This document shows, in pieces, positions 1 through 64,000 of a stretch of DNA of 64,000 bases. The stretch is taken from the NCBI GenBank assembly GCA_964199315.1, contig OZ116699.1, forward strand, positions 29,450,001-29,514,000. Reading direction: 5' to 3'. Below the pieces are notes generated by a model. The model was given only the letters and a program-made list of their open reading frames with translations, searched no databases and was not told the DNA's origin. This stretch comes from Orbicella franksi. Lineage: Eukaryota. The translations under genes and the position numbers were made by a program. How positions within the stretch are numbered: position 1 is the first letter of the stretch; each line of letters begins with the position of its first letter.

Positions 1-84
1 TAGTTGCAATATCAATATAATTTCTTTTGCATGGCTTTCCCGTATGTTGTTGTCTTTACGGATCAACAGAGAAATTATCCTTAC

Positions 85-513
85 CTCACAATTCTAAATC
101 GACGTTTAAAACGCATCACAAGGCGCCTTCCTCGCCTGTAAATCTTTCTAAATCGCCTTCTAAACCATACACGCATGACGCAGCCACGTCTTACGCGCCT
201 TCCTCTTCGCCTTCGCCGACGCCGTCGTCTCATTCTTCTCTTTCTCCGGCGTGATCTTCTTCGTCTTCGCCTTCGTCTTCTTCTTCGTATGGTTCTACGT
301 GTCCTCGGTCTTCTCAGAAGCCCTTTGTATTTTATTCGGAATCTGCCGCGTACTATACGCACTGGCCACATTTTATTTCTGAATCGGATACGAGGTTTTC
401 CGCGGTAATATCGCAGTAATCGCCAGCGCCGACCAAAGCGGAACTTTATTGGCCTTCTGCTCAACCATCGCCATCTCTTGCCATAGCGAATTCCAATCCT
501 GGAATTGCGGTAC
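85..513 (-). CDS. E49 phase-2 repeat exon (gene continues left of window)
   Basis: 429 nt, TTATTAG|G ... AG|GTAAGG; ends in a half-module like the other phase-2 exons. Confidence 0.88.
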
Positions 514-3500
514 CTAATAAATAAAGACGTAAGACGTCAACGGAAGAAGCATTTCGTAATGAATTCTGAAAGTGCCCTGACACTTTTGTGCTTGGACCCT
601 CACCATTTCCGGGTAATTTTGCCCGTGTCCCGCAATTCGATTCAGTATGTTTGAGTAGATTTAACCTATTGTTGTCTGCCGTCGGCCTGTCGTCTGGAAA
701 CTGCCTCGTAAGGTCAATGGAGTTCACTACTAGACTACAATTTTTCAATTTTTTAACAATTAAAAAAAATACCAAGACGTCTCAAACGCCATTAAGTGAC
801 CTAGTTTGTACTAAACGCATATTTCACAAAAGCTATATAAATTACTTCAAAAGGGTGTGTTGTTATATATATTGATAGATTCTTGCATTGTTTCACTGTC
901 TCCAATCTAATAAAAAAGACCAATCACCGTGGATTACTTTTTATTCTACTGACGTTTTTACTTTTGCTAATTTTCCTCTCCAATTATGACAAGTTAAATC
1001 ATTGTGATGTCATACCTTATTCTTCTCCATGCACCCCTGATTCGAGCTCTTAGGTATCTACCTCGGCGGTAAGCTGGGATCCACCTTCGGCCATATTTAA
1101 AATGAAGAACGTTGCGTCGTCTTATTCGTCGCTGACGGCGTCGGTATCGACGACGCCGACGTCTCACTCGCCGCCTTCGTCGTCGTCTTCGTCTCCGTCT
1201 CCATTTCTTTCGCCGTCTTGGTCGTCGTGGCTTTCTCCTGATTACTCTCCAGCGCCGACCGTAGCGTATCATGAGCCGTCCTCCCGTTAATCTGAACGGT
1301 CTGTACCGCCGTCTAAACCGAAGAACAAGCCTTCCACGACGTCTTACGATATAGCGCCAACCAAAACCCACGCGGACCTTGAAACGCCGTGTGATTCGAC
1401 GTATTATGCGGCTTTTTCCTTTGTACGTTACTCGGAAGTATCGTCCTCTAAGATATCTGATTGAAATTCAAATAAAATAGAGTCAGAACAGAACTTTCAA
1501 TATCCTGCTGTCCGACGTGGAGGACGCAAACACAACTCCCGGAGCTCGAATAAATTAGAATAAATTAAATATATAAATTCCAGCAACTGGCAGTCCGGAC
1601 GTACAATGCTTAAGTCCTGCAGTTCAAGTCATTTGCCATTTTGTCATTTTTCTGTGCGCTATCTCATTTCTACCTACTTTTACTTTAACGCAAGAAGTGA
1701 ATATACAAGGATGGCTAGAATGTTCACTAACCACAATCTAAAAATTATGTACACGAAGTTATTGTTTCTCCCCCTGAACAATTCTCTACGATATTTTTAA
1801 GTGGCATTTCCTTTGTTGTAAATATCATTTTTCTCACCGGAAGGTTATCCATCGACGATGGTAACGCATCCTGTATCCACCCCGCCACCTCACAATCGGT
1901 CTCCAACTTCTGCGGTAATAGAAAAGAATCATAGGCCGCCTGCGTCGGCGTATGTAGCGCCGTCTACGTCTTCGACGTCGTCGTTGTAATCGTCGTCGCC
2001 AACGCTGTCGCCTTCTTCGTCCTCTCGCACGTCCATAACGCCCTCGTCTTCTTCTCGTCGGTCGCCTCCGTCGTGGTCTTGGTTTTGGTTTCGGCTTCGG
2101 TTTTACCGTTTCGTAATGGCTTGGGATAAGCATCTGTACTCGCCCGTGACGAATGGAAATCTTCATTAGTTTGCGGCCTATTCGAACGACTATCATTCGC
2201 CTCTTACGTATCAGACTCCTCCAGATGCGGTGGTAGAGTACTTGTACTCTACCCCTAAGTCTGGTCATCCTATGCCATCTTCTTCCAACACCGATGCTAA
2301 CAACACCACGACGACATCTGCAGGGTAATGAAACATTGCACTGACAAGTGAGCACCGAATTCTGTTATTACACTGCTCCCAATCAGCACATTTTGTTGAG
2401 AAGGAATTCAACCGGAAAAAAAGTACGATTCTAATTTGATTCACCAGCATTTTGGGGGGTAATGTAGTAAAATGCAATTCTATTTTATCCTTAGGCAAAT
2501 TTCACTTGTTGTATACTGGTTTAAGTATATAGTTCGTGAGACTCCCTCCTCGACAACTAAACTAGTTAGAAAAAACGCTGATAAAATATTGCAAAAAGTC
2601 AACCCTGAAAGCTTACAAAGGCTAAAACAGGCTCTCTCGTGTGGCTTGATTAATTAAAAGACCATTCCCAACAATTGAGTTAAATAGTGTTTATGCACAA
2701 AACAAGTTCTGACCATTTCAAGGGAAGATGAAGGATAAGAGATAAAATTTCCCTTACAAGCGTTACTAAGGAAGAAACCCTTCTCAAGATATATAAGACA
2801 TGGTACCCCGGCACTACTTCCACAGGTAGTCACCACGCGCGTTGCGTGGATGTTTTTGTGGAGGTATGAAAATATGTGCAAAACCCACGTGGACTGTCCA
2901 CGCAACAAACTCTGCGTAACAGGATTGGTTATTGCCAGACCCTCCTGGGATCTCGGAAACCGGGATTGACCTAAAAAAGGTCGGGAGATATGTTACCTTG
3001 GGAATAAGGCCTACAGGGGAAATGATCTATCTTGCACCTATCTTCCATTGTTCACGTTTAAAATGAGGACCTGCATGATAACCAGGTGAGGCTGATGTGG
3101 CTTCCTCTCCGAATATCGCGATTTATTTCAATTTATTTATTTATTTATTTCGTAAATGAACAGCTGCTAAACTCGTTTCAGCTTCGGTGCGGACAGGGTA
3201 TAAATGTGATATTCCAAGCAAAATCAATGAAACAAATAAAGATCTAGTAGTTGCATTCCTGAGTTAACATTACACTGCCAAGAAAAAGCTAGAAGAGTAA
3301 AAATTATTTTATATACCTTATTCTACCGTATCGGAATCTCAGTGAACGTCCAATTCGATAAGCTTTCATCCATCGCCCTCTGTAAAATATTCGAAGCACA
3401 CTTATGCGTCTTCGTTTCCAGCGTATTCTTCGTCTCCTTCCATATTTTCTTCTGCGTCTTCTCAATTGTCTTCGTCTAAATCGTCGCATTCGTCTGCGTA

Positions 3501-6500
3501 TCCTGGCTCTTCGTCTTCGTAACCTACGCCGTCGCCGCTGTCGCCTTTTTCGTCGCCGCATTCGTCGGATTCGCCTTCGTTGTCTTCGCCTTCGTCGTCG
3601 CAATCTCCTCCTTCGCCTTCGTACTCTCCTGCGCCGAGGGACTCTGCGAGACCGCCGTTTCACTCGGTACCAACGTCTTCCTCGATATATCTTAATGAAT
3701 CCCCTTTTAATACGAAGCATAAGCAATTTCCTACCATATCGCAGGCGGAATCTTCGTGATCTCACAATCACTTGTCGCCACCTGGAGCCGTACCTCACTC
3801 GAAGGCGTCTGCTTGGTCGGGATAGTCGAATCCATCTTCTGCGGAAAATGCTCACTTTTCCATAGCCAAATCTTGAAATTAAAAGCAACAGAAATTAGTC
3901 TCTGAACGGTTAAATTCAAACTACGAGTCACGCTCATTACATAAACAAATTAAATAGAATAAAAATTCTGGATTCAAGCATTGTATACATTGTTAAATAT
4001 TGTGTAAAGCTATAAGCTCTTTTATTCCGAGCTCCTAAATACCATCCACTTATCGCCTACAAAGATTTGTCAAGTTTGGGGACCGATAAATTGAAATCAT
4101 TAGTTACCTACTACCATTTGCAGAATCTACCAGTACTGCGCTGGAAAAATTTTCCTGAGCATATCAAGGATTCAAGAAGGGAAACCCTGTACGGTTAACG
4201 TTGAAAAACGTGCGTGACATGAATCATTGTAAAATATATCATTGTTATGTCAAAGATCTGTAGGTACGTTTTCTCTAGTAGAAACATAACTTGCTCTTGT
4301 TTTGCACTATCGATAGATAGCTCACTTCCTTTTTTACAATATACTATATACTACTGTCTCTGTAGGACCATTGCTTAACTTCGATTTCCCTGGCATGAAG
4401 TAATTAGGTGTACCGCAGCCAAGCGCAGGTTTTTTAAAAATTGTTTTATTCTGTCTCAAGCATCCTGAATCTACGAATTTGATTGGCTAATTACGCCGGG
4501 CAGTTTCTCACGAAACGGACTCTCGCATCCACTTAAAGAAACTTAGCGTTTGGTTCACTTTAAACTATAGAGTAAAGCCTTGGAGCCGACGGGCTCATAG
4601 CTGCCGGAGCTTATTCCGGTTTCTGTAGCATGAAGAGACTAGGAGTATTTCTACTCCCCCTGGACGGGATGCCGGTCCATCGCAGGTCACTCCCCCCCTA
4701 ATTTGTTGGATTTCCCCAACAATTCGCAGGTACCAAATTTTATACTCCTGGTTGGAGAGAGGCACTGTGAGAGTTAAGTGTCTTGCCCAAGGAAACAACA
4801 GTGTCCCCAGCCAGGGTTCGAACCCGTACCGCTCGATCCGGGGACGAGCGCACTAACCGAGAGGCCACCGCGCCTCCCCACTGTAAACTATGTAGCCTAT
4901 GTAAATGTAAAGAAACACAACGCACAAGTAAAAAGAGATGGGTTTGGACAAGTTATCAGAACGAAACGCATTAGTTCTCACTGTTAGTGAGTGCACGCTG
5001 GCATTTCAATACCTTTTAACCATGCTTATTTCTGCGATTTTAAATTCGTTCGCCACTAACTTTCGAAGTTTTGTCAAAAGAAAAAAAATATATAGAGACA
5101 TTATTTGTCAGCTTGGTCTGGTACGCATCGAGAAAAACTTTGTCCTTGGCCTTGAAACGGCCCTCGGCCACAAACCTTTTATCGATACGGACCTCGCGTC
5201 GGAAAACTTACAACTATTCCTTTTTCATCAGGTTAATTTGTTAAGGCCCGTTTACACAGGCGATATTTGTCGGGCCGTAACTACAAATTCAAAATCACGC
5301 GTGTCAACCAGCTGCGATTTCAGTGCGATTCTAATGCGATTTATTGCCCCGATATCGCAGGAGTTAAGAACGTGCTCGATTTTACGACGATTTCGTATTA
5401 CGAAATTGACAACCATGAACCACAAGGGGCCTCTCGGGAGGTCTTGTTGTCACGCAAGAGTTGAGTAAGGACAAAAAACACGAGCTCGAAACCGACTGTG
5501 AACATACAAGAGGAACTTCTAGTTGAGCTATGGCGAAAATGCCCTTGCTTACACCAAACAAATTCCAATGGTTACAAGAAGAGCGACAAAAGCGCTGCAG
5601 CTATGGTGGAAATTCAGAGAAGGCCACTTCGAGGAGGCTTGCATTGTTATGTCTTTTATTGAGCACTGAAGACCGCAGTGGCAATGCATGGACAAGCAGC
5701 AGCTAAGTCTTGCTTTACTTCCGTGCGCCCGTCCGCGCTATTTTAAATTTGCAATTTCGGCGCGACGATACGCGATAAAAATCGCCTGTGTAATTAGGGC
5801 GAAATGTAAACGGTGACGTCAGCAAAGATGGCCCTCTTGACAAAAAGGCAAGGTTGGTACGAATTTTTCTGCATTCTCAACATTTCAAACCGCAGAAAGA
5901 CGTTCAATCATTTATTGCAAACTTTTTTGTGGTTACGAATCTCGAGATTTGAAGACACTCAATTTACCTGACTACTATAAATCTTCGTCCCATTCGGAAA
6001 ACCATCCTGTTTCCTCTTCTGAAAGTACGTCTCCACCTTCTTGCGAAGTAGATTAGCGCTACGCTTCTGGCCAGTCGCCTACGGCGCCTTCGTCTGCGTC
6101 GTCTGCGCCTTCTTCTGCGTCTTCTTGTTCTTCTAGTTCGTCGCCTTCTCCTCCTGTGCCTTCTTCTCGCTCGTCGTAACTTTCGTCTCCGCCATCTTCG
6201 CCTTACCCTTTGTCGTTTCCTTCTTCTTCCCAGTCGTCTGAGGCGTCTTAATCGTCTCAGCCGTTTCAGTCGACCTAACCGTCGTCGCCTCCCCAACCAA
6301 AGCCGTCTTCTTCTCCTCGTCCTCCTCAAGTAACCTTTCCTTCGTCGCCGTCGTCGTCGTCTTCGTCTTCTTCGTCTAAAACGTAGCCTCAATCTTCCGC
6401 GGCGGACCGATACCTTTCTGTAACGTTGCTTTATACGTACCACAAATTTACGGCGTCTGTATAAAATTCGTCTCCACCGTCCGCGATAGCGCATCTTCAC

Positions 6501-9500
6501 ACGGTTTCTACGGCGAAGTTTAAACCATCTTCGCCTCTTCCATACACTCCAGCGGCCACGGCGACACCTGCACAAGAAGAAAGAGATACATAATTTGAAA
6601 ATTGTAATCTGATATGAGAGCAAAAGTTACTCTTAACACTTGGAATTTAAGATTTTCATTTAAGAAGCGAGCCAAATCAACATATAACGTCCGAATCAAA
6701 AAGCTACGGGCACACAAGCAACTAATTCACGCAAAAGGCATATCTGCTTGTACCACACCCATTAACTGACTATTAATTAAACACACAATCTGATTGGCCA
6801 CGTCTGTAACAAAAACTCATGTCACCCCCTCCTAATAATTAAAAAACTAGACCGCTCGATCTCGGTTTCTATCGGCTGACTGTTGGTGTGGGGAGGAACC
6901 CCGAGAAAGCTATCAAAGTCGATAGAAACTGAAAGGGAACTGCCTAACCGGCGGAGCATTCGGGAAAAGGTGGCTTTGGAGACATATGATTTGATTGGAT
7001 TGGCTTTCATGACTGACTCAGCGCTGGTTTCACAGAGGGAATTTGAAAGAGAAGTTTAACTCTGACTGGAGTGGTATTCATATGTTTCGTTATGGAGGAC
7101 TCCCCTAAAAATGTTTTCCGAAAGCCAGTGTTCAACTTCCTAAAGGTGATTTGGTCAAACGGTTTTCGTAAGTGATCAACCACCGGATATTTCGGAAAGG
7201 AAAACAGCGTTGAATTAGTGAATATCCACCGATCCCTTTTTTTGTCCCGTGCCAAGACCCCGCCGGCAACGAGAGACAGGTGGTTCTGAGGACGAGGATG
7301 CAGGCCTGGAAGGCGTATTTTCGGGGAAGGAAGACTTCACCAGAAATCTAATAAAAATTCATTTGTCAAGTACAAAAATTTGACGGGGCTTGTCCTTCTG
7401 TATGCGAGAACTCAAAACCTGGATAAGACTTCTCTTATGTAGACCTCTCATCTAATTAATGCGAACCTACTTTTAATAATATACAAGGATTCCCTTACCT
7501 GATCTTCAGAATTCCTTTCCTGGTTCGGAATCGCAAGTATCCCCTTCGTCGGAAGACTCTTCTCCATTTTCTACCATACCAAAATCGAACCTTGTATCTA
7601 CGACGTCTTCTTCCTCGCTTTCTTCCTCCTCTCCACAACTTTCTTTTTCGTCGTCGTCTCCTTATTCTGCGTCTTCTTTGTCGTCTGTACTTCCTTCTTA
7701 GCCTTCTTCTTCGCTGTCTCCTTCGTCTAAGATATCTTCGTCGTCGTCGTTTAGTTCTCCTGCGTCGTCTCCTTATTCTTCGTCGCCGCCTTCTTCTCCT
7801 TCGTATAATTCGCCTTCTTCTCCTTCTTCGATACCCTCGCTTTCGTCTTACAATTCTCTTCCACCCTCTCCTTAATTTAATCCTTACTCCTCCTCTTCGG
7901 ATCTTTATTCTACATCTTCGCCTGCCGTAGCGCACACGGAATGCACGCTTGTAGCGCACAACTGTTTTCCATCGCTTGTTGACCAGGACTCTTAATCGTC
8001 TACTGGGTCTCCTCAAATACCTCCACCTTCCGCGACGGCGCACATAGAGTTTGCCTCTGGTGCATCTTATAGGGGAAATGAAAACAACAAGTCAGGTCAT
8101 TTTACCCTAATATAGGGATAACAGCGAAATCCTGACCAAACCCTCTCCGAAGGTTCGACATATCTTCCGAAGCAAAGCAATAATGAGGAAAACAAGGAGT
8201 GCAATCATTAAAATTCACTGTACTAATGTAGAAAAAGTATCAACATCAACCTCACGATTCAGTCTAGGTAGGGGTCTAGGTAAGATACACGATTTATCGA
8301 CTTACTACTAAGTTAAAAATGGTAAGAATGTTATTTTGCGTCCACGCTACGGATCGTTAGCCTGTGAGACTAAATCAACGAGAAAACAAAACACAGAAAA
8401 ACAAACAAACAAGTACAAACATTGAATAAGGTCCAAAACATATCACATCCCAAACCTGATTCGTCTTGGCTTCTTCCTGAATCGGAAGTACAACTTTTGT
8501 CTCAGGCGGTAGACAGGTCTCCATCTTTTATTATACTTCAGCCGCAAGACACTGTAACGCTGTCGTCTTCGTCGACGGCGCCTTCTTCTTCTTGCCCTAC
8601 GTCTTCTCCTTCTTGTTCTTCTTCTGCGTCTTCGCCGTCTTCGCCTTCTTCTCCTAACCTTTCCTCTTCGTCTTCTATTTCTTCTGTATCTTCTACGCCT
8701 TCGTCGTCGTCTCCTCCTTCTTACTTTCCTATATTTTCTGCGACTTCGCCGATTAATTCGTCTTGTACGTCCGTACCTTCTCATTTTTCGTCCCCTCCTA
8801 CCCAATCGTCGCCCCTTCCATCTTCGCCACCGTCGCCTTTTAAGCGTTCTCCATATCTTGCCATACCTCATCTTAACACGTGAGCGAATTATTCTTATTT
8901 TTCTCCATCGTAAACCGAAGCGTATGCATAGTTTTCGTCTTATTATACGCGCATGTCTCCATTTCCTTCCTGCGTAGAACTTAAGCTGGCGCGCTGTTCT
9001 CCATCCTTTTCGGGATTTCGTTAGAACTCGCCCCCTGTTGAACCTGGTGAGGTTTACCGGGAAAAAAACTTTAGTAACAAAGCGACCCAATATTCTTTAT
9101 AGGGTGAGTGAGTGACTGAGTGAGTGATGAGTAGTGGATGGTCTACTATGCACCTGCAATATTTTTCGTAGGATTATCCGAGCATTATACTAAGATTGCA
9201 CACTATACCTTGCGCATACTGAAAGGTTTTTATCCTTGTTATTATTCTTCTCTTTCGATTTCCACTTGCAAAACTACACGTCTATATCATAGTTATTTAA
9301 ACTGCTCATACCTTATCCAAATCTTTCTTCTATTGAAACGGAACACTAGGCGCCCTCTTCGTCGGTACACCTTCCTCCATCTTCTGTAATATCTGATCTT
9401 CATTACACAGCCACGCCTTCTTCTGCGGCCTCGACGTCTTCTTCTGGGTCTGTATCGCCTCACTCGTTTCCTTCTTCTTCGTCGGTTTCGCCTCCTTCTT

Positions 9501-12500
9501 CGCCTTCGCCTTCGTTGTCTACTTCGTCTCCTTCGTCTCCTCCTTAGCCTCTCTCTACGCCTTCTTCGCCTCAACCTTCTTCTTCTTCGTCTGTGTCTTC
9601 GCCTTCTTCTTCTTCGTCGTCGTCTTCGCCTGGACACCCTTCGACGTCGATACCTAATCCTCTTCCATTTTTTATTCACTCGTACCGCCACTCTTCCATT
9701 CCTGTAGATTCTTATACGTCTGTACCTTCTCATGTAACGAATTTGGAATCCTGCACGAACCCCTCGCCATAGTCGTAGAAGCTTGATTTGAACGTTACGG
9801 AGTTTAATTGGCCTTCTTCTGTAGCGAAGTGTTATTGACTTGCGATGAATTCTAAAATAGAATGGAAAAACATTACATAGAGCACGTTGAGGTAAGAATA
9901 ATTGTCAATAATCAATCATGCTTTAGTGTTCGATTTTGAGGCAACTTTGACTGGCTGCTAAATGCGACAAAGTAATTCTATTTGAAACCAGCGCGAAGAC
10001 AACTCTTTACGGTCCAGAGACAAAAATCTTAATTTCAAACAAATAATTTTCGAGTTAACTCAATGACTAATGATTGCAAACACCGTGTGGATAAGGCAAC
10101 TCTGCAGTCAATTTTTACCTCAGTGGAAGATATTATTCCCACATTAACAACAGAACAAAAATAACTTCAAGCCTAGTGATAAAATAATCGTACACCCGTG
10201 TGCATGGCAAACGTCCATTCAAAGTTCCCGGGCTGAATTCAAATCATTTTTGCCCCTCTTTTGTTGCGCTGCAGGATCACATCAACGAAATTTGAATATC
10301 GTCTGCAGCCAATAAAAATTGTGTGTTCTAACGGCCAACATCCACGCGGCTCAAACGTGATTGGAGGGATAATAAACAAACTCAGATTCACATGGTCCAA
10401 ATTCGTGCTGTGACTGGATAAAAACTCTCAGGTGTATCTGTTTGAAGTCGTTACACTGTTATTATTTTGGGTTGAAAAAAATGGCAAATCAGAGGTTGCG
10501 AAGCTAATCACAGCGTTGGAAAAAATATCTACATAAGAGGGCGTTGGATAAGCTCCGGCTGTATGGACCACTTGGCCCGACGCAGAATTAACCTGGTACG
10601 ACACATAGGATAAATGTAATGGAAGCACCCCAAATATGAATCCCTAATATTTTGATATCGGTCCGTTTAGCTTATATTTCGTAGTAATCCGAGAAATACT
10701 AACGTACTTTCATTAGATGTCTCATAAGGACTGGGAACTACCGAATTCACGAATTTGATTGGCTGAAATTGATATTGAGCACGGTATAGATTTTCCCACC
10801 CAGACCGGCATCTAGACTGGTTACATTTTGCGGTGAAAAAGTTGCAAGCTAATATAAACGAATATTGACGATTTTCTTTCTAAAATATTATTGGAAGTGC
10901 CAAAAAGCCTGATGAGAAGAAAAACAGTAAAGAGAACGAGCAAACTTTGGCAGATTTAGGTTCAGCTCATCGCCGTTCTAAAGCAAAATCAGTCAGCTAG
11001 TACAAACCAGTTACATTAACCGAATTAAATTTTTATTATAACATAGCCCGCGCGCTGGTCCTATCTGATTCCTATTCAGCCATCATGAAAAAAATCTCCA
11101 TTTACGCACGGCCGTGCGTAAATAACATGACGTTTGCAGTTTTATTTTAGCTGCGGTACTTCCGTCGAGTTTAGCTGCGAGTTCCTTTTGTTAAAGTTTC
11201 GGCGATGTGAACATTATTCTGAACAATCATTCAATCCTGGCTTCTTGCAAACACTACTGGCTTCGAGACTTTGACTTTTGCTAAGCTGAGATGTTTACTA
11301 AAAGCTGCGCGTATATCGAGTTATGGATGCACTTGGGAAATTTGGAGAGCATTCAGGAAGTTAGAGTTGCGCCTCGAGCAACTCTTACACTTCTTGAGTG
11401 CTCTCCAAACTTCCCGCGTGCATACATAACACGATATACGCACGCTAAGCATGAACCGATTGTTTATTGTTTGCCATTTACTGTACATCTTATTAACCTG
11501 GTTTAGTCGGTCTGTATAGGAGAATCTTGACCTCTTTCGTGTGGACACACCTCACTGCGCTCGGTCAGTACTCACGAACTCAGTCAAGATTCTCCTATAC
11601 AGACCTCCCGCTCGGTTAATAACAGCTAATTATTACATCGCTAGCGCTGTGAGCGGGAAAGATAAACCGAATCCTGTGCTGTGATTGGCTACCCGAGCGG
11701 GCAAGATGGCGCTATCTTGCCCGCTCGGGATTACCCGCTGTGTCGAGCAAGAAATTAGTGAAATTTTTCCATATAATAGTTCCTTTATTGACTAAGCTTG
11801 TTCGATCAAGATGGATATAGGCCTCGTTCGTTTTGCCCAAATGAAAGAACTTGGCCATATCCAGCCATCTTGACCTCACGTTTGGTTAATAAACCATATA
11901 TCATCATTCTCTATAAGTCCTCGGCTTAAACGTAACCATCGAGTAGGTAACTGTACTTCTTTTAATTTTTCTTACCTGACTGGGTAACGTTTTCTTCTAA
12001 CACGGACAAAGAGTCGCCTCCTTCTCCTAGTCAAATATCTCCATTTCCTTCTGAAATATACTCGTATCCTACAGCGACGTCTTCGCCTTATTCGTCTTCG
12101 CCTTCGTCGTCTTCTTCTTCTCCTTCGCACGCGTCTCCTTCTTCTTTGTCGCCGCCGTCTTCTGCGCATTCTACGTTTGTATCTTCTTCTCTTCCTCAAC
12201 TTTCGTCTTCTCCATCTTGTTCGACGTCGACGTATTAGTCTGCGTCTACCTCCCCGTCTCCTGCGTCGACGCCTCGTAATCCTTCTCCATATTTTTCTGA
12301 GTTTTAGGTAAACCCTTCCTCGTCGCAGTCGAAGTTTGACGGTTCTTCTCCTGACCCGGATCCTCCAGCGTCGCCCGTACCGTTGTACACCTCGCCATCT
12401 TTTGTACACTCTAACTTTCAACCGTTTGGTGAAACGAAGTATCTTACGCCATCTTCCTCGTTTACTTCTTACATAAATGCTTCCTCTGCGGAATCTGGTC

Positions 12501-15500
12501 ATAGAAAGAGAACATTGTTAGGAACTATGATTATCCATAAAATCCTAACGGATCAAAAGAGTGACTCATGTCTAGTTAACCTTTTCAGCAATCTCTAAAT
12601 TAAAGGATTATAAACTACAATGAATACATCGTGTATACCACTACAAATGATATGTACCAGGTTTTACGAGAACTGAGAATATCCCCACACTCCTGACAGC
12701 ATATGCTATTTAAAAGACGTAACTTTAAACGCTAAGCGAGTTTTGGAGAACTTGAGAATTGTCTTGGTTTGTCCAATAAGCTGAATCCGTCGGGTTGTGG
12801 AATATTATTAGGAATAAGCAGAAAAAAGGAATCTTAAGGACTACCAACCGCGCGCGGTTTCACACTGATTCCCATAGCACTAGTAGTTCTCCGGTGAAGT
12901 TTCGATATTATCGTAAAAAGCAAGAACAAACCGTCCACGTTTTTCTTTATTCTTCTTAACAAATAGATTCAATCTTGCCGCGCGTCTTATCAGTAAAAGA
13001 TCGCAGATGACGTCAAAATGTGCTAAGAACATAAAAGTGGCACGGTGTGTCACTGATGTTGTTACCAAAATTTGACGTCTTCTGTGATCTAGACGCACGG
13101 CAACATGGAACCTATCTGTTTTATATAATAAAAACAAACAGAACAACTGTTACTGACGTTATCTGTGCGTCTGTCATAAGTACGGACCAAACAAAATGCG
13201 GGAATAGTTTGAGTTATCAAATAAATTCCATAGATCATAAAAAATGAGGTCATGAAGTGTCCAAAACTTTGAAGTGAAACCAGGCGTTTGCAGCTTGCGG
13301 TTCCACTCGAGTTTATAATTTAATAACCCTATGGGCCTAATAGCGCGACGAGGCGAGATGATGATGAGATGATAAGCGTGTAGATCATAAAAATGTGGTT
13401 GATTGGTTAACTACCCCTTCCACATCAATACTATAAGAGGAAAGACCTAATTGCATACATACGATACTCCGCCACTGATACCTTGTTGGGAGCAGATCAA
13501 GTTTGTCAGATGAGCGCGAAATCACGACCTCTTTGTAATCACGTTGATGCGTAGGCTGACCTTAAAGACGCAAAATCCCTGAAATTCATACCGAACTCGG
13601 CCAAACCTAATCCGGTCACATCAGATTTCGCAGGATTTTAGGAAAGCAGGCAACCCGCAGTCTGATAAGCTACTGGGGTAGATTTATACTTATCCTATAA
13701 AGGAAACTACTCTAAACTGCTACTTATATTTTTCATGCTCGCAATGTTAAAGGCTGAATCAGTCTTTTTGGAAGATTTCAAAGAAAGTACCTTAATCGTC
13801 GTTGTCTTCGTTTATAGGTGAATGTGTACTTGCGGCCCCGTCGGATTACTGTTCGCCAGCGACGTCTCCAATAGAAACGTAGTCGGCTGCGCCTTCGCCG
13901 TCGTCGCTTGCGTCTCAGCTTGCGTAGATATCGCCTTCTCCTTCTACGCCGTCGGCGCATCCTTCGCCTTCTTCTTTGTTTTCTTCGCCTGAGTTTTCTT
14001 CTCCTTCTTCTTGACCGTCGCCTTCTTCCTCGTCTGCCATATCGTCTTCGTCTGCGCCTCAGTCCCTTCCATCGTCCCTTATAGCGTAATGTCAATCGCC
14101 CGTATCTGATTCGTATCATTCTGTACCCCTTTTTGTAGAGGAGCCTAAATCGCCCTCGATAGACACGCAGCCTTCTGTACCTTCGGCCATACCTGATCTT
14201 AATATACGGTTTACGGTCAACACGCCATGTTCCTCTCCAATAGACCCTTACTGTCTTACGTTGGATCCTGTGGGACATTGACAGAATGATAAAGGTTACA
14301 AAATAGAGCCATAACAAAATTCTCAAATCTGATTAGCCATCAGCGACACCAATTTGTACATGCGAATTGACTACATGTTGTCCAGGCATCTAGAAATAAT
14401 TGGACGTTAAAAAGCAAACTACCACGAAACAGAAGACCCATTTTGTTAATTTCTCGTATGATTACTGACCAAATCGAACCAAAAGAAGTCGTACAACCAT
14501 TATTAATTTAACACGAGAATAAAATAGAATAGTAATAGGTCAAGTACCGTAAAAATCTCAAGAGGTCTACAACTATTTGGCAAGTGCAACACTCGCGCTA
14601 CGTTTTTTTTAAATTTTACAAGTCGCCTTTTTACGGCGCGCGTTTAACGTGCAAACACGTGTAAACACGTGTAAGGCTTCAGCACTAACCGAAACGTCTT
14701 GAAGTAACATCATAAAAACAGTTAGCGGCAAACCACTATCTTACAATGTCATCTCTTAACTACAATTACACAAGTGTTAAACACTGGGCAAGGATTGACC
14801 TATAGTCTACGACAGGGGTGGAGGCATTTTCGAAGGGGTTCATTGTATGAAACCTTAATATCGGATTATTACCATATGTCGACTAAGGAGGACTAAACAA
14901 CCAGCGTACCTGATTAATCTCCATCCGTAGCGCCCGTAGCGGAATCTCAATGAGTTCCCTCTCCTAAATACGCGCCTCCATTTACCGTAGTAACGATAAA
15001 TGATTTGCGTTCCTCTTCGCCTTATTTTTCGCCTTTGCCGTCTTCGCCTTCTTCTGCGTCGTCTTTGTCGTCTTCGCCGTCTTCGTCTTCTCCTTCTTCG
15101 TCTTCTTTGTCTTCGTCTCCTCCTCCTTCTTCGCTTCCTTCTTCGGATCCTCCGAGTTCTCTTTCCTCGTCGATATTTTCTTCTCATTGTTATCCACCGG
15201 CGATATCGTCTCATTTTCACTCTTCCGTAGCGTATTTTTAGCATCCTGATCCTCCGGCCGAAACGGAAAAATAATCGCCTTCGGCGAACTGTTAACGGAC
15301 GCCATCCACGTTTGTAATAGACTCTGAATCGCCGCCTTGTACCTCGTATGATTTGCCATCGTCTTCCGTATTTGAATCTGAATATGCCACGGTAAAATCT
15401 GGTGATTACAAAGTAACAACAGTTATATTAGAATTTTCATCTGTCAACAGTCGATTTTTAAGGCATGGCCAGGAAGTGTTATTAATCTCCATCGATCTTC

Positions 15501-18500
15501 CTCAATTCTTGCAAAGACGCTTTTCCCTGAGGGAATCCGAGATTTAATTTCAGTTGCAGATAATAACGTGCTCACGCGTCGCAACGAAAATGGGTATTGA
15601 CACCCCAAAAGAACCCGCAGGGGAAAAGCGTTCACATCCAAGACTAGAAAATGGCAGGGAAGCTGTTGTTTTGTTTATTTTCTTTACCAGTATCCTCTTC
15701 GACGTAATTTCAGTTTACAATAGCTCTAATAAGAATTGTAAGACGGAACATTACGTCTTTTACCTGGAAGCAGATGAGAAAAGAATTCTTCTACAATTAA
15801 TCAATGCAGACATAAAGTCCGCAATGGACAACAAAAACTGAAATAAGTGATAATATGTTAATTATGAAATGTAAACTTTGTTCAATTAAGCAGCTACTTC
15901 TGGATCCAGTGAAGTAAGTCTATTTCATGAAAACAACATAAAACTCGTCGTGACGAGTTCAACAGTTAATGCATTTCAATAAAACAGCTTACCGGAGAAT
16001 CACTGGTCGTCGCTTATATCGGAACCTCAAGAACTTGCCTCGCCGATACACTAGTCTCCAACGCCGCCGCCACTTGAATCGCAAGACGCATCGGCGACGA
16101 CGCCTTCGTCTTCGCCTTCGCCTTCGTCGTCTGCGTCTGGCAATCCTCCTCTTCCTGCGCTTTCTGCGTCTGCGTCGTCTTCGTCTCTTCCTTAACTTTC
16201 CTCGCCTACCTCTGTATCGCCGCCGCCGTCTGGGTCTGATCATCCTCCAACTCCTTCTAAAACGCCATAGTACTTTTCCTCCTCTGATCAACAATTTGCG
16301 GTACTTACGCTTGTAGCGCAGGAAGAAGCGTCTCTTAAAAACTCGTACGCGACGCCATCCTCTTCGCCAGATTCTAAGTTTCGGGCGACGTAAAGTGCGC
16401 CATTTTCGTCGTCGTGTTAAGATCTTCAACATACCGCCTATGAATCTGTTAATAGAATCAGCAGACAAGGTTGTTGGAGGGTACTCTGTAATAACTTGGC
16501 CGGCATCTGCCTTCTTTTTAAAACTTGACAAAACTTAAGGGCTTTCGCACAAAAAACTTCGAATATGTAGGTACTTTCAAAATTCTTAGTATTATAGTAT
16601 GTAGTATGATAACGAGCCACTGTCTGAAATACCAAAAATGGGGTTCACTAGAGTGATCAAATGCCATAATTCTCAAAATCAACCATTTCCGAGTTACCTT
16701 TCGCCTCTGTTTCAAAACGAGTCTTCGTGCAAAACCTTTTATATGAAAATGAGTTTGATTTGCATGAAAATGAACATGTCTGCGGAACGCATTTCCATAT
16801 GTATGGTTTTGAACGAAGACTCCTTTTGACACAGACGTAAAAGTCAACTCAGAAGTGGTCTATTGGCGCACGAAATATGCATGATGACATCAGACTTGCA
16901 AAATCACCACCAACCCTCGCTTTGACATTGCAAATTGTAAATGTTATCACGAACAAATTCCCAAAGCAGTAGAGATGAAAAGAAAACCCCTTTACAAACA
17001 ACGCGAATGTACCGGAGGTTTGAAAAAATTTTGCACAAACGAGGCTTGGTGGCGAATTTTGAGCATGTGACGTAATTATTCGTAAGGTCCATTCTATTAT
17101 GGGGGCGGGGGTGTAAAGTTTCAAATTTCTGATGTATGTAGCACCTTTTTCACTGATCTGTGTTACACAACGCAGAAAAAGGGCAGAAAAAGTGATCTAT
17201 CGAAGAGAAAATACGGAATTTAAGCAAACTGCGACGGCAACGGCAACGAGACCGCCACCAAATAAAAGATATAGGGAGAAAAAAACATTGTCTGGGCAAG
17301 TGCGTTTTAAGCCGTCCTCTGCAAAATACCAGCGTGAAATGACCAAGCTAATTTTTCGTATCTGTGTTTGGAAGTGAACGCTGTCAGTTACATATTTAGT
17401 CTGTAAAAGTTTTAGGAGCCATAAGTATACTGAACAGATCTGGAAAATTTTGACATTTGTACTAGGTAAAATGTAAATTCATTTTTGAATACGCGTCGTA
17501 ATCAGCGTCGCCGTTGTCACTGCTGAAGCTCCACGATAGGGATCACAGAACCTGAACGTCATCAAATCCTGGCAAAGATATCACACTTGCCACTAGCAAT
17601 ACTAACATCAGTATTTACCTGATATACCGTCTTTTCCTTCCTCTCTTAAGCACAAAACGACGTCCTCTTCGATACACTGGCAACCAGCGTCGTCTGTATC
17701 GAATACGTATCACGCAACCACGTCTTCTACGTTTACGCCGTTTCACTCGTCTTCTTCGCCTTACTCGTCTTCTCCTTCTTCTTCTCTTTCGTCTTCTTCT
17801 CCGTCTTCTCCTTCTTCTCCTTCTTCGTTTTCTTCTCCTTCTTTTTCGTCTTCTCCTCCTCAGTTTTCGCCGTACTCTTCGGCGCCGATAGCGTCGACTG
17901 CGAGTTCTGATTCGTACATACCTTCTGTTGTATCTTACGAGGAATCTTCCGAGTCGGATTTTCAGGATACGACGTCGTCGTCTATAGACTATGGTCAGCT
18001 TTCGACGGAATTTACTTGCCAAACGCCAGTACTTTCCTACGCGAAGTGTTATTTTGGGACGTCTTATCAGTAGTCGCCTTTTTCCGAAGATGGTGATCTT
18101 TCCTTTAAAGTACCTGATTTGGACATGGCAAAAGAAACATCTACATGTATCACAGTATGAAACAGAAAGACAACGAATACGTACTTAGGTGCATGTTATT
18201 CTTCAAGTTTTTGTTTGGCTGGTTTCCTTTGGAGGAACCTATGATTTTTCAGAGGCCACTACCTTTAAGGGTCACTTACGGAGAAGGGGAGGGTTACTAC
18301 TAAGGGACCGTGACAGGGCTCGAGTGCCATCAATGCTCTTGTTTGAACTTGTGTATTCTTCCAGTGCTCTACCAATCCAAGTTTATATCAGTTACAGTCA
18401 AACTACTGGTGAAAACTGGCACATATATCGTTAACGTAATCGTTTCTTGGCGCATGACACCGATACCGACTACAGTAGGTATAGCAAAATCGCCTCCGAT

Positions 18501-21500
18501 AAGGGAAAAGAAATAAAAAATGACACCAGAAAGTACACAATGAACGTACATTAACTGTTACTAATGCTTCTGTTATCATTACCATGGTTTTTGAAAAAGG
18601 TATCTCACCTGATTGTTCTGTATCTTCTTCTCATACGAGTTACTAATCTACGACCAAAGCGATATACTTTCCTCCATCTGCCTCTATAGCGGAAGCGCAT
18701 TACGCAACGGCGACGTCTTCTTCTTCGTCGTCTTCGCCTCCTTCGCCTCCTCCTGCGTCTTCTCTTTCTTCGTCGTCTCCTTCTCTTCTTTCGGCGTCTT
18801 AGTCGCCTTCTTGAACGTCGCCTTCTCCTCTTTCTCTTTCGACGTCTCCTCCTAATTCTTCTTCTCCGTAGTCGTCTGATGTATCGACGTATGCGTTGGC
18901 GGGGCTTCAATATTCGCCAGCGTCGTTTCCAAAGCCATCTAACTTTACCGCGTGTGATCCTGACAGGTCGGAGTCTCTTTTTGTATCTTATCACGAACCG
19001 CCTGCCGCGAATCGTTACTCCTTTCCATCTTACTCCTACACGCAGTTGTATTCGGTTTCGGATGGTGCGCACGGTTTTCCACCTTCTTCCTTTCCTGTAA
19101 CGCACCACGCGTCTTCCGAAACTAGTGCAAAAGAATATAACTTTCAGTTGAACATTGTGAGCCCCAAAAATCAAATTGCGAATCATTTCATTTTTGCTCT
19201 ATTTAGAAACTTTTACCAAAACATATAATCCACATCTCACTCTCTTCCCTCTAAAAACCTTAACTCTACTTCAAAGCACCAAAGTTTGGCGTTTGCTTCC
19301 AGCCTTGATGATATTAAGCCGGTCATCAGCCCAATTCAATTGAATTTCTTTTTTTTTTGCTACACTTCCGCATTACAGCTGCTATCCTAGGTTACAATAC
19401 GTCTTAATTAAGTGTCGACTAAAGACAACACCAGGCGCATTACCACAAAAGCTGTGGAGCGTGGCCACCTATTCTGACAAGGCAAAGTCTGTGCGAGGTG
19501 GAGGTCGGCTGACACCTTCGGGTCATGTAGCAAAATTGGCAGTGTTGTATTTAAAACTGCTATTTTGACAACCCTTCATTGAAAACAGCCCCTTCTGATG
19601 TTTTTACTTCTGACTTACTAGATTCGTTTGTATCCTCTCCGCGTGCGGAACCTAAAGAAACGCCCTCTGCGGTATACGTTTCTCCATCTGTTCAAATAAC
19701 GGAAACGTACTACGCAGCGACGTCGTTTTCTACGTCTTCTTCGCCTTCGTCGTCTCCTTCTGCGCCTTCTACGTCGTCGACGTCGCCTTCGCCGTCTTCT
19801 TCTTAATCGTCTTCGCCTCAGTGCTTTTCTTCTTCGTCGGTATCTCTTCCTTTGTCGCCTTCGTACCCTTCGCAAATATCGTCTTCGTTTCCTTCTAATT
19901 CTACGCCTTATTATCTTCCTTCTTCGCCTGGACTTTCTTCGTCTCCTTCGTAGGAATCGCCATTGACGTCTAAAGCGGTACAGAACTCTTCCTCGCCGGA
20001 TTCTTAGCAGTCTTAATTTTCTCCCGTAGCGGAAACCGAAGCCCCTTCTGCCATAGTTCCGTAATGTACGCCATAAACGTCGTATACGGGCTTGGAATCG
20101 AAGACGACTAGTACGTTTTATGACTAGTCGTCTTCGCATGTAGTAAACTACTACCCTGCCTCTGTAGAACCTGAAAAAAGACAAAAATGGATGTTAATGC
20201 ATTGAAAACTAAAAAAGTATTTTATTGTTTTATATTTCTTACTGCAAGTTTTTTCGGTAAGGACTCGCGGGAATTTCTAGTGGAAAGTGGAAGCTCTCCT
20301 GTGATTGTTTATATTAAACGTTTTTGTCCTAATGGCAACCAGTGGCGGACTTAGGGGAGGGGCCCAGGGGGCGAAAACACGTTAGCCTCGAGGGGCCGAA
20401 CGTTGTTTGGGCTCCCACCTCAATTTACGCCCTAAGGACCGGAAAAAATTTGCAGTCCCCCCGTTATAAACAGATCTCGAACTACCATTGATAGTGTATC
20501 CAGTGGTGACGTTGTGACAAGAAGAATGATCTCTCTGCTTAACAATCTTTTTGACCTCTTCACGGGTCGTTTAGTGGTATGGTAGTCCAGAATTTTAGAG
20601 CTAGTAAAGTAATGATATATGATTCCCATAATTTGGTAAATTTAAAAATGCACCTCTATCACATACTTAATACGAAAACTGATCCTCTATCCCAGAAGGC
20701 CCACTCATCCTATTTATTTGATCGTTTCGAAACATAATGAACGTTCAGGTTTGAGACCAGTTTGCACGCGACAAAGTAATATACCCTATTTCATTTAAAT
20801 CACTAGCTATGACAGAGTATCTCATCGCTTAATAAATTCTCTCTTCGTCCTTGGTAAAAAAGGTTGCGTCTAAGTCTTACCTGACAAATCCAGATCTTCG
20901 CCCAACGCGGAACACTAATTTATTTCCTTTGCGAACGAGATTCCTCCAGCGACGATAGAATCTGAAGCGTAAAACACACCTTCCGCGCCTTCTTCTCTGC
21001 CTTCTTCTTCTCCTTCTCCTTCTTCTCCTTCTTATCCTTCGCCGTTTTCGTCTCCTTGTTCTTCTTCTCCTCCTTCGTCTTCTTCTCCTTGTCCTCCTCC
21101 TCCTTCGCCTTCGCATTCTTCGTCGCTTTCTTCTCCTTGCTCTTCTTCCTTTGTAAATTCTTCTTCTGATCACTCTCCAGCGCTTAAGGATTCGGAATCT
21201 TGGCTTGCCACGGTAGAAACTCACCAATCTTCTCCTTCGTCTGTAACGGATAAACAATCGTCTGCGGTATCGTATTGCAGGTCGCCATGTCCTTCCTACT
21301 CGGATATGTATTGGATAAGTTCTCCTTATCCAGCGTGCTCTATAACGTATATAGGTAAGACCTCTTACGAATCTACAACGAGAACACAAGGAAACGGAGA
21401 AATGTAATCAGCCGACTTGTCTAAAATACAAAGACCTATTTCTGTAGATTATCCTTGAGCCCCGTCATTTTAATTTCTTCGTAAAGTTTTCCTGGCATGT

Positions 21501-24500
21501 CTGTATTTAATTTTAGAAACTGAACGTTTTTTTTTTCTCTTTACAGCCAAGATGTTAAAAATTTGAGAATTCTTGTTCACCAATATAACGAGCCCCACAG
21601 TTCGCGCATGGCAATTAGTATACAACACGTGAAATCTCTTTTCTTGCGTTATTTGCCTCATTGAGCACTACGATTGAACTGAGTGAGGATAATCAGGGTC
21701 TTTCCTGTCATGCTCCGAAAAATGTCGTTTTGAAGGAGCTGTGTCATTATATATTACGTCATGAGAAAATTCTCCTAAACGAGAAAAAATCCCACGTACA
21801 TGTAACAACTTGTCAATGTAGTTAAAAAGGAAAAGATAAATCATTCATCAGTAATGAACGAAGGTTGTAACGGTTGGGCCTCTGAGTAGCGTAACAAACC
21901 GAAAAGGTGAAAACCTTAAAAGAATGGTAAATGCTGTGGCTGCTCGACGGTTACGAGATCAGAAAGTTACAAATGGATAACCGTGACTGCACACCGTGGC
22001 AAATAACAAATAACAAAATAATTTGGGTAAATGGTAAACAAACAATATCACCTTTAATTTTTGAACAACTCAGACCAGATCTGGATTTATGTTTGCTGAT
22101 ACTGTAAAAATTGCTGGTTTTCAGTGTCCCGCAATTCAAATAACAAAAGCACGTTGAGTTCATTGAAACAAAGAAAGAAACAATAGGCGGAGAGTTCATT
22201 GTTTAGTTTACCGCCTCATCATGAGGTAATGAGTATTGTCGCGCATTCATAGCAACCAATGAAAACAGCTCGTTCGGAGCATCGATGAATATTAATAAGC
22301 GTCATGACATACCTATACACTTTTTCGAACTGTAAGTAAATGTCCCGAGAACAATAGGCATTCTACGCCATGAATATCCAAATTGATTTTTGTCTGGGCT
22401 GATTCCCGCTCCCTCCCCCTACCGGAGCTCAACCCAAACAGACCAGGTTGGGTTATACGGAGTAAATTAATTTGGATGAGAGATGATTGAAAATGAAGGC
22501 GATGTTTGACGTCCGAAGCAACAGATATGTCGATGCAAAGAAAGGTAAAGGTAAAGTCTGCATACGAGCCAGGTGGCTCATCAGGCCGGAGCTTATCCCG
22601 GTTTCTGTAGCATGAAGTGACTGGGAGCATTTCTACTCCCCCTGGATGGGATGCTAGTCCATCGCAGGGTTACCCCCAGCATTAAGTTCGCCAGTACCCA
22701 TTTAAACACCTGGGCGGAGGGAGGTACTGTGAGAGTAATGTAAGCAATGTCCCCAGCCAGGGCTCGAATTCGGACCGCTCGATCCGGAGACGAGCGCACT
22801 AACCATGAGGCCCACGCCTCTCTCAAAGAAAACCAAGCAAAAAATATGTTACTCGGGTGAGATGGTAACCGGAGGGCCTGCAGTTAAAAATTCGTTGCAA
22901 AATGACCCAGCTGCGTCACTGGTTTGTTAAGCCGCTGAGAACTGTCACAACAGCTATTGGGGTGTTCCTAACGGTTCAGTTCAAGTGCAGTGGCTTTTTG
23001 TCTGGGATTTGAAACTATTAATATTACTATTAACTATTATTAATATTACTATTACTATTAACAGAAACGCACTTGGTTCAACTTGAGATATTTGACGAAA
23101 CGTTTGACGAAACGAGCCTTTCATCAGTCGTTGCAATGATGAAGGAGTTATTTAATCCGGTTCCCTGTTATTTAAAGTTTTTTTTTTTAGCTATTTCAAC
23201 TTGCTGGTACCATTTAATTATTATAACTGATATCTGTTTGTAACTTAAAACATTTCTGATGGGTACAGAGAAAATTTGTTGTTGCTTCTGTGCAATGTTT
23301 CGACAAATATGTTAAGTTCAACCTAGTATTTATTACTCAAAAACATTGTTAACATGATCTAATTTCAAAGTGCTGCGCAGCTTAATTTCTTCTTATTGTT
23401 TTTATGGTTGTTATTTCTTTAGAAATGACTACTTGCTTGACATCTGCGATCATCTAGTTTCGACTTTTTTTTTTTTTACAATACAAAACTCACTTAAACT
23501 TAGTTTCGACTTAATTGCTCATCTATAGTTCCATTATTAGATTCATTTTTTATGTCCAGTATGTCGAAAGCCACAAGGTTGAGAGCACTTTCTCGTTATA
23601 CTATTATTATTTTACGTCATTCCAGCAAAGAACGGGTTAATGAATTTTGATACGAATGCTTTAAATCAAATCTTCAAAGTACGAGCTTCTAAAAGTCTTT
23701 TTCTACAACCGCAAGAATTCGAATTTCAGATTGAAAATCAGGTCAAAACTGTAAACGCAGTACTTAACGAGAGCAAAAGTCGACATGGGCGAGGAATGAG
23801 TTTTCATCAAGACCGGTCAAACGAATTGGACACAGGCAGAAATTGGTAACATCTGCTTGTCAAACTTGCAAAAGGTTTCTTGTACCCTAAAGTTCAAATT
23901 AGATGGGAGAGCACAAGATGCACCGGACGAAAGTGTATGCGAGCTGAAGATCAAAAATACGCGATGATTTGAACTTTCGTCGATTTTCGTTGATTCTCGT
24001 CCTAAATTAAGTCCTGGTCCCTGCTCACTTAGGGCATTACCTGATACGTCTTGATATCTTCCCGAAACGTATCCATAATAAGCGTCTTGTTCTGTAAACA
24101 GGATACCAGCGACGTCCACGGCGAACACGGATCACGCATCTCCGTAGGCGTCGGCGTCTAATTCTCCGTTGCCGTCGTCGTCTTCTCTTATACCTTCTTA
24201 TTCGTCTCTTTCGCCTCCTCCTCCTTCTTCTCCTTCGTCTAATAATCCTTCGTCGTCGTCTTGTTCTTCTACCCACTCCTCTCCTAATAACCTTCCATCC
24301 TCGTTTCCCGAAAATGCTTACTCTTCCTCTAAACAATCTTATTCTTCTAACCCGCCGTCCGTATCTAATCAGTAATGTGCGTCCCCGTTTCTGGATACGT
24401 CTCCATCCTCTTCGCAGTCTGACCCGAAGACGGTAATTAGGTTTACGGAATCGAATCAATTTTCTTCTCCACCTGACCATAAGAACACCACGACGATACC

Positions 24501-27500
24501 TGGAAAACAGGCAAGAAACATCAAGAAAGACGTATTCCTATGAGGTGACCTGTTTTTCTTTGTATAGATTACCAAGTTACAGCAAATTGCTCCTTATATA
24601 AAGTGAAACCTCTCCACAACGGCCACCCTGGGGACAGAAGTAAGTGGCCGCTGTAGAGAGGTGGCCGGTATGGGGAGGTATGAGTGTTACATGACACCTG
24701 GTTTCCTGGGTTGCAACATTCGTATTTGAAATAAAATTCGTAGAACGCTTTCCCGCTTTGTTGATTACAAGTGTTCCTCGGATCAAAGAGATAACGGGAC
24801 ACAGAACACCGCGAAAGAGCCTGCAACAGATTTATCAGGCAAATATCTTTTGAATAAAAAATCTTATATTTATTTAGAACTTAGCCGTACAGGGAAGTGG
24901 GTGAATGCCAACAATATTCGTTCACTATGATTCATTCATTTAACCCTCTTGGCGAATTTGATGTACGGACTGTTCACCGCTTCATTTAATTGTGTCATAG
25001 TAGCCGCATTTTGGCAAGCAGGCCAACTCAAATTTTATCTATTTTACACCTTTTTGCAAAATTTATTTCCTTGACAAAATTCCTTGCCGGTCTACTATAT
25101 ATTATTTTATAATTAGATTGTAAGCTCATGAATTGTACGAGGTGATTGTTAAAGTTTCTTGTGATTTCTAATTATTTCAGCTTTATGTATTAATTAGGAC
25201 TGAACTTCTTGCCATAGCGAAAACGCCCCAGAGTCGAATTGAGACTTGAATCTTGTTGCCCTCTAAACACACTCATCAGTCCATTCAACAATTTCGAAGT
25301 TTTAAAGTCGAGTAAGGGCGAGTGTCCTAGCTTCGTTAAGACTTCTGCAGAGTTAAATTACCCAGTAACTTAGCTGTAACGAAATTCCATTTAGACGCCA
25401 GAGAAACGTCGCCATTTTGTGGAAGAGATCCAGCTATATGCACACTAAAGGCTACCAGTAGAATTCTTCTACTATACCAATGCAAATGCTGCAATCTGAT
25501 TGGCTGAGCTATCGTACACTACATGTCATATAAGTGTGCAGTGGCTGGGGGTTGTCCGCATAATAGCAAGGTTTGTTTCGTTTCTCCGATGTTTCGAAGA
25601 AGATTTAGACATATTACTGCAAATTTGATTCCAAAGAACACTAAAGAGAGTAAATTGACTGTTATGCTACTTTATACAACAAAATTTTCAATGTACTGAC
25701 GAGCGCGTGTAAACGGTTTCAAATTTCAAACAACAATTCACTCCGCGCGCTTTTTAAACGTAAAGAAATAATTGGAAAACGTTGATTGAAGGAAATTTAT
25801 TAATTATTCGCTTTCGACTTTTACGAGGAAATAGTTGATTAGGCCTTTGGCAGGTATTATACACACAAACGTTCGTTATCGCCTTCTTGGTTTGCAGCCG
25901 GCAAAACAATCGCAGCGGGATCTCAAGGAAAAAAAAAATTTACAGAAAGATTCCGTATATAGAAAGGGTCACCTTTGTAGCTGTGAGATCGAATCAAAGA
26001 AGCAAGTAATTTCTTACCTTAGATACTTGTATTTTCTGCCGTAACGGAAAACTAGACTCTTATTTCGCCTGTACACTCTTCTCCACCTTCCTCTGAATCG
26101 GAAACGCAGTACGCAGCTGCGTCTTCTTCTCAAACGCTTTCTGCGCCGTCTACGTCGCCGTCTTTGCCTTCTTCGTCGCCTTCTCAGCTTCCTTCTGTAC
26201 CGCCTTCTCTTTCTTCTCAACCTCCTCTTCAGTCTCCTTCGTCTTCCTCGCTTTCTATAATAAACTCGCCTCCATCGTCTTCCGATCCGTACTCTCACTC
26301 CTCTGCCGATTCTCAGCTTCCTGTTCAGCCTTCTGTATCTCACTCGTAGGGATTTGCCGAACCGTTTGACGAACCTCCACCGTGTTCCGATCCAGACGCG
26401 GATCTTTCTACGGATTCGTCGCACGACCTTTCTTCCAATTCTCACTTTTCCTCGTATGAATCTGGATGGAAGCAGCCACAGACATCCAGCGAATTAGTAA
26501 CAGTTTCAATGATATGAAGACATGATTGATCATTGCAGTTATACATACAACTTAAGCAGTTTTGAAATTAAAGCCTGAAAAACAAATTCTGGCTTGCACG
26601 GGATTCGAATCTATGACCTCTGTGATACCGGTACAATGCTGAACCAACTGAGCTCTCAAGCCAACTGGGAGCTAGTCACGTTGTGAGTTCGTACAATACT
26701 CGTAGATGGTGAAGAACACAAATGAATATATTTTTCTACGCAGTTGAAATATATGATCTTTCATATATTCAGTTTCAATAATATCGATCTAAAATACTTT
26801 TAATTTTAATAAGTGTCACATTTAAGCCACTCAGAGTTTGTAAGTGTGAAAGAGTTTTAAATGAGTCAATTCAACTTAATTGACTTATTTGTGTATGTTG
26901 ACTTAGACACACCTTTCTCTTGTACCAATAACAGAATTATTCAGTACATCCCTAAAAATGCGTACGCTAAACCACTATATCATTTTCCTTCCAGAGGCAA
27001 AACAAACTTTTCCTACCTAAATGGCTTCCAGCCTCTTCCAACTCTAATTCTCAGTCCTCGGCGTTTTTTATACACCTTTCTCCATCTACGGCGGTATTGG
27101 AACCATAATACACATCTGCCACGTCTTCTTCGACGTCTCCTACGCCGTTTTCGCCGTCTCTTTCGCTGTCGTCTGCGTCGCCTTCTTCGCCTTCTTCTAA
27201 GCTGCCTCCGTCGGCGTCTTTGTCGCCTCGCTCTTCGTTTTCTCAAGAAACGCTTTCTATACCTTCTTCTCCTATATCTTCCCCGCCTTCTTCGGTATAT
27301 CAGTCGTCTCCATCTTCTTCCTCTGTAAACCCTAACTATTCCGCGCGTTAATTTGATCGGTATTCTTCGGCCTTTCCAGGTGTAATACAGTCTGCGGCCA
27401 TATCGTCGCACTGGTTTCCAAGACCGCCCTACGCGTACACGTATGCGCCGGGTTAGTCTCCTCAGTAGAATCCATCTACGTTTACGCCTGATGTACAGCT

Positions 27501-30500
27501 TTCGTCTTGCGTACCTTTTAAGAAAAAGAAAGACACTCCTCACGATGAATAACTGCAAATAAGCTTGTTTGTTTTACCTCCCAACTCAAATACGTTTTCC
27601 GATTGGAGGAAAACGTGTCACGTGTCGTGTGTCAAAACTCACTAACTCCCTAGGGAAACAAAAACATGAACTTTCGAATTGCACGTGATCAGATCGTGCT
27701 CCTTGAAAACCACGGCAAATTTGTACCCAGCCGGCGTAAAGCAAACGATTTCTTCGCAGTTTTTTTCAACTTTTGAGTTGGGAGGTTTAACAAAACACTT
27801 AATGACTGGTCCCGCGGCAGAACATTGAGGGTCTCGAGCAAACAAAACTCACTGTTTCCCTTGGGACCAGTAATTAAGTTTATCGTTGATTCCTTTAGTC
27901 TTAAAAATATAAAACTGGCCTACTCCATACTCAAAACATCAGAACGGTTAAAGAAGCGTAAATATCATAAGAATAGAAGAATTCAACACATATGGAGATT
28001 TCTCAACAGCCGGATACAGGTTTTTTTACGGCTTGTTTTTCGAACAAAACTGTTGGGATGCAGTTTTTATTTTGGCTTAATAAAGGATTTATTTGGGTAT
28101 TCCCCCTTTTTCCACTTCAAGCAATTTTGAAACGTTATGACAGCTATTTTTAAGACCGTGAAGGTAACTTTAAAAGAGGAGCGATGGAAAGGATATACAG
28201 TCACAGTTTGCAAAGCCAAAACAACTAACAACTTTAACATATTCGTCATACTAGATAAAGACATAGACCCAACCAAAATGATCGAAATTGACCTGATAGA
28301 CAATACCTGAACCTAACCTCTTGAAACGTTTATTTTTCCTTAGACTTCCGCCAATTTTATATCAAGTATTAAAGTTAAACTTAGGTTTTTGCGCGTTTAT
28401 ATTGAAGACGAAGTCTTACTTTCATTCGGGATTTGATTTTTTAAGACTCACGTCTGCCAAGTGTCACGTTTGTTTAATAAGAAATAAAGACCTCATTCAG
28501 CCATAGCATTATGTCTCCGCTGTAGTTACAAAAATAAGATATCCAAACAAGTCGGCGGGCAACAGAAAACACAGGTCCACACAAACTGAAGGATGGCCGA
28601 AGAAACGCAAGGAATTTGTACAAAATGTTGGACGGAAAGGAAGGAGCAAAATCGATGGATTAATGACGGCCATTCGCTCATGTGGTGAATTTTTCCAATT
28701 CCCTTGTAAAGCAAATGTGTCTGTTGATTTTATGAATGTGGCGCAATTTCCCACGTGGTGTATTTGTTTATTAATGCTAAGTCAAACGTACCTTACTCTC
28801 ACAAATCTTCTACGCACACGCATCACCAGTCCACCTCGTCTTCTATACACTGGTCTTAATCGACGACGATAGAGTATACGCAGCACACATCGTGTTCTTC
28901 TTCTACGTTTCCTTCTCCTACGCCTTGACCTTCTTCTTTGTCTTCTTCGCCTCCTTCTTCTTCGTTTCCTCCTTCTACGTCTTCGCCTTCGTCGTCGTCT
29001 TCTCTTTCTCCTGCGCAGTCTTCGTCTTCTTGTGTATCTTCTACGATATCTGCGTGGTATTGTTATCTTCTTCCATACTCGTCCATAGCGGAGCCTCACT
29101 CGCCTTCTTGTTATTCTCAGAAGCCTACGTTTCCGTCTGTAAAAGATCCTCAATGTTCTACCATACACCTTGGGTTTCCTCCAAATTCTACCAACAAGTA
29201 CCTTTACACGTCTTTTGACTGGCCGATAGCGTCCTCTTCGCCCTATTTTCACGCGCCCTCCTCGTATTCTAACAATTCAAACCAAATTCACATTAGCTTG
29301 GCACTGCCAGAATAAAATATTTTATAATCGTTTTTTCCTGTGTTCTTAAACATGATTGATCTATTCATACCAGTTATTTGAGTAGCAGAGCAAACCAGTT
29401 TATCGTTTGTTTACATATTTGCCGTACTTTCTGCGCCAATATCTAAAGACTACATCACGCTATTAGGTAGTTGCGTTGCATAAAAACTTGTAAAAATTAT
29501 ATGGAAAAGTTCTGTTACTCACTTTAGTAGTTTCACCATGACATAATTTGTAAGTTGAGAAAGTGATGGCTAACCCGGGTTAACTTTCATTTCAAAGAAT
29601 GTTAGGGTTGTTAAAGTTAAATGACAACAAACAACTTGGCGGGTGTAGAGCCGTTTCACGTGTTACATTAGCTTGTGCACGTAATCACATATCAGGCCAA
29701 GAAGAAATCTTACTGAGGCAGTCAAACTCCCTTTAACATTTTCGAAGGATAGAAAATTTTGTCCTCCACCTAATTCCAATGACTTCCTTTTCAGATAATT
29801 CCCAATGTAGATCGATCGCAACAAAAGAAACAAGATTGGCCACACCGGGTACCCTAGTGTTATTTTCAGGTGGAACCTTTCTAAGGTTGGGCTCTTATAG
29901 AGCTTATTCACTTCAGAGCAAGGCTATTTAACAATAAGATTTTGATATGAAGACATGATAGATCATCGCAGTTATGCACACAACATGAGCAGTTGTGAAA
30001 TTAAAGCCTGAAAAAAATATATATATATTCAGGCCTGAACGGGATTCGAACCCATGACCTCTGCGATACCGGTGCAGTGCTCTACCAACTGAGCTATCAA
30101 GCCATCTCGGAGCTGGTCACATTGTGAGTTCGTAATATACCCGTAGATGTTGAGAAGAAACAATACCCGTAGACATATTAAGATTTTGAGCTGGAAACTC
30201 TTCACAGGTATTGTTGATGAGGCTGCAGGCCGAATCAACCATCACCTCATAGAAATCGAGAGCGAAACATTATTTTTTAGCACAATTCTAACTGAAATTT
30301 GCTTCCAATAACGATTCCAGTCATTTCTCGTCTTAGCATTAATAGAGCTTCACGCTGTAGAAACATCGCGCGGACTGAGCTCTCACTTTAACTTAGCAGT
30401 TGTGTACGCACACTCATCAGTTTCTTTCAATAATTTCAAGTTTTAAAATTTAAGAAACTGTTTCTACTCAACAATTAGATTACGAGATCGACATTTCTAT

Positions 30501-33500
30501 CGCGTGATAGTTGACGAGGGCGCAGCCCGAGTCAACTATCACGCATAGAAATCGAGAGCGAAAAGTCTGATTGTTTTAGTATAAATCTACTAGTCGTTCA
30601 AAACTTTATCTTAATCCTTTTCACAGCAACCTCGAAAATGCAAAGAAGCAGCCGTCATTTTGTTCACAACGGCACACAGATCATGATCGGAATCATCTAC
30701 AAACGGCGACAAAAATAGCTGAGATGGCGCAAACATATGGCATTGCCAAATTCATGATTGTTATTGATTCAATGTGGTACTCCAGTCTTCCCTCATTTCC
30801 CATTACAATGTTGTAGTTTTCACCAGGGTCTGAGTTCTGCTTACCAACACTGATTTGGGGGGCGGGGGGAAGGGACTCTGAAAAAGCGCAATGTCTCAAC
30901 ACTTTTGTCGCCGATTGTTGGCTCATAAATCAAGATCCGAATCTTCCTAAAGAAATGCAACAAAAAGGTAAAATGCCATTCATGAATAAATCTGCCGCCA
31001 CTTCTCATCTTGAAATCGACTAGCTTTCGATAACAAGTGACAATATAGAATATAAAACAGCCATTAGGCATTCTTATTACCTCCATCGCCTCCATCTACC
31101 CTGTATCTTGATGCAGAAACCCTTACGTCGTCTTATAACTGGTTTCCAACGACCATGATACCAGTAACGCATCACGCAAACTGATCGTCTTCGTCTCCGT
31201 GACAACTTTCTGCGCCTTCGTCGACGTCTTCGGCGTCTTCGTCGTCGACGTCTACGTCGTCGCCTTCGTCGTCGCCTCCGTCGTCTCTTACGCCTTCTCC
31301 TTCTTCTTTGTTTTCTTTTTCTACGTCGTCTTATTTGCTTTCTCCTTTTCCATTTCCTTCGTCTTCGTGGCCTAACTATTCTTCTCCACTTTCTTCCGAC
31401 ACGCTTAAGTATTCGCCCTCTTAATAGTCTTATCCTCGTATACCGCCTGCCACGTCTTATACATAATCTTCCGCGACGAACTCTTGCAGTTTTCCAACGT
31501 CTTCCAACGTTTAGCATCAATCTTCGTCGTAACCCTCGGATTCTACGCCATTTTCCTTTGCGCCTTACGAGCAAGAAGCGTCTGCGATACCTAGTTTAAA
31601 ATAAAAAAAGATTCTATTGATAAAGCTTTATAAAGGAACTGGCATATTGCCAAGAATGATGATTACACTGTCCTAGAGTGAAACAAATTTAGTCAACTTA
31701 TGGGTACCGTCTCAGGGTCCGTAAATTCACCGTGAATAAGAATTGCCTGGCACCCTATAAAAATGTATGGAGACTATCGCAAAATTGTTTAGAATAATGG
31801 GTGATTGGGAGAATAAAACAAAATTAAACAAAGAAAAAATCTCTAAGCCCTGTCAAAGCGACAACACAGTAAGGGCCAGTGTTTTCTATTTCTTGACCAT
31901 ACCATAAACCCTGTTCTTACCGTAATCTTGTGTATCTTTTTTTGTAAACGAAGACAAGTTTTCCCCTTCTTCGAATCACTCTCCTCCACCGTCGTCTATA
32001 ACGGAAACGAAGACGGCAAGAAGGCCGTCTCCTTCGCTTTCGCCTCCGTCGGCGTCGCCTCCTATATCTTCTCCTTTTTCGTCGGCGTCTTCGTCGCCTC
32101 CGTCGTCTTCGTCGCCTTCTTGCTTTTCGTCTTCTGCGTCTTCTTTGCCTGACTTTATTCCTCCTGGACCTTCTATACCGCCTTCGGTTTCTTACGATCG
32201 TCCAGCGTCGTCTGTATTTGATCCTGAAACGTCTTCCCAATTTGAAAAGTCTGAGTCTCTTCATGAACCGCAGTTTCAGTTTTCTGCCCAATTTGCGCAC
32301 GTACCTCCACCTCTTGCCAATATTCACCTTAAGGTTCCTGTTAATGGACACCCAAGGCCCTCTCCTACCAACTCTTGCTCTTCCTCTGCTGAATCTAAAG
32401 AAGAATTGACACCGCGTCCTCTTATGAGCTTGCGAATTAAAGTCGCTAACTAATAAGCAAAACAACACAGCGTTTAAATTTTTTGCCCAGACAAACTCCA
32501 ATAGCGGTCTTGGGCTATAAAACTTAATCTGACCATCTCATTTTCCGAGTATCCGGTCGAAGACACGAAGATCTGTACAAGTGGCTTCCGCTACCCCTTT
32601 TTTTTCTCCTCAGACTCAAATACACAACACACGCACGCGACAAAGTATTAAACAGCACAAAGCTCAATTCAGTTAATCTGAAGAGTTTCCATTTCAACCA
32701 AAAACTGAGCAGAAAATATTTGTTTAAAGGCAGAGTGAGATTCCAAGTTAGTACTGTCCTGTTGTCAGGAATTGCCAACAACGAATAACGTTTATGGGAA
32801 CCAGCGTCATTTTAAACGGATTAAAAATACAGTTTAGTAAAAAGGTGTTCTGTGGAAGAAACCCAAACCAAATTATGTGTAAAAAAGACTTGATTTCTGG
32901 AATATTCAGGCTGTTCACTCAAATTAAATCATGGTGTTTGCTGCTCAAATTTCACTCATTGTAACTCGTACATCTAGGATTTAATAAAGTGGGAAATATA
33001 CGTACAAGTTACAGTATAATCCTCATATACCAAAGTTACTAGAACTCACCTCAATAACCACCATCGACGCCTGTATAGGAATCTCCAGTTTCTCCCGATT
33101 CTACGAATCGGTCTGAAACGGCCAGCATATCTGAAACGTATCAACGAACGTCGAAGTTGTCGTTTTCTTCGTCGCTGTCTTCGCCTTCGTCTTCGCCTTC
33201 GCCTACGTAATCGACGTCTCCTTCGTCTTCGTCTTCTTCGTCTTTGTCTTCGCCGCCGTCTCAAACGTCGCCTCCTCAGAATTCGCCTTCTTCGTCCACG
33301 TCGTCCTGTTATTGGAAACATCAGCAGCATGTCGTAAATGTGGCCGGATAATAAAACAGATATTCACTGAAAATTCAGGCAAATCCCTCAGATATAAGAG
33401 TGAAGGAGAGGTGTGAAAGCCTCCTTTGGATTTGAAGTTTACGATCTGAGAACTATTTTGGGGCGAAAACTTTTGCGGTGACTTTTTTGTGGAAAAAGAT

Positions 33501-36500
33501 ATTAGAAAAGAGTTTTTTGGAGATCCTGTAGTTTTTGTTGTAAATAATTTCGTCAGTTTCACTGGTGATAAGATTTCCCTACTTTTTTGACTCTCCACTT
33601 TCAAAGAATGACTGCAGTCTGTCTTAGTTTTGTGAAAGATACAAGATTAATACAGAAAGGGGGATGCAAAACCTGTCTGCAACTTTCTTGCCGTTTAGTT
33701 TAAATCATTTTTATGCAAAGAAAACAAGACGTTTTCTGGGTCTAGCTGGGTCAGCTAGTACAAACCAGTTACATTAAGCGAATTAAAATCTTCTTGTTTG
33801 CCGTACAATAAACATCTCGTTAACCGAGCCTAGTCTGTCTGTATGGGAGAATCTTGACCTCGGTCGTGAGTACAGACCGAACGTAGTGGGGTCTGTACAC
33901 ACGACCTCGGTCAAGATTCTCCCATACAGACCTCCTGCTCGCTTAATAAGAGCTAAGTATAGTAGCCATACTTCTTAGAAATGAGTATTCAGAGTTAATG
34001 TCATTACCTCGTCTAGCTGGTCTTCTGTATCGTAACCGTCTTCCTCTGAACCACTTCCCACGCCAACGAACGTATCCAAGTCTTCCTTTCCTCTTCACAA
34101 GAACTCTTCGACCCTTGTACTTTGCAAACCATGTAAATCGACGCCTTATGGGCCGGAACCTTTTACCTAGCCGCACCCAGAATTGTTTCCCAATACGCTT
34201 CAGGGCCCTATAACCTTTGCGAAAACGGATCTGGAAAGTTCTTTGGTTTCGATGGAGTGGTCTCAAACGCTTCTTGTAACGTAGATACCAACGTCGACCT
34301 TTACGATGAATTCGATGCCACCTTCGTCCCACGTATACTTTCCAAACGCTTCCACGGTTTTGCAGTCGTCGCCATTTGCGCAAGAACTTAATTCTCATAC
34401 GTCTTCCTATCTTTCGAAGCAGTATAAAACGTTTGGCAACTCTTACACGATATATGGGTCTTCCTCGTCTGAGCTTCCGGTATTTCCTCTTGAACAGCAC
34501 CCTAGGCCGCCTTAGTCCTTATAAAAAAAGAAAGTGTTAAATTGAGAATTAATGATAATAATACCGTGTAACTGGACAAGACGACCAATCACGCATCAAA
34601 CAAACAAGTTTTCTCAGAACTGAACAGAAGCTCACAGTGCTAAAATTCCAGTAAGATTTATTTATCATCAGGTAAGTCTCGAAGTAATTGATTCCTTTGT
34701 AAGATTTTTTAACGGTCAGAACAATAAAGTAATTACTGGCAATATCGAGCATGAAACAATCACTTACTTCGTCTTCTTTCGTAGGATCTGTTTCGTACTG
34801 CAAAGAGAGAAGGACAGCGTACTTAGTAACGCTAAAACCCAACTTTGGTTGATGGATTGATGGATTGATTGATTGATTGATTGACTCATTGATTAATTAA
34901 TTGACTGACTGATCGATTTGNNNNNNNNNNNNNNNNNNNNNNNNNNNNNNNNNNNNNNNNNNNNNNNNNNNNNNNNNNNNNNNNNNNNNNNNNNNNNNNN
35001 NNNNNNNNNNNNNNNNNNNNNNNNNNNNNNNNNNNNNNNNNNNNNNNNNNNNNNNATTCATTGATTATTGATTATAGTCTTCTGTTTTCCATTTTTACTG
35101 TGTGATTTTAATGTAATTTTTACCCTTTTTACTTGCTTTATATTGTGAAGCGCATTTGAACATTACTTTATGGAATTTGCGCTATATAAATATATTGTAT
35201 TATTTATTATAGACTGACTGTCATTGGAAAACTGCGCTAAACTACCGAGTTCAGCACTGCACAGTCAGTTCATTCTCTCAATTTAGAAGCTGGAAGTGGT
35301 TTACTTTATCACTCTTTTATTTGAGCAAGCTAATATTGCCTGCTTATCAATTGAAGGGAAAGCACACGACCAGTTGATTTTTTAAGGTTTTAAATGAACT
35401 AAAACATGACACCTTCACGATCATGCAAACAAGGAGCTCCCGGTTTTTTTCTTAAACCAATGCATAGAAACATGAATTGGTTGCTAACGTCAGAGCGCCC
35501 TCATTAAAATTTTTTACAATAACTGTCTAATTTCTCGCGCGCTGATTGGCCCATTTTTATCGTCAATAAGAGTACAGACGGATAAAAGTTTAGTTTATGC
35601 AAGCTTTTAAGTTCAACTTTCAGCTGTCAAACTGTCAACTTTTTTACCAATGAAATTTTATGAACGTTTTTAAGTAACCAATCAAAAAGCGAGAAAAGCT
35701 ACTGACAATGTTCGCGTCATTTTGAATCAAATTCACTTATCTTTGTTTACGGCAAGTTTAGGGCGTCTTTTCCCCTCATTTATTCCCGGCTTTTGACCAT
35801 TTTGGGGTCTTGTTATTGTAAAAAACAAATTGACGTCCGCTTTTTATGCGTCTGTCCTCTTATTGATGATAAATTTCACCATAACATCGTCAAAGTTTAC
35901 TGCGGAACCATTTTGGCAATGTTATTGACGCAATTTACAATCAATAAGAGGACGGACACATAAAAAACGTCCATTTGTTAAACTTACGCCTGAGTCGTCT
36001 TCGTTTTCTGTAGCGTATCCTTCGTTTGGACAATAATCCTTTGAAACGGAACTTGAAGAACCTTCTTCTTCCACGTCTTACTCGCCGTACTTTGATACTC
36101 TTTCCACGGTACTTGAAGAAACGCAAATGCCTAAATGTGAACCTCACACCACGGCCTTTGAACTTGATGTAAAATCTTCGCCCGCGTCGTGTAACTTTCC
36201 TGTAGCGACGCCTGACACGTATCATAAACTTCCGCGTGGTTACCCAGCGTTTTCCAAAACGTAGCATCCACCCTCTTCCGCGCTGGATAACGCGGCATGT
36301 TCTTCTTCCAATGCGTACAAACCACCGTCGTCCGCGGCGTCTGGGGCGATACCATCGCCTTCGGAAGTACAGCTTCACTCTTGATGTTAATCGGCCGATA
36401 CGGAACTTACGGCGTCCAAATGTGAAACGTATAATACGACGACCGCGTCTTATACGGCGGATTCGCTTTTTGAATCGGATCTTTCCCCTTCGGTAACCTG

Positions 36501-39500
36501 CCGACGAAAAAAAAGCAGATAAAAAAGTCATTTCACTGTGAAATGGATAACTTAGCCCTCACAAGTCATAACTACAAGTTCCAACATGGGAAGGCCGCCA
36601 AAATTTTTTTTTTCTAGAACTGTTAGATCTTGGAAAGCCTCCCTAAAGACATAGTCGAAACAAGTTCTTTGGAGTCATTTAAGACTACGGCCTCTAAATA
36701 TTTTAATGATTAATTCATCCTAATGATTGTTCTTATAGATTTTGATACTTTTTTCACTTTTTTTACCATTATTATTAAGTATATGTAATCTATTTTTAAA
36801 GATAAGTTGGTGTGATATCTTGCGATTTTTACAAACTAAATCAGTTAATTTAGATGTAGATGAAAAAAAATGGAGTTTATTCAACTCAAAAACATGAAAT
36901 GAACTCAACAGAATTACTCACGTCTCCGACGTCGCCTCTTTCGTCGTCTTCGTCTACGGCCTGTAAATCGAAACATTTGATGAATTAACGGAATAATGCC
37001 AGATTAGCGCAATTACATCTATGTTATTCTACTGAGGGGCTCATCTATGAGTCATTCTCGGACCTCCCGACAAAAACATTGCAAGTCATTGAAATGCACA
37101 GTTAGAAGGCAATTTGCAGTAAGGGCGACCTGGCTTTCCCTTGACTGAAGCTTTTCATATAATGGGTGCCTATGACTTAACGAAATAACATGATGAAATC
37201 AGCAAAAGTGAGATTCTAACATAACATGAGGAAATCTTTAAATGTTCAAAGGATTCAAACCACCATAAGATCTCTCGCTTAAAAGGAGTCGTGCCACCGT
37301 TTGGCGCAAGTGCAAACTATCGCTCGAGCGTATTGTACTTTTTTCGCTTTCTTACCGTCCGACATGTATTTCAGCAATCACAGACTGCAATTTATGCAAG
37401 CAGATCGATTGATGCCCAGATTTCATGGAAGATGTGTGAGTGGTGAGGGTGATTGGTACATGGCAGTCGGTACACGCAAAATGAATTCTAATTAACAAAT
37501 AGGTTAGTAACTCGAAATTTCCACGAAGGCTTCAGATTCCATGAAGTTTTAAGAGTTTTTTATACTTTTTACTAGTTGAACTGAAAGGAAAACAAAGGGG
37601 ATTAGTGAATTTGAAATGAAAATTAAAAATTGGATTTCCTAGTAAATAATAATTAATAGAAAGGACACGAAAATAGACCACCCCTAGCCTAAAGTGCTCT
37701 TGTACTGGGGCAGTATCTTTGCCGTTGGCATTTTTACTCTTTTTCCTTTTTTATTCCTCCTTTACATTTCATTCAACGTCATATAAATTCAACCAGACAA
37801 TACCCAAAACATAATGTTTGAGATTTTTATCGGAATACGTTGACTAACGTGTTCTTGAAACGTCCAAACAAGGACAAACACGTTTTGTTACTACAGGCTG
37901 TTTCCAATTTAAGTATAGGAAAATTCAAAAAAGTTAAACCGCAAAATCAGCATTCATCGCTCGTCCATACTCCTCCATAAAGCGCAGAGTAGAGTGGTGC
38001 GGAGGTCTCTTATACGTCTCAGAGTCCCAGCCACTGTCGATCATCATTTACATGTATTCATGATTCTGGATTTTGTATTCCATGTGGAAGTTTTTCATGC
38101 TTTGGTAAATTACTTTGCTGACCTAATTATTGACGAAAATTATAAGATCCTGTCTAGTATCTACTTTGAAAGTAAGCCTGGTTTCAGAATTTTCGTAATG
38201 CCTTCATTTAAAAAGCTCATTGCACAATAGAGGACTATTACTTGATGACCTTGCTAATTTCATCATGCTCTTTCCGTTTAGGGTATTCTTCGAACTCTAG
38301 TCCATAATGATAAATCAGATGGTGCACTGCAGCTGCACACATAATCGCGACTCAGGACCAATCCGAATTGAAAATGTAATCACTGATCCTTCGTAGTGAA
38401 CTGCGATCCTCGAACACATTTTCGATTTTTTTACGAGCTTATGAAAGCTTTTAAGGATAACAAAAGTGCACAGGAAGAGCTAAAAATTAAAGGAATAACA
38501 GCCACTTAACCACAATTCGAGAGAAAAGTCTCGAGACACTCCACAGCTTCCCAAGCAAAATGGTACTTGTCTTCACCTGCCCCACCCCACCCTCAGTCCA
38601 ATGTTGATTTATATTCATCCAACTTCGCCACAATCTGGTTTCAACGTTCTTTTGGAGAAAGGCAACGTTGCCGAGTGGTTAAGGCGCCGGACTTGAAATC
38701 CGGAGGTCGCGGGTTTAAGTCCCGCTCTGACCATTAAGCTGGAGTTGTCTCTCGATAGACCCTAGTTCAACTCCTCGGCCACGTTTGTAAATAGCCAACT
38801 GGTCTGCCTCCTCCCAGTTGGGATTTTTAACCATGTTATGTTCATTTGTATTATTTGTTTCATAATTTTTTTCCATTGGCCTAAACGCCCCACTGGAGGA
38901 GTGGTCAATTAAGACATATTTTTAAAAGAGGGATTGATCTTTCGCAAAATTGAACAATGACTTCTCGACGCAAATGGATTTGTCACTGGGTGCTACTGTG
39001 TTAAGTTTACCAAGGGCTTTTGTTCTGCATTGTGGATTAATTGTGTTGATGTCAACCTGACTTCTTCATCTTTTATTTCCCCTTACGTCTCACCCTAAAT
39101 TCAATTAATAATACAAAATCAAATGTTAGAATACTTACGCCTTGCCCTTCTTCCTCGTCTTCCATAAAGCCCTAAGACAATAACATGAACTCGATTATAT
39201 AATTCGTAACAGCGCTGTCATAACCAGTTTCATACCACAATATTGCCAAGAGACAATGCACCTCGTTGTTAAGCTTAAACAAGAACATCATCAATTCAAA
39301 GCTATGGTATTTTATGACGATTAAGAAAACGTTTTCTTCACAAACCACGTATGAGGACAAATGAAGGAAAACGGACGATTTCTTTTCAGGCAACAGATCT
39401 TTGGAAAAAACTTCCAAGCCATTTCAAAGAACTTAGCGTATTTGCTTTTTCAAAACCAATTAAACATTACTATTTTTGTTATCATTTTTTGTCTCCCTTA

Positions 39501-42500
39501 GACTAAACTGTAAATTGTAAATTCTTCCTTCATCTCTCCTGTCCTTCAATTAGACAAAACTAAGCTGGAGGTTAACTCGAAAACCTAACGGTTAATTTAG
39601 CCTCCAGTCTCGTTAAAACAAGATTACAATCGTCACCTTATCTGCAACATGTTACATATAATAAAGATACCACAAATGTTTAATAATTATTCATATTTGT
39701 ATTCGTATCTTGTGCTAAAGATCATGATGTGTTTGATTCGCTGCCACTACAACTATACTTTACTCTGCGAATAGGAAGCTTAACACGACGTTCATTGATT
39801 TAAGAGTTTTCCGTTAATATGAAACCGCACTCTGTGCGAGTGCTTTCTTTACGAACGTTTTCACTCACGAGGGCAACAGCCAGGTAAGTTTATAGGGCCA
39901 AAGGAGAATGCTTACTTACGAAATGAGGTCAGCTCAACCGGGATTGGGTTGGGACGCGAACATGGCCGCCGCTTCGTTGTCTTGAGACACCGATGCGGCT
40001 GTCGTGACGTCATGTGAAAACAGGCTATAGTTGTTCTGGACTATTTATACTATCATTCAAAATGTCAAAAGCAGCCTGTTCGTCTCCCAAGAAAATAACC
40101 CGGAAATAAAATTTTCTCTCACGGTCAAAAATTTATAGAGTTTGCTTTTGCGTCTATCCTAATCTGTTTTGAAATATTTATTTGTAGAGATATTCGTCGT
40201 CCTATATTATGAGTCGGACAAGTACGTTATATTTTTAATTGAGGTGTTAGTGCGGCTTTGAGCTCTTGGGGCAAACATATGTTAAAATATAATTTAATAA
40301 AAAAAACATGCACTAACAACAACAGAGGCATGCAAAAACAAAATAAAATTACTTATGAATAACGCTGAATTCGAAATTATTAACTAGAAGCGCGCAAAGC
40401 GATGTGCAGCGTTTCTATTATTTTCTTAGTTCTGTCAAATTACCTTTCCCTACATCGGGTCCAACAACAACGAAAAATAATCATATTTGAATCAACTCAC
40501 GTCTGAAACGGATCCTCCTCGCTTTACCATAACGGCCTTTCCTGAATATTCGCACACGACGTCTGCCAACAAGCTTCACTCTAACTCGTCTACGTCGGAC
40601 GCGTATGCTGCAACGAACCCGGCGCCTGACGCGCATCCATCGCTTCTTTCGCCTTAGGTACCATACCTTTCTGCGTCGTCTGATTCGTATTCTTTTTCCT
40701 CCCACTTTGCAAATCAATCTGACACGTTTTACTTTCCTCCACTTTCGTCTTCTTTTCAGATACCACTTTCGACCGAATCTTCGAAGTCCGCACCATTTTC
40801 TTCTGATACGGACTCGCCATCGCCTCCCAAAGCGTTTTATTTTCCTGTATTTTCGCTTGATTAAAATCCTTAACCTTCGCCTGAACCTGCGGATAGGTTT
40901 CCTCTTTAGGCCGAAGAAGTATTTCCTTCTTATTTTCACACGGCGTCGTCTACCACGATATCGGATATACCTCGTACCTAGATAGACCAAGGATCATTTG
41001 AAACGATTAGTTTCTGGAGAAACTGTTGTTACCGTTCATAACCAGGTGAAACACATACTTAAGATTTATAAGAGTACATAACTGTTCGTATAAATTTGAA
41101 ATTCCGGGAACAAGCTAAGATCTTGTGTTTATACTTCAATCCCAAGAAATCTAAGAAAATTTCATTGTAGAATTGAGCATGGATTTGTTATTGTTGGAAA
41201 GTGCACAATCTTATCGTTAGCCAATATTTCTAGTTCTAACTAAGAAGAAGAGAAGAAGCACCTTCCTAAAACGTAATGGGATGAAGAAATGTTACGATAT
41301 TTGAATGAAATAGTCAGTCACTCGCTATACTTACGTCGCCTACGTCGTCTTCGATACCTTCGACCTGAACAGAAAAGACAGAGAAAAGAAAACATAAAGG
41401 CAAAGTTCTTTCAAACTTGCCTTTCCGAACTGAACCCCCACTTCTAGAATGTATACAGTTACACAAAATGATAAAACGTATTAATTTAATATCATGTACA
41501 GCGAAACCCCACGTTACAACAAGCACGTTAATACGAGCTAGTCGATAATACTGCAACTGTTTTCCTGTCTCTTACAAAGTGATACTCTACTCTAAATCAC
41601 TCGAGGAAAACAGTTAGTTTTGTTTTCCCAGCCGAATCTCGATGTTTACCGGGACGAAGTCGAGAGAAACTTTGAGATTCAAGGTAAAACAAAACTAATT
41701 TCCTCCGGACCAGTAATGAAGTGTCCTGTTATTACGCTAGAGGTTAGTGTAAAGTACGAAAGCAAAAAGAATAACCTCCAAGTCAGAGTAACCCTTGTTA
41801 AAAACGTTAAATGTTGAATGTCTATGGTGGTCGACGCGCTTAGCTATTTCAAATAAGCATAAAAGGCTTAAAAATCGCAACTGGCGGGAGGCAGACCAGT
41901 TAGCTATTTACAAGTATGACCGAGTAGTTGAACTAGGGTCTACCGAGAAACAACTCCAACTAAGTGGTCAGAGCGGGACTTGAACCTGCGACCTCCGGAT
42001 TTCAAGTCCGGCGCCCTAACCGCTCGGCCACGCGGGAGAGCTAGCGACAGTTGCTTACTCTCCCGCCGGGCAACCTCTCAATAAGACGCGCGTTTGATTC
42101 AACTAAACTTCAGCTATAATTTATAACAAATTAATTTCTGTACTCGAATCGCGGCTTTTCAACAGGACCATCAGGTTAATTGCCATCAATCTTCCAAAGC
42201 CCCAATTTTTAGGTACATTTAATACGACCGTTCGAAATTCCTCATCAGGTAATTAACAAAAGCAAATACTGTTGTGTTTATCGCCCTGAGAACAGCAGTC
42301 GATGGAAAGTTGGTGTCAAGACATCAATTAAAGGGATTTTTACAGGTGTCATAATTTGTACACCGTTGTTACCCCGTTAATACGACCACATGTTTATACC
42401 CTTTGTTTTTCGTCAGTCTGTTAAATTAACTCCACTCACGTCTGAAACGGATCCTCCTTGCTTTACCATAACGGCCTTTCCTGAATATTCGCACACGACG

Positions 42501-43423
42501 TCTGCCAACAAGCTTCACTCTAACTCGTCTACGTCGGACGCGTATGCTGCAACGAACCCGGCGCCTGACGCGCATCCATCGCTTCTTTCGCCTTAGGTAC
42601 CATACCTTTCTGCGCCGTCTGATTCGTATTCTTTTTCCTCCCACTTTGCAAATCAATCTGACACGTTTTACTTTCCTCCACTTTCGTCTTCTTTTCAGAT
42701 ACCACTTTCGACCGAATCTTCGAAGTCCGCACCATTTTCTTCTGATACGGACTCGCCATCGCCTCCCAAAGCGTTTTATTTTCCTGTATTTTCGCCTGAT
42801 TAAAATCCTTAACCTTCGCCTGAACCTACGGATAGGTTTCCTCTTTAGGCCGAAGAAGTATTTCCTTCTTATTTTTACAAGGCGTCGTCTACCACGGTAT
42901 CGGATATATCTCCTACCTGGATTAACCAAGAAAGCACTTTTTAATAACAATCATTCAAAATATTTAAATAGGAAAACAGCGACAATAAGAAGGTAGCAGC
43001 ATTCGCTGGATATGTTGTCTTATTTCAGTAAGTGAAAGGTAAGTTTCTAAATAAACAGATGTGCTGTGTCATCAGGCAGGTAAAATGCTGAATTAACAAA
43101 GCCTAAGTCAAATTCAACGGCAATCGGAATCTGATCACGAGGTCTTGTGTTTAAGGAAATTCAAAGAAAATATTATTTCAATTAACTTAAATCCAAATGA
43201 GGATAGGACAACTGTTGGTAAGAGAACATTTACAGTACAGTAAAATCCCGTGTGCGAGAACCTGCATGCTTTGAAGTCTGGCGAAATATAGGTTCTTGTA
43301 TTTTGCGGTAGTTATTGGAAATTTAGGATAAGTAGTTCTTAATTAGGTTCTTAATTAATTTATATGAAGGAGATATAGTTACGCATTGATTACCAGAATA
43401 ATGCTATACATGAACAATTACTC

Positions 43424-43456
<33 letters not shown>

Positions 43457-46400
43457 TGTAACACCAGTGCAAAAAGTGTAACACTAGTGCAAAGCGTGTA
43501 CCACCAGTGCAAATTACACATCGTAATTCTGGATTATGATTGCCTGGAATACAATAGGAAATTTTCTAAGCCAATGATATCACGTAAAATGATGACGAGA
43601 ATTTTGCGCGGAAACTTTGAGTTTGAGTTGAGTTTTTCAAAAAGCTGAAATTGCACTCGCCGAAGCGGATCGCGCAATTTCAGCTTTTTGAAAAATTCAC
43701 TCGTGCAAATTAATTCTAAATTGAATTCGAAACCGTATGATTACCTATACAAATACATTAACTTGGGTTTGGTCCTTGAATATACAGTATTTATTCGTAA
43801 CTGTATCATGGTTCCTCCGTGGCTTAAAATGTTCATGATAATTTATTTGTAACCCACATTCAAGAACCTGCTTGATCTTGCTTGGCTAAACAGGTTCTTA
43901 TATTTTTTGCGTATTAAAATGGCAAATTTCTGCCAGCAGGTTCTTAAACCGCTAGATTCTTACACGCGGGTTTTTACAACTTTCATCGATTGTAATTGTT
44001 GTTTGTGTTAAGGACATGGTCTACTTACGTTTTCCTCGTCTGCCACGCCTTCGACCTGAGATCAAATAAAGACAAGATTGTATAAGTCGAAAAACAAAAT
44101 ACTCAAACGAAACAAGATGTCCTTAGGAAACGAAGAAACCAAAAGAAAAAAAAACACGAGTATTTCCTGTCATTTTAACGCCATTTATCCCATCAATTGG
44201 GCAAATTAGACAATCCTGACGACCCTTTCATTTGCTCGACTTTAATTCGGTGGCCCACAGATGCTGGGTGACGAGTTTCTGTAGGAAACTACGAGCTCCA
44301 GTCAAGTAAAAAAGACCATATTCGTATTCTCGGTATTGGACTGGAACTAGCTTGCAATTGAGGCTCATGCGGGGGAATATCATTAAAACGAGGTTGATGT
44401 CATTTTGCATTTGAAAAGACTGCCCGCATTAGCCTCAGTTGCAAGCTAGTTCCAGTCCAATACCGAGAATACGAATATGGTCTACTGTCTGACACCGGCA
44501 AGGACGCAAATCATTGTGTACTTACGCCATCTTCGTCTTCGTCTTCTCCTTCGTCTCCTTCTTCGTCGTCTTCGTCGTCGACGCCGCCTTCGGCGTCTTC
44601 TTCTTCGCCTTCGACCTACAAAACATTAACGTAAATGAGGTTAAAGTTGTGAGTATGGAGCCCTACAAGGTTCGGTGAGTTAAGGTGTGACAGAAAGGTC
44701 ATATCTTTTATATATCACAATTAGATGCGTACGAAAAACACGGAAAAACAGCCAAAAATAAGACTTCAGGGTTGTCATAATGTACAGCGGAAATATGAAG
44801 TTAATAAATCGAAAAATAAGCTGGTAATGCTATTTTGTAATGATGACTTCGCAATGACCGACAACTGACAACTCACTGACAACTCGTGAAAAATCAGTTA
44901 GTGAAAATGACGAGCAAGCTACAAAAGGGATATGTTATATTCAATCTTTACTGAGACATCTCAAATCATGACCGTGCTACTAACTTCTTTACTACAGATT
45001 ACAATTCCGCTCTCTGCGAAATCGGTTATTGTCTCCTCACCTCGCAGGCGACGTTTTCTTCCATATCGCACACGCTTACTTCTCAGCCATTTTTGTCGGA
45101 ATCTAATCCGGTACCGTCTTCCATTTCTCTTTACTAAAAGTTTGCGTCCTCCATAACGCATGAAATAGACACGTCGACGTCTGACAGGGATCAATCTTTT
45201 ACGGAACCGCAAATATATCCTCTTACCGCGGCGTATCACGCTTGTCCATTTTCGGCGGAATCGTACCTGGTACTTGGAAGTTCTTGTGAAGACAGGCCAC
45301 CTTCGGCCGCGATAGATAACGCGGAACTTCCGGCCGTATCGTCTAATGCGAAGCCATGACCGACCGTATTTCAAGTACAAAATGCCACGCCTTCGTTTTA
45401 ATGGTCTCCATCCTCTGTTAAAGTACACTCGAGATCGTCCCCCACGTCTTCGGACGCGGTAGCGGCGTCTTCCGTATTTCACAGTCCATTGTCTTCTCCA
45501 TGCTCTCACGCGTCGGAGTTTACCGCGGAACCGGATTCTACGAACACGCCATCCTAGGAAGTGACGACAGCAATTTTGAACTGATGGGATTAGAGTTTTC
45601 CGAACGAGCAAGTGTTACTGTCCAGCTTAGAGAATAAAATAAAACTTAGGTATTGCCGTTTCCCATAACTACAAGGAACCTAGTTTGGCAAAAAGTACTT
45701 TAATTGCGTACACGGTCGCAAAATCTGAGGAAAAAAACTAAACGAACTGAATCGTGAGAATAGATGATCATTAGTTCACCAGCTGCTTCGTACCCAGGCA
45801 TTCCTCATAAGGGAAAACTGCAAAATACATGACTAAAAGAAGACGAGAAGGTTCGAGTTAGAGTCCTAAGTATTAACCGCTCCATGTGACTATCTAGAAT
45901 ACATGGTATGCATACTTTTTCGGTATCGTCTTCTTCGACGCCTTCTCCGTCTACGCCTTATTCGACGGCGTCTGCGTCGCCGTCTTCGACGTCGCCGTCT
46001 TCGTCTCCTGCTTTTTGTTATTCTCCTTCCTATAACCAAAAAGCTGTCAATAAATGCGGAAAATTCCAAACACAGTTACTTTACCCCTTCTTAATCGGTA
46101 CATATGTCTCCAAGGAAGCTGACATATCCCAGCTTTCATCTCTCCCTCTCTCTTGTTCTAAGAATGTCAACAACCCGTCAGGTTCCGCGAGATGAGTTTC
46201 TTATAAGATAACCTTCTAACTCCATAGTGGAAACCTTCGTTAGATTATTCTTATTTCTCTCCCTCTCTCTAGTTCTAAGAAGATCAACACCCTGTCAGGT
46301 TCCGCGAGATGAGGTTCTTGCAAGATAACCTACTAACTCCATAGTACAAACCCACGTTAGATTACTCTTATTTCTCTTCGTTTATCTTGTTCTAAGAAGA

Positions 46401-49400
46401 CCGACACTCCGTCAGGTTCCGCGAGATGAGGTTCTTACAACATAACCTACTAACTCCATAGTACAAATCTACGTTAGATTACTCTTATTTCTCTTCGTTT
46501 ATCTTGTTCTAAGAAGACCAACACTCCGTCACAAGATAACCTTCTAACTCCATAGTGGAAACCTTCGTTAGATTATTCTTATTTCTCTCCCTCTCTCTTG
46601 TTCTAAGAAGATCAACACCCTGTCAGGTTCCGCGAGATGAGGTTCTTGCAAGATAACCTACTAACTCCATAGTACAAACCCACGTTAGATTACTCTTATT
46701 TCTCTTCGTTTATCTTGTTCTAAGAAGACCGACACTCCGTCAGGTTCCGCGAGATGAGGTTCTTACAACATAACCTACTAACTCCATAGTACAAATCTAC
46801 GTTCGATTACTCTTATTTTTCTCCCTCTCTCTTGTTCTAAAAAGATCAACACCCTGTCAGGTTCCGCGAGACGAGGTTCTTACAAGGTAGTTAACCTAAT
46901 AACTCCATAGTACAAACCTACGTAAGATTACGCGTATTTCAAAGGATATAAGTTCTACTTACCTCGACGCCCTCTATAACGTCGACGTCGCCTTCTTAGT
47001 CGAACTACGAAAAAAACAACAATACCTCAGGACTTTACAAGCTAGCAAATACAAATACTTACGAAGGATAAATAAGAGGTTATAAAATTGTTACTGCGTT
47101 TCGAATTTCTAACAAGCAACGACGAAATACTACTGCCCCAAGGTCTTCCAGCATTGTCTCGAACCCATTTAGTTTGCTATAGGCCAGTCTTTCTCGACAG
47201 AGCTGTGATCTCATAGCTATTTTAGGAAACATTGTTGTTCAGCGATCTCTCACGATTAAACAGTAGACGAAAAAAAGGGAATTTAGGTGTACTGATGCAA
47301 GCTTTTCGCATAATTCTAACCTTGAGAAAATAATACTGGAACAATTGAGCAGTTTTGGTCTGGGCAAGGAGCTATGTAATTTCTGTAACGGCTTAATTTG
47401 CGCAGACAACCAACGGACAAAGAAATTTAATCACTTTATATTTAGAGAGGATATAACAAATGTCCATTTTAACACAGAAACTAGCCATCCTTACTAAAAA
47501 CGGAAAGCAAAAATTGAAGCATACAATGATGCTATAGCAGCCTATAAGAGCCTCAGCCTAAAGAAAAAATACTTCAATTATTTAAAAAAAGAGCGAAACT
47601 TTGAGGATTAATCAATCATTTTAAAAAAGAGCGGAACTTTGAGGATCAATCGTACCTTTGATCGGTCTGGAGATTGGTCTCCATCTTCTTCCGTACCTCA
47701 GTCTCCATTTTCCCCTCCTTCTCTTTAACCAGCGTCGCTTTCCTTTGTAGCGGACATAACGCCGGATCCTGCATCCCAATGGCCTCCATTTCCTCCTGAC
47801 GAACACCCGCCATTTCCCACGACGACGCACGATTCTTACACGGCGACGATTGAACACAACCTTCAGTGTAAACCGTGGAATGGTAATAAACCGTCTTGAT
47901 ATACGGACTTTCCAGTAACGGCCGATTCTACGTATCGGACGCCAAGCACCTCCGTAGAAGATGTATCGTCGTCTTCTTCTGAATTTTATTCTGACCCATC
48001 TGCGTCTGAAGTACAGAAGTAATCTTCGCCGCAGCTTGGGTATTCTGTACGAACGCTTTCCTATTTTAAACGACCATCTGCGAAGACGTCTTAACCGAAG
48101 TTTACGTCTTCTGAAGTAAACGAGCCGGCGTCGTCGACCTGCCGCAAAAGAGATCAATGCTATTCTTAAAAACAGACCGCAAGATAGAATTGAAGGGGCT
48201 TCAGGTTTCACTGATCGGTTGTATTCAATGAATGGATACTCTACCTAACAGTTCTTTTAGCCTGTAGGCTCCGACTTTGTTGATAATAATTACTTTCTAT
48301 CTATCGTATTAATCAACTTCTTATGTAATTACTATCTTCCATGCAAATATTTTTCTTCCTAGCCAATAAAGATTATTGTGATTGTGATTGTTATTCATAC
48401 ATTGTCTCAGCGTTAGACTGAAAACGTTTCAGGCAAGAACAGCTCAACACACATTACACTGGCCCTTCCCTAGTGAGGTCTTTTCGCATATGTTCTCGTC
48501 TCCCTCATCACAACAGCGAATATTCACTGGGACACAAAATGCAAAAACTAAGCTTTGCAAACAACAGAGCCGGAGATTATTATGGGACTGGGCATAACAC
48601 CTTTTTCCAAGTCAAACGTTTTTTAAGTGCTCACAGATAAATACTTACGCCGTGGGAACTTTCTTCTTCTTCTCCTTCCTTTTCGTCGGTAACGACCTGA
48701 AACAATAACGAAAAAAAATATCAACGGCATATCAGGCGAGTTTAGTCGAGCCATGCTTCGTATTTTCGCGAGACGTGGTCGAGCCAAACTATCCGTGGAT
48801 AGACCAAACGGGCCTGATATGTGAAGCGTACCGAAAAAGGTACGATTAGTTGTTTACCGAACCCAAATTCCGCCAAGTGACCATGATATCGTGGCCTATG
48901 AGGTCAGTGTATTGATATCGCAGGATGTCAGGATAGTAGACACGGCTTCTGACTGGCTGTTTCCGGAATTGGGTATGGTTAAAACAAATATCTCAGCAAG
49001 AAAAACGGCAAGCAGATCACCGCTCTCTTTGGTTTCTACAAGTCAAAAGGTAAACGCGATATGCTATAAAGTTCTCTTAATATAATAAAGAGCTTATCAT
49101 TATATTTTCAAGATACTTACGAAGTTTGATTTTCCTCCATCTATTTCCTAAACGAGCTTTCCATTTCCCACGTCTTCTCTTCAGCCAAACTCTCTTCTTT
49201 TTGTAAGTTACAAAACGTCGTATGCCACACATCATAGGCCTCCATCTTTTCTTAGTGAACAAACGCCATCTTCTGCGGACTCGCTTGATTTTCTTATAAC
49301 GGCGACCGATACGAATCCTGAGCCTTAAGCGTCCAAGGCGTCTCCAACGCTTCCCGTATCGGTATCTCCAAGAACGTCCTCGACGTCTTAAACGACACCA

Positions 49401-52400
49401 ACGTCTTCTTACACGGAGCTTCCACGTTTTACGTTTTCTTTTCACCCTTACATACTTCCTCTTGAAGCGTGCATATAAACGCCTTCTCATTCGGCGAATC
49501 CTGAAGACTTTTCCTTTGACTGTGGTCGTCCATATTCGGTATCTTCTGACGCGCCTTCTACGTCCACCGAGTTTGACGTATCGGCGCCGTCGACCTGCAG
49601 TGAGATTTTTTCAGAAAAAGAAAAGGTTTATAATCAAGAGGCCCGCCTTAAAATATACTGACGAAAGGAATTTGTTTCAGGAATGTAAATAATAATACCG
49701 TTCGTTCTGTAACCGTGCAAAGGGATCTATACGCCAAAAAGTACACAAATCTGGCTAAGAAACCTTCACTCAAAACTATTAAAAGAATAGTTTTAAACTG
49801 TGCGTTCCGCAATTTTAGGTCATTTTTCGGGTCAAATGCTCTATTTTTTCAAACGACATCTTCGACGACATCTGGCGTTTTTATGCCTTTCGGTTCGAGT
49901 CTACTTGAACTGGGTCATCCCGAAGAAAGCTAACCAATCAACATGTATACTGAGAACAGTGGACGGGTAGCTTTTTTTCGTGAAGGCAAATAACGGTCTC
50001 TTTGACTTGAAAACATAAAGTACTATTGATTCCTACTTTTGTGTGATATACACTCTACAGATTCAGTCCTAGACGGCGACCTCTCGTAATTATTAATTTC
50101 ACTCGAGAAATTTAGCTTGAAAACTCGTTTTGCGACAACTAAACCGAAACATTTCAAAATAGAAAAACCGTAGCCACGACAAAACATATTAAAAAGTTAT
50201 AAAAACGTTCACTGGCTCTATAAAGTTAAGACTTCCGAACTTTCGGTCGTCAGACTGCAGCCTGCCCTTCGATGGAAAAAAATAGAAAAAGTAACAACTA
50301 CCAACATGTTCAGAAATATGTCGGACCATAAAAGGTGGTTAACAAAAATGTTAAACCAAACTTGTAATTCCCTCACCTCTACCAAGTGGGATGCGAGCTG
50401 ATGCGTAACTTGGACCTCGTCTCTGTGGGCGACTCATGTATCTGATCCAATATGGTCTTCTACGACCAACATACCCGATCGCGGCAAGACTGCTTCTGAA
50501 GCTCAGTCTTATTCTTCGTGGATCGATGTGCAGCCTTTTGAGCACATATTTGTAGTATCTACCAAACCGATACGCCTCGTCTTGGATTGCAAGTACAACA
50601 ATACACCTACAATTGCCAGAAAATGTTAGCATAAAGAAAAATGAAACTGAGACTATTGCATTACATCAAATGAGGTCGGATTTTCATAAATTGTATCGGA
50701 TAAGGGTGATATTCTAGCTAGTTGTAGCTGTGTCTACAACAGGAACTTGAAACACTTAACAATCCCATGATGACGTATTTCCTAAGATTTTGTACAAACA
50801 AAAACAACAGCACAATTTATTTACCCCATTAGTAAGTAGTTTATAAATACAATTATTTCAACTGGTTTTTTGAAAAATTAAAAGATTATCAGCTCCCTGA
50901 GTAGAAATTGAACGTGTAATCTGTGATGAAATGGGGCTACGAGAAGACGTGAAGGCTGCCATGCGGTACTGAAACCGCGAAGGAAAGCTTGGTGGAAATC
51001 CTGAAAATCCAGCTTGCTGAAAACCAGGATTGAATTTCATTGCCTTATGAATTTAGCCTTGATGTTGGATGTGATGAATAAGAACCAGTGGTGCTCGTTG
51101 GCGTTGGACGTCTTGGCCTGCAAGCGGTTGATTTGAGGCTTCATTTGCACTGGTTTGGTTGGAGGCGTCGTTTGGAGTGTTTTCGTTTTGCACTTCTTAT
51201 ATCCACTGATAATGTGAGGCAGCTCTTTCCTTTGATTATCGTCTATTTCATCGTAGTCGTCTAACGAAGATTCGTGCATGGACTGTTATTTCACAGATGA
51301 CATTGTGCGGTTGACCAGAATTCTCCACTTGTGACACCAATGTTTTCCTCATGCTGTGGTTCGAGAACTTCTTATTTGTCTTGAGACAGGAGGCCATAGA
51401 TTTCGTGGTATTGCTGATGGTGTTTTGTCCCATGCGAACTTTGGTGTATTAGACATCTGTTGACTGAGGACGATTTATGACGCTCAGATAGAGAGGCCCT
51501 GTGTCCTTCATTCCCTGGGATCGCTTGCACAATCAAAGCTTGAAGAGCCACACTGGATCGGTTTTTCCGCCGTCGGTGGTATACATAACTTGTGGCGTAG
51601 TTCTTCGCCTGATAGACAGATCGCCGCTTCTTGTTTTGGTTGGACCTTCGCGGAACTCTACGACTTCAGTGCAATCTTCTTGTTGTCCTATCACAAGGTC
51701 CTCCACGTACACGTCGTGGTGTTCCTGGCTACCTCTAAGCCAAGTTGTTCAGTCAAGTTTTTAAAGTTCACATTGGTCAGTACCCTTCCATTGAAATACC
51801 CTAGCTGACCTTTCTCCGACAGAGCCGATTCCTCTTCTGGTGTTAATGGCTGTGCATAGTTTGGTCCCTTACCCTTTCCTTGCTGGCGCAGAGAAAGTCC
51901 CTTCGCATTGAGGATTTCTTGTGAGTTATGGACCCCTCTCGATCGCACGATACTCACTGGATAGCTTTGGTCCTTTAGCTGACGTTCAATTGTTCTTTGC
52001 ATGATTTTCTGCGATTGAGGCTCGTAATCATGTCCGTCCCTTTCTTCTACTTCGGCGTAGAACTTTGCCAGGACCGTGTTTCTTCAAAATCTATACCGAA
52101 AGTTGGAAACGACTACCGGAAAAGTTGATTTTCAACCTGGAGGGGCTGGTCATCATCATTTAGAAACCGTAAGTAATTAAATTTATCCATTTTTCAAACT
52201 TAGCAAAGTCTTGGCCACAAAAGTTGCGAAATTTGCCCAATAATGGCTTTTTTGTCTTTCATTTTCCTACAATGTGATTGGTTAGTTTTAAAAAGCCTTA
52301 AAATCTGATTGGTTGTTTTGTTTTAGCGTTCCACTCTCAATGGCCAGAAACAAGATGCGATTTAGAGTACAAAATAGCGCGATTCGGGAATAAATCGCCC

Positions 52401-55400
52401 TGCTGAGAACGAATCAAATTTCAAGGATAACCAGTGATTTTAAAATGGATATAATAAAAGATGTAATCAAACTGGGACTGTGAAAATAAATTTTATCATC
52501 AGAAATCAACAGCTAAAAGTGGTGAAAACAAACTTACCCTCGTCTGATGCGGTAAATAAATCTCTTGAACCTCTTTGCCTGATAACGGCTGCCATGTGTG
52601 TCAAAAGACCTCCTTTGTACAACACGCCCTATTGCAGTAAAAACATCAGCAATAAGATTTAAAGAAAAACACGACAGGACAGTCTATATCATCATTGATA
52701 TAATCTAGACCATTGATAATTAGCTTGCGAATTCAAGAGGCTAGAATCGAAAACCACAGCATAAGGGTGACACCACACATCTAAGTACAAAGATACAAAT
52801 AGTTTTTGAGGTCATGCTACTCTTGGTACATTGAGGGCTCACCAGTGTTGCGGTCGATAACACAAACGTCAAAACCACGCTTGGGCAGAGAATCTCTTTC
52901 GAAGCGTACCAAAAAGGTAGGAATAGCTTTATTAACTATAAGTCCTTACCCGTCCGGCGGTTGATAACGATAGAATTAAAACCACGCCTACGCAGAGAAT
53001 AATCTCTTCTGAAGCGTACTAGAAACGTAGGAATAGCTTTAACAACTATAAGTCCTTACCTGTCCTGCGCTTGATAACGATAACGTTAAAACCACGCCTG
53101 TGTAGAGAATAATCTCTTCCGTTGACTCTGATGTAGGCCCGCGAGCGTCCATACAAAGTACGTCCGCGCTTCTTATCAACAAAACCTTGACTTTCCACTC
53201 TCACTCTTACATATCCTGTACATAATAACAAAAAGAAGCACGTTTATGCGGAAGTCGAAACTCGAAGATATTCTGATCTCTCAACTTTCCAAATGTATTT
53301 TAAGAGAAACTTGGTATAAAGAGGAAACTTACTTAAATATGACAGTGGCTTCCCTCGAAATATCTGATTACTAACTTATTCCCGACAGCCGAGTATTTGG
53401 TGAAAAAAAATGTTGTAAAAAAATGTTAGCAATTTTAACAGTCTTAGACGGCGACTTACCATAATTATAAATGTCACTCTGTCACTTTTTTCATTTTTAT
53501 CCATCGAAGGCTGTAGTCTGACAGCCGAAAGCTCGAAAGTTTTAACTTTATTTAGCCAATGAATTTTAATGTAAACCGAAACCGTTGAAAAGAGTACAAA
53601 ATTTAGGATCGAAACTAACCAATCAACAAATGGCAAAGTTTCCTGAGAGGTCTGCGAAAGTACACGCTTTCGTGTTTTTTTTTTCTTTCTTTTGTTCTGT
53701 TATAGAGCGATTGTTTTTATTCTTTAATGCTACAGCGATCTTTAAAGAAAGATCGCTATCCTTGTACTCAAGTAACGTTCTGATTGGTTTTCTCTTTACC
53801 AAGCGGCCCGTTTGAGTAGTTGCACTGCAATACCCGATGATAAGCTGCCTATAGACAGGGTCAAAATGATATTGTTTTGATTTGAAGTTTTGAAGAAGAG
53901 CATAACGTCTGCGCAGTTTCGCGGTCATCATAGGTAGCAAAACCAATAGAAACAATTCTTTTTTTTTTATGCTATTGAATGTCATTATTTGAATTTTTCA
54001 AAACAATGCGTCCATGTTTAAATAACTATCGTTCCTCTACACTTGAGAATTAATTTTTTGCTATGGGGATATTGGAAAAATGTAATTGACACCATTTTCC
54101 AATCAGTGTCTCTGATTACACTTACAGTACTAAATAGGACGATTTGTAATACTGAAAGATTCCATATTTAGGGAAACATCTTTATCGTTGTTTTGCTTTA
54201 TGAGTATCTTACCCACTCAAAGTAGGAGTTTTAGAAATCAGTTTGTGCCTCATGAAAACTCTACTTTTTGCTTACGAAATCATAAGTTCCAATCGTTCAA
54301 AGCTCTTATTCGCCTTACTAATCGCGATACATATCTTTTAATGTCAGTTGTAAGAATTTGTTCTAACATGGAGACAATATCTCGTTATTCCTGTCATCAA
54401 TCGGCATAACATTTACTGATATTGCAAGGAGAATATGGATGTTTCTCATTCAAGATATTTGGAGGTGTTTGGGGATCATGGTAGTAAGTACATACCTCTT
54501 CGCCGTCGCATTCCCCATCGCCTTCGACGTCTTCCTCGCCAGCGTCGTCTTCCACCTCTTCTACGTCGTCGTCGTCGTCGTCGTCTTCGTCGTCTTCTTC
54601 TGCGTCGTCGTCTCCTTGCTCGTCTTCTTCTCCTTCTTCGTATTCGTCTTCTACGCCTTCTCGCTGCAAAATAAATGCCCAGGTCTGTTACGACCTTTTT
54701 AGAAGTCGTAACAGCGATTATGCTCACAACTTTCAGGGTAAATGAAATCATATTAAACCTGAGAATTGGAACTAAGTTAGAATTGTCCCACACTCAACTG
54801 GCTGAGGGATCTACATTGTAGCTCAACGCACTAGTCGAAGAAAAAGTATGAATCCGGCATCATGAGCGCGAAAACGCATCCAAGCAAAATCACACTTTAA
54901 TTTGGTTTCACTGGATCCTAACTGATTTGAAGACAATTATTTGGTAATTGATTGGCTTAGGGGACAGTGTCTCTTCCTAATTTCCATATTATTGCCAATC
55001 ACCACAACATATACAAATAAATCGGATATAAAGATTCTGCCAAGCCAATGAAAATTGCCATTCTGTTGAAATTTCACATTTTTCAATTTATTATTAGGAA
55101 TATTAAATGTAGAAATGACAGAAAATTGTAGAAAACTCGGCAATAAAATCCGAGTTCCATCCAGATGGGATTCGAACCCACGACCCTCCGTGATCTAGCC
55201 GGACGCTCTAACCACTGAGCTACTGGAGACTCTATGGTGAGCAAGGGTGAAATGTGGGTCTTTGACTGGAACCGCATCGCGCAGTCACACAGCCAAAGAA
55301 TGACAGGTATTTACCAAGGGTCTTTTTTTTCTTTTTAGTTGATATTTTTTTGCCTTCATTATTCTTTCATTTCGAAGATAATGAAGTAACTTTATAGCAA

Positions 55401-58400
55401 GCTGCCAGCCAAACTTATTAAATTACGATTTCTGTAAGCCTGTTTCACGGATATTTTTAGACGATTGTAAGGCTACGCAAACGCTAAACCATACAAACAG
55501 AGGACGGTTGCTTTTGGAACTCAACCAACTCAGCCCTTCAAGTGATGTTATTTTAACTGTTCACTTACACATTCGACGCGGTCTTCTCGTTTTTATTTTC
55601 CTTCTGCGAGTCCAGTGGCCATGGTATCTTACCCGGACCGTCCTTCGCCTTCTCCTTACTCGCAGGAAACGACCGTGATATCTTATGCGATATTTTCGGC
55701 GACGAATAACCGGCTTCCACTTGCGCCCTAGCATCATGTACAGCCGTCTCTTCATCATCATCATACGCGCCCAGACTCGTCTGAACTTAATCATCAACAG
55801 ATTCGCCTTGACTCGCAGACGTTGCAACCGTCGTCGATATTTTAAATACCAGCGACCTCTACGCTTCACAATAGGTTTCCATTTGCTTCCAAACCGGATG
55901 AACCAACTTCCGCGTTGTTTTTTAGCTCGACGCCATCGTTTCATGTAGTATATTTTCACATGTCGCCCGTTTCTGTTTAGTTTGTATCTCTTTCTGTGAA
56001 TCGTCAGGTACCATGTTCTCCCTCCTTTTCTCAAGCGTCGGTAACGTCCTTTGAAATAGACTCTTTTGCTAGCTGATTGAGTGAAAGACAAGTGATATCA
56101 AGTAAGACAACGATACTGCCGCTAGTACCGTCAGCTGCTAAATCCTCTACTGCTTTATCGCAATTTCGGAAATTAAATAATCAGTCTGACTTAGCAGGCT
56201 CCCAGTACAATTGCTGCAGTATTTTAGCAGCGTTAAGGGACGTATGCACAAAATATCAACATAATATTTATTATACCTAGATAAATTAGACGTAGTAGAT
56301 ATCATTATAACATATTCTCACTTTTGATGTATTATTTTTAAGCCTTTTGTATTTTTTAAATTTGTTTGTGTTGACTAATTTTATCATGAGCGTTTGGCTC
56401 GAATGAATAGGCAACTACCCCGTGTCACGACTTTAAATAAATTATTACTATTACTACTGGGTGAGTCTATTAATTCCCATGTACATATCTTAGTCAAACA
56501 TTGGCTAAACCTCGAATGCTCTTGTTACAAGAGTTTATATTATTCAGCATTAACTGCTCTGGAATCTTAAAATAATGGGTTGAGAAGATAAATCATTTTA
56601 ATTGTGACAATTAACACAATTGCGTCAAAAAATAATTGGGCCATTAGTATTGTTTGAAAAAGCCTTTGCTTCACTTAATGATTGACTTTCGGTTTAAAGG
56701 TACTTTATCCTGCCCCTGTTCATAATGTATAGCTCACAATAAATACTATTGTTTGCTCTGTTTGCTGAGAAGGGCTTTGACAAGGAATCAACAAACTCTC
56801 TAATTCTTCGGGTTGACTTTAGCTATGTGGCTGGCCACATCGCCGCTTTAATAATCATTTCAATCCAGTGTCAATTATAAACGAATGAAGGAAGCCCTAC
56901 TCAACAAAGTTGAGGGTAAAAATCCTCATCTCATAGACAAAGGTATATGTGGCTAGGATAAGGGTGGGGGGGGGGGGGGATGGGGAAAACAAAGTAGGAG
57001 ACGATCCCTCTATGCGGTCAAGTCCAAAACCACATGGCATGGATACACCGCCTAGAGGGTTCCCAGAATGTTCCAATATGTTGCAAACCCTATCCCCCAC
57101 CCACCCCTAGCCAACATAGCTGGTTAAGTTTAAACATTAACAGAGGGCAGCATAATTTTCATTAATGTTCATTGTCTGGACAATAAATAATTTAACCAAC
57201 ACTCTAAATTCAAGTGATTGGTTCAGTTCTTCGTCATGGCAAAAGATCATCGGCTCCTCAAATATCATGAACTGGTCGTTTAAATTTGATAACAAAAGAA
57301 AATAAGGAAATTATCACCACAGGGAATTACAAAAACACTTACGTCTTCGTCGACGAAGTATTCTCCTTCGTCTTCTTCTTCGTCGCCTCACTCGACGAGC
57401 TGAAGAGGTTTATTTTTGACAAAAACATATATATGAGAAAGTGAAATATTAAAATGACGGGAGCAATGAATGCCAGGGTTTCCATCTCAGTAACATTGTC
57501 ATTATGAGATATCAAGTAAATTAAAGAACTCATAATACCAAAACTAGACATTATTGAGTTTGCCGAAAAAATACAACAAAAAGCGACCCCCAGTATGAAA
57601 GCTTATAATTTTAAAAGAGGAAAACTTCTTTGAATAAACCTGTGGTTCTGTTTTAAAGAAAAATAAAAAGTACTGTTAGTCGACGTTTCGATGCATCAAA
57701 CTCAACTCAACAACTTTGACTTCAGCATTAACGACCTCAATCTTGAGAATGATGCTTGATGCATCGAAACCTCGATTGTCATTGCTTTTAAACTTTCTTG
57801 TCAAATGCTTTAACAAGCAACTCATCATTCATTGTGTTTTTAGACATGGAAATGCGAGGACCCGCTCACAACCAGCACTACTGTTTTTCGGCTTTTAACG
57901 TTACGGCCGTATTTGGTTAGGTCAGGGTTTAAAATATTTCTTTTGAAATGAAGTATTCGTATCTGTTTTTGCATATAACCTTTTTACAAAACAGATGTTT
58001 CGGTTGCAAAACTATTGTTAGGCATACTAGTATCTTGATGGTCCAGTTGGATACCTTCATCTTTTTCAAAAGAAGGGGGATAAACCTTCAATATATTAGA
58101 AAACGAACTCTTAAAGCAGAATACCTCTGTAAAAGCGAATGCTGTAATTGTTTTCAGTATTATTTCATGTCTAGCTAAACGCTGTCGCTTTCTCTTGAAT
58201 TACGTGACATTTTTAGGCCTTTTTACAGTACGTAACATTTAAATAAAATACGTACGTCTCCGTCTTCGTCTTCTTCTACGTCGCCGTCGTCCTCTTCNNN
58301 NNNNNNNNNNNNNNNNNNNNNNNNNNNNNNNNNNNNNNNNNNNNNNNNNNNNNNNNNNNNNNNNNNNNNNNNNNNNNNNNNNNNNNNNNNNNNNNNNNNN

Positions 58401-61400
58401 NNNNNNNNNNNNNNNNNNNNNNNNNNNNNNNNNNNNNNNNNNNNNNNNNNNNNNNNNNNNNNNNNNNNNNNNNNNNNNNNNNNNNNNNNNNNNNCTTCTC
58501 ACTCGCCGCCTCTTCCTTCTCGTTCTTCTCCTCCTCGCTGTGATAAAAATGACACCAAAGTGACATTTCATAACATAAGCCGCGCAAATTTTCGGGAACT
58601 TACACCTGGTGAGAACACTGAGGATGCTGGCGGCAATTTATTTTTCAGACGGAATCTTTGTGTAACTTTGGTGATTTCACCAAAAAGAGATAAGGGAAAT
58701 GTACTTTGTACTTTTTTTTCAAACAAGAAGAAAACGTAGAGGTAACAACAGACCACTGGCAATCAAAAAAGCGAATTCACAGCCGTAAACCAGATCAGAT
58801 TGTCCTTTTTTTAGGAAATGACGGCAAGGTTTTGTATGTTGACATCCTTTCAGAAAACACCCTATAAGAAAGCGAATGCTCAATCCTGTACTTCTATTAA
58901 ACAATTAGATTATGAGCTCGAGATTTACGAGGGTGCAGACTATAGCACTATTCTGAAACTTTCATTACATCTTATATGTGGATATCAGTGTGATAAAGCC
59001 GTGACTTAAAAGTCAAATGAACCAAAATTTAGACATCTTATCTTCAGCCATTTTGTAGCGAAATGTTTAAAAAAAAAACATGTAAAAAGGAGCTTATGCG
59101 GAAATTTTTTCTTTCTGAAACGTGAAAAGGAGTAAAAAAGTTAAAAGTACGAAGACAGCGGATGGCTTCACGAAAACGTTTCCAAAATGACCGCGCACTT
59201 TAATGGAAGGAATGGAACTGAGACTCTGCTTTGTGACGTCACTGTTGTCTTGAACATTGCTGCGTTTCTGCGTCAGTGAGTCTTTCGTGGGGAAGGTTTT
59301 GGATCTAAATACAAGCCTTATTTTACTCTAGAAATGGCCGAGGCTTTCGCCCGCTTTCGGCAGGCATTATTCGCTTGTTTTTTGTTGCCGGCTTGCAACG
59401 TTTCATAGTGAAGTTAAAAATCGTCGGTACCGCGTCTTTCTTGACTACAAGTTGACGAAGCTTGAAAGAGGGTCCCAACAAACTCCTTACTACAAGATTT
59501 TGCTCAAAGCTGTCTTTGGTAAAGTGTTTTACACAAACGTGCGCATGTTTCGAGGGCACGAAGCATTCTCTTTTCATTTTGATAAGCCATTAATTATCTC
59601 TTAAGTTTTGGGTCCTGGGGGAACTTGAAAGTGTTAACTTTTGATTTTGAGTGGTTTTCCTCTGAAGTTCACTGTGAACTTCAAACCAAAACAGTTTCAA
59701 ATTTCCCGCATTTCTTGAGCTCACCAATAGTGACGTCACAAGTTTTATTTCCAACAATTATCCGACAATTTTCCCGAGCACTCTACGATTATGAAGAATA
59801 AAAAACAATGATTTTAACATTCCAATATCTCCGCAATGCTTCGTCCAATTCGTTTGAAACTTCAGAATATGTTTATTTCATACTCAATGAACACATTGAA
59901 TTCAAATGAAAAAAAAAATGTCTAAGTTTTGGTTCATTTGACCTTTAAAATGATACCTGTGAAGTGATATGATATCATTTCACTGCAGCGAAATGATATC
60001 ATACCACTTCGCGGTTGAATTGTCCAATCAAATAGACTGTAATAAACTGGTTGGACCAATCAGGTAGCAAGTTATATTTTAGCTGGCGCCAAATTTGGCG
60101 GGAAGAATTTCTCTGCAGTTTTATCCGCGAAATGGCCGCTTCAAGATTTGTGAGCGTTTCCTGTGAAGATATATCTCAGTTTCTCGAAGAGAACGAAAAC
60201 AAGAACACGGCAAGAAAAACCTCTCAAGATGTAGCGTTCTTCAAGACCTTTTGACCGAATGAGAACGCAAATTTACAGGACCATTGTAAGAGAAAGATAC
60301 GCTTCAGCTTGCCCTCTTTCTTGTATGTATTCACTGATATTAAAGGCAACTTTCTTGTACTTTAACTTGGTGGCTTGATATTTTTTAAGCATGTAATATG
60401 CTTACTCGCTCGAAGACTCGCTCGTTCGCGATATGGTATTACAAACGCGTGAACAAAAACGATACCAGGCTCTTAATATGTATTGTTACATGGCTTAAGT
60501 TTGTAACCGATATAACGCGCTCTCCGATTGGCTAGTTCTAGGGCATTATTCCCCCGTAATGCCCACGGGCCGATTACGGGCCTGCAAAACCAAAGCAAAA
60601 CGCCATATAATAAACAACTTATTAACCTCGAACGTTTGGTATTTGCGGGAAAATCTCAAACCTCGCCCTTGCAGTATTAATCTCGCTATTGCTCGGTCAA
60701 TTCGGCAAGGTCTCGATTTGAAACTTTGCTGTAAAGACCTCAATCTCGGATAATAAGGAGTTAAAAATCTATATTTATCTTACCTCTTTTGGGTCTACCG
60801 TATCGACCTCGATATCGCACTCTGAAACGTCTACCTTTCCTCTTTACCACCAATCGCTTACTGCGGTATCGGATGGTATACCGGGGACGTCGTTTCACGC
60901 GCAACCAGCGTCGTTTAAAGTAGATAGAGTATCTTCGTCCAATACACTTAAACGGTCGCCACTTCCCTCGGAAACGGATTCTGAAAGTGCGCGAAGTCCT
61001 AGGCAGGCGGATGTAACGTTTGTTTCTGCGTATCGTCCACTGCCGTCCGCGGCGATAGATACGTTGCCATGTTCCAATGTAGACATACCAGATGTTTCGG
61101 ATACGTTTCAGGGGTCTAAATCTTCCACCATACTTGATCCTCATTCTTCTTCCACCTCGGCGGATTCTGTATCTTATTCCTTTCACTTTAATAACAAATC
61201 GACTCCTCCAACGTCTTAAAACACGTACGCGTCCCTTGAAACGGATTCCTCTTCGTCTCCAGCCTAACAAAAACAACCACGAGTAGATGAAATGATGATT
61301 GTGCAATGGCAAAACATTCGCGTTCCATATTCTTCAACGAGACCATATTATCATCGACATTACTTTCCAGATCTACACTGTCACTTGTTGCTTCGTTTTT

Positions 61401-64000
61401 GTTTCATAATCTGAGAAAAACGACGGTGGGAATAAATTGTCGCATTATATTTCCACGATATAATGCCGGTCCGAAACTTTTGTCAATTGGCTTCAAATGA
61501 ATCTAATTTGAATGGAAAAAGTGATAACAGCCAATCTTGCACAAGCTTATAAGTTTAGGTGTTACTCACACGACTTTGCTCCATGTACAAAACATTTTTA
61601 AGGACAGAAGGGAACACGAAAACTTTTTGTGCTCCGTTAATTTAAGGGTCCCTTAACATTCGATTCCAAGAACACCTCTTTACTCCATGTATGATACAAG
61701 GTCAAGCGGTTTCAAGACCTTTCCTAAAATCCTCATGCATCAATCACAAAAGCTCTATCTGCTCTCCACTTCACACACTGTTTGATTGACGGTTCTCAGT
61801 TTGAGACAGGAAGGGCCTCGCCCCTATGTTCATCATCATCATCATCATTAGTCCTTATTGCCCCCAGTGTGGCATGTTAGGTTGTATTTTGATGGAATGG
61901 AAAGAACACTACTTTTCACACACGACCTCTTGTAAAGTTACCTCTTGTGCGCCTGGTTTTTCTCTTTCTTCTTCTTCGCCTTCGTCTCCTGCGTCGCCGT
62001 CTTCTACGTGTCCTTCTTCGCCTTCTTCGTCGATTGCGACGTCTTCGACGTCGTCGTCGTCTTCTTCGTCGCCTTCTCCTTTTCATACGCTTATACCAAC
62101 GCGGTCTTCTTCGAGTGCCTAAAAGCACAAATCGTTTTAGGTAATCAAGTCCATACAACGAGAAGATGAATTACTCACTAACAAGCCAGATAAAAAACTT
62201 CTTTTTGTCGCGGTAAACGCATTAAGGTAAGTTGCCTTAATGTATTCCCTGTCCCTACTTTTCCTATGGCAATATATCTTTGTAATGAACGACACTGTAT
62301 TTATACCTAATGGTACCTTTCTGGCACGCTTCGGTGGCATATTGGGCGAGTTTGGTCGAGCCATGACGAGATCACTCGAGCCTAATATGCCGCCGAAGCG
62401 AATCAATAAGGTACGATTAGGTATCTACCGTACCCATGATATCATGGCCATATCAGGTCAGTGACTTGATATCGCAGGTTATCAGGACAGTAGACACGGC
62501 TTCTGACTGGCTAACTGCAAATTTGGGTACGGTGAAACACAAGATCAACCCTCCATCGTTGTTGTTTTCAACGGAAGACGAAAGTATCAGCTCTATGGAA
62601 ACTGTTGGGCAGAGTCAGCGGACAAGTGAAACAGTTAGCTACTTATCAACTTGAAGTTAATTAAGGTCAATTAACCTCCGGTGAGAGTTTGTGAAACTGA
62701 CGTCTTCTCCAGCCCTTTAATTGATTTTATTCCTCTGTCCCACTAGCCTTTGACTATAAACACTGACCAAGGGTAAATCAAACATTATTTTTTAGCTTAT
62801 GGCATTATTTCCTAGTCAGGACGAGGAGGACGACTGAGCGAGTTCTTGGCTCTGACGCCCAAAACGTCAGCTCCGTAAACTCGCTATGGCGGCTAAATTT
62901 GAAAGCGGAAGCGTCACCGATTGTGTTTCACGATGCGCTTTACTCAAGCGGGCTTGTAGCACTTTCAAGGCAACCAAATGAGAGTTTGGAGGAGGACAAA
63001 ATCATAGGACATATTACTTTCCAGCAAAGGGCTAGAACATTTTGTTAATGCGTGACTACATGTTTAAACTACCACTCACGTCTTCTACGCCTTCTTTTAA
63101 CTCTCCTGACTCTCTTCCATCTCTTGTTTACTCTTATCCGATATCCTCTTCCCCTTCTTCCTCTTCTCACGCGGTATTTTCGTCGACCCACTCTTATGTA
63201 GCGCCTTCTGCGCTTCGTGATTCGTCTCCATTTCCTTCCTATTCGCATGCGCCAACGCCTTCCACGACACCTCACAACTCGTGTGACGCCTTTGAAACGG
63301 AATCGGAGTCTCCACCTCAGTCGCACCCATCGTCTTCTCCAACGAATATAGCGCCGTCCGCGGCGACGTACAACTCGAACAGGTTTTCGTCCTATCTTTA
63401 CATACCATTGTCTACGCCTTCGATAAATGGGTCTATATCGCTTGAACAGTTTGATCCTAAACCTGCGGCGTTTGAATCGGGGGATTGTTATTCGCTTTCT
63501 CTTGTATCGGATCGTATATCGTCGGCGAGATATTACACGACGGTAACGGCGGCGGAAGCGTAACTTAACAACTCGTTTTCCTGCAAAATATTTCAATAAT
63601 ATTTAACAATAACGCAAGCATTCAGTTTCCATACCAATTTATCTGCCAATTGGGTTAAGAAAAACTGGTGGTGGACAAGGGTGTCTTGCAATAGCTGGGT
63701 TACAGCTATATAGCGATGTCTCTTATCTAGTAGTGCGTTTACAACTCAACCTCATACAGGGAATTCTTAAATCCTTACGAGCTGTACGGTCTGAGTGTAT
63801 TTTGACATAAGCTTGAAATAAAAATTCATCTTCTTCCTTTCACTAAACCATTTCATACTCACGTCTTCTTCGTTGCTTCCTTTTTCGTCTTCTAATAATC
63901 CTTCTTCGTCGCCTTCGTCGCCTTCTCCTTCGTCGCCTCCTGCGTCTACGAAGTCGTCTCCTTCTTCTTCGCCGTCTACGGATCCTGGATCGCCGGCCAC
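85..64000 (-). CDS. Giant multi-exon arginine-rich (polycationic) modular protein gene with an internal ILEI/GG-lectin domain; 49 exons in window, truncated at both window edges
   Basis: Every Arg-rich ORF is bounded by pyrimidine-tract AG acceptors and GT donors. Phases match at all 48 internal junctions and each junction codon is a sense codon. Summed exon length is about 17,960 nt. No start codon, signal peptide or true stop was seen in the window. Confidence 0.92.
1016..1456 (-). CDS. E48 phase-2 repeat exon
   Basis: 441 nt, ATCAG|A ... AG|GTATGA. Confidence 0.88.
1838..2317 (-). CDS. E47 phase-2 repeat exon with PKPKPKPRP insert
   Basis: 480 nt, TGCAG|A ... CG|GTGAGA. Confidence 0.9.
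3317..3871 (-). CDS. E46 phase-2 repeat exon
   Basis: 555 nt, TTTCAAG|A ... AG|GTATAT. Confidence 0.85.
4571..4878 (-). mobile_element. tRNA-derived SINE, family A
   Basis: tRNA-like head with A/B boxes (GGTGGCCTCTCGGTTAG...GGTTCGAACC) and a TTGGGCAAGACACTTAACTCTCACAGTGCC core; homologous to 22542-22822. Confidence 0.8.
5245..5800. mobile_element. PIF/Harbinger-like non-autonomous element with MADF remnant
   Basis: Imperfect TIRs GGCCCGTTTACACAGGCGAT / ATCGCCTGTGTAATTAGGGC; + strand 5507-5626 reads QEELLVELWRKCPCLHQTNSNGYKKSDKSAAAMVEI (MADF-like). Confidence 0.6.
5968..6567 (-). CDS. E45 phase-2 repeat exon
   Basis: 600 nt, TGCAG|G ... AG|GTAAAT. Confidence 0.9.
7499..8065 (-). CDS. E44 phase-2 repeat exon
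   Basis: 567 nt, CCCCTATAAG|A ... AG|GTAAGG. Confidence 0.87.
8456..9043 (-). CDS. E43 phase-2 repeat exon
   Basis: 588 nt, ACCAG|G ... AG|GTTTGG (weak donor; an in-phase AT|GTGATA lies 9 nt further on). Confidence 0.82.
9312..9851 (-). CDS. E42 phase-2 repeat exon
   Basis: 540 nt, TTTAG|A ... AG|GTATGA. Confidence 0.88.
11292..11465. mobile_element. Palindromic MITE
   Basis: Imperfect IR arms ATATCGAGTTATGGATGCAC..TTTGGAGAGCA / TGCTCTCCAAAC..GTGCATACATAACACGATAT. Confidence 0.6.
11490..11625. mobile_element. Palindromic MITE end
   Basis: 23-bp perfect IR GGTCTGTATAGGAGAATCTTGAC (11509-11531) / 11583-11605; homolog at 33819-33958. Confidence 0.75.
11630..11900. mobile_element. MITE-like repeat with perfect internal hairpin
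   Basis: CCCGAGCGGGCAAGAT-GGCGCT-ATCTTGCCCGCTCGGG (16-bp stem). Confidence 0.55.
11976..12494 (-). CDS. E41 phase-2 repeat exon
   Basis: 519 nt, ACCAG|A ... AG|GTAAGA. Confidence 0.9.
13791..14267 (-). CDS. E40 phase-2 repeat exon
   Basis: 477 nt, CACAG|G ... AG|GTACTT. Confidence 0.87.
14910..15398 (-). CDS. E39 phase-2 repeat exon
   Basis: 489 nt, ACCAG|A ... AG|GTACGC. Confidence 0.88.
15993..16445 (-). CDS. E38 phase-2 repeat exon
   Basis: 453 nt, AACAG|A ... CG|GTAAGC. Confidence 0.9.
16679..16864. mobile_element. MITE with imperfect TIRs
   Basis: AACCATTTCCGAGTT ... AACTCAGAAGTGGTCTATT termini. Confidence 0.55.
17619..18113 (-). CDS. E37 phase-2 repeat exon
   Basis: 495 nt, ATCAG|G ... 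AG|GTAAAT. Confidence 0.88.
18609..19121 (-). CDS. E36 phase-2 repeat exon
   Basis: 513 nt, ACTAG|T ... AG|GTGAGA. Confidence 0.9.
19619..20170 (-). CDS. E35 phase-2 repeat exon
   Basis: 552 nt, TTCAG|G ... TA|GTAAGT; TA + T of E36 gives Tyr rather than a stop. Confidence 0.9.
20881..21372 (-). CDS. E34 phase-2 repeat exon
   Basis: 492 nt, TGTAG|A ... AG|GTAAGA. Confidence 0.9.
22542..22822 (-). mobile_element. tRNA-derived SINE, family A (internally deleted)
   Basis: Homologous to 4571-4878; (TTTACC)n tail; a 3' fragment of the same family lies near 10547-10595. Confidence 0.8.
24041..24499 (-). CDS. E33 phase-2 repeat exon
   Basis: 459 nt, TTTTCCAG|G ... AG|GTAATG (a weaker in-phase AG also exists at 24473). 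Confidence 0.87.
26018..26461 (-). CDS. E32 phase-2 repeat exon
   Basis: 444 nt, TCCAG|A ... AG|GTAAGA. Confidence 0.9.
26511..26770 (-). repeat. Dispersed repeat with internal tRNA-like segment, family C
   Basis: Homologous to 29944-30155 beyond the tRNA-like part. Confidence 0.72.
27017..27514 (-). CDS. E31 phase-2 repeat exon
   Basis: 498 nt, TTCTTAAAAG|G ... AG|GTAGGA. Confidence 0.87.
28792..29268 (-). CDS. E30 phase-2 repeat exon
   Basis: 477 nt, GTTAG|A ... AG|GTACGT. Confidence 0.88.
29944..30155 (-). repeat. Dispersed repeat with internal tRNA-like segment, family C
   Basis: GATAGCTCAGTTGGTAGAGC...GGTTCGAATCCC on the minus strand; flanks shared with 26511-26770. Confidence 0.72.
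31081..31590 (-). CDS. E29 phase-2 repeat exon
   Basis: 510 nt, ACTAG|G ... AG|GTAATA. Confidence 0.9.
31921..32394 (-). CDS. E28 half-module + poly-Arg + half-module exon
   Basis: 474 nt, TTTAG|A ... CG|GTAAGA, phase 2-2. Confidence 0.9.
33050..33305 (-). CDS. E27 phase-switch exon (poly-Arg + first half-module)
   Basis: 256 nt, AACAG|GA (phase 1) ... AG|GTGAGT (phase 2). Confidence 0.85.
33745..33958. mobile_element. Palindromic MITE end, same family as 11490-11625
   Basis: TCTGTATGGGAGAATCTTGACC / GGTCAAGATTCTCCCATACAGA IR; upstream GTCAGCTAGTACAAACCAGTTACATTAA shared with about 10992-11020. Confidence 0.72.
34008..34517 (-). CDS. E26 R/aromatic module exon
   Basis: 510 nt, ATAAG|GA ... 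G|GTAATG, phase 1-1. Confidence 0.88.
34850..35055. other. (TTGA)n-like microsatellite running into a 135-N assembly gap
   Basis: TGATTGATTGATTG... up to 34920; N at 34921-35055. Confidence 0.85.
35988..36497 (-). CDS. E25 R/aromatic module exon
   Basis: 510 nt, GGCAG|GT ... C|GTAAGT, phase 1-1. Confidence 0.9.
36922..36960 (-). CDS. E24 39-nt poly-Arg microexon
   Basis: TACAG|GC ... C|GTGAGT; RRRRRRKRRRRR. Confidence 0.82.
38661..38865 (+). mobile_element. tRNA-derived SINE, family B
   Basis: GCCGAGTGGTTAAGGCGCCGGACTTGAAATCCGG...GGTTTAAGTCCC head followed by a body shared with 41860-42033. Confidence 0.78.
39139..39171 (-). CDS. E23 33-nt microexon
   Basis: CTTAG|GG CTT TAT GGA AGA CGA GGA AGA AGG GCA AGG C|GTAAGT. 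Confidence 0.72.
40501..40977 (-). CDS. E22 R/aromatic module exon (near-identical to E20)
   Basis: 477 nt, TCTAG|GT ... C|GTGAGT. Confidence 0.9.
41335..41364 (-). CDS. E21 30-nt microexon
   Basis: TTCAG|GT CGA AGG TAT CGA AGA CGA CGT AGG CGA C|GTAAGT. Confidence 0.8.
41860..42033 (-). mobile_element. tRNA-derived SINE, family B
   Basis: Reverse-complement homolog of 38661-38865. Confidence 0.78.
42440..42916 (-). CDS. E20 R/aromatic module exon (near-identical to E22)
   Basis: 477 nt, TCCAG|GT ... C|GTGAGT. Confidence 0.9.
44029..44055 (-). CDS. E19 27-nt microexon
   Basis: CTCAG|GT CGA AGG CGT GGC AGA CGA GGA AAA C|GTAAGT. Confidence 0.78.
44313..44483. mobile_element. MITE with 45-bp perfect terminal inverted repeats
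   Basis: AGACCATATTCGTATTCTCGGTATTGGACTGGAACTAGCTTGCAA and its exact reverse complement. Confidence 0.85.
44526..44615 (-). CDS. E18 poly-Arg exon (28 consecutive Arg then Trp)
   Basis: 90 nt, TGTAG|GT ... C|GTAAGT. Confidence 0.85.
45041..45553 (-). CDS. E17 R/aromatic module exon
   Basis: 513 nt, CCTAG|GA ... G|GTGAGG, phase 1-1. Confidence 0.9.
45916..46029 (-). CDS. E16 poly-Arg linker exon
   Basis: 114 nt, TATAG|GA ... A|GTATGC, phase 1-1 (the internal AG at 46008 would be out of phase). Confidence 0.78.
46130..46935. repeat. 117-bp minisatellite, about 7 units, with a 328-bp higher-order duplication
   Basis: GTTCTAA(G/A)AA recurs at 46155, 46272, 46389, 46506, 46600, 46717, 46834 (one unit shortened to 94 bp). 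Confidence 0.9.
46963..47004 (-). CDS. E15 Arg-rich microexon
   Basis: 42 nt, CGTAG|TT ... G|GTAAGT; RLRRRRRRYRGRR. Confidence 0.8.
47656..48138 (-). CDS. E14 R/aromatic module exon
   Basis: 483 nt, GGCAG|GT ... G|GTACGA; its C-terminal part is clearly homologous to E12 (WRPxxCxIRRxVxYKxKRxWLKRRRGKW). Confidence 0.9.
48649..48696 (-). CDS. E13 Arg-rich microexon
   Basis: 48 nt, TTCAG|GT ... C|GTAAGT; RYRRKGRRRRRKFPR. Confidence 0.82.
48730..49070. repeat. Dispersed repeat, family D
   Basis: Shares GGCGAGTTT(A/G)GTCGAGCCATG, AAGGTACGATTAG and GATATCGCAGG..AGTAGACACGGCTTCTGACTGGCT with 62290-62600. Confidence 0.65.
49121..49594 (-). CDS. E12 R/aromatic module exon
   Basis: 474 nt, TGCAG|GT ... 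C|GTAAGT, phase 1-1. Confidence 0.9.
50377..50606 (-). CDS. E11 ILEI domain, part 3
   Basis: 230 nt, TGTAG|G ... G|GTGAGG (phase 2 in, phase 1 out); CIVVLAIQDEA...LSFRSSLAAIGYVG...GPS resembles the ILEI V-L-x-A-x-x-DEA and FR-x-S-x-A-x-IG motifs. Confidence 0.87.
51030..52085 (-). pseudogene. Degenerate Crypton/DUF3504-type tyrosine recombinase relic (intron between E10 and E11)
   Basis: Frameshifted fragments LAKFYAEV, ERQLKDQSYPVSI..LRQQGKGKGPN..LTPEEE..GQLG, TKTRSG, MGQNTI, FSNHSMRKTLV..SG..ICEIT resemble this family's motifs; ends approximate. Confidence 0.75.
52538..52628 (-). CDS. E10 ILEI domain, part 2
   Basis: 91 nt, AATAG|GG ... GG|GTAAGT (phase 1 in, phase 2 out); RVVQRRSFDTHGSRYQAKRFKRFIYRIRRG contains the FDT motif. 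Confidence 0.85.
52843..53110 (-). repeat. Three tandem copies (107-110 bp spacing) of the E9 3' end plus donor site
   Basis: Donors at 53060 (RGFNVIVIKRRTG|GTAAGG), 52950 (RGFNSIVINRRTG|GTAAGG) and 52843 (RGFDVCVIDRNTG|GTGAGC). Confidence 0.8.
53060..53215 (-). CDS. E9 ILEI/PANDER (GG-type lectin) domain, part 1
   Basis: 156 nt, TACAG|GA ... G|GTAAGG; YVRVRVESQGF...AYIRVNGRDYSLHRRGFNVIVIKRRTG resembles the ILEI N-terminal S-G-F...I-x-V-N-G...RGFNVVV-x-x-x-x-TG pattern. Confidence 0.85.
54496..54663 (-). CDS. E8 poly-Arg linker exon
   Basis: 168 nt, TGCAG|CG ... G|GTATGT, phase 1-1. Confidence 0.87.
55155..55297 (-). repeat. tRNA-like SINE-type repeat
   Basis: GTAGCTCAGTGGTTAGAGCG...GGTTCGAATCCC A/B boxes on the minus strand; single copy in window. 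Confidence 0.55.
55569..56072 (-). CDS. E7 R/aromatic module exon
   Basis: 504 nt, ATCAG|CT ... T|GTAAGT, phase 1-1. Confidence 0.9.
57343..57399 (-). CDS. E6 poly-Arg microexon
   Basis: 57 nt, TTCAG|CT ... C|GTAAGT; RRVRRRRRRRRRILRRRR. Confidence 0.82.
58256..58537 (-). CDS. E5 poly-Arg linker exon containing an assembly gap
   Basis: CACAG|CG ... C|GTACGT; Arg codons on both sides of 197 N (58298-58494); true length unknown. Confidence 0.75.
59010..59944 (-). mobile_element. Non-autonomous Kolobok-like DNA transposon with degenerate THAP domain
   Basis: TTAA on both sides (59006-59009, 59945-59948); about 27-bp TIRs AAGTCAAATGAACCAAAATTTAGACAT / ATGTCTAAGTTTTGGTTCATTTGACCT; RR...YY termini; internal FKFPQDP...WLIKMKRE...VCVKHF...DAVPTIF = THAP remnant. 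Confidence 0.75.
60784..61263 (-). CDS. E4 R/aromatic module exon
   Basis: 480 nt, GTTAG|GC ... G|GTAAGA, phase 1-1; WRRRGIRFKGRVRV...RGRYGRPKR. Confidence 0.9.
61942..62118 (-). CDS. E3 poly-Arg linker exon
   Basis: 177 nt, TTTAG|GC ... G|GTAACT, phase 1-1. Confidence 0.85.
62290..62600. repeat. Dispersed repeat, family D
   Basis: Homologous to 48730-49070. Confidence 0.65.
63080..63580 (-). CDS. E2 R/aromatic module exon
   Basis: 501 nt, GCAG|GA ... C|GTGAGT, phase 1-1; KRVVKLRFRRRYRRV...RWKRVRRVKRRRR. Confidence 0.9.
63863..64000 (-). CDS. E1 poly-Arg linker exon (5' end at or beyond window edge)
   Basis: Reads GRRSRIRRRRRRRRLRR...KQRRR; donor C|GTGAGT, phase 1. Confidence 0.85.

Follow-up and report, generated by a model that had tools for sequence, protein, structure and literature searches.

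Mlig-ap1, an adhesive/cohesive protein secreted by the flatworm Macrostomum lignano, has K/R-rich regions totalling more than 3,600 residues on either side of lectin-type domains. Its binding partners are negatively charged glycans, and heparin blocks its role in attachment (PMC6410801). An earlier note on the DNA studied here had named Mlig-ap1 as the closest functional analogue of a giant arginine-rich product, which holds at the level of architecture (PMC6410801). In this study, we analyzed the locus in question, a stretch of 64,000 nucleotides from the coral Orbicella franksi (hereafter the window). Its whole length is part of a single minus-strand coral gene, transcribed and spliced as modelled (Table 1). 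The results support an expressed, spliced and conserved gene encoding a giant polycation. As the gene is transcribed, spliced and conserved and its product is 47% Arg and almost without acidic residues, the product is very probably a new kind of giant polycation.

To describe the gene model, 49 exons were rebuilt independently on the minus strand, with a numbering that agrees with that of the earlier note. All 48 introns of this model have GT-AG ends, the weakest splice site being the donor of exon 43. The window contains two assembly gaps. One (34921-35055) is intronic, lies between E25 and E26 and has microsatellite-like flanks, and the other (58298-58494) falls within the poly-Arg mini-exon E5, where both the acceptor and the donor side carry Arg runs in phase 1, with 13 mostly-Arg codons per flank. 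The nominal E5 length of 282 nt (94 codons) would preserve the frame, the length of the gap being an estimate. The sequences either side of this gap were analyzed apart. E1-E4 provide 431 stop-free codons, and the spliced E6-E49 comprise 5,457 codons with no stop, versus 305 and 201 stops in the other two sense frames of the spliced sequence and about 310 in shuffles. Thus, of the initial proposal of 49 exons in one frame of about 5,990 codons, the exon count and the size (about 5,980 codons) stand, and the single frame stands on each side of E5. As also noted from the letters alone, neither a start codon nor a stop codon lies inside the 64 kb. The gene overruns both window ends, going on below position 85 at its low-coordinate side.

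Table 1. Exons of the minus-strand gene in the window and splice joints read in RNA
Feature	Position	Strand	Description
E1	63998-63863	-	poly-Arg mini-exon; overruns window or begins inside
E2	63580-63080	-	hairpin exon, 501 nt
E3	62118-61942	-	poly-Arg, 177 nt
E4	61263-60784	-	hairpin exon, 480 nt
E5	58537 (acceptor)-58256 (donor)	-	poly-Arg mini-exon with assembly gap
E6	57399-57343	-	poly-Arg, 57 nt
E7	56072-55569	-	hairpins, 504 nt
E8	54663-54496	-	168 nt, 84% Arg
E9	53215-53060	-	first of three putative ILEI domain exons
E10	52628-52538	-	second putative ILEI domain exon
E11	50606-50377	-	third putative ILEI domain exon
E12	49594-49121	-	474 nt
E13	48696-48649	-	48 nt
E14	48138-47656	-	483 nt
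E15	47004-46963	-	42 nt
E16	46029-45916	-	114 nt
E17	45553-45041	-	513 nt; modelled with AlphaFold2
E18	44615-44526	-	90 nt, 97% Arg
E19	44055-44029	-	27 nt
E20	42916-42440	-	477 nt
E21	41364-41335	-	30 nt
E22	40977-40501	-	477 nt
E23	39171-39139	-	33 nt
E24	36960-36922	-	39 nt
E25	36497-35988	-	510 nt
E26	34517-34008	-	510 nt
E27	33305-33050	-	256 nt; phase 1 in, phase 2 out
E28	32388-31921	-	C-terminal-type module, phase 2 both sides
E29	31590-31081	-	C-terminal-type module, phase 2 both sides
E30	29268-28792	-	C-terminal-type module, phase 2 both sides
E31	27514-27017	-	C-terminal-type module, phase 2 both sides
E32	26461-26018	-	C-terminal-type module, phase 2 both sides
E33	24499-24041	-	C-terminal-type module, phase 2 both sides
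E34	21372-20881	-	C-terminal-type module, phase 2 both sides
E35	20170-19619	-	ends in TA; RNA-supported junctions
E36	19121-18609	-	starts with T; RNA-supported junctions
E37	18113-17619	-	RNA-supported junctions
E38	16445-15993	-	RNA-supported junction with E37
E39	15398-14910	-	start read by RNA contig loose end at 15993
E40	14267-13791	-	contains D outside ILEI
E41	12494-11976	-	has Desmophyllum orthologue
E42	9851-9312	-	contains E outside ILEI
E43	9043-8456	-	donor GTTTGG
E44	8065-7499	-	alternative acceptor 8056 possible
E45	6567-5968	-	
E46	3871-3317	-	
E47	2317-1838	-	contains E outside ILEI
E48	1456-1016	-	
E49	513-85	-	last exon inside window
RNA joints	20170/20881, 19121/19619 (TA/T codon), 18113/18609, 16445/17619		CT..AC on + strand

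The gene is built of symmetrical exons. Hairpin exons of about 480-510 nt alternate in the N-terminal half with poly-Arg mini-exons of 27-177 nt, usually one or two at a time, and the introns are phase 1. Phase 1 is kept throughout E1-E4 and throughout E12-E16, whose lengths are divisible by three, and E6, E7 and E8, with donors GTAAGT, GTAAGT and GTATGT, continue the frame of the adjoining exons. In the C-terminal half there are 22 modules with phase 2 introns, each comprising four hairpins, a poly-Arg run and two further hairpins. All six Arg codons are in use (AGA 33%, CGA 24%, AGG 17%, CGT 12%, CGC 9%, CGG 5%), hence no simple DNA repeat underlies the Arg runs. This codon mixture, together with a nucleotide identity of only about 67-72% between paralogous exons, over parts of their length, led us to reject a simple repeat or a recent amplification. 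The E20/E22 pair is 97-98% identical, and this identity is confined to the exon. The Ser/Pro/Leu-rich frames of the + strand, which the earlier note thought gene predictors might call, were not accepted as the gene either: they mirror the Arg codons of the opposite strand and contain 117-234 stops over the joined exons.

Transcription was assessed with poly-A RNA contigs and raw reads in the region 15990-21400 (5.4 kb). All four junctions predicted there were present in both, as GT..AG on the minus strand only, which answers the call for a check of minus-strand splicing and departs from what transcription of the + strand alone would give. They include the E35-E36 junction, singled out beforehand because TA plus T makes a Tyr codon (TAT) where A or G would make a stop; it was confirmed in the model and in the RNA. 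The contigs carrying the four joints have a depth of 109-223. Exon depth is about 70-220 (lower in bins straddling exon edges) versus 0-6 in the introns between exons 34 and 37; the intron between exons 37 and 38 holds an expressed repeat at 16680-16900. Two more junctions appear as loose ends of RNA contigs, one at 21374 reading the end of exon 33 and one at 15993 reading the start of exon 39. Furthermore, 14 RNA runs contain 40-56% of the words sampled from a stretch that is 46% exonic. Transcripts occur in many coral RNA libraries, which represent at least eight studies by their labels; these labels do not give tissue, stage or season. That the mini-exons and the ILEI domain exons (described below) belong to the same mRNA is suggested by frame, splice sites and conservation.

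We then examined conservation among corals. In 14 orthologous exons of a related coral, no stops were found and indels were in-frame only; over this same set dN is 0.062 and dS 0.213, so that the dN/dS analysis proposed for the module exons gave a ratio of 0.29. Open frames were found for E2 orthologues in four other coral assemblies, and E25, E26 and E27 have intact orthologues in locus L002 at 87-89% protein identity, where E28-E34 each have a colinear orthologue at 80-92% identity. The Desmophyllum pertusum locus on MU826359.1 is colinear with window exons 28-41. E28-E34 have colinear orthologues in Desmophyllum (locus L001), five of them intact at 58-66% identity; the exon 32 counterpart is broken in that assembly, and paralogues score at most 50%. 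For exons 40 and 41, identity to the Desmophyllum orthologue is 59% and 64%, respectively. One-to-one orthology of modules at 58-66%, versus 50% or less for paralogues, indicates that the array is older than the split of those corals. Frequent frame breaks in orthologous exons had been named as an observation that would count against the gene. They are absent from the 14 exons of the related coral and present in 5 of 14 orthologous modules of the Desmophyllum assembly, where they may be assembly errors or real decay.

These breaks bear on the explanation that the locus is transcribed and spliced but makes no functional protein, being a decaying or non-translated repeat whose open frame stems from purine-rich exons. 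Polybasic tracts are generally hard to translate, and the product is known here from DNA and RNA. This explanation is nevertheless very improbable given the absence of stops in 5,457 codons where other frames and shuffles have 200-310, the dN/dS of 0.29 with in-frame indels only over 14 exons, the intact frames in three other coral assemblies, and paralogues that are all still open at only about 27-56% protein identity.

The orthologous 21.7 kb of Desmophyllum pertusum is annotated as four products of 790, 254, 66 and 2,554 residues, which bears out the expectation that gene predictors would fragment this gene. One of them, labelled "hypothetical protein" (OS493_017713), is a true orthologue fragment, in which the exon 34 counterpart is joined by splicing to the beginning of the following module.

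Excluding the gap exon, the window product comprises 5,888 residues, and adding the nominal 94 codons of E5 brings it to about 5,980. Arginine accounts for 2,791 residues (47.4%), in line with the first impression that it makes up about half of many exons, followed among charged residues by K (462), D (6) and E (4). The R:K ratio is about 6:1 and the net charge about +3,230. Seven of the ten acidic residues lie in the ILEI domain, and the other three are those already spotted by eye (D in E40, E in E42 and E in E47). Cysteine occurs 34 times, about once per module. The Arg share is 38-55% in C-terminal module exons and 50-97% in mini-exons, and the longest Arg runs reach 28 residues. W and G recur with a period of 18 residues, each 18-residue unit containing W, alternating hydrophobic and basic residues, an R-G turn and a conserved G. 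AlphaFold2 modelled E17 as an all-beta hairpin meander (pLDDT 83.6, pTM 0.64), and a second model gave a hairpin meander with pLDDT 85.8 and a helix for the poly-Arg run. The models were built on shallow alignments of paralogues, and the poly-Arg helix is doubtful; in them, adjacent hairpins are packed into continuous blocks. The 18-residue units are predicted to fold into antiparallel beta-hairpin blocks ("beads") and the Arg runs to act as highly charged linkers (the "string"), so that the protein would be not a featureless polycation but an alternation of folded blocks and poly-Arg linkers.

Composition alone would suit a translated reservoir of arginine, a residue with four N atoms, that is deposited and broken down at a later time, for instance in eggs or under symbiont nitrogen control. 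We give this idea very little credence, since the conserved W and G, the hydrophobic alternation, the conserved Cys, the ILEI domains and the module-specific orthology surpass what a store needs.

The 18-residue units also recall antimicrobial peptides. The protein could be a defence polyprotein, that is, a precursor or mucus-bound carrier of Arg/Trp-rich beta-hairpin antimicrobial units, in which convertases would cut the poly-Arg linkers and the freed hairpin blocks would permeabilise microbial membranes. The amphipathic units with their R-G turn resemble arenicin, tachyplesin and protegrin in length and composition, the linkers are rich in R-x-K/R-R sites (903 in joined exons 6-49, overlaps included), and transcripts occur in many coral RNA libraries, which by their labels stem from several studies. 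However, the hairpins lack paired cysteines, AlphaFold2 gives continuous packed blocks rather than free hairpins, orthology kept module by module over long evolutionary time suits a structural protein better than a fast-evolving defence peptide array, and no processed peptides are known. Altogether we consider a defence role unlikely. R-x-K/R-R sites are substrates of furin-type convertases and long polybasic tracts stall ribosomes, so an intact secreted protein of such kind is not a given.

Within the window, exons E9-E11 encode one putative ILEI (FAM3/GG-type) domain. The PF15711 profile is matched over positions 12-41 by E10 and, directly following, over positions 41-89 by E11 (E of about 0.02 for each exon); scored separately, the two exons reach 15.8 and 15.7 bits, each below the Pfam gathering score of 27 bits. 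A related-coral copy 57% identical to E11 reaches 33.6 bits on half of PF15711, above 27, which makes homology of the window domain to ILEI likely. In the related coral, at least five ILEI copies lie among the Arg-rich exons. The domain is Arg-enriched here and has a single Cys. A search of the PDB by sequence with a profile of the third ILEI exon gave zero matches, and a protein Atlas feature search with that exon gave a best score of 0.88 and no telling family. The 1.9-kb intron between E10 and E11 contains a transposon-like open frame.

FAM3 proteins, like the stem domain of POMGnT1, are secreted or lumenal. As the ILEI/GG family is known only from such proteins, the coral protein would probably enter the secretory pathway. 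This argues against an intracellular condenser of nucleic acids, be it in sperm chromatin (a protamine-like protein or its precursor) or as a polycation of the nucleolus or one that binds RNA. The Arg content of 47%, with runs of up to 28, is within the protamine range, and Arg runs are generally strong nuclear and nucleolar targeting signals. On the other hand, the protein is about 100 times the size of protamines, and expression restricted to spermatogenesis fits poorly with a transcript that is present at high contig depth in many libraries (at least eight studies; tissue and season of the runs not given). With the ILEI domains assigned to a secreted or lumenal family, we judge an intracellular role to be quite improbable.

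The N-terminus was searched for in the related coral. Neither it nor a signal peptide was recognised in four upstream steps along a 1.47-Mb contig, which revealed more ILEI copies and, last, an Arg-rich mini-exon; Arg-rich exons end about 34 kb above the exon 2 orthologue. A protein search with the most upstream hairpin exon of that coral found no recognisable first exon. The gene thus reaches well beyond the window, and the ILEI domain is the one feature from which probable secretion is deduced.

Searches for relatives agreed with the initial view that no annotated family has such an architecture, since nothing beyond ILEI emerged from Pfam, the protein Atlas, the PDB, AFDB or the literature. 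In Pfam, no family matched five hairpin/module exons at E up to 1, none besides ILEI matched two homologue fragments, and no profile match was found for families of the choline-binding, MORN, YD or WXXGXW type. The Pfam scan also returned a THAP match in an intron. A protein Atlas feature search with a hairpin exon gave a best score of 0.55 and no telling family. With the hairpin-block model, Foldseek against the PDB gave at best E 0.17 and TM of 0.19 or less, VIA-align wide a best Z of 4.1, under the usual background, and the ESM Atlas TM of 0.37 or less; among AFDB clusters, a single uncharacterised 889-residue protein was found (E 2e-5). WWE-domain and choline-binding rows from the fold searches were not accepted as relationships. 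A profile search of 1.84 billion proteins recovered 51 clusters, all of them short unnamed fragments like the modules of the gene; few were traceable to their origin, and all traced ones came from corals. In the literature searched, such a coral protein is nowhere described, and public data on the gene consist of unnamed fragments and the one "hypothetical protein".

Taken together, we consider it reasonably probable that this one giant minus-strand gene encodes a secreted, multivalent, modular polycation that cross-links or condenses polyanions. The protein would probably work outside the cytosol as a multivalent scaffold, its guanidinium groups binding a polyanion at sulfate, carboxylate or phosphate groups. 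Contacts between Arg and aromatic residues, which drive phase separation, would here add cohesion, and the partner would be cross-linked into a gel or coacervate. The ILEI domains may contribute glycan recognition. Its partner could be found among the glycans of mucus or matrix, the acid-rich proteins of the skeleton or the contents of cnidocysts. Those extracellular coral polymers that are known, namely mucus glycans, acid-rich skeletal proteins and the poly-gamma-glutamate of cnidocysts, are polyanions, and we know of no large cationic counterpart described to date. The gene is a concrete candidate for this counterpart, fragmented by standard gene prediction and invisible to tryptic proteomics. 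In a bolder form, which is speculative and which we would not expect to hold in full, the protein would represent a new class of structural biopolymer, a polycation of folded Arg/aromatic beta-hairpin beads on a string, found so far in coral-derived data only. The highly acidic polymers that corals secrete, such as acid-rich skeletal matrix proteins or sulfated mucus/matrix glycans, would have in it their missing cationic partner, which would coacervate at the calcifying or adhesive interface, perhaps concentrate carbonate/bicarbonate through its guanidinium groups, and have been missed by every trypsin-based matrix proteome.

A net charge above +3,000 and runs of up to 28 Arg are at the limit of what is considered translatable or secretable, and this extreme composition raises direct questions on ribosome stalling, convertase cleavage and packaging. 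The gene supplies probes for in situ and single-cell studies of coral adhesion, mucus, calcification and defence, and its Arg-aromatic hairpin module offers a natural design for wet adhesion or coacervation. It is also a clean case of protein growth by duplication of symmetrical exons, in which the dominant residue is encoded by the split codon (Arg at 33 of 47 junctions).

Compared with known systems, the coral protein contains putative ILEI domains and is not a member of the FAM3 family. The domain of FAM3/ILEI proteins (PF15711) and of the POMGnT1 stem has a likely homologue here, one in the window and at least five in the related coral. FAM3 proteins are generally small, secreted and single-domain, with a signal peptide and conserved, paired disulfide cysteines, whereas this domain, with its one Cys, is surrounded by thousands of Arg-rich residues, within a product of at least 5,888. 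With protamines and sperm nuclear basic proteins, the coral protein shares an Arg content of at least about 45%, Arg clusters and a near lack of acidic residues; protamines act by neutralising the charge of a polyanion, as is predicted here. In contrast, protamines are sperm-specific, count only tens of residues and lack structure in the free state, while the coral protein, at 5,900 residues or more, is predicted to contain folded repeats, carries ILEI domains, and is represented by transcripts in many RNA libraries; it fits protamines in Arg content, not in length. The units of arenicin, tachyplesin and protegrin, as generally known, are alike in size (17-21 residues), in alternation of hydrophobic or aromatic residues with Arg, and in the basic-Gly turn. 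Those peptides are free and disulfide-locked, whereas the coral units keep the 18-residue period and predicted hairpins, lack Cys pairs, and are concatenated in hundreds with predicted side-by-side packing. As to Mlig-ap1, the profile search of 1.84 billion proteins detected no sequence relationship, a comparison that is indirect as the Mlig-ap1 sequence itself was not used. The likeness is one of architecture only: both proteins are giant, with extremely cationic regions on both sides of a lectin-type or ILEI domain, both have no homologues of known function, and both are poorly visible to tryptic proteomics. Mlig-ap1 has been shown to be secreted and to act in adhesion, whereas for the coral protein both are only inferred. 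Mlig-ap1 combines Lys- and Arg-rich short linear repeats with C-type lectin, vWD and other domains, whereas the coral protein is dominated by Arg and combines predicted 18-residue beta-hairpins and poly-Arg runs with ILEI domains.

On the minus strand of the window, some 40 long open frames were found, 150-220 codons in length, each containing 28-57% Arg and nearly devoid of Asp and Glu. A GTAAG-type donor closes each Arg-rich frame, and a pyrimidine tract with an AG lies near its start. The initial choice of donor and acceptor sites gave 47 exons, and an intron scan at a lower threshold added two poly-Arg mini-exons. In the final 49-exon model, all 48 introns are GT-AG. This model was rebuilt independently and shares its exon numbering with the earlier note, whose observation of a giant Arg-rich multi-exon gene is confirmed by the 49 exons, the GT-AG introns, the lack of stops and the RNA junctions. 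The three acidic residues that it reported outside the ILEI domain (FAM3/GG-type, Pfam PF15711) were found again (D in E40, E in E42, E in E47), as was its test junction, where exon 35 (20170-19619) ends with TA and exon 36 (from 19121) opens with T. Exons 1-4 (431 codons) and 6-49 (5,457 codons) are open throughout; stops number 305 and 201 in the two remaining sense frames of the spliced sequence (shuffle mean 310). For exon 44, 8065 and 8056 are both candidate in-frame acceptors, nine bases from each other, and exon 43 has the weakest donor of the whole model (8456, GTTTGG).

Two assembly gaps touch the gene. One lies inside exon 5, a poly-Arg mini-exon, with Arg runs on both sides that are read from acceptor 58537 and donor 58256 in the phase of the neighbouring exons. 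At its nominal 282 nt this exon preserves the frame; as the length of the gap is estimated, the frame across it is nominal, and the gap could hide an intron. The exon 25-26 intron holds the other, which has TCAA-like flanks; the counterpart of this intron in a closer related coral (locus L002) contains no Arg-rich open frame.

Codon, residue and charge counts leave out exon 5. The remaining 5,888 residues comprise 47.4% R, 7.8% K, 6.0% G, 11.9% aromatics and only 10 D or E, for a net charge of about +3,230. A role as a nitrogen store has very little probability. The Arg runs are no microsatellite, since all six Arg codons occur in the joined exons. The alternative frames of the poly-Arg stretches are Glu/Asp/Gly-rich or Lys/Thr/Glu-rich and the opposite strand is Ser/Pro/Leu-rich, and open-frame callers report these peptides. 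A ribosomal slip within an Arg run would turn the product from a polycation into a polyanion.

The two halves of the gene are organized differently. Exons 1-27 have phase-1 introns throughout, except for one phase-2 intron inside the ILEI domain. Here, hairpin exons of 474-513 nt, coding for blocks of 18-residue Arg/aromatic hairpins, are separated mostly by one or two poly-Arg mini-exons (27-177 nt); exons 25 and 26 directly adjoin, and three ILEI exons occupy the middle. The phase switches at exon 27, and exons 28-49 form 22 symmetrical phase-2 modules (429-600 nt). In each of them, four hairpins precede a poly-Arg run about 40-110 residues long and a conserved Cys, after which two further hairpins follow. 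The codon split by the junction is mostly Arg (33 of 47 junctions), so that exon duplication or skipping leaves frame and chemistry unchanged. Trp and Gly mark an 18-residue period, whose unit reads W-basic-x-hydrophobic, a basic stretch with Gly (turn), alternating hydrophobic and basic residues, then G-R-R.

No Pfam family matched the hairpin exons. AlphaFold2 modelled exon 17 as fifteen strands in consecutive hairpins (pLDDT 83.6, pTM 0.64), and a C-terminal module as hairpins, a long helix at the poly-Arg run and hairpins again (pLDDT 85.8, pTM 0.43); we distrust the modelled helix. Since the underlying alignments are shallow and composed of paralogues, the fold is a prediction. No convincing match to the hairpin block was found among solved or predicted structures, and the repeat unit and its predicted fold have no described relative, so that the protein may, with low probability, be of an altogether new kind.

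Exons 10 and 11 match consecutive halves of PF15711 (E about 0.02 each). A divergent copy from a related coral scores 33.6 bits against the Pfam cut-off of 27 and is 57% identical to exon 11, and the ILEI assignment is therefore likely. Family membership is limited to "contains ILEI domains". In the same related-coral stretches that carry such domains, the third ILEI exon also occurs in truncated copies with a Gly-rich stretch behind them; these copies look like broken duplicates. The 1.9-kb intron splitting the ILEI domain contains open frames of 82-130 residues, the longest without a Pfam match. As RNA runs cover 33-54% of 49000-53300, where exons make up 22%, this intron likely carries an expressed mobile element. 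In the exon 4-5 intron, an 88-residue open frame matching THAP (PF05485, E 3.9e-5, barely over the cut-off) is probably a transposon remnant.

Expression was assessed in 15990-21400 (46% exon), where 40-56% of sampled words were present in 14 RNA runs, and reads were placed for two contig-type and two raw-read runs. Exon depth in a poly-A library was about 70-220, lower in bins straddling exon edges, and intron depth was 0-6 between exons 34 and 37. All four predicted junctions were seen in RNA (16445/17619, 18113/18609, 19121/19619 and 20170/20881), the third being the TA/T test junction; the joints have CT..AC ends, which are GT..AG on the minus strand. Of two loose contig ends, the one at 15993 leads into the start of exon 39 and the one at 21374 into the end of exon 33. 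Expression differs between samples, as one poly-A run labelled with the same species showed no reads on the exons in this interval. Junctions of the ILEI exons and mini-exons are predicted, with support from frame, splice sites and conservation. Within the exon 37-38 intron lies a short segment that two libraries cover at RNA depths above 1,000, with numerous loose ends and variants. It is suggestive of an expressed repeat of high copy number (SINE- or MITE-like), unconnected to expression of the host gene.

Apart from one "hypothetical protein" in Desmophyllum pertusum, protein searches recovered nothing but short open frames, all unnamed, from assemblies and read sets of corals. The locus in this species (L001) is colinear with exons 28-41. 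Nine of its modules give in-frame alignments of 58-66% identity, compared with 50% at most for any paralogue, so the array predates the split of these corals. As the earlier note anticipated, gene prediction fragments the gene, here into products of 790, 254, 66 and 2,554 residues. Of 14 orthologous Desmophyllum modules, 5 have frame breaks. Most of the breaks sit at the poly-Arg run or close to it, a few in a hairpin, and either indels of the assembly or genuine decay could explain them. In L002, 14 of 14 comparable exons are intact with all indels in frame, and comparison with the window gives dN 0.062 and dS 0.213 (ratio 0.29, 14 exons). A non-functional locus is thus scarcely credible. The repeat plan is bead-and-string, and the giant polycation is translatable, selected and expressed.

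Paralogues within the window share about 27-56% protein and 67-72% nucleotide identity. The pair of exons 20 and 22 stands out with 97-98% identity, which ceases no more than about 15 nt from the exon edges, and their surrounding introns are unrelated; this suggests exon-confined gene conversion or a recent exon copy. The gene extends past both window ends. In a fragment from a relative (P0016, Logan assembly), an acidic Pro/Ala/Thr/Gln-rich tail is spliced after the last hairpin block. On a 1.47-Mb contig of another coral, the gene continues for about 34 kb upstream of the exon 2 orthologue, where at least five ILEI domains accompany further exons of the hairpin and poly-Arg types; neither the window nor this upstream walk revealed a first exon or signal peptide.

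Coordinates of features in the window and in related coral loci
Feature	Coordinates	Source
Added mini-exons	44055-44029, 39171-39139 (-)	window
Gap in exon 5	58298-58494	window
Gap in exon 25-26 intron	34921-35055	window
Exons 20 and 22	within 42431-42930 and 40492-40991	window
Open frames in ILEI-splitting intron	51040-52083 (-)	window
THAP-matching frame	59326-59589 (-)	window
High-depth RNA segment	16680-16900	window
Other-frame peptides (examples)	54400-54687 (-), 14985-15422 (-), 8422-8883 (+)	window
Frame-broken modules	L001:6445-6941, 11478-11963, 12604-13168, 14006-14559, 17704-18033	Desmophyllum pertusum
At least five three-exon ILEI domains amid Arg-rich exons	L005:2587-10453, L006:11847-19091, L007:8052-10396	related coral
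Truncated third-ILEI-exon copies	L005:7451-7636, L006:13443-13613	related coral

Of the interpretation in the earlier note, the real gene and the giant polycation protein stand, on frame, RNA and dN/dS. From the biology of the ILEI family and the physics of a charge of +3,000, the protein would probably be made in the secretory pathway and act by multivalent binding of polyanions, to which Arg-aromatic contacts may add cohesion. A defence polyprotein is an unlikely alternative, and a nucleic-acid condenser a distinctly less probable one still. For the giant polycation, Mlig-ap1 offers the best documented parallel: this protein, secreted by a flatworm, has over 3,600 K/R-rich residues on both sides of lectin-type domains and binds anionic glycans, and heparin blocks its attachment role (PMC6410801). 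We file the coral protein with such giant secreted polycations, as a case of independent origin.

Follow-up and report, generated by a model that had tools for sequence, protein, structure and literature searches.

In the choline-binding or cell-wall-binding repeats (Pfam CW_binding_1, PF01473) and other bacterial hairpin repeats, β-hairpins of ~20 residues follow one another in tandem, their aromatic and Gly positions are conserved, and a charged ligand is bound through many repeated sites. Single hairpins of 17-21 residues, rich in Arg and in aromatic and aliphatic residues, form the antimicrobial peptides tachyplesin, polyphemusin, protegrin and arenicin. Protamines combine an extreme Arg content with the absence of acidic residues, and are small and largely disordered with the Arg in clusters. 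The mussel foot and sandcastle-worm cement proteins are secreted, repetitive, cationic and aromatic, and make use of cation-π contacts and complex coacervation with polyanions. High positive charge is compatible with folding in +36 GFP, an engineered β-rich domain with an all-Arg/Lys surface and a charge of ~+0.15 per residue.

The window analysed here, a stretch of 64,000 nt from the stony coral Orbicella franksi, contains ten exons that each encode a domain, referred to below as a module, of nine joined 18-residue units. The modules are like the bacterial repeats in being predicted tandem hairpins with conserved aromatic and Gly positions. However, the bacterial repeats are not Arg-rich and their superhelices are open and vary in length, whereas the module is a fixed nine-unit domain contained in one exon. 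A single unit is comparable to the antimicrobial hairpins, but these are free peptides with one or two disulfides, while the units are joined nine per domain and lack a disulfide pair per hairpin, with 0-3 Cys in each 160-residue module. Extreme Arg content and the lack of acidic residues are shared with protamines, and polyanion condensation is likely in both cases, but the modules have Arg runs of no more than 5, a strict hydrophobic/aromatic register and an all-β prediction. Given these short runs, the patterned non-basic residues and the giant gene, the modules do not belong with protamines or other sperm nuclear basic proteins. The coral protein may work like the marine adhesive and cement polycations, by analogy, but those proteins are disordered and rich in Lys, Gly and Tyr (DOPA), whereas the modules are Arg-dominated and predicted to be folded, and there is no sequence relation between them. 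Compared with +36 GFP, the modules are natural and carry +0.43 to +0.54 per residue. The reading preferred here is that the module represents a new type of folded bead, polycationic in nature, in a giant polycation that is probably secreted and binds polyanions, and its chance of being correct is judged to be about even.

Module exons and the 18-residue unit

Ten exons of 474-513 nt had been claimed in the original prediction, and all were confirmed on the minus strand in phase 1, with AG/GT boundaries and with outer ends that match at 34008 and 63580. Each symmetric phase-1 exon encodes one module of 157-170 residues (1,633 residues in total). In gene order, E2 (63080..63580, 501 nt, net charge +90) includes nine 18-residue hairpin units and matches the module profile with E 6.6e-28. 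It is followed by E4 (60784..61263, 480 nt, net +69, profile E 9.3e-37) and E7 (55569..56072, 504 nt, net +71, profile E 2.0e-36). The boundaries of E12 (49121..49594, 474 nt, net +81; runs X10 and X1) and E14 (47656..48138, 483 nt, net +74) were confirmed by RNA, and E17 (45041..45553, 513 nt, net +76) has an acceptor joint in RNA, with the RNA contig ending at 45039. The remaining modules are E20 (42440..42916, 477 nt, net +86), its near-copy E22 (40501..40977, 477 nt, net +86), E25 (35988..36497, 510 nt, net +81) and E26 (34008..34517, 510 nt, net +74, profile E 7.6e-39), which is the last nine-hairpin module. Module boundaries are thus supported by RNA in 3 of the 10 exons (E12, E14 and E17), and those of the other 7 are predicted by analogy.

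Spliced RNA contigs from two runs (X10 and X1) include six GT..AG joints, on the minus strand only, and the depth in polyA run X10 is 264-331 in exons versus 0-6 in introns. When joined, the six RNA-supported exons form a frame of 558 codons that is not interrupted by a stop, and the length of every exon is divisible by 3. Expression was seen in many colony-level metatranscriptomes, representing 14 studies.

The DNA is biased in composition, and other frames as well as the opposite strand also give long open frames that are rich in Ser/Pro or Leu/Arg, as would be expected if the Arg-rich frames were a by-product of repetitive, purine-rich DNA within an RNA that is spliced but non-coding, or if the region were a pseudogene in decay. 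This possibility has been largely refuted and retains hardly any probability. The genome includes 19 full modules, all at this single locus (10 of them in the window) and all with E 5e-21 or better, and every one of the 19 is in an open frame of 170-217 codons. The exons are phase-symmetric, splice signals are found on the minus strand only, and Arg codons are diverse, with a mean of 4.1 different codons in conserved Arg columns and both the AGR and CGN families used in 12 of 13. Exons are conserved but introns are not, and dN/dS is below 0.5. A close orthologue of E14, an exon in locus L013, shares 88% identity and shows no indel (dN/dS 0.47), and E20 and E22 are 98% identical (dN/dS 0.16) but have unrelated flanking introns. 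It is almost certain that the exons are coding and specify a nine-unit domain with a period of 18.

The modules are composed of 37% Arg and 11% Lys; Asp and Glu are absent from all 1,633 residues, Cys accounts for only 0.7%, and non-basic patterned residues make up 36%. The net charge of +69 to +90 per ~160-residue module corresponds to +0.43 to +0.54 per residue without counter-charge, a density far above that of any folded protein known to us. None of the ten exons contains long poly-Arg, as had been predicted, and the longest Arg run in each module is 3-5. A repeat of 15-17 aa had also been proposed; the repeat is real but the measured period is 18. Relative to 300 within-module shuffles, the z score of the autocorrelation at lag 18 is 12.4 for hydrophobic residues, 9.0 for aromatic residues and 4.4 for Gly; hydrophobic residues also reach z = 8.2 at lag 36, and Gly z = 5.1 at lag 9. 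The expected recurrence of W, Y, F and G positions is evident in an alignment of the ten modules, which extends over ~165 columns with few gaps, and the motif WRPxxCxIRRxVxYKxKRxWLKRRRGKW was found in both E12 and E14. Alternation of hydrophobic residues and Arg also holds, as column profiles from 59 sequences reveal a hydrophobic 9-x-9-x-9 pattern alternating with basic residues.

Each unit is predicted to consist of a 6-residue strand, a 2-residue turn of G/R/K, an 8-residue strand and a further 2-residue turn, and there are 9 units per exon. Units at the same position in different modules are more similar than units at different positions (0.30 versus 0.23). The repeat domain that was originally described stands, not as an open-ended repeat but as a defined nine-hairpin domain within one exon.

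Search for relatives and predicted fold

Searches of Pfam, of the PDB by both sequence and shape, of AlphaFold DB and of the ESM Atlas bore out the earlier view that the modules could not be assigned to a named family. Eight modules scanned against Pfam-A gave no family even at E 1. A profile search of 1.84 billion representative proteins produced 71 matches, of which 70 are unnamed exon-sized ORFs and one is spurious. The sole long match, a bacterial protein of 2,943 residues (P0063, E 7e-7), was rejected because the region that matches consists of exact tandem copies of nine residues, (FARKDTLVN)n; it is a periodicity artefact and not a relative. The only PDB sequence match, to the RNase P protein 1ts9, a basic RNA-binding β-barrel, is too weak (E 0.028) and, as this protein is basic, it was treated as a composition effect.

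In structure comparisons, the TRIP12 WWE domain was aligned over 53 residues with a VIA Z of 4.8, which is under the typical chance best Z of 7-8. Foldseek matches to FABP, NanoLuc and porin-like structures were below noise, with TM 0.19 or less and rmsd 14 Å or more, and the choline-binding proteins 2bib and 2v05 were returned at E 0.3-0.6 with a TM of only 0.11. Up-and-down β structures of the WWE, FABP-like and lipocalin-like types are the best-scoring shapes, but their scores are below noise and they are not relatives. The best TM in the ESM Atlas structure search was 0.36 or less, nothing under E 0.07 was found in the Swiss-Prot AFDB structure search, and the protein language-model atlas search gave a low recognition score and no usable match. 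Word searches of the literature on arginine-rich, poly-arginine and polycationic proteins in connection with corals, cnidarians, nematocysts or poly-γ-glutamate turned up no account of such a protein. The modules make up a nine-hairpin family recognizable by ~160 residues per phase-1 exon, nine 18-residue units, the conserved hydrophobic register and at least 27% net positive charge, and 70 representative clusters elsewhere are related to it. The novelty lies in the protein family and in the predicted fold.

AF2 prediction for the E17 module with alignment A2, which is limited to 59 sequences and contains many paralogues of a single gene, gave a model made up entirely of strands with pLDDT 90 (87-90 over five models) and pTM 0.73. 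A single-sequence control gave pLDDT 44.5 and pTM 0.23, and the confidence of the model therefore derives from the alignment. Either a β-hairpin or a β-solenoid repeat had been envisaged; a folded β-hairpin repeat is supported by the prediction and by conservation, and a solenoid appears less likely. DSSP assigns strands of 6 and 8 residues linked by 2-residue turns, which are typical of antiparallel hairpins and point away from a β-solenoid; the coils of parallel β-solenoids are usually joined by β-arcs of 3 or more residues. AF2 takes no account of electrostatics; that the module really folds is judged reasonably probable.

Conservation in a divergent species bears on whether the modules could be a disordered or conditionally ordered polycation, kept unfolded by charge repulsion when isolated and acting like a giant protamine or coacervate former, with hairpins that are transient or induced by a polyanion. 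The syntenic locus, L010, keeps the exon order at a dS of 1.3-2.1, with dN/dS 0.23-0.50. Hydrophobic positions are kept in 49/62, 49/58, 49/60 and 51/61 cases in its modules (~80%), which align in 2-4 blocks; the orthologue of E25, with 49/60, is only 38% identical. Charge in the L010 modules, among them the orthologue of E17 at L010:427-984, is lower, at +46 to +70, and it is the predicted core that is conserved between the loci rather than the charge. A disordered polycation would be consistent with a net +69 to +90 per ~160 residues and no acidic residue, with the low confidence of the single-sequence AF2 model (pLDDT 44.5), with the lack of a structural analogue in the searched libraries and with the low language-model recognition score. 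However, ~80% of the hydrophobic register is kept at saturated dS with almost no indels, the nine units retain position-specific identity, the model reaches pLDDT 90 and pTM 0.73 when the alignment is used, and homologues of lower charge (+0.27 per residue) look like ordinary β sequence. Such features would be superfluous in a polymer that works by electrostatics alone, and disorder is considered unlikely.

The giant gene and a putative polycationic scaffold

The 19 modules lie towards the 5′ side, in the first half of a single giant gene on the minus strand, with poly-Arg and Arg-rich linker exons between them. An Arg-rich linker micro-exon of 48 nt (48649..48696) is located between E12 and E14 and has both joints in RNA, and RNA joints were also found for a second Arg-rich micro-exon of 42 nt (46963..47004) and a poly-Arg linker exon of 114 nt (45916..46029), all on the minus strand. 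Neither of the two assembly gaps touches a module. The first (34921..35055) falls within the intron that separates E25 from E26, and its AT-rich and (TCAA)n-like flanks contain stops in each of the three minus-strand frames. The second (58298-58494) cuts a minus-strand poly-Arg exon (58239..58571; acceptor CAG/CG and donor C/GTACGT, both phase 1), which is separate from the module exons and has poly-Arg coding on either flank of the gap. From the first module (window +95.6 kb) to the 3′ end of the upstream paralogue is ~12 kb, and a search of this region for an N-terminus, defined as Met and a hydrophobic stretch with a phase-1 donor, gave nothing decisive. Two weak candidates there begin with ATG at ~+96768 and ~+103514.

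An exon at 50377..50607 (minus strand) encodes the C-terminal half of a putative ILEI/FAM3-type domain and is joined directly to E12 in RNA (joint 49595/50376). A collinear open frame at 52537..52683, on the same strand, covers the preceding part of the ILEI profile. Positions 12-41 of PF15711 match the open frame (E 0.021, 15.8 bits) and positions 41-89 match the exon (E 0.023, 15.7 bits), each piece being under the Pfam cut-off of 27 bits. The pieces were scored separately, and their summed scores would exceed 27 bits. ILEI/FAM3-type domains occur in secreted or lumenal proteins, and a putative domain of this type split over two collinear frames, one of them spliced to E12, is a hint that the product is directed to the secretory pathway. 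The poly-Arg tracts, the extreme basicity and the weak match to RNA-binding 1ts9 (E 0.028), the only one among PDB sequences, would suit an intracellular protein without a signal peptide that condenses DNA or RNA in the nucleus, nucleolus or sperm chromatin in the manner of a giant protamine. Two polyA raw-read runs labelled with the same species (X23 and X24) yielded no reads for the gene, as expression limited to a stage or tissue could explain, although no conclusion is drawn from them. An intracellular role is very unlikely for a gene that includes a putative ILEI/FAM3-type domain, is expressed in many colony-level metatranscriptomes (14 studies) and is of a giant size unlike that of known sperm nuclear basic proteins.

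If the module is a folded polycationic bead, each exon would specify one autonomous all-β domain of ~160 residues with nine 18-residue hairpins. Residues I/L/V/F/Y/W at alternate strand positions would form a buried face, with almost exclusively Arg and Lys between them, so that the bead would carry +69 to +90 and no carboxylate. The gene would specify 19 beads on poly-Arg or short Arg-rich linkers, interrupted by ILEI/FAM3-type domains and followed by the ~23 exons with six-hairpin blocks that are described below. The protein would enter the secretory pathway and form an extracellular multivalent polycationic scaffold that could bind polyanions, for example sulfated glycans, acid-rich proteins of the matrix or poly-γ-glutamate, and condense them. 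The hairpin domains would present rigid, protease-resistant arrays of guanidinium groups, and high ionic strength or bound polyanion would offset charge repulsion. For a secreted polyanion-binding scaffold, where we infer secretion, binding and biological role, the chance is even at best and perhaps somewhat lower.

Each module includes 2-16 RX[KR]R motifs, and cleavage in the secretory pathway might therefore replace an intact scaffold. Proprotein convertases would then cut the linkers, which as poly-Arg separate the modules, and perhaps the modules themselves, to give cationic hairpin or β-domain products that are antimicrobial or toxin-like. In both size and composition the 18-residue Arg/aromatic hairpins match antimicrobial peptides of the cationic hairpin type, but units with paired Cys are lacking (Cys 0.7%), as is an architecture of spacers and propeptides. 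Moreover, the nine positions each have their own conserved sequence, so that units are not interchangeable, and conservation extends over the entire module; a precursor of this kind is given only a slim chance. Release of whole modules would be compatible with the bead and scaffold explanation as well.

A further and quite unlikely extension of the bead and scaffold explanation is that the module is a new fold and nature's most charged folded domain (~+80 per 160 residues), and that it evolved in stony corals as the cationic counterpart of their acid-rich matrix proteins or sulfated glycans, where it would drive coacervation-type extracellular assembly of the skeletal organic matrix, an adhesive or the cnidocyst matrix. 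If the structure prediction is right, the modules provide a natural test case for the limit of charge on a folded domain, with about half of the residues cationic and none acidic, and a new all-β architecture built from a small alphabet (R, K, G and hydrophobics) that is of interest for protein physics and design. Giant coral polycations would be a class that annotation pipelines seem to miss, because no named protein was found, though the exons are covered by colony polyA RNA at high contig depth. Tryptic proteomics would also miss such polycations because the fragments left by trypsin are too short to identify. Polyanions figure in discussions of calcification, adhesion and cnidocyst function in corals alike, and the partner missing from this picture would be a dedicated polycation.

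Downstream of E26, a transition exon (33050..33305, minus strand) encodes poly-Arg and then two hairpin units, and is entered in phase 1 and left in phase 2. It is followed by a 3′ series of ~23 phase-2 exons (84..32394, minus strand), drawn from the ORF list and phase-2 splice sites. Each encodes four hairpin units, a poly-Arg tract of 40-70 residues and two hairpin units, and blocks of six units (100-120 residues) consequently span the phase-2 introns between poly-Arg tracts. When eight of these exons are joined in silico, 1,203 codons can be read without a stop. E27-E49 had been grouped with the ten module exons, and they do contain the same repeat with a period of 18 (z = 7.8), but in blocks of six units rather than nine. 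When the spliced 3′ exons were searched with the nine-unit profile, the best domain scored 12 bits with a huge bias and was not significant; E27-E49 therefore share the 18-residue unit and not the module. A counterpart of the transition exon is present at L010:20075-20404.

Structure, expression and coding capacity of the gene

A single minus-strand gene fills the entire window, and stop-to-stop frames with >25% Arg recur on that strand roughly every 1-3 kb. Ten long frames without poly-Arg, with ends set by AG/GT sites in intron phase 1, form the module exons E2 (63080-63580), E4 (60784-61263), E7 (55569-56072), E12 (49121-49594), E14 (47656-48138), E17 (45041-45553), E20 (42440-42916), E22 (40501-40977), E25 (35988-36497) and E26 (34008-34517), all on the minus strand. 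These agree exactly with the exon lengths (474-513 nt) and span (34008-63580) of the original prediction. Short Arg linkers and poly-Arg exons lie between them.

No module exon overlaps either of the two assembly gaps. The gap at 34921-35055 is in the intron separating the last two module exons, where the sequence on either side is AT-rich or (TCAA)n-like and all three minus frames are closed. The gap at 58298-58494 is inside a separate poly-Arg exon, with Arg codons on both flanks and an acceptor (CAG|CG) and donor (C|GTACGT) that are each in phase 1.

Two RNA contig sets were compared with 44900-50890. Both runs show six joints, each reading CT..AC on the plus strand and hence GT..AG on the minus strand. 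They define the minus-strand exons 49121-49594 (E12), 48649-48696, 47656-48138 (E14), 46963-47004 and 45916-46029, and the acceptor only of 45041-45553 (E17); an RNA joint also links 49594 to an upstream exon starting at 50377. Depth in the polyA run (X10) is 264-331 in exon bins versus 0-6 in intron bins. The lengths of the five complete exons are all divisible by 3, and the six exons, when spliced, form a stop-free frame of 558 codons encoding a module, a 16-residue Arg linker, a second module, a 14-residue linker, a 38-residue poly-Arg tract and a third module. Of the 24 runs listed, 20 contain all or part of the stretch, including 14 recorded as RNA, and they come from 14 studies with coral metagenome or coral species labels.

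Alignment columns in which 8 or more of the 10 modules have Arg draw on a mean of 4.1 distinct codons, with both the AGR and CGN families represented in 12 of these 13 columns. An exon orthologous to E14, taken from a separate data set (L013), shows 88% identity, no indels and a dN/dS of 0.47, and dN/dS between E20 and E22 is 0.16. Conservation therefore targets the protein rather than a DNA repeat, and the gene is real, spliced, expressed and coding. That the locus might instead be non-coding is exceedingly improbable. Long Ser/Pro-rich and Leu/Arg-rich frames are found on the plus strand opposite exons (e.g. 8422-8883, 28938-29315 and 63042-63563), and shifted minus frames of poly-Arg exons are Glu/Asp-rich (e.g. 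61912-62082). These are by-products of Arg-codon composition; splice signals occur on the minus strand only.

Other features were noted in the introns. A 117-nt tandem repeat at 46139-46940 (about 7 copies, 84-96% matches, also scored as 211- and 328-nt periods) takes up most of the intron that has the poly-Arg exon 45916-46029 on one side and the 42-nt micro-exon 46963-47004 on the other. An 88-codon minus frame at 59326-59589 carries a C..C....VC.KHF-type motif that resembles a THAP zinc finger and is probably an intronic transposon remnant.

The 18-residue unit and the predicted fold

The ten modules (157-170 residues) contain 37% Arg, 11% Lys, 7% Gly, 15% aromatic residues and 0.7% Cys; Asp and Glu are absent from all 1,633 residues, and each module has a net charge of +69 to +90. 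Autocorrelation, scored against 300 within-module shuffles, gave peaks for hydrophobic residues at lags 18 (z = 12.4) and 36 (z = 8.2), for aromatics at lag 18 (z = 9.0) and for Gly at lags 9 (z = 5.1) and 18 (z = 4.4), while Trp recurs at lags 8, 10, 18 and 26. The unit is therefore 18 residues in two unequal halves, not the 15-17 residues first proposed, though the recurrence of aromatic and Gly positions is confirmed and the motif quoted for E12 and E14 is present in both as given.

An alignment of the ten modules spans about 165 columns, needs very few gaps and shows 28-39% identity. Units compared across modules score higher when they occupy the same position than when their positions differ (mean score 0.30 versus 0.23, most rows peaking on the diagonal). 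The nine-unit array therefore predates duplication of the modules and acts as a domain. In the 59 homologues aligned (alignment A2), alternate columns of the short strand are ∼90% hydrophobic with Arg/Lys in between, and Asp plus Glu make up only 0.4%. The 18-residue register and a nine-unit domain encoded by one exon are shown.

AlphaFold2 was run on the RNA-confirmed module at 45042-45551 using A2. The model (mean pLDDT 90.0, pTM 0.73; five models 87-90) is all beta, with 6- and 8-residue strands alternating via 2-residue turns in agreement with the 6+2+8+2 = 18 pattern; it also has two longer loops, and at two sites a missing turn leaves one long strand. The same sequence without the alignment gave a pLDDT of 44.5 and a pTM of 0.23, so the confidence stems from information in the family alignment and not from a simple pattern. 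The predicted structure is a compact all-beta fold with alternate hydrophobics buried and Arg/Lys outside. Either a beta-hairpin or a beta-solenoid had been envisaged; two-residue turns are typical of antiparallel hairpins, making a hairpin meander likelier than a parallel solenoid in this model. The earlier interpretation is partly supported, by prediction and conservation. The module is reasonably likely to adopt a folded state, if only at the ionic strength of seawater or when bound to a counter-ion. A polycation that is ordered only conditionally is a less probable description.

No named family could be assigned, as had been anticipated. Pfam gave no match to the eight modules scanned even at E 1, and the A2 profile hit only 1ts9 (E 0.028) among all PDB sequences. 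HMMER against 1.84 billion representative proteins returned 71 matches at E ≤1e-3 (55 at ≤1e-10), 70 of which are unnamed, exon-sized frames (134-312 residues) predicted on contigs from ENA or Logan; the other is a 9-residue tandem-repeat artefact. In structure searches, Foldseek found nothing below E 0.1 in the PDB (TM ≤0.19), the best Z from VIA-align over 48,161 chains (4.8) is under the tool's chance level, and Swiss-Prot models and the ESM Atlas gave no shape match. The best AlphaFold DB cluster match is A0A3M6UD74, an uncharacterised protein of 889 residues (E 1.6e-5, 21% identity), and the others are noise. The module is a new domain family and, going by the model, probably a new fold.

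ILEI-like frames, the 3′ exons and possible function

Two collinear frames match the ILEI/FAM3 profile weakly (E 0.02 each) at positions 12-41 and 41-89, and the second is joined by splicing straight to a module exon. These matches hint, weakly but consistently, at a product that is secretory or extracellular. RNA contig depth is very high at 50100-50299 (417 in X10, 108 in the second run, X1), a stretch expected to be intronic immediately downstream of the ILEI exon; loose contig ends lie at 50120 and 50150, and no joint connects it to the gene. The signal may come from an unannotated exon or from a repeat element that is expressed. A 130-codon minus frame of ordinary composition, not Arg-rich, in the ILEI-region intron (51694-52083) looks like a transposon-derived protein fragment.

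From 33305 downward the exons switch to phase 2, and each encodes four hairpin units, a poly-Arg tract of 40-70 residues and two units, so that six-unit blocks (100-120 residues) span the introns. Eight of these exons joined in silico give 1,203 stop-free codons with period 18 (z = 7.8). Hence E27-E49 share the motif, as noted originally, but their six-unit blocks are not scored by the nine-unit profile and are a different module. A single reading frame across 1-33305 encodes poly-Arg tracts dozens of times, the longest running to about 30 Arg residues without interruption. Polybasic tracts of this kind normally stall eukaryotic ribosomes.

The product would be a secreted protein acting as a multivalent polycation that binds polyanions. 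This secreted-scaffold reading as a whole is tentative, with a somewhat less than even chance of being correct. Some polyanion binding at +70 to +90 per bead is almost unavoidable. A polyprotein processed by convertases, which would be compatible with the secreted scaffold, is doubtful, and an intracellular nucleic-acid binder, to be set against the ILEI/FAM3 hint, is equally so. The coral protein may work like marine cement polycations, protamines or supercharged proteins. Its individual unit is reminiscent of a cationic hairpin antimicrobial peptide, and its array of bacterial hairpin-repeat domains. Comparison with these known systems revealed no profile match, disulfide pairs, in-module Arg clusters or structural match.

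Distribution and evolution of the modules

All 19 full-length modules of the genome are open and lie in one minus-strand locus (C2:29484021-29545629 on the source contig, E 5e-21 to 8e-39), equivalent to 34021 to +95629 counted from the window start, and the gene therefore extends about 32 kb past the window end.

A 2.1-Mb contig from another assembly (L010) keeps the exon order E17-type, poly-Arg, E20/22-type, E25-type, E26-type and transition exon. Its exons are 38-56% identical to those described here (dS 1.3-2.1, dN/dS 0.23-0.50, 2-4 alignment blocks) and retain 49/62, 49/58, 49/60 and 51/61 hydrophobic positions, with a net charge of +46 to +70 versus +74 to +81 here; across the family, charge is +0.27 to +0.56 per residue. 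The register is thus invariant, whereas charge is variable and has been pushed up, a combination that would be expected for a folded domain with a resurfaced exterior.

E22 and E20 differ at 9 of 474 nt (98% identity, dS 0.05). The introns on either side of them show about 35% identity and are unrelated as far as the splice sites. An E20/22-type exon is single copy in the divergent species (L010:3891-4430). This arrangement points to gene conversion confined to the exon, or to a recent duplication of the exon in which the introns were replaced.

Nine further nine-hairpin module exons are located upstream in the same orientation at +64622 to +95674 (L001, L005, L002 and L006), as are ILEI-like frames at +80149, +82538 and +89169 and near-identical exon copies at +69408, +76099, +85525 and +87134. 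Farther upstream, a second gene of the 3′ type lies in tandem, beginning about 108 kb from the window start and including 3′-type exons and an acidic terminal exon (+108124 to +113380, L003).

Follow-up and report, generated by a model that had tools for sequence, protein, structure and literature searches.

Exons, phases and splicing of the E9-E11 module

The window (the whole 64,000-nucleotide stretch of Orbicella franksi DNA analysed here) carries on its minus strand part of a gene whose exons are extraordinarily rich in arginine codons. Among these exons lie three, E9, E10, and E11, that sequence comparisons identify as encoding a domain of the ILEI/GG type. E9 (53060..53215, minus strand, 156 nt; phase 1 in, phase 1 out) specifies the N-terminal strands (V-x-V-E-S-Q-G ... 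I-R-V-N-G-R-D-Y-S) and an R-R-G-F-N-V-I-V motif, and its product can be aligned with the N-terminal regions of Clytia and canonical ILEI proteins. E10 (52538..52628, minus, 91 nt; phase 1 in, phase 2 out) supplies an S-F-D-T-H-G motif followed by a helix, and E11 (50377..50606, minus, 230 nt; phase 2 in, phase 1 out) the C-terminal 60% of the domain, with I-V-V-L-A-I-Q-D-E-A, F-R-S-S-L-A-A-I-G-Y-V-G, W, G-P, and I-P. Together the three make up 477 nt, or 159 codons in frame with internal junctions in phases 1 and 2, and all of the introns around them are of the AG/GT type. The coordinates, codon number, and phases given in the earlier note were exact.

RNA data place this module within an arginine-rich mRNA. 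Upstream of E9 is a poly-Arg exon, E8 (54496..54663, minus, phase 1-1; donor 54496 established by RNA, acceptor 54663 by sequence only), whose approximately 55 codons are nearly all Arg and which is spliced straight onto E9 with a continuous frame. Downstream, E11 is joined to an Arg-rich repeat exon of about 157 codons, E12 (49121..49594, minus, phase 1-1; acceptor 49594 by RNA), and the RNA contigs break at 49119. The four junctions (54496>53215, 53060>52628, 52538>50606, and 50377>49594) are each present in 2 to 8 raw polyA reads of run X24, the Logan contigs of run X2 contain all four again, and those of run X1 contain three; the three runs come from separate studies. No junction skipping any of E9-E11 was reported in the reads and contigs of these runs, and the module is part of the Arg-rich transcript, as proposed, rather than of a separate one. 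Expression differs among RNA samples, one polyA run having zero reads on the exons.

Across the spliced E8-E12 sequence the Arg frame contains no stops, and the other two frames contain 15 to 18. The poly-Arg exons also have an acidic frame, which was considered and rejected: it does not agree in phase with the confirmed junctions, and it is closed once the RNA is spliced. Intron 9 contains, at 52838..53059 (minus), two extra tandem copies, about 110 bp each, in which the 3' end of E9 and its donor site are repeated; a repeat search finds three units, spaced 110 bp apart and 71-85% identical. The two intronic copies translate to RDYSLRRRGFNSIVINRRTG and SLPKRGFDVCVIDRNTG, and in the RNA they are spliced over, 53060>52628 being the sole junction seen. 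A search of metagenome contigs for the spliced E9/E10 junction gave 0 matches.

An ILEI/GG domain resurfaced with arginine

The assignment of E9-E11 to a genuine ILEI/GG-type domain, within the fold family of FAM3, the POMGnT1 stem, and TMEM2/CEMIP, bears out the identity first proposed and is based on several kinds of sequence match. As single-exon queries, E10 and E11 match the Pfam ILEI profile (PF15711) with 13.3 bits (profile positions 15-39) and 14.7 bits (positions 44-89), each below the curated cut-off of 27 bits; the two matches are collinear with the profile, sum roughly to 28 bits, and are accompanied by no match to another family. The corresponding exons of a paralogous copy (copy A, below) score 14.4 bits for E10 and 26.6 bits for E11 (E=8.4e-6). 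When the spliced 158-residue peptide was compared by phmmer with 430 ORFs from the Pfam-positive ILEI loci of the genome, the best match was a canonical ILEI ORF of the same genome (41.6 bits, E=3e-12), and 11 of the 13 matches listed were ILEI-bearing ORFs. Against the PDB, a profile of the E11 type finds TMEM2 best (8C6I, E=2.9e-5, both GG domains of the chain) and also the POMGnT1 stem (5GGJ, E=6.2e-4) and the structures of FAM3A (7ECQ), FAM3B (2YOP), and FAM3C (5LC2). With FAM3/ILEI proteins the coral domain shares the collinear motifs R-G-x-N-V, F-D-T, a hydrophobic strand with Q/D-D-E, L-x-x-L-G, F-R-x-S-x-x-x-x-G, W, G-P, and I-P. Canonical ILEI genes of the genome have the same E11 exon boundary, and their matches likewise begin at query position 2.

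E11 is 35-46% identical to relatives of normal composition, namely a Clytia protein and coral ILEI-CUB-discoidin genes. The nearest of these, Clytia hemisphaerica XP_066923126.1 (source name "ILEI/PANDER domain-containing protein"; Pfam ILEI, 124.8 bits), and the normal coral genes fall in the same subfamily and share an N-terminal extension, V-x-S-E/Q-G ... I-x-V-N-G-x-D-Y-S. Unlike the coral domain, these ordinary extracellular proteins are 6-9% Arg, have conserved pairs of Cys, and begin with a signal-peptide-like sequence.

The composition of E9-E11 is extreme. Its 158 complete codons include 37 Arg, 7 Lys, 5 Asp, 2 Glu, and 1 Cys, giving 23% Arg and a net charge of +37, whereas normal relatives have 3-9% Arg and charges of -4 to +11, and FAM3 proteins are near-neutral. 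The seven acidic residues noted earlier were counted correctly; that they lie mostly in family motifs was borne out for four of the seven (the Asp of DKK, that of FDT, and both acidic residues of QDE). The basic residues are not spread evenly over the domain. In conserved hydrophobic columns 25 of 29 positions are still hydrophobic and none has turned to Arg or Lys, and in 23 of 31 near-invariant columns the residue is that of the consensus of normal relatives, while Arg or Lys occupies 29 of 79 variable columns. Five copies of the domain (A to E, below) all have 20-23% Arg and a net charge of +32 to +37, even copy A, which lies at dS>2. The charge persists through a turnover of positions: copies A and E have 34 basic positions in common, and a further 9 are found only in A and 10 only in E. 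The asymmetry and the shared charge support the earlier suggestion that charge is selected even on a folded domain. Purifying selection maintains the hydrophobic core and the family signature residues, the variable, presumably surface, positions are now given over to Arg and Lys, and the domain probably still folds.

A similar pattern is known from engineered "supercharged" proteins such as +36 GFP, in which the surface is made basic and the core is kept; protamines are natural polycations. The coral domain resembles both in its extreme charge density and in basic replacement of the surface around a retained core. It differs from the engineered proteins in that its supercharging arose naturally, is conserved among its paralogues, and affects a lectin-type fold, and from protamines in that the coral protein is giant and has folded domains. 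A natural, conserved, and apparently folded domain at about +37 net charge bears on the evolutionary limits of surface supercharging.

Five copies at the locus of a giant arginine-rich gene

The earlier note described a single ILEI domain. The locus instead holds five intact paralogous copies, four of them 10-40 kb upstream of the window. In all five the frame is open and the splice sites are conserved. The dN/dS ratio is 0.32-0.47 among copies B-E and 0.15-0.17 when these are compared with copy A. In our gene model, the five copies lie in the 5' half of one gene of about 100 kb, with some 60 exons and about 9,000 codons; the product is estimated at ~9,000 residues, with ~45% Arg and, outside the ILEI domains, <0.5% Asp+Glu. 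The ILEI module and its neighbouring exons are symmetric, in phase 1-1. FAM3 proteins, in contrast, are small, secreted, and single-domain. Arg-rich exons lying still further upstream (window coordinates 108124-113380) were rejected as part of the same gene, since each locus ends in its own conserved non-basic tail exon and stop; the stop of the upstream paralogous gene is at ~107538 in the same coordinates.

Could such exons be transcribed without translation, or be decaying, so that the likeness to ILEI is a relic? No annotated giant protein or public model of the coral gene appears among the E11 matches in 1.84 billion representatives, where HMMER returned the Clytia protein and short proteins, those examined being single-exon ORF calls. 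Against a relic stand the single open frame over five spliced exons, the run of about 59 Arg-rich open blocks along the gene, the five intact copies with dN/dS below 0.5, and the conservation of the family in other coral assemblies. A relic is accordingly a very improbable explanation.

The Arg-rich repeats themselves belong to no known domain that we could recognise: eleven Arg-rich exon ORFs or pieces gave no Pfam family, and assignment of the repeats to a known domain was rejected. One Arg-rich exon, modelled with AlphaFold2 (pLDDT 84), is predicted to form a meander of about 16 beta strands. Searches of the PDB, the AFDB clusters, and the ESM Atlas with this model gave no convincing structural neighbour, and a feature-based Atlas search was likewise empty. 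A single AFDB match to this model (E=2.4e-5) is to an uncharacterised protein of 889 residues. A literature search on Arg-rich, polycationic, or ILEI proteins in corals, cnidarians, and nematocysts returned nothing relevant. TMEM2/CEMIP, a cell-surface hyaluronidase, offers a partial parallel in that it, too, carries a GG domain within a very large protein, is extracellular, and handles a polyanionic glycan. It differs in its other domains: neither G8 nor PbH1 domains were found in the eleven coral Arg-rich exon ORFs scanned, and the repeats that accompany the domain in the coral protein are Arg-rich beta-hairpins, for which no neighbouring fold is known.

Proposed site of action and putative ligands

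Secretion of the giant protein is plausible, a case that rests on the habit of the ILEI family, on extracellular relatives, and on the symmetric phase 1-1 exons. To our knowledge, every characterised ILEI/GG domain is luminal or extracellular. Clytia XP_066923126.1 has a signal-peptide-like N-terminus (as read by eye), relatives of normal composition adjoin CUB, F5/8C, EGF, and Sushi exons, and the homologous Arg-rich gene of another coral assembly keeps the N-terminal, disulfide-type Cys pair of the domain. Each of these observations, together with the exon phases, speaks against the alternative that the protein is an intracellular polycation (nuclear, nucleolar, or of sperm chromatin) or a binder of RNA or polyphosphate, with its ILEI domains co-opted outside the secretory pathway. 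That alternative draws on the 45% Arg with long poly-Arg runs and on uneven expression, including the polyA run that lacks exon reads. Poly-Arg tracts would also serve as nuclear or nucleolar targeting signals, as well as furin sites, which counts against the glycan-anchor explanation given below. It draws as well on the N-terminus. The first coding exon is bounded by the upstream paralogue's stop at ~107538 and the acceptor at 95640 (window coordinates), and a signal peptide search of this interval gave candidates only: three possible start exons with Met, a hydrophobic stretch, and a phase-1 donor, the best at 96768-96684, of which no second copy was found in the genome. Lastly, the cysteines of some ILEI relatives are lost from E9-E11 and from all five domains. 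This loss is weak counter-evidence, because a canonical ILEI of the same genome is also nearly Cys-free. On balance, an intracellular polycation seems unlikely.

The POMGnT1 stem is a GlcNAc-binding GG-type module, whose sugar is contacted by R129, D179, and R207 (PMC9802357). Aligned with these residues in the coral domain are the Arg of R-R-G-F-N, the Asp of Q-D-E, and the Arg of F-R-S-S, and a sequence-level comparison finds equivalents of the triad in all five copies, in addition to the profile match. Two residues of the triad are Arg, and in a domain that is 23% Arg the conservation of these two says little. Unlike POMGnT1, the coral domain, whose sugar binding is predicted, has no nearby glycosyltransferase domain or transmembrane anchor. 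Glycan anchoring by the domain is nonetheless plausible. The best overall explanation, to which we assign a probability of about one half, is that E9-E11 is an expressed, Arg-resurfaced ILEI/GG domain, one of five that would act as putative glycan anchors of an extracellular polycation. A folded domain with the R/D/R triad would most likely recognise carbohydrate of the GlcNAc/Man type; five such anchors together could tether the polycation to a glycan-bearing matrix, and the Arg-rich beta-hairpin repeats and poly-Arg linkers would bind polyanions without specificity.

A competing explanation is that the domains fold without being lectins. They would act as structural spacers, mediate protein-protein contacts, or be a mere inheritance from an ancestral extracellular mosaic gene, kept solely because their loss would upset the folding or processing of the protein. 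The ligands of ILEI/FAM3 members are diverse and poorly understood (PMC9802357), which favours this explanation, as do the only moderate constraint among the recent copies (dN/dS 0.3-0.5), the lost cysteines, and the uninformative Arg at the triad positions. Opposed to it are the QDE aspartate and the FDT motif, which belong to the handful of acidic residues allowed in ~9,000, and the maintenance of five copies, one of them at dS>2. We regard non-lectin domains as somewhat unlikely, and prefer the putative glycan anchors.

A wider and more speculative proposal, which we consider rather doubtful, extends the glycan-anchor reading to stony corals in general. The extracellular polycations of these animals would be giant proteins whose ordinary lectin and adhesion folds have been naturally supercharged with arginine; in the present gene the five ILEI/GG modules would serve as sugar-specific multivalent anchors, with acidic partners, such as sulfated mucus glycans, acid-rich skeletal matrix proteins, or microbial surfaces, condensed by the Arg-rich hairpin arrays and the poly-Arg linkers. 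If true, such a protein would be a so-far unseen cationic counterpart in the biology of the coral matrix and barrier.

Since the ILEI modules are the sole recognisable ligand-type domains in an otherwise featureless protein, they provide the best clue to its site of action (extracellular, on glycans) and the best test reagent. They also offer a way to find a giant Arg-rich protein that proteomics would otherwise easily miss. Because trypsin shreds the Arg-rich bulk, ILEI-derived peptides are the realistic handle in mucus, skeleton, and tissue proteomes: the nine repeat exons examined yield 1 usable tryptic peptide per ~150 residues, and the ILEI domain yields 7 peptides of at least 7 residues in 158.

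Exons E9-E11 in the transcript

The minus strand of the window, from a 497 Mb stony-coral genome, carries a long run of open blocks that are 30-50% Arg and almost devoid of Asp and Glu. Within this run lie three exons of ordinary complexity, each with an AG acceptor and a GT donor: E9 (53215-53060, 156 nt), E10 (52628-52538, 91 nt) and E11 (50606-50377, 230 nt). The phases of the exon model in the earlier note, 1 / 1 / 2 / 1, do give the 159 joined codons it reported. Two raw polyA runs and two RNA contig sets were aligned to 49000-54999, and three of the four runs contain splice joints, every one with minus-strand GT..AG ends. The joints connect the poly-Arg exon E8 to E9 (54496>53215), E9 to E10 (53060>52628), E10 to E11 (52538>50606), and E11 to the Arg-rich exon E12 (50377>49594). 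All four are present in the raw reads of run X24 (2-8 reads each). The X2 contigs also contain all four and the X1 contigs three, and each run comes from a separate study. Over the same interval run X22 gave no exon reads, and no joint skipping from E8 to E12 is reported among the aligned runs.

When E8-E12 are concatenated, a single stop-free frame encodes poly-Arg, then the ILEI-like peptide, then Arg-rich repeats; the remaining two frames are interrupted by 15 and 18 stops. The joints and the single open frame tie the ILEI exons to the polycation and remove the earlier worry that E9-E11 could be skipped or come from another transcript. Read in the +1 frame, the poly-Arg DNA (AGA/CGA runs) gives long open frames rich in Asp and Glu, 45-96 codons in length, at 54400-54687 and in most poly-Arg exons. 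At E8-E12 such an acidic alternative reading is excluded, because only the Arg frame is free of stops; at E8 the acidic frame is also out of phase with the confirmed joints.

The introns have features of their own. At 52838-53110, the last ~60 nt of E9 and its donor are triplicated in tandem (~110 bp units, 71-85% identity). The two extra copies, in intron 9, retain GT donors and are left out of the RNA observed, and the third copy is less Arg-rich (…KRGFDVCVIDRNTG…). On the minus strand, intron 10 holds an open frame of 130 codons with ordinary composition (51694-52083), low RNA contig coverage and no Pfam match, which may be a transposon remnant. RNA coverage is very deep over a short repeat with copies at 50000-50150 (intron 11) and 53572-53650 (intron 8), where there are also many loose ends and some non-canonical "joints" spanning ~3.4 kb; the pattern resembles a dispersed repeat that is highly transcribed, not splicing of this gene. 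N runs at 34921-35055 and 58298-58494 lie within the gene's introns or in the flanks of its exons.

An arginine-rich member of the ILEI/GG family

Pfam scans were run exon by exon, and ILEI (PF15711, cut-off 27 bits) is the sole family matched by the three exons, each scanned alone. E10 (13.3 bits, profile positions 15-39) and E11 (14.7 bits, positions 44-89) match collinearly, with a rough sum over the separate exon scans of ~28 bits against the cut-off of 27. In an upstream paralogue, copy A, E11 alone scores 26.6 bits (E=8.4e-6) and E10 14.4 bits. The spliced 158-residue peptide was also searched against 430 ORFs drawn from this genome's twelve best Pfam-ILEI loci. ILEI-bearing ORFs account for 11 of the 13 matches listed, and the best (41.6 bits, E=3e-12) aligns from R-R-G-F-N through I-P. 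At E<0.05, a profile built from 18 E11-type sequences matched six solved proteins, covering TMEM2 (both GG domains), the POMGnT1 stem, FAM3B and FAM3C; FAM3A matched less well, at E=0.12. Among proteins of normal composition the closest is one from Clytia, labelled "ILEI/PANDER domain-containing" by its source; it has two tandem domains (Pfam ILEI 124.8 bits), and even the N-terminal extension that E9 encodes is present in it. On these comparisons the ILEI/GG assignment made in the earlier note is well supported.

Judged by sequence, then, the domain is a member of the ILEI/GG superfamily, but it differs from every described member found in its net charge of about +35, its lack of cysteines, and its occurrence five times over in a giant protein of Arg-rich repeats. 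Among the papers in the library searched, none describes a protein of this kind, and a protein database search found no annotated model of this gene's product.

Of the 158 residues, 37 are Arg, 7 Lys, 5 Asp and 2 Glu, for a net charge of +37, whereas normal relatives have 3-9% Arg and a net charge of -4 to +11; the arginine enrichment noted previously holds against these relatives. Alignment columns were classed by conservation among five normal relatives. The window copy is identical at 23 of 31 near-invariant columns and still hydrophobic at 25 of 29 conserved hydrophobic columns, none of which has become Arg or Lys (0/29). At variable columns, Arg or Lys occupies 29 of 79, whereas Arg in the relatives is ~7%. 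The family motifs D-K-K, F-D-T and Q-D-E account for four of the seven acidic residues, and the D of D-K-K aligns with that of the relatives. Outside the ILEI modules, the Arg-rich blocks of the gene (~8,500 residues) include only ~40 acidic residues, so that the five domains carry about half of those in the modelled protein.

Five copies, modelled within one of two tandem genes

Although a single ILEI domain had been described, exactly five Arg-rich copies emerged when the flanks were searched tblastn-style and the whole genome with E11, all of them on one strand of this locus. Relative to the window's own minus-strand copy E (E9-E11, the 100% reference), and in window coordinates, these are A (~92248-89174, E11 60% identical), B (~85328-82567, 91%), C (~81643-80301, 81%) and D (~75874-74241, 87%). 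All five frames are open, and their introns agree in position and phase; one donor in copy A is GC. The dN/dS ratio is 0.32-0.47 among copies B-E and 0.15-0.17 against copy A, at dS>2. Every copy has a net charge of +32 to +37. A and E have 34 basic positions in common, with 9 more found only in A and 10 only in E, so that total charge looks to be conserved while positions turn over. That this is a real, expressed and selected ILEI/GG domain, resurfaced with arginine, is the firm part of the analysis and very probably correct. The next best genomic matches to E11 are ordinary ILEI exons (37-42% identity) that start at the same query position, which suggests that the copies derive from a normal ILEI gene with several exons.

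The Arg-rich exon series spans ~95640 down to ~-3820. It is followed by a conserved, non-basic tail exon (-4888 to -5115), rich in Pro, Ser, Thr and acidic residues, with a stop at its end. An upstream tandem paralogue has the same kind of tail exon (107933-107538, stop at ~107538), and this terminal type is present genome-wide in these two genes only. Since each ends with its own conserved tail exon and stop, the sequence is read as two tandem genes, not one. The tail exon (…VYDSPPTAADQET…) is the only acidic-rich exon in the gene model.

The ~59 Arg-rich blocks total ~8,500 residues with 44.5% Arg, 9% Lys and 0.47% Asp+Glu, values that are approximate because exon ends are mostly modelled. 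Exons of the 5' part are symmetric phase 1-1, and so is the ILEI module as a whole; those of the 3' part appear to be phase 2-2. A Pfam scan of eleven ORFs from the Arg-rich exons matched no family. AlphaFold2, given one such exon (45042-45551) with paralogous exons as the alignment, returned a meander of ~16 short beta strands (pLDDT 84). The model had no convincing fold neighbours in PDB, AFDB or Atlas, its only AFDB match being A0A3M6UD74, an uncharacterised protein of 889 residues. The phase 1-1 Arg-rich exons, ~160-170 codons each, consist of roughly nine 18-residue hairpin units (hydrophobic-x-hydrophobic-R-hydrophobic, G-R-x-W). Two adjacent exons, 42441-42914 and 40502-40975, are almost identical, and several exons that lie upstream of the window, at 87657, 86048, 76622 and 69931, are likewise near-copies; this near-identity indicates recent segmental duplication within the gene.

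Location of the product and sugar binding

The characterised ILEI/GG domains are, as far as is known, luminal or extracellular. Several arguments would place the present protein outside the cell as well: this family habit, the N-terminus of the Clytia relative, which is signal-peptide-like by eye, the CUB, discoidin, EGF and Sushi exons that come after ILEI in coral relatives of normal composition, the 1-1 phase, and an N-terminal Cys pair kept in a homologous Arg-rich gene of another coral (ENA assembly ERZ25073755). Three candidate first exons, each Met-plus-hydrophobic with a phase-1 donor, lie in a 12-kb upstream interval, the best at 96768-96684. The absence of cysteines from copies A-E counts against an extracellular location, but at least one canonical ILEI of the same genome is also nearly without them.

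In the POMGnT1 stem, GlcNAc is contacted by R129, D179 and R207, which are kept in FAM3 proteins that likewise bind sugars (PMC9802357). All five copies have the equivalents: the R of R-R-G-F-N, the D of Q-D-E, and the R of F-R-S-S. Conservation of the aspartate is informative for sugar binding; that of the two arginines is less so, because the domain is Arg-rich in composition. The best reading, at about even odds, is that the ILEI copies would form a multivalent anchor that binds carbohydrate and sits on an extracellular polycation.

The gene of the other coral has at least three ILEI modules, whose Arg content is slightly lower. One Arg-rich open frame in it runs uninterrupted for 457 codons, which suggests that introns found in the window gene are absent there.
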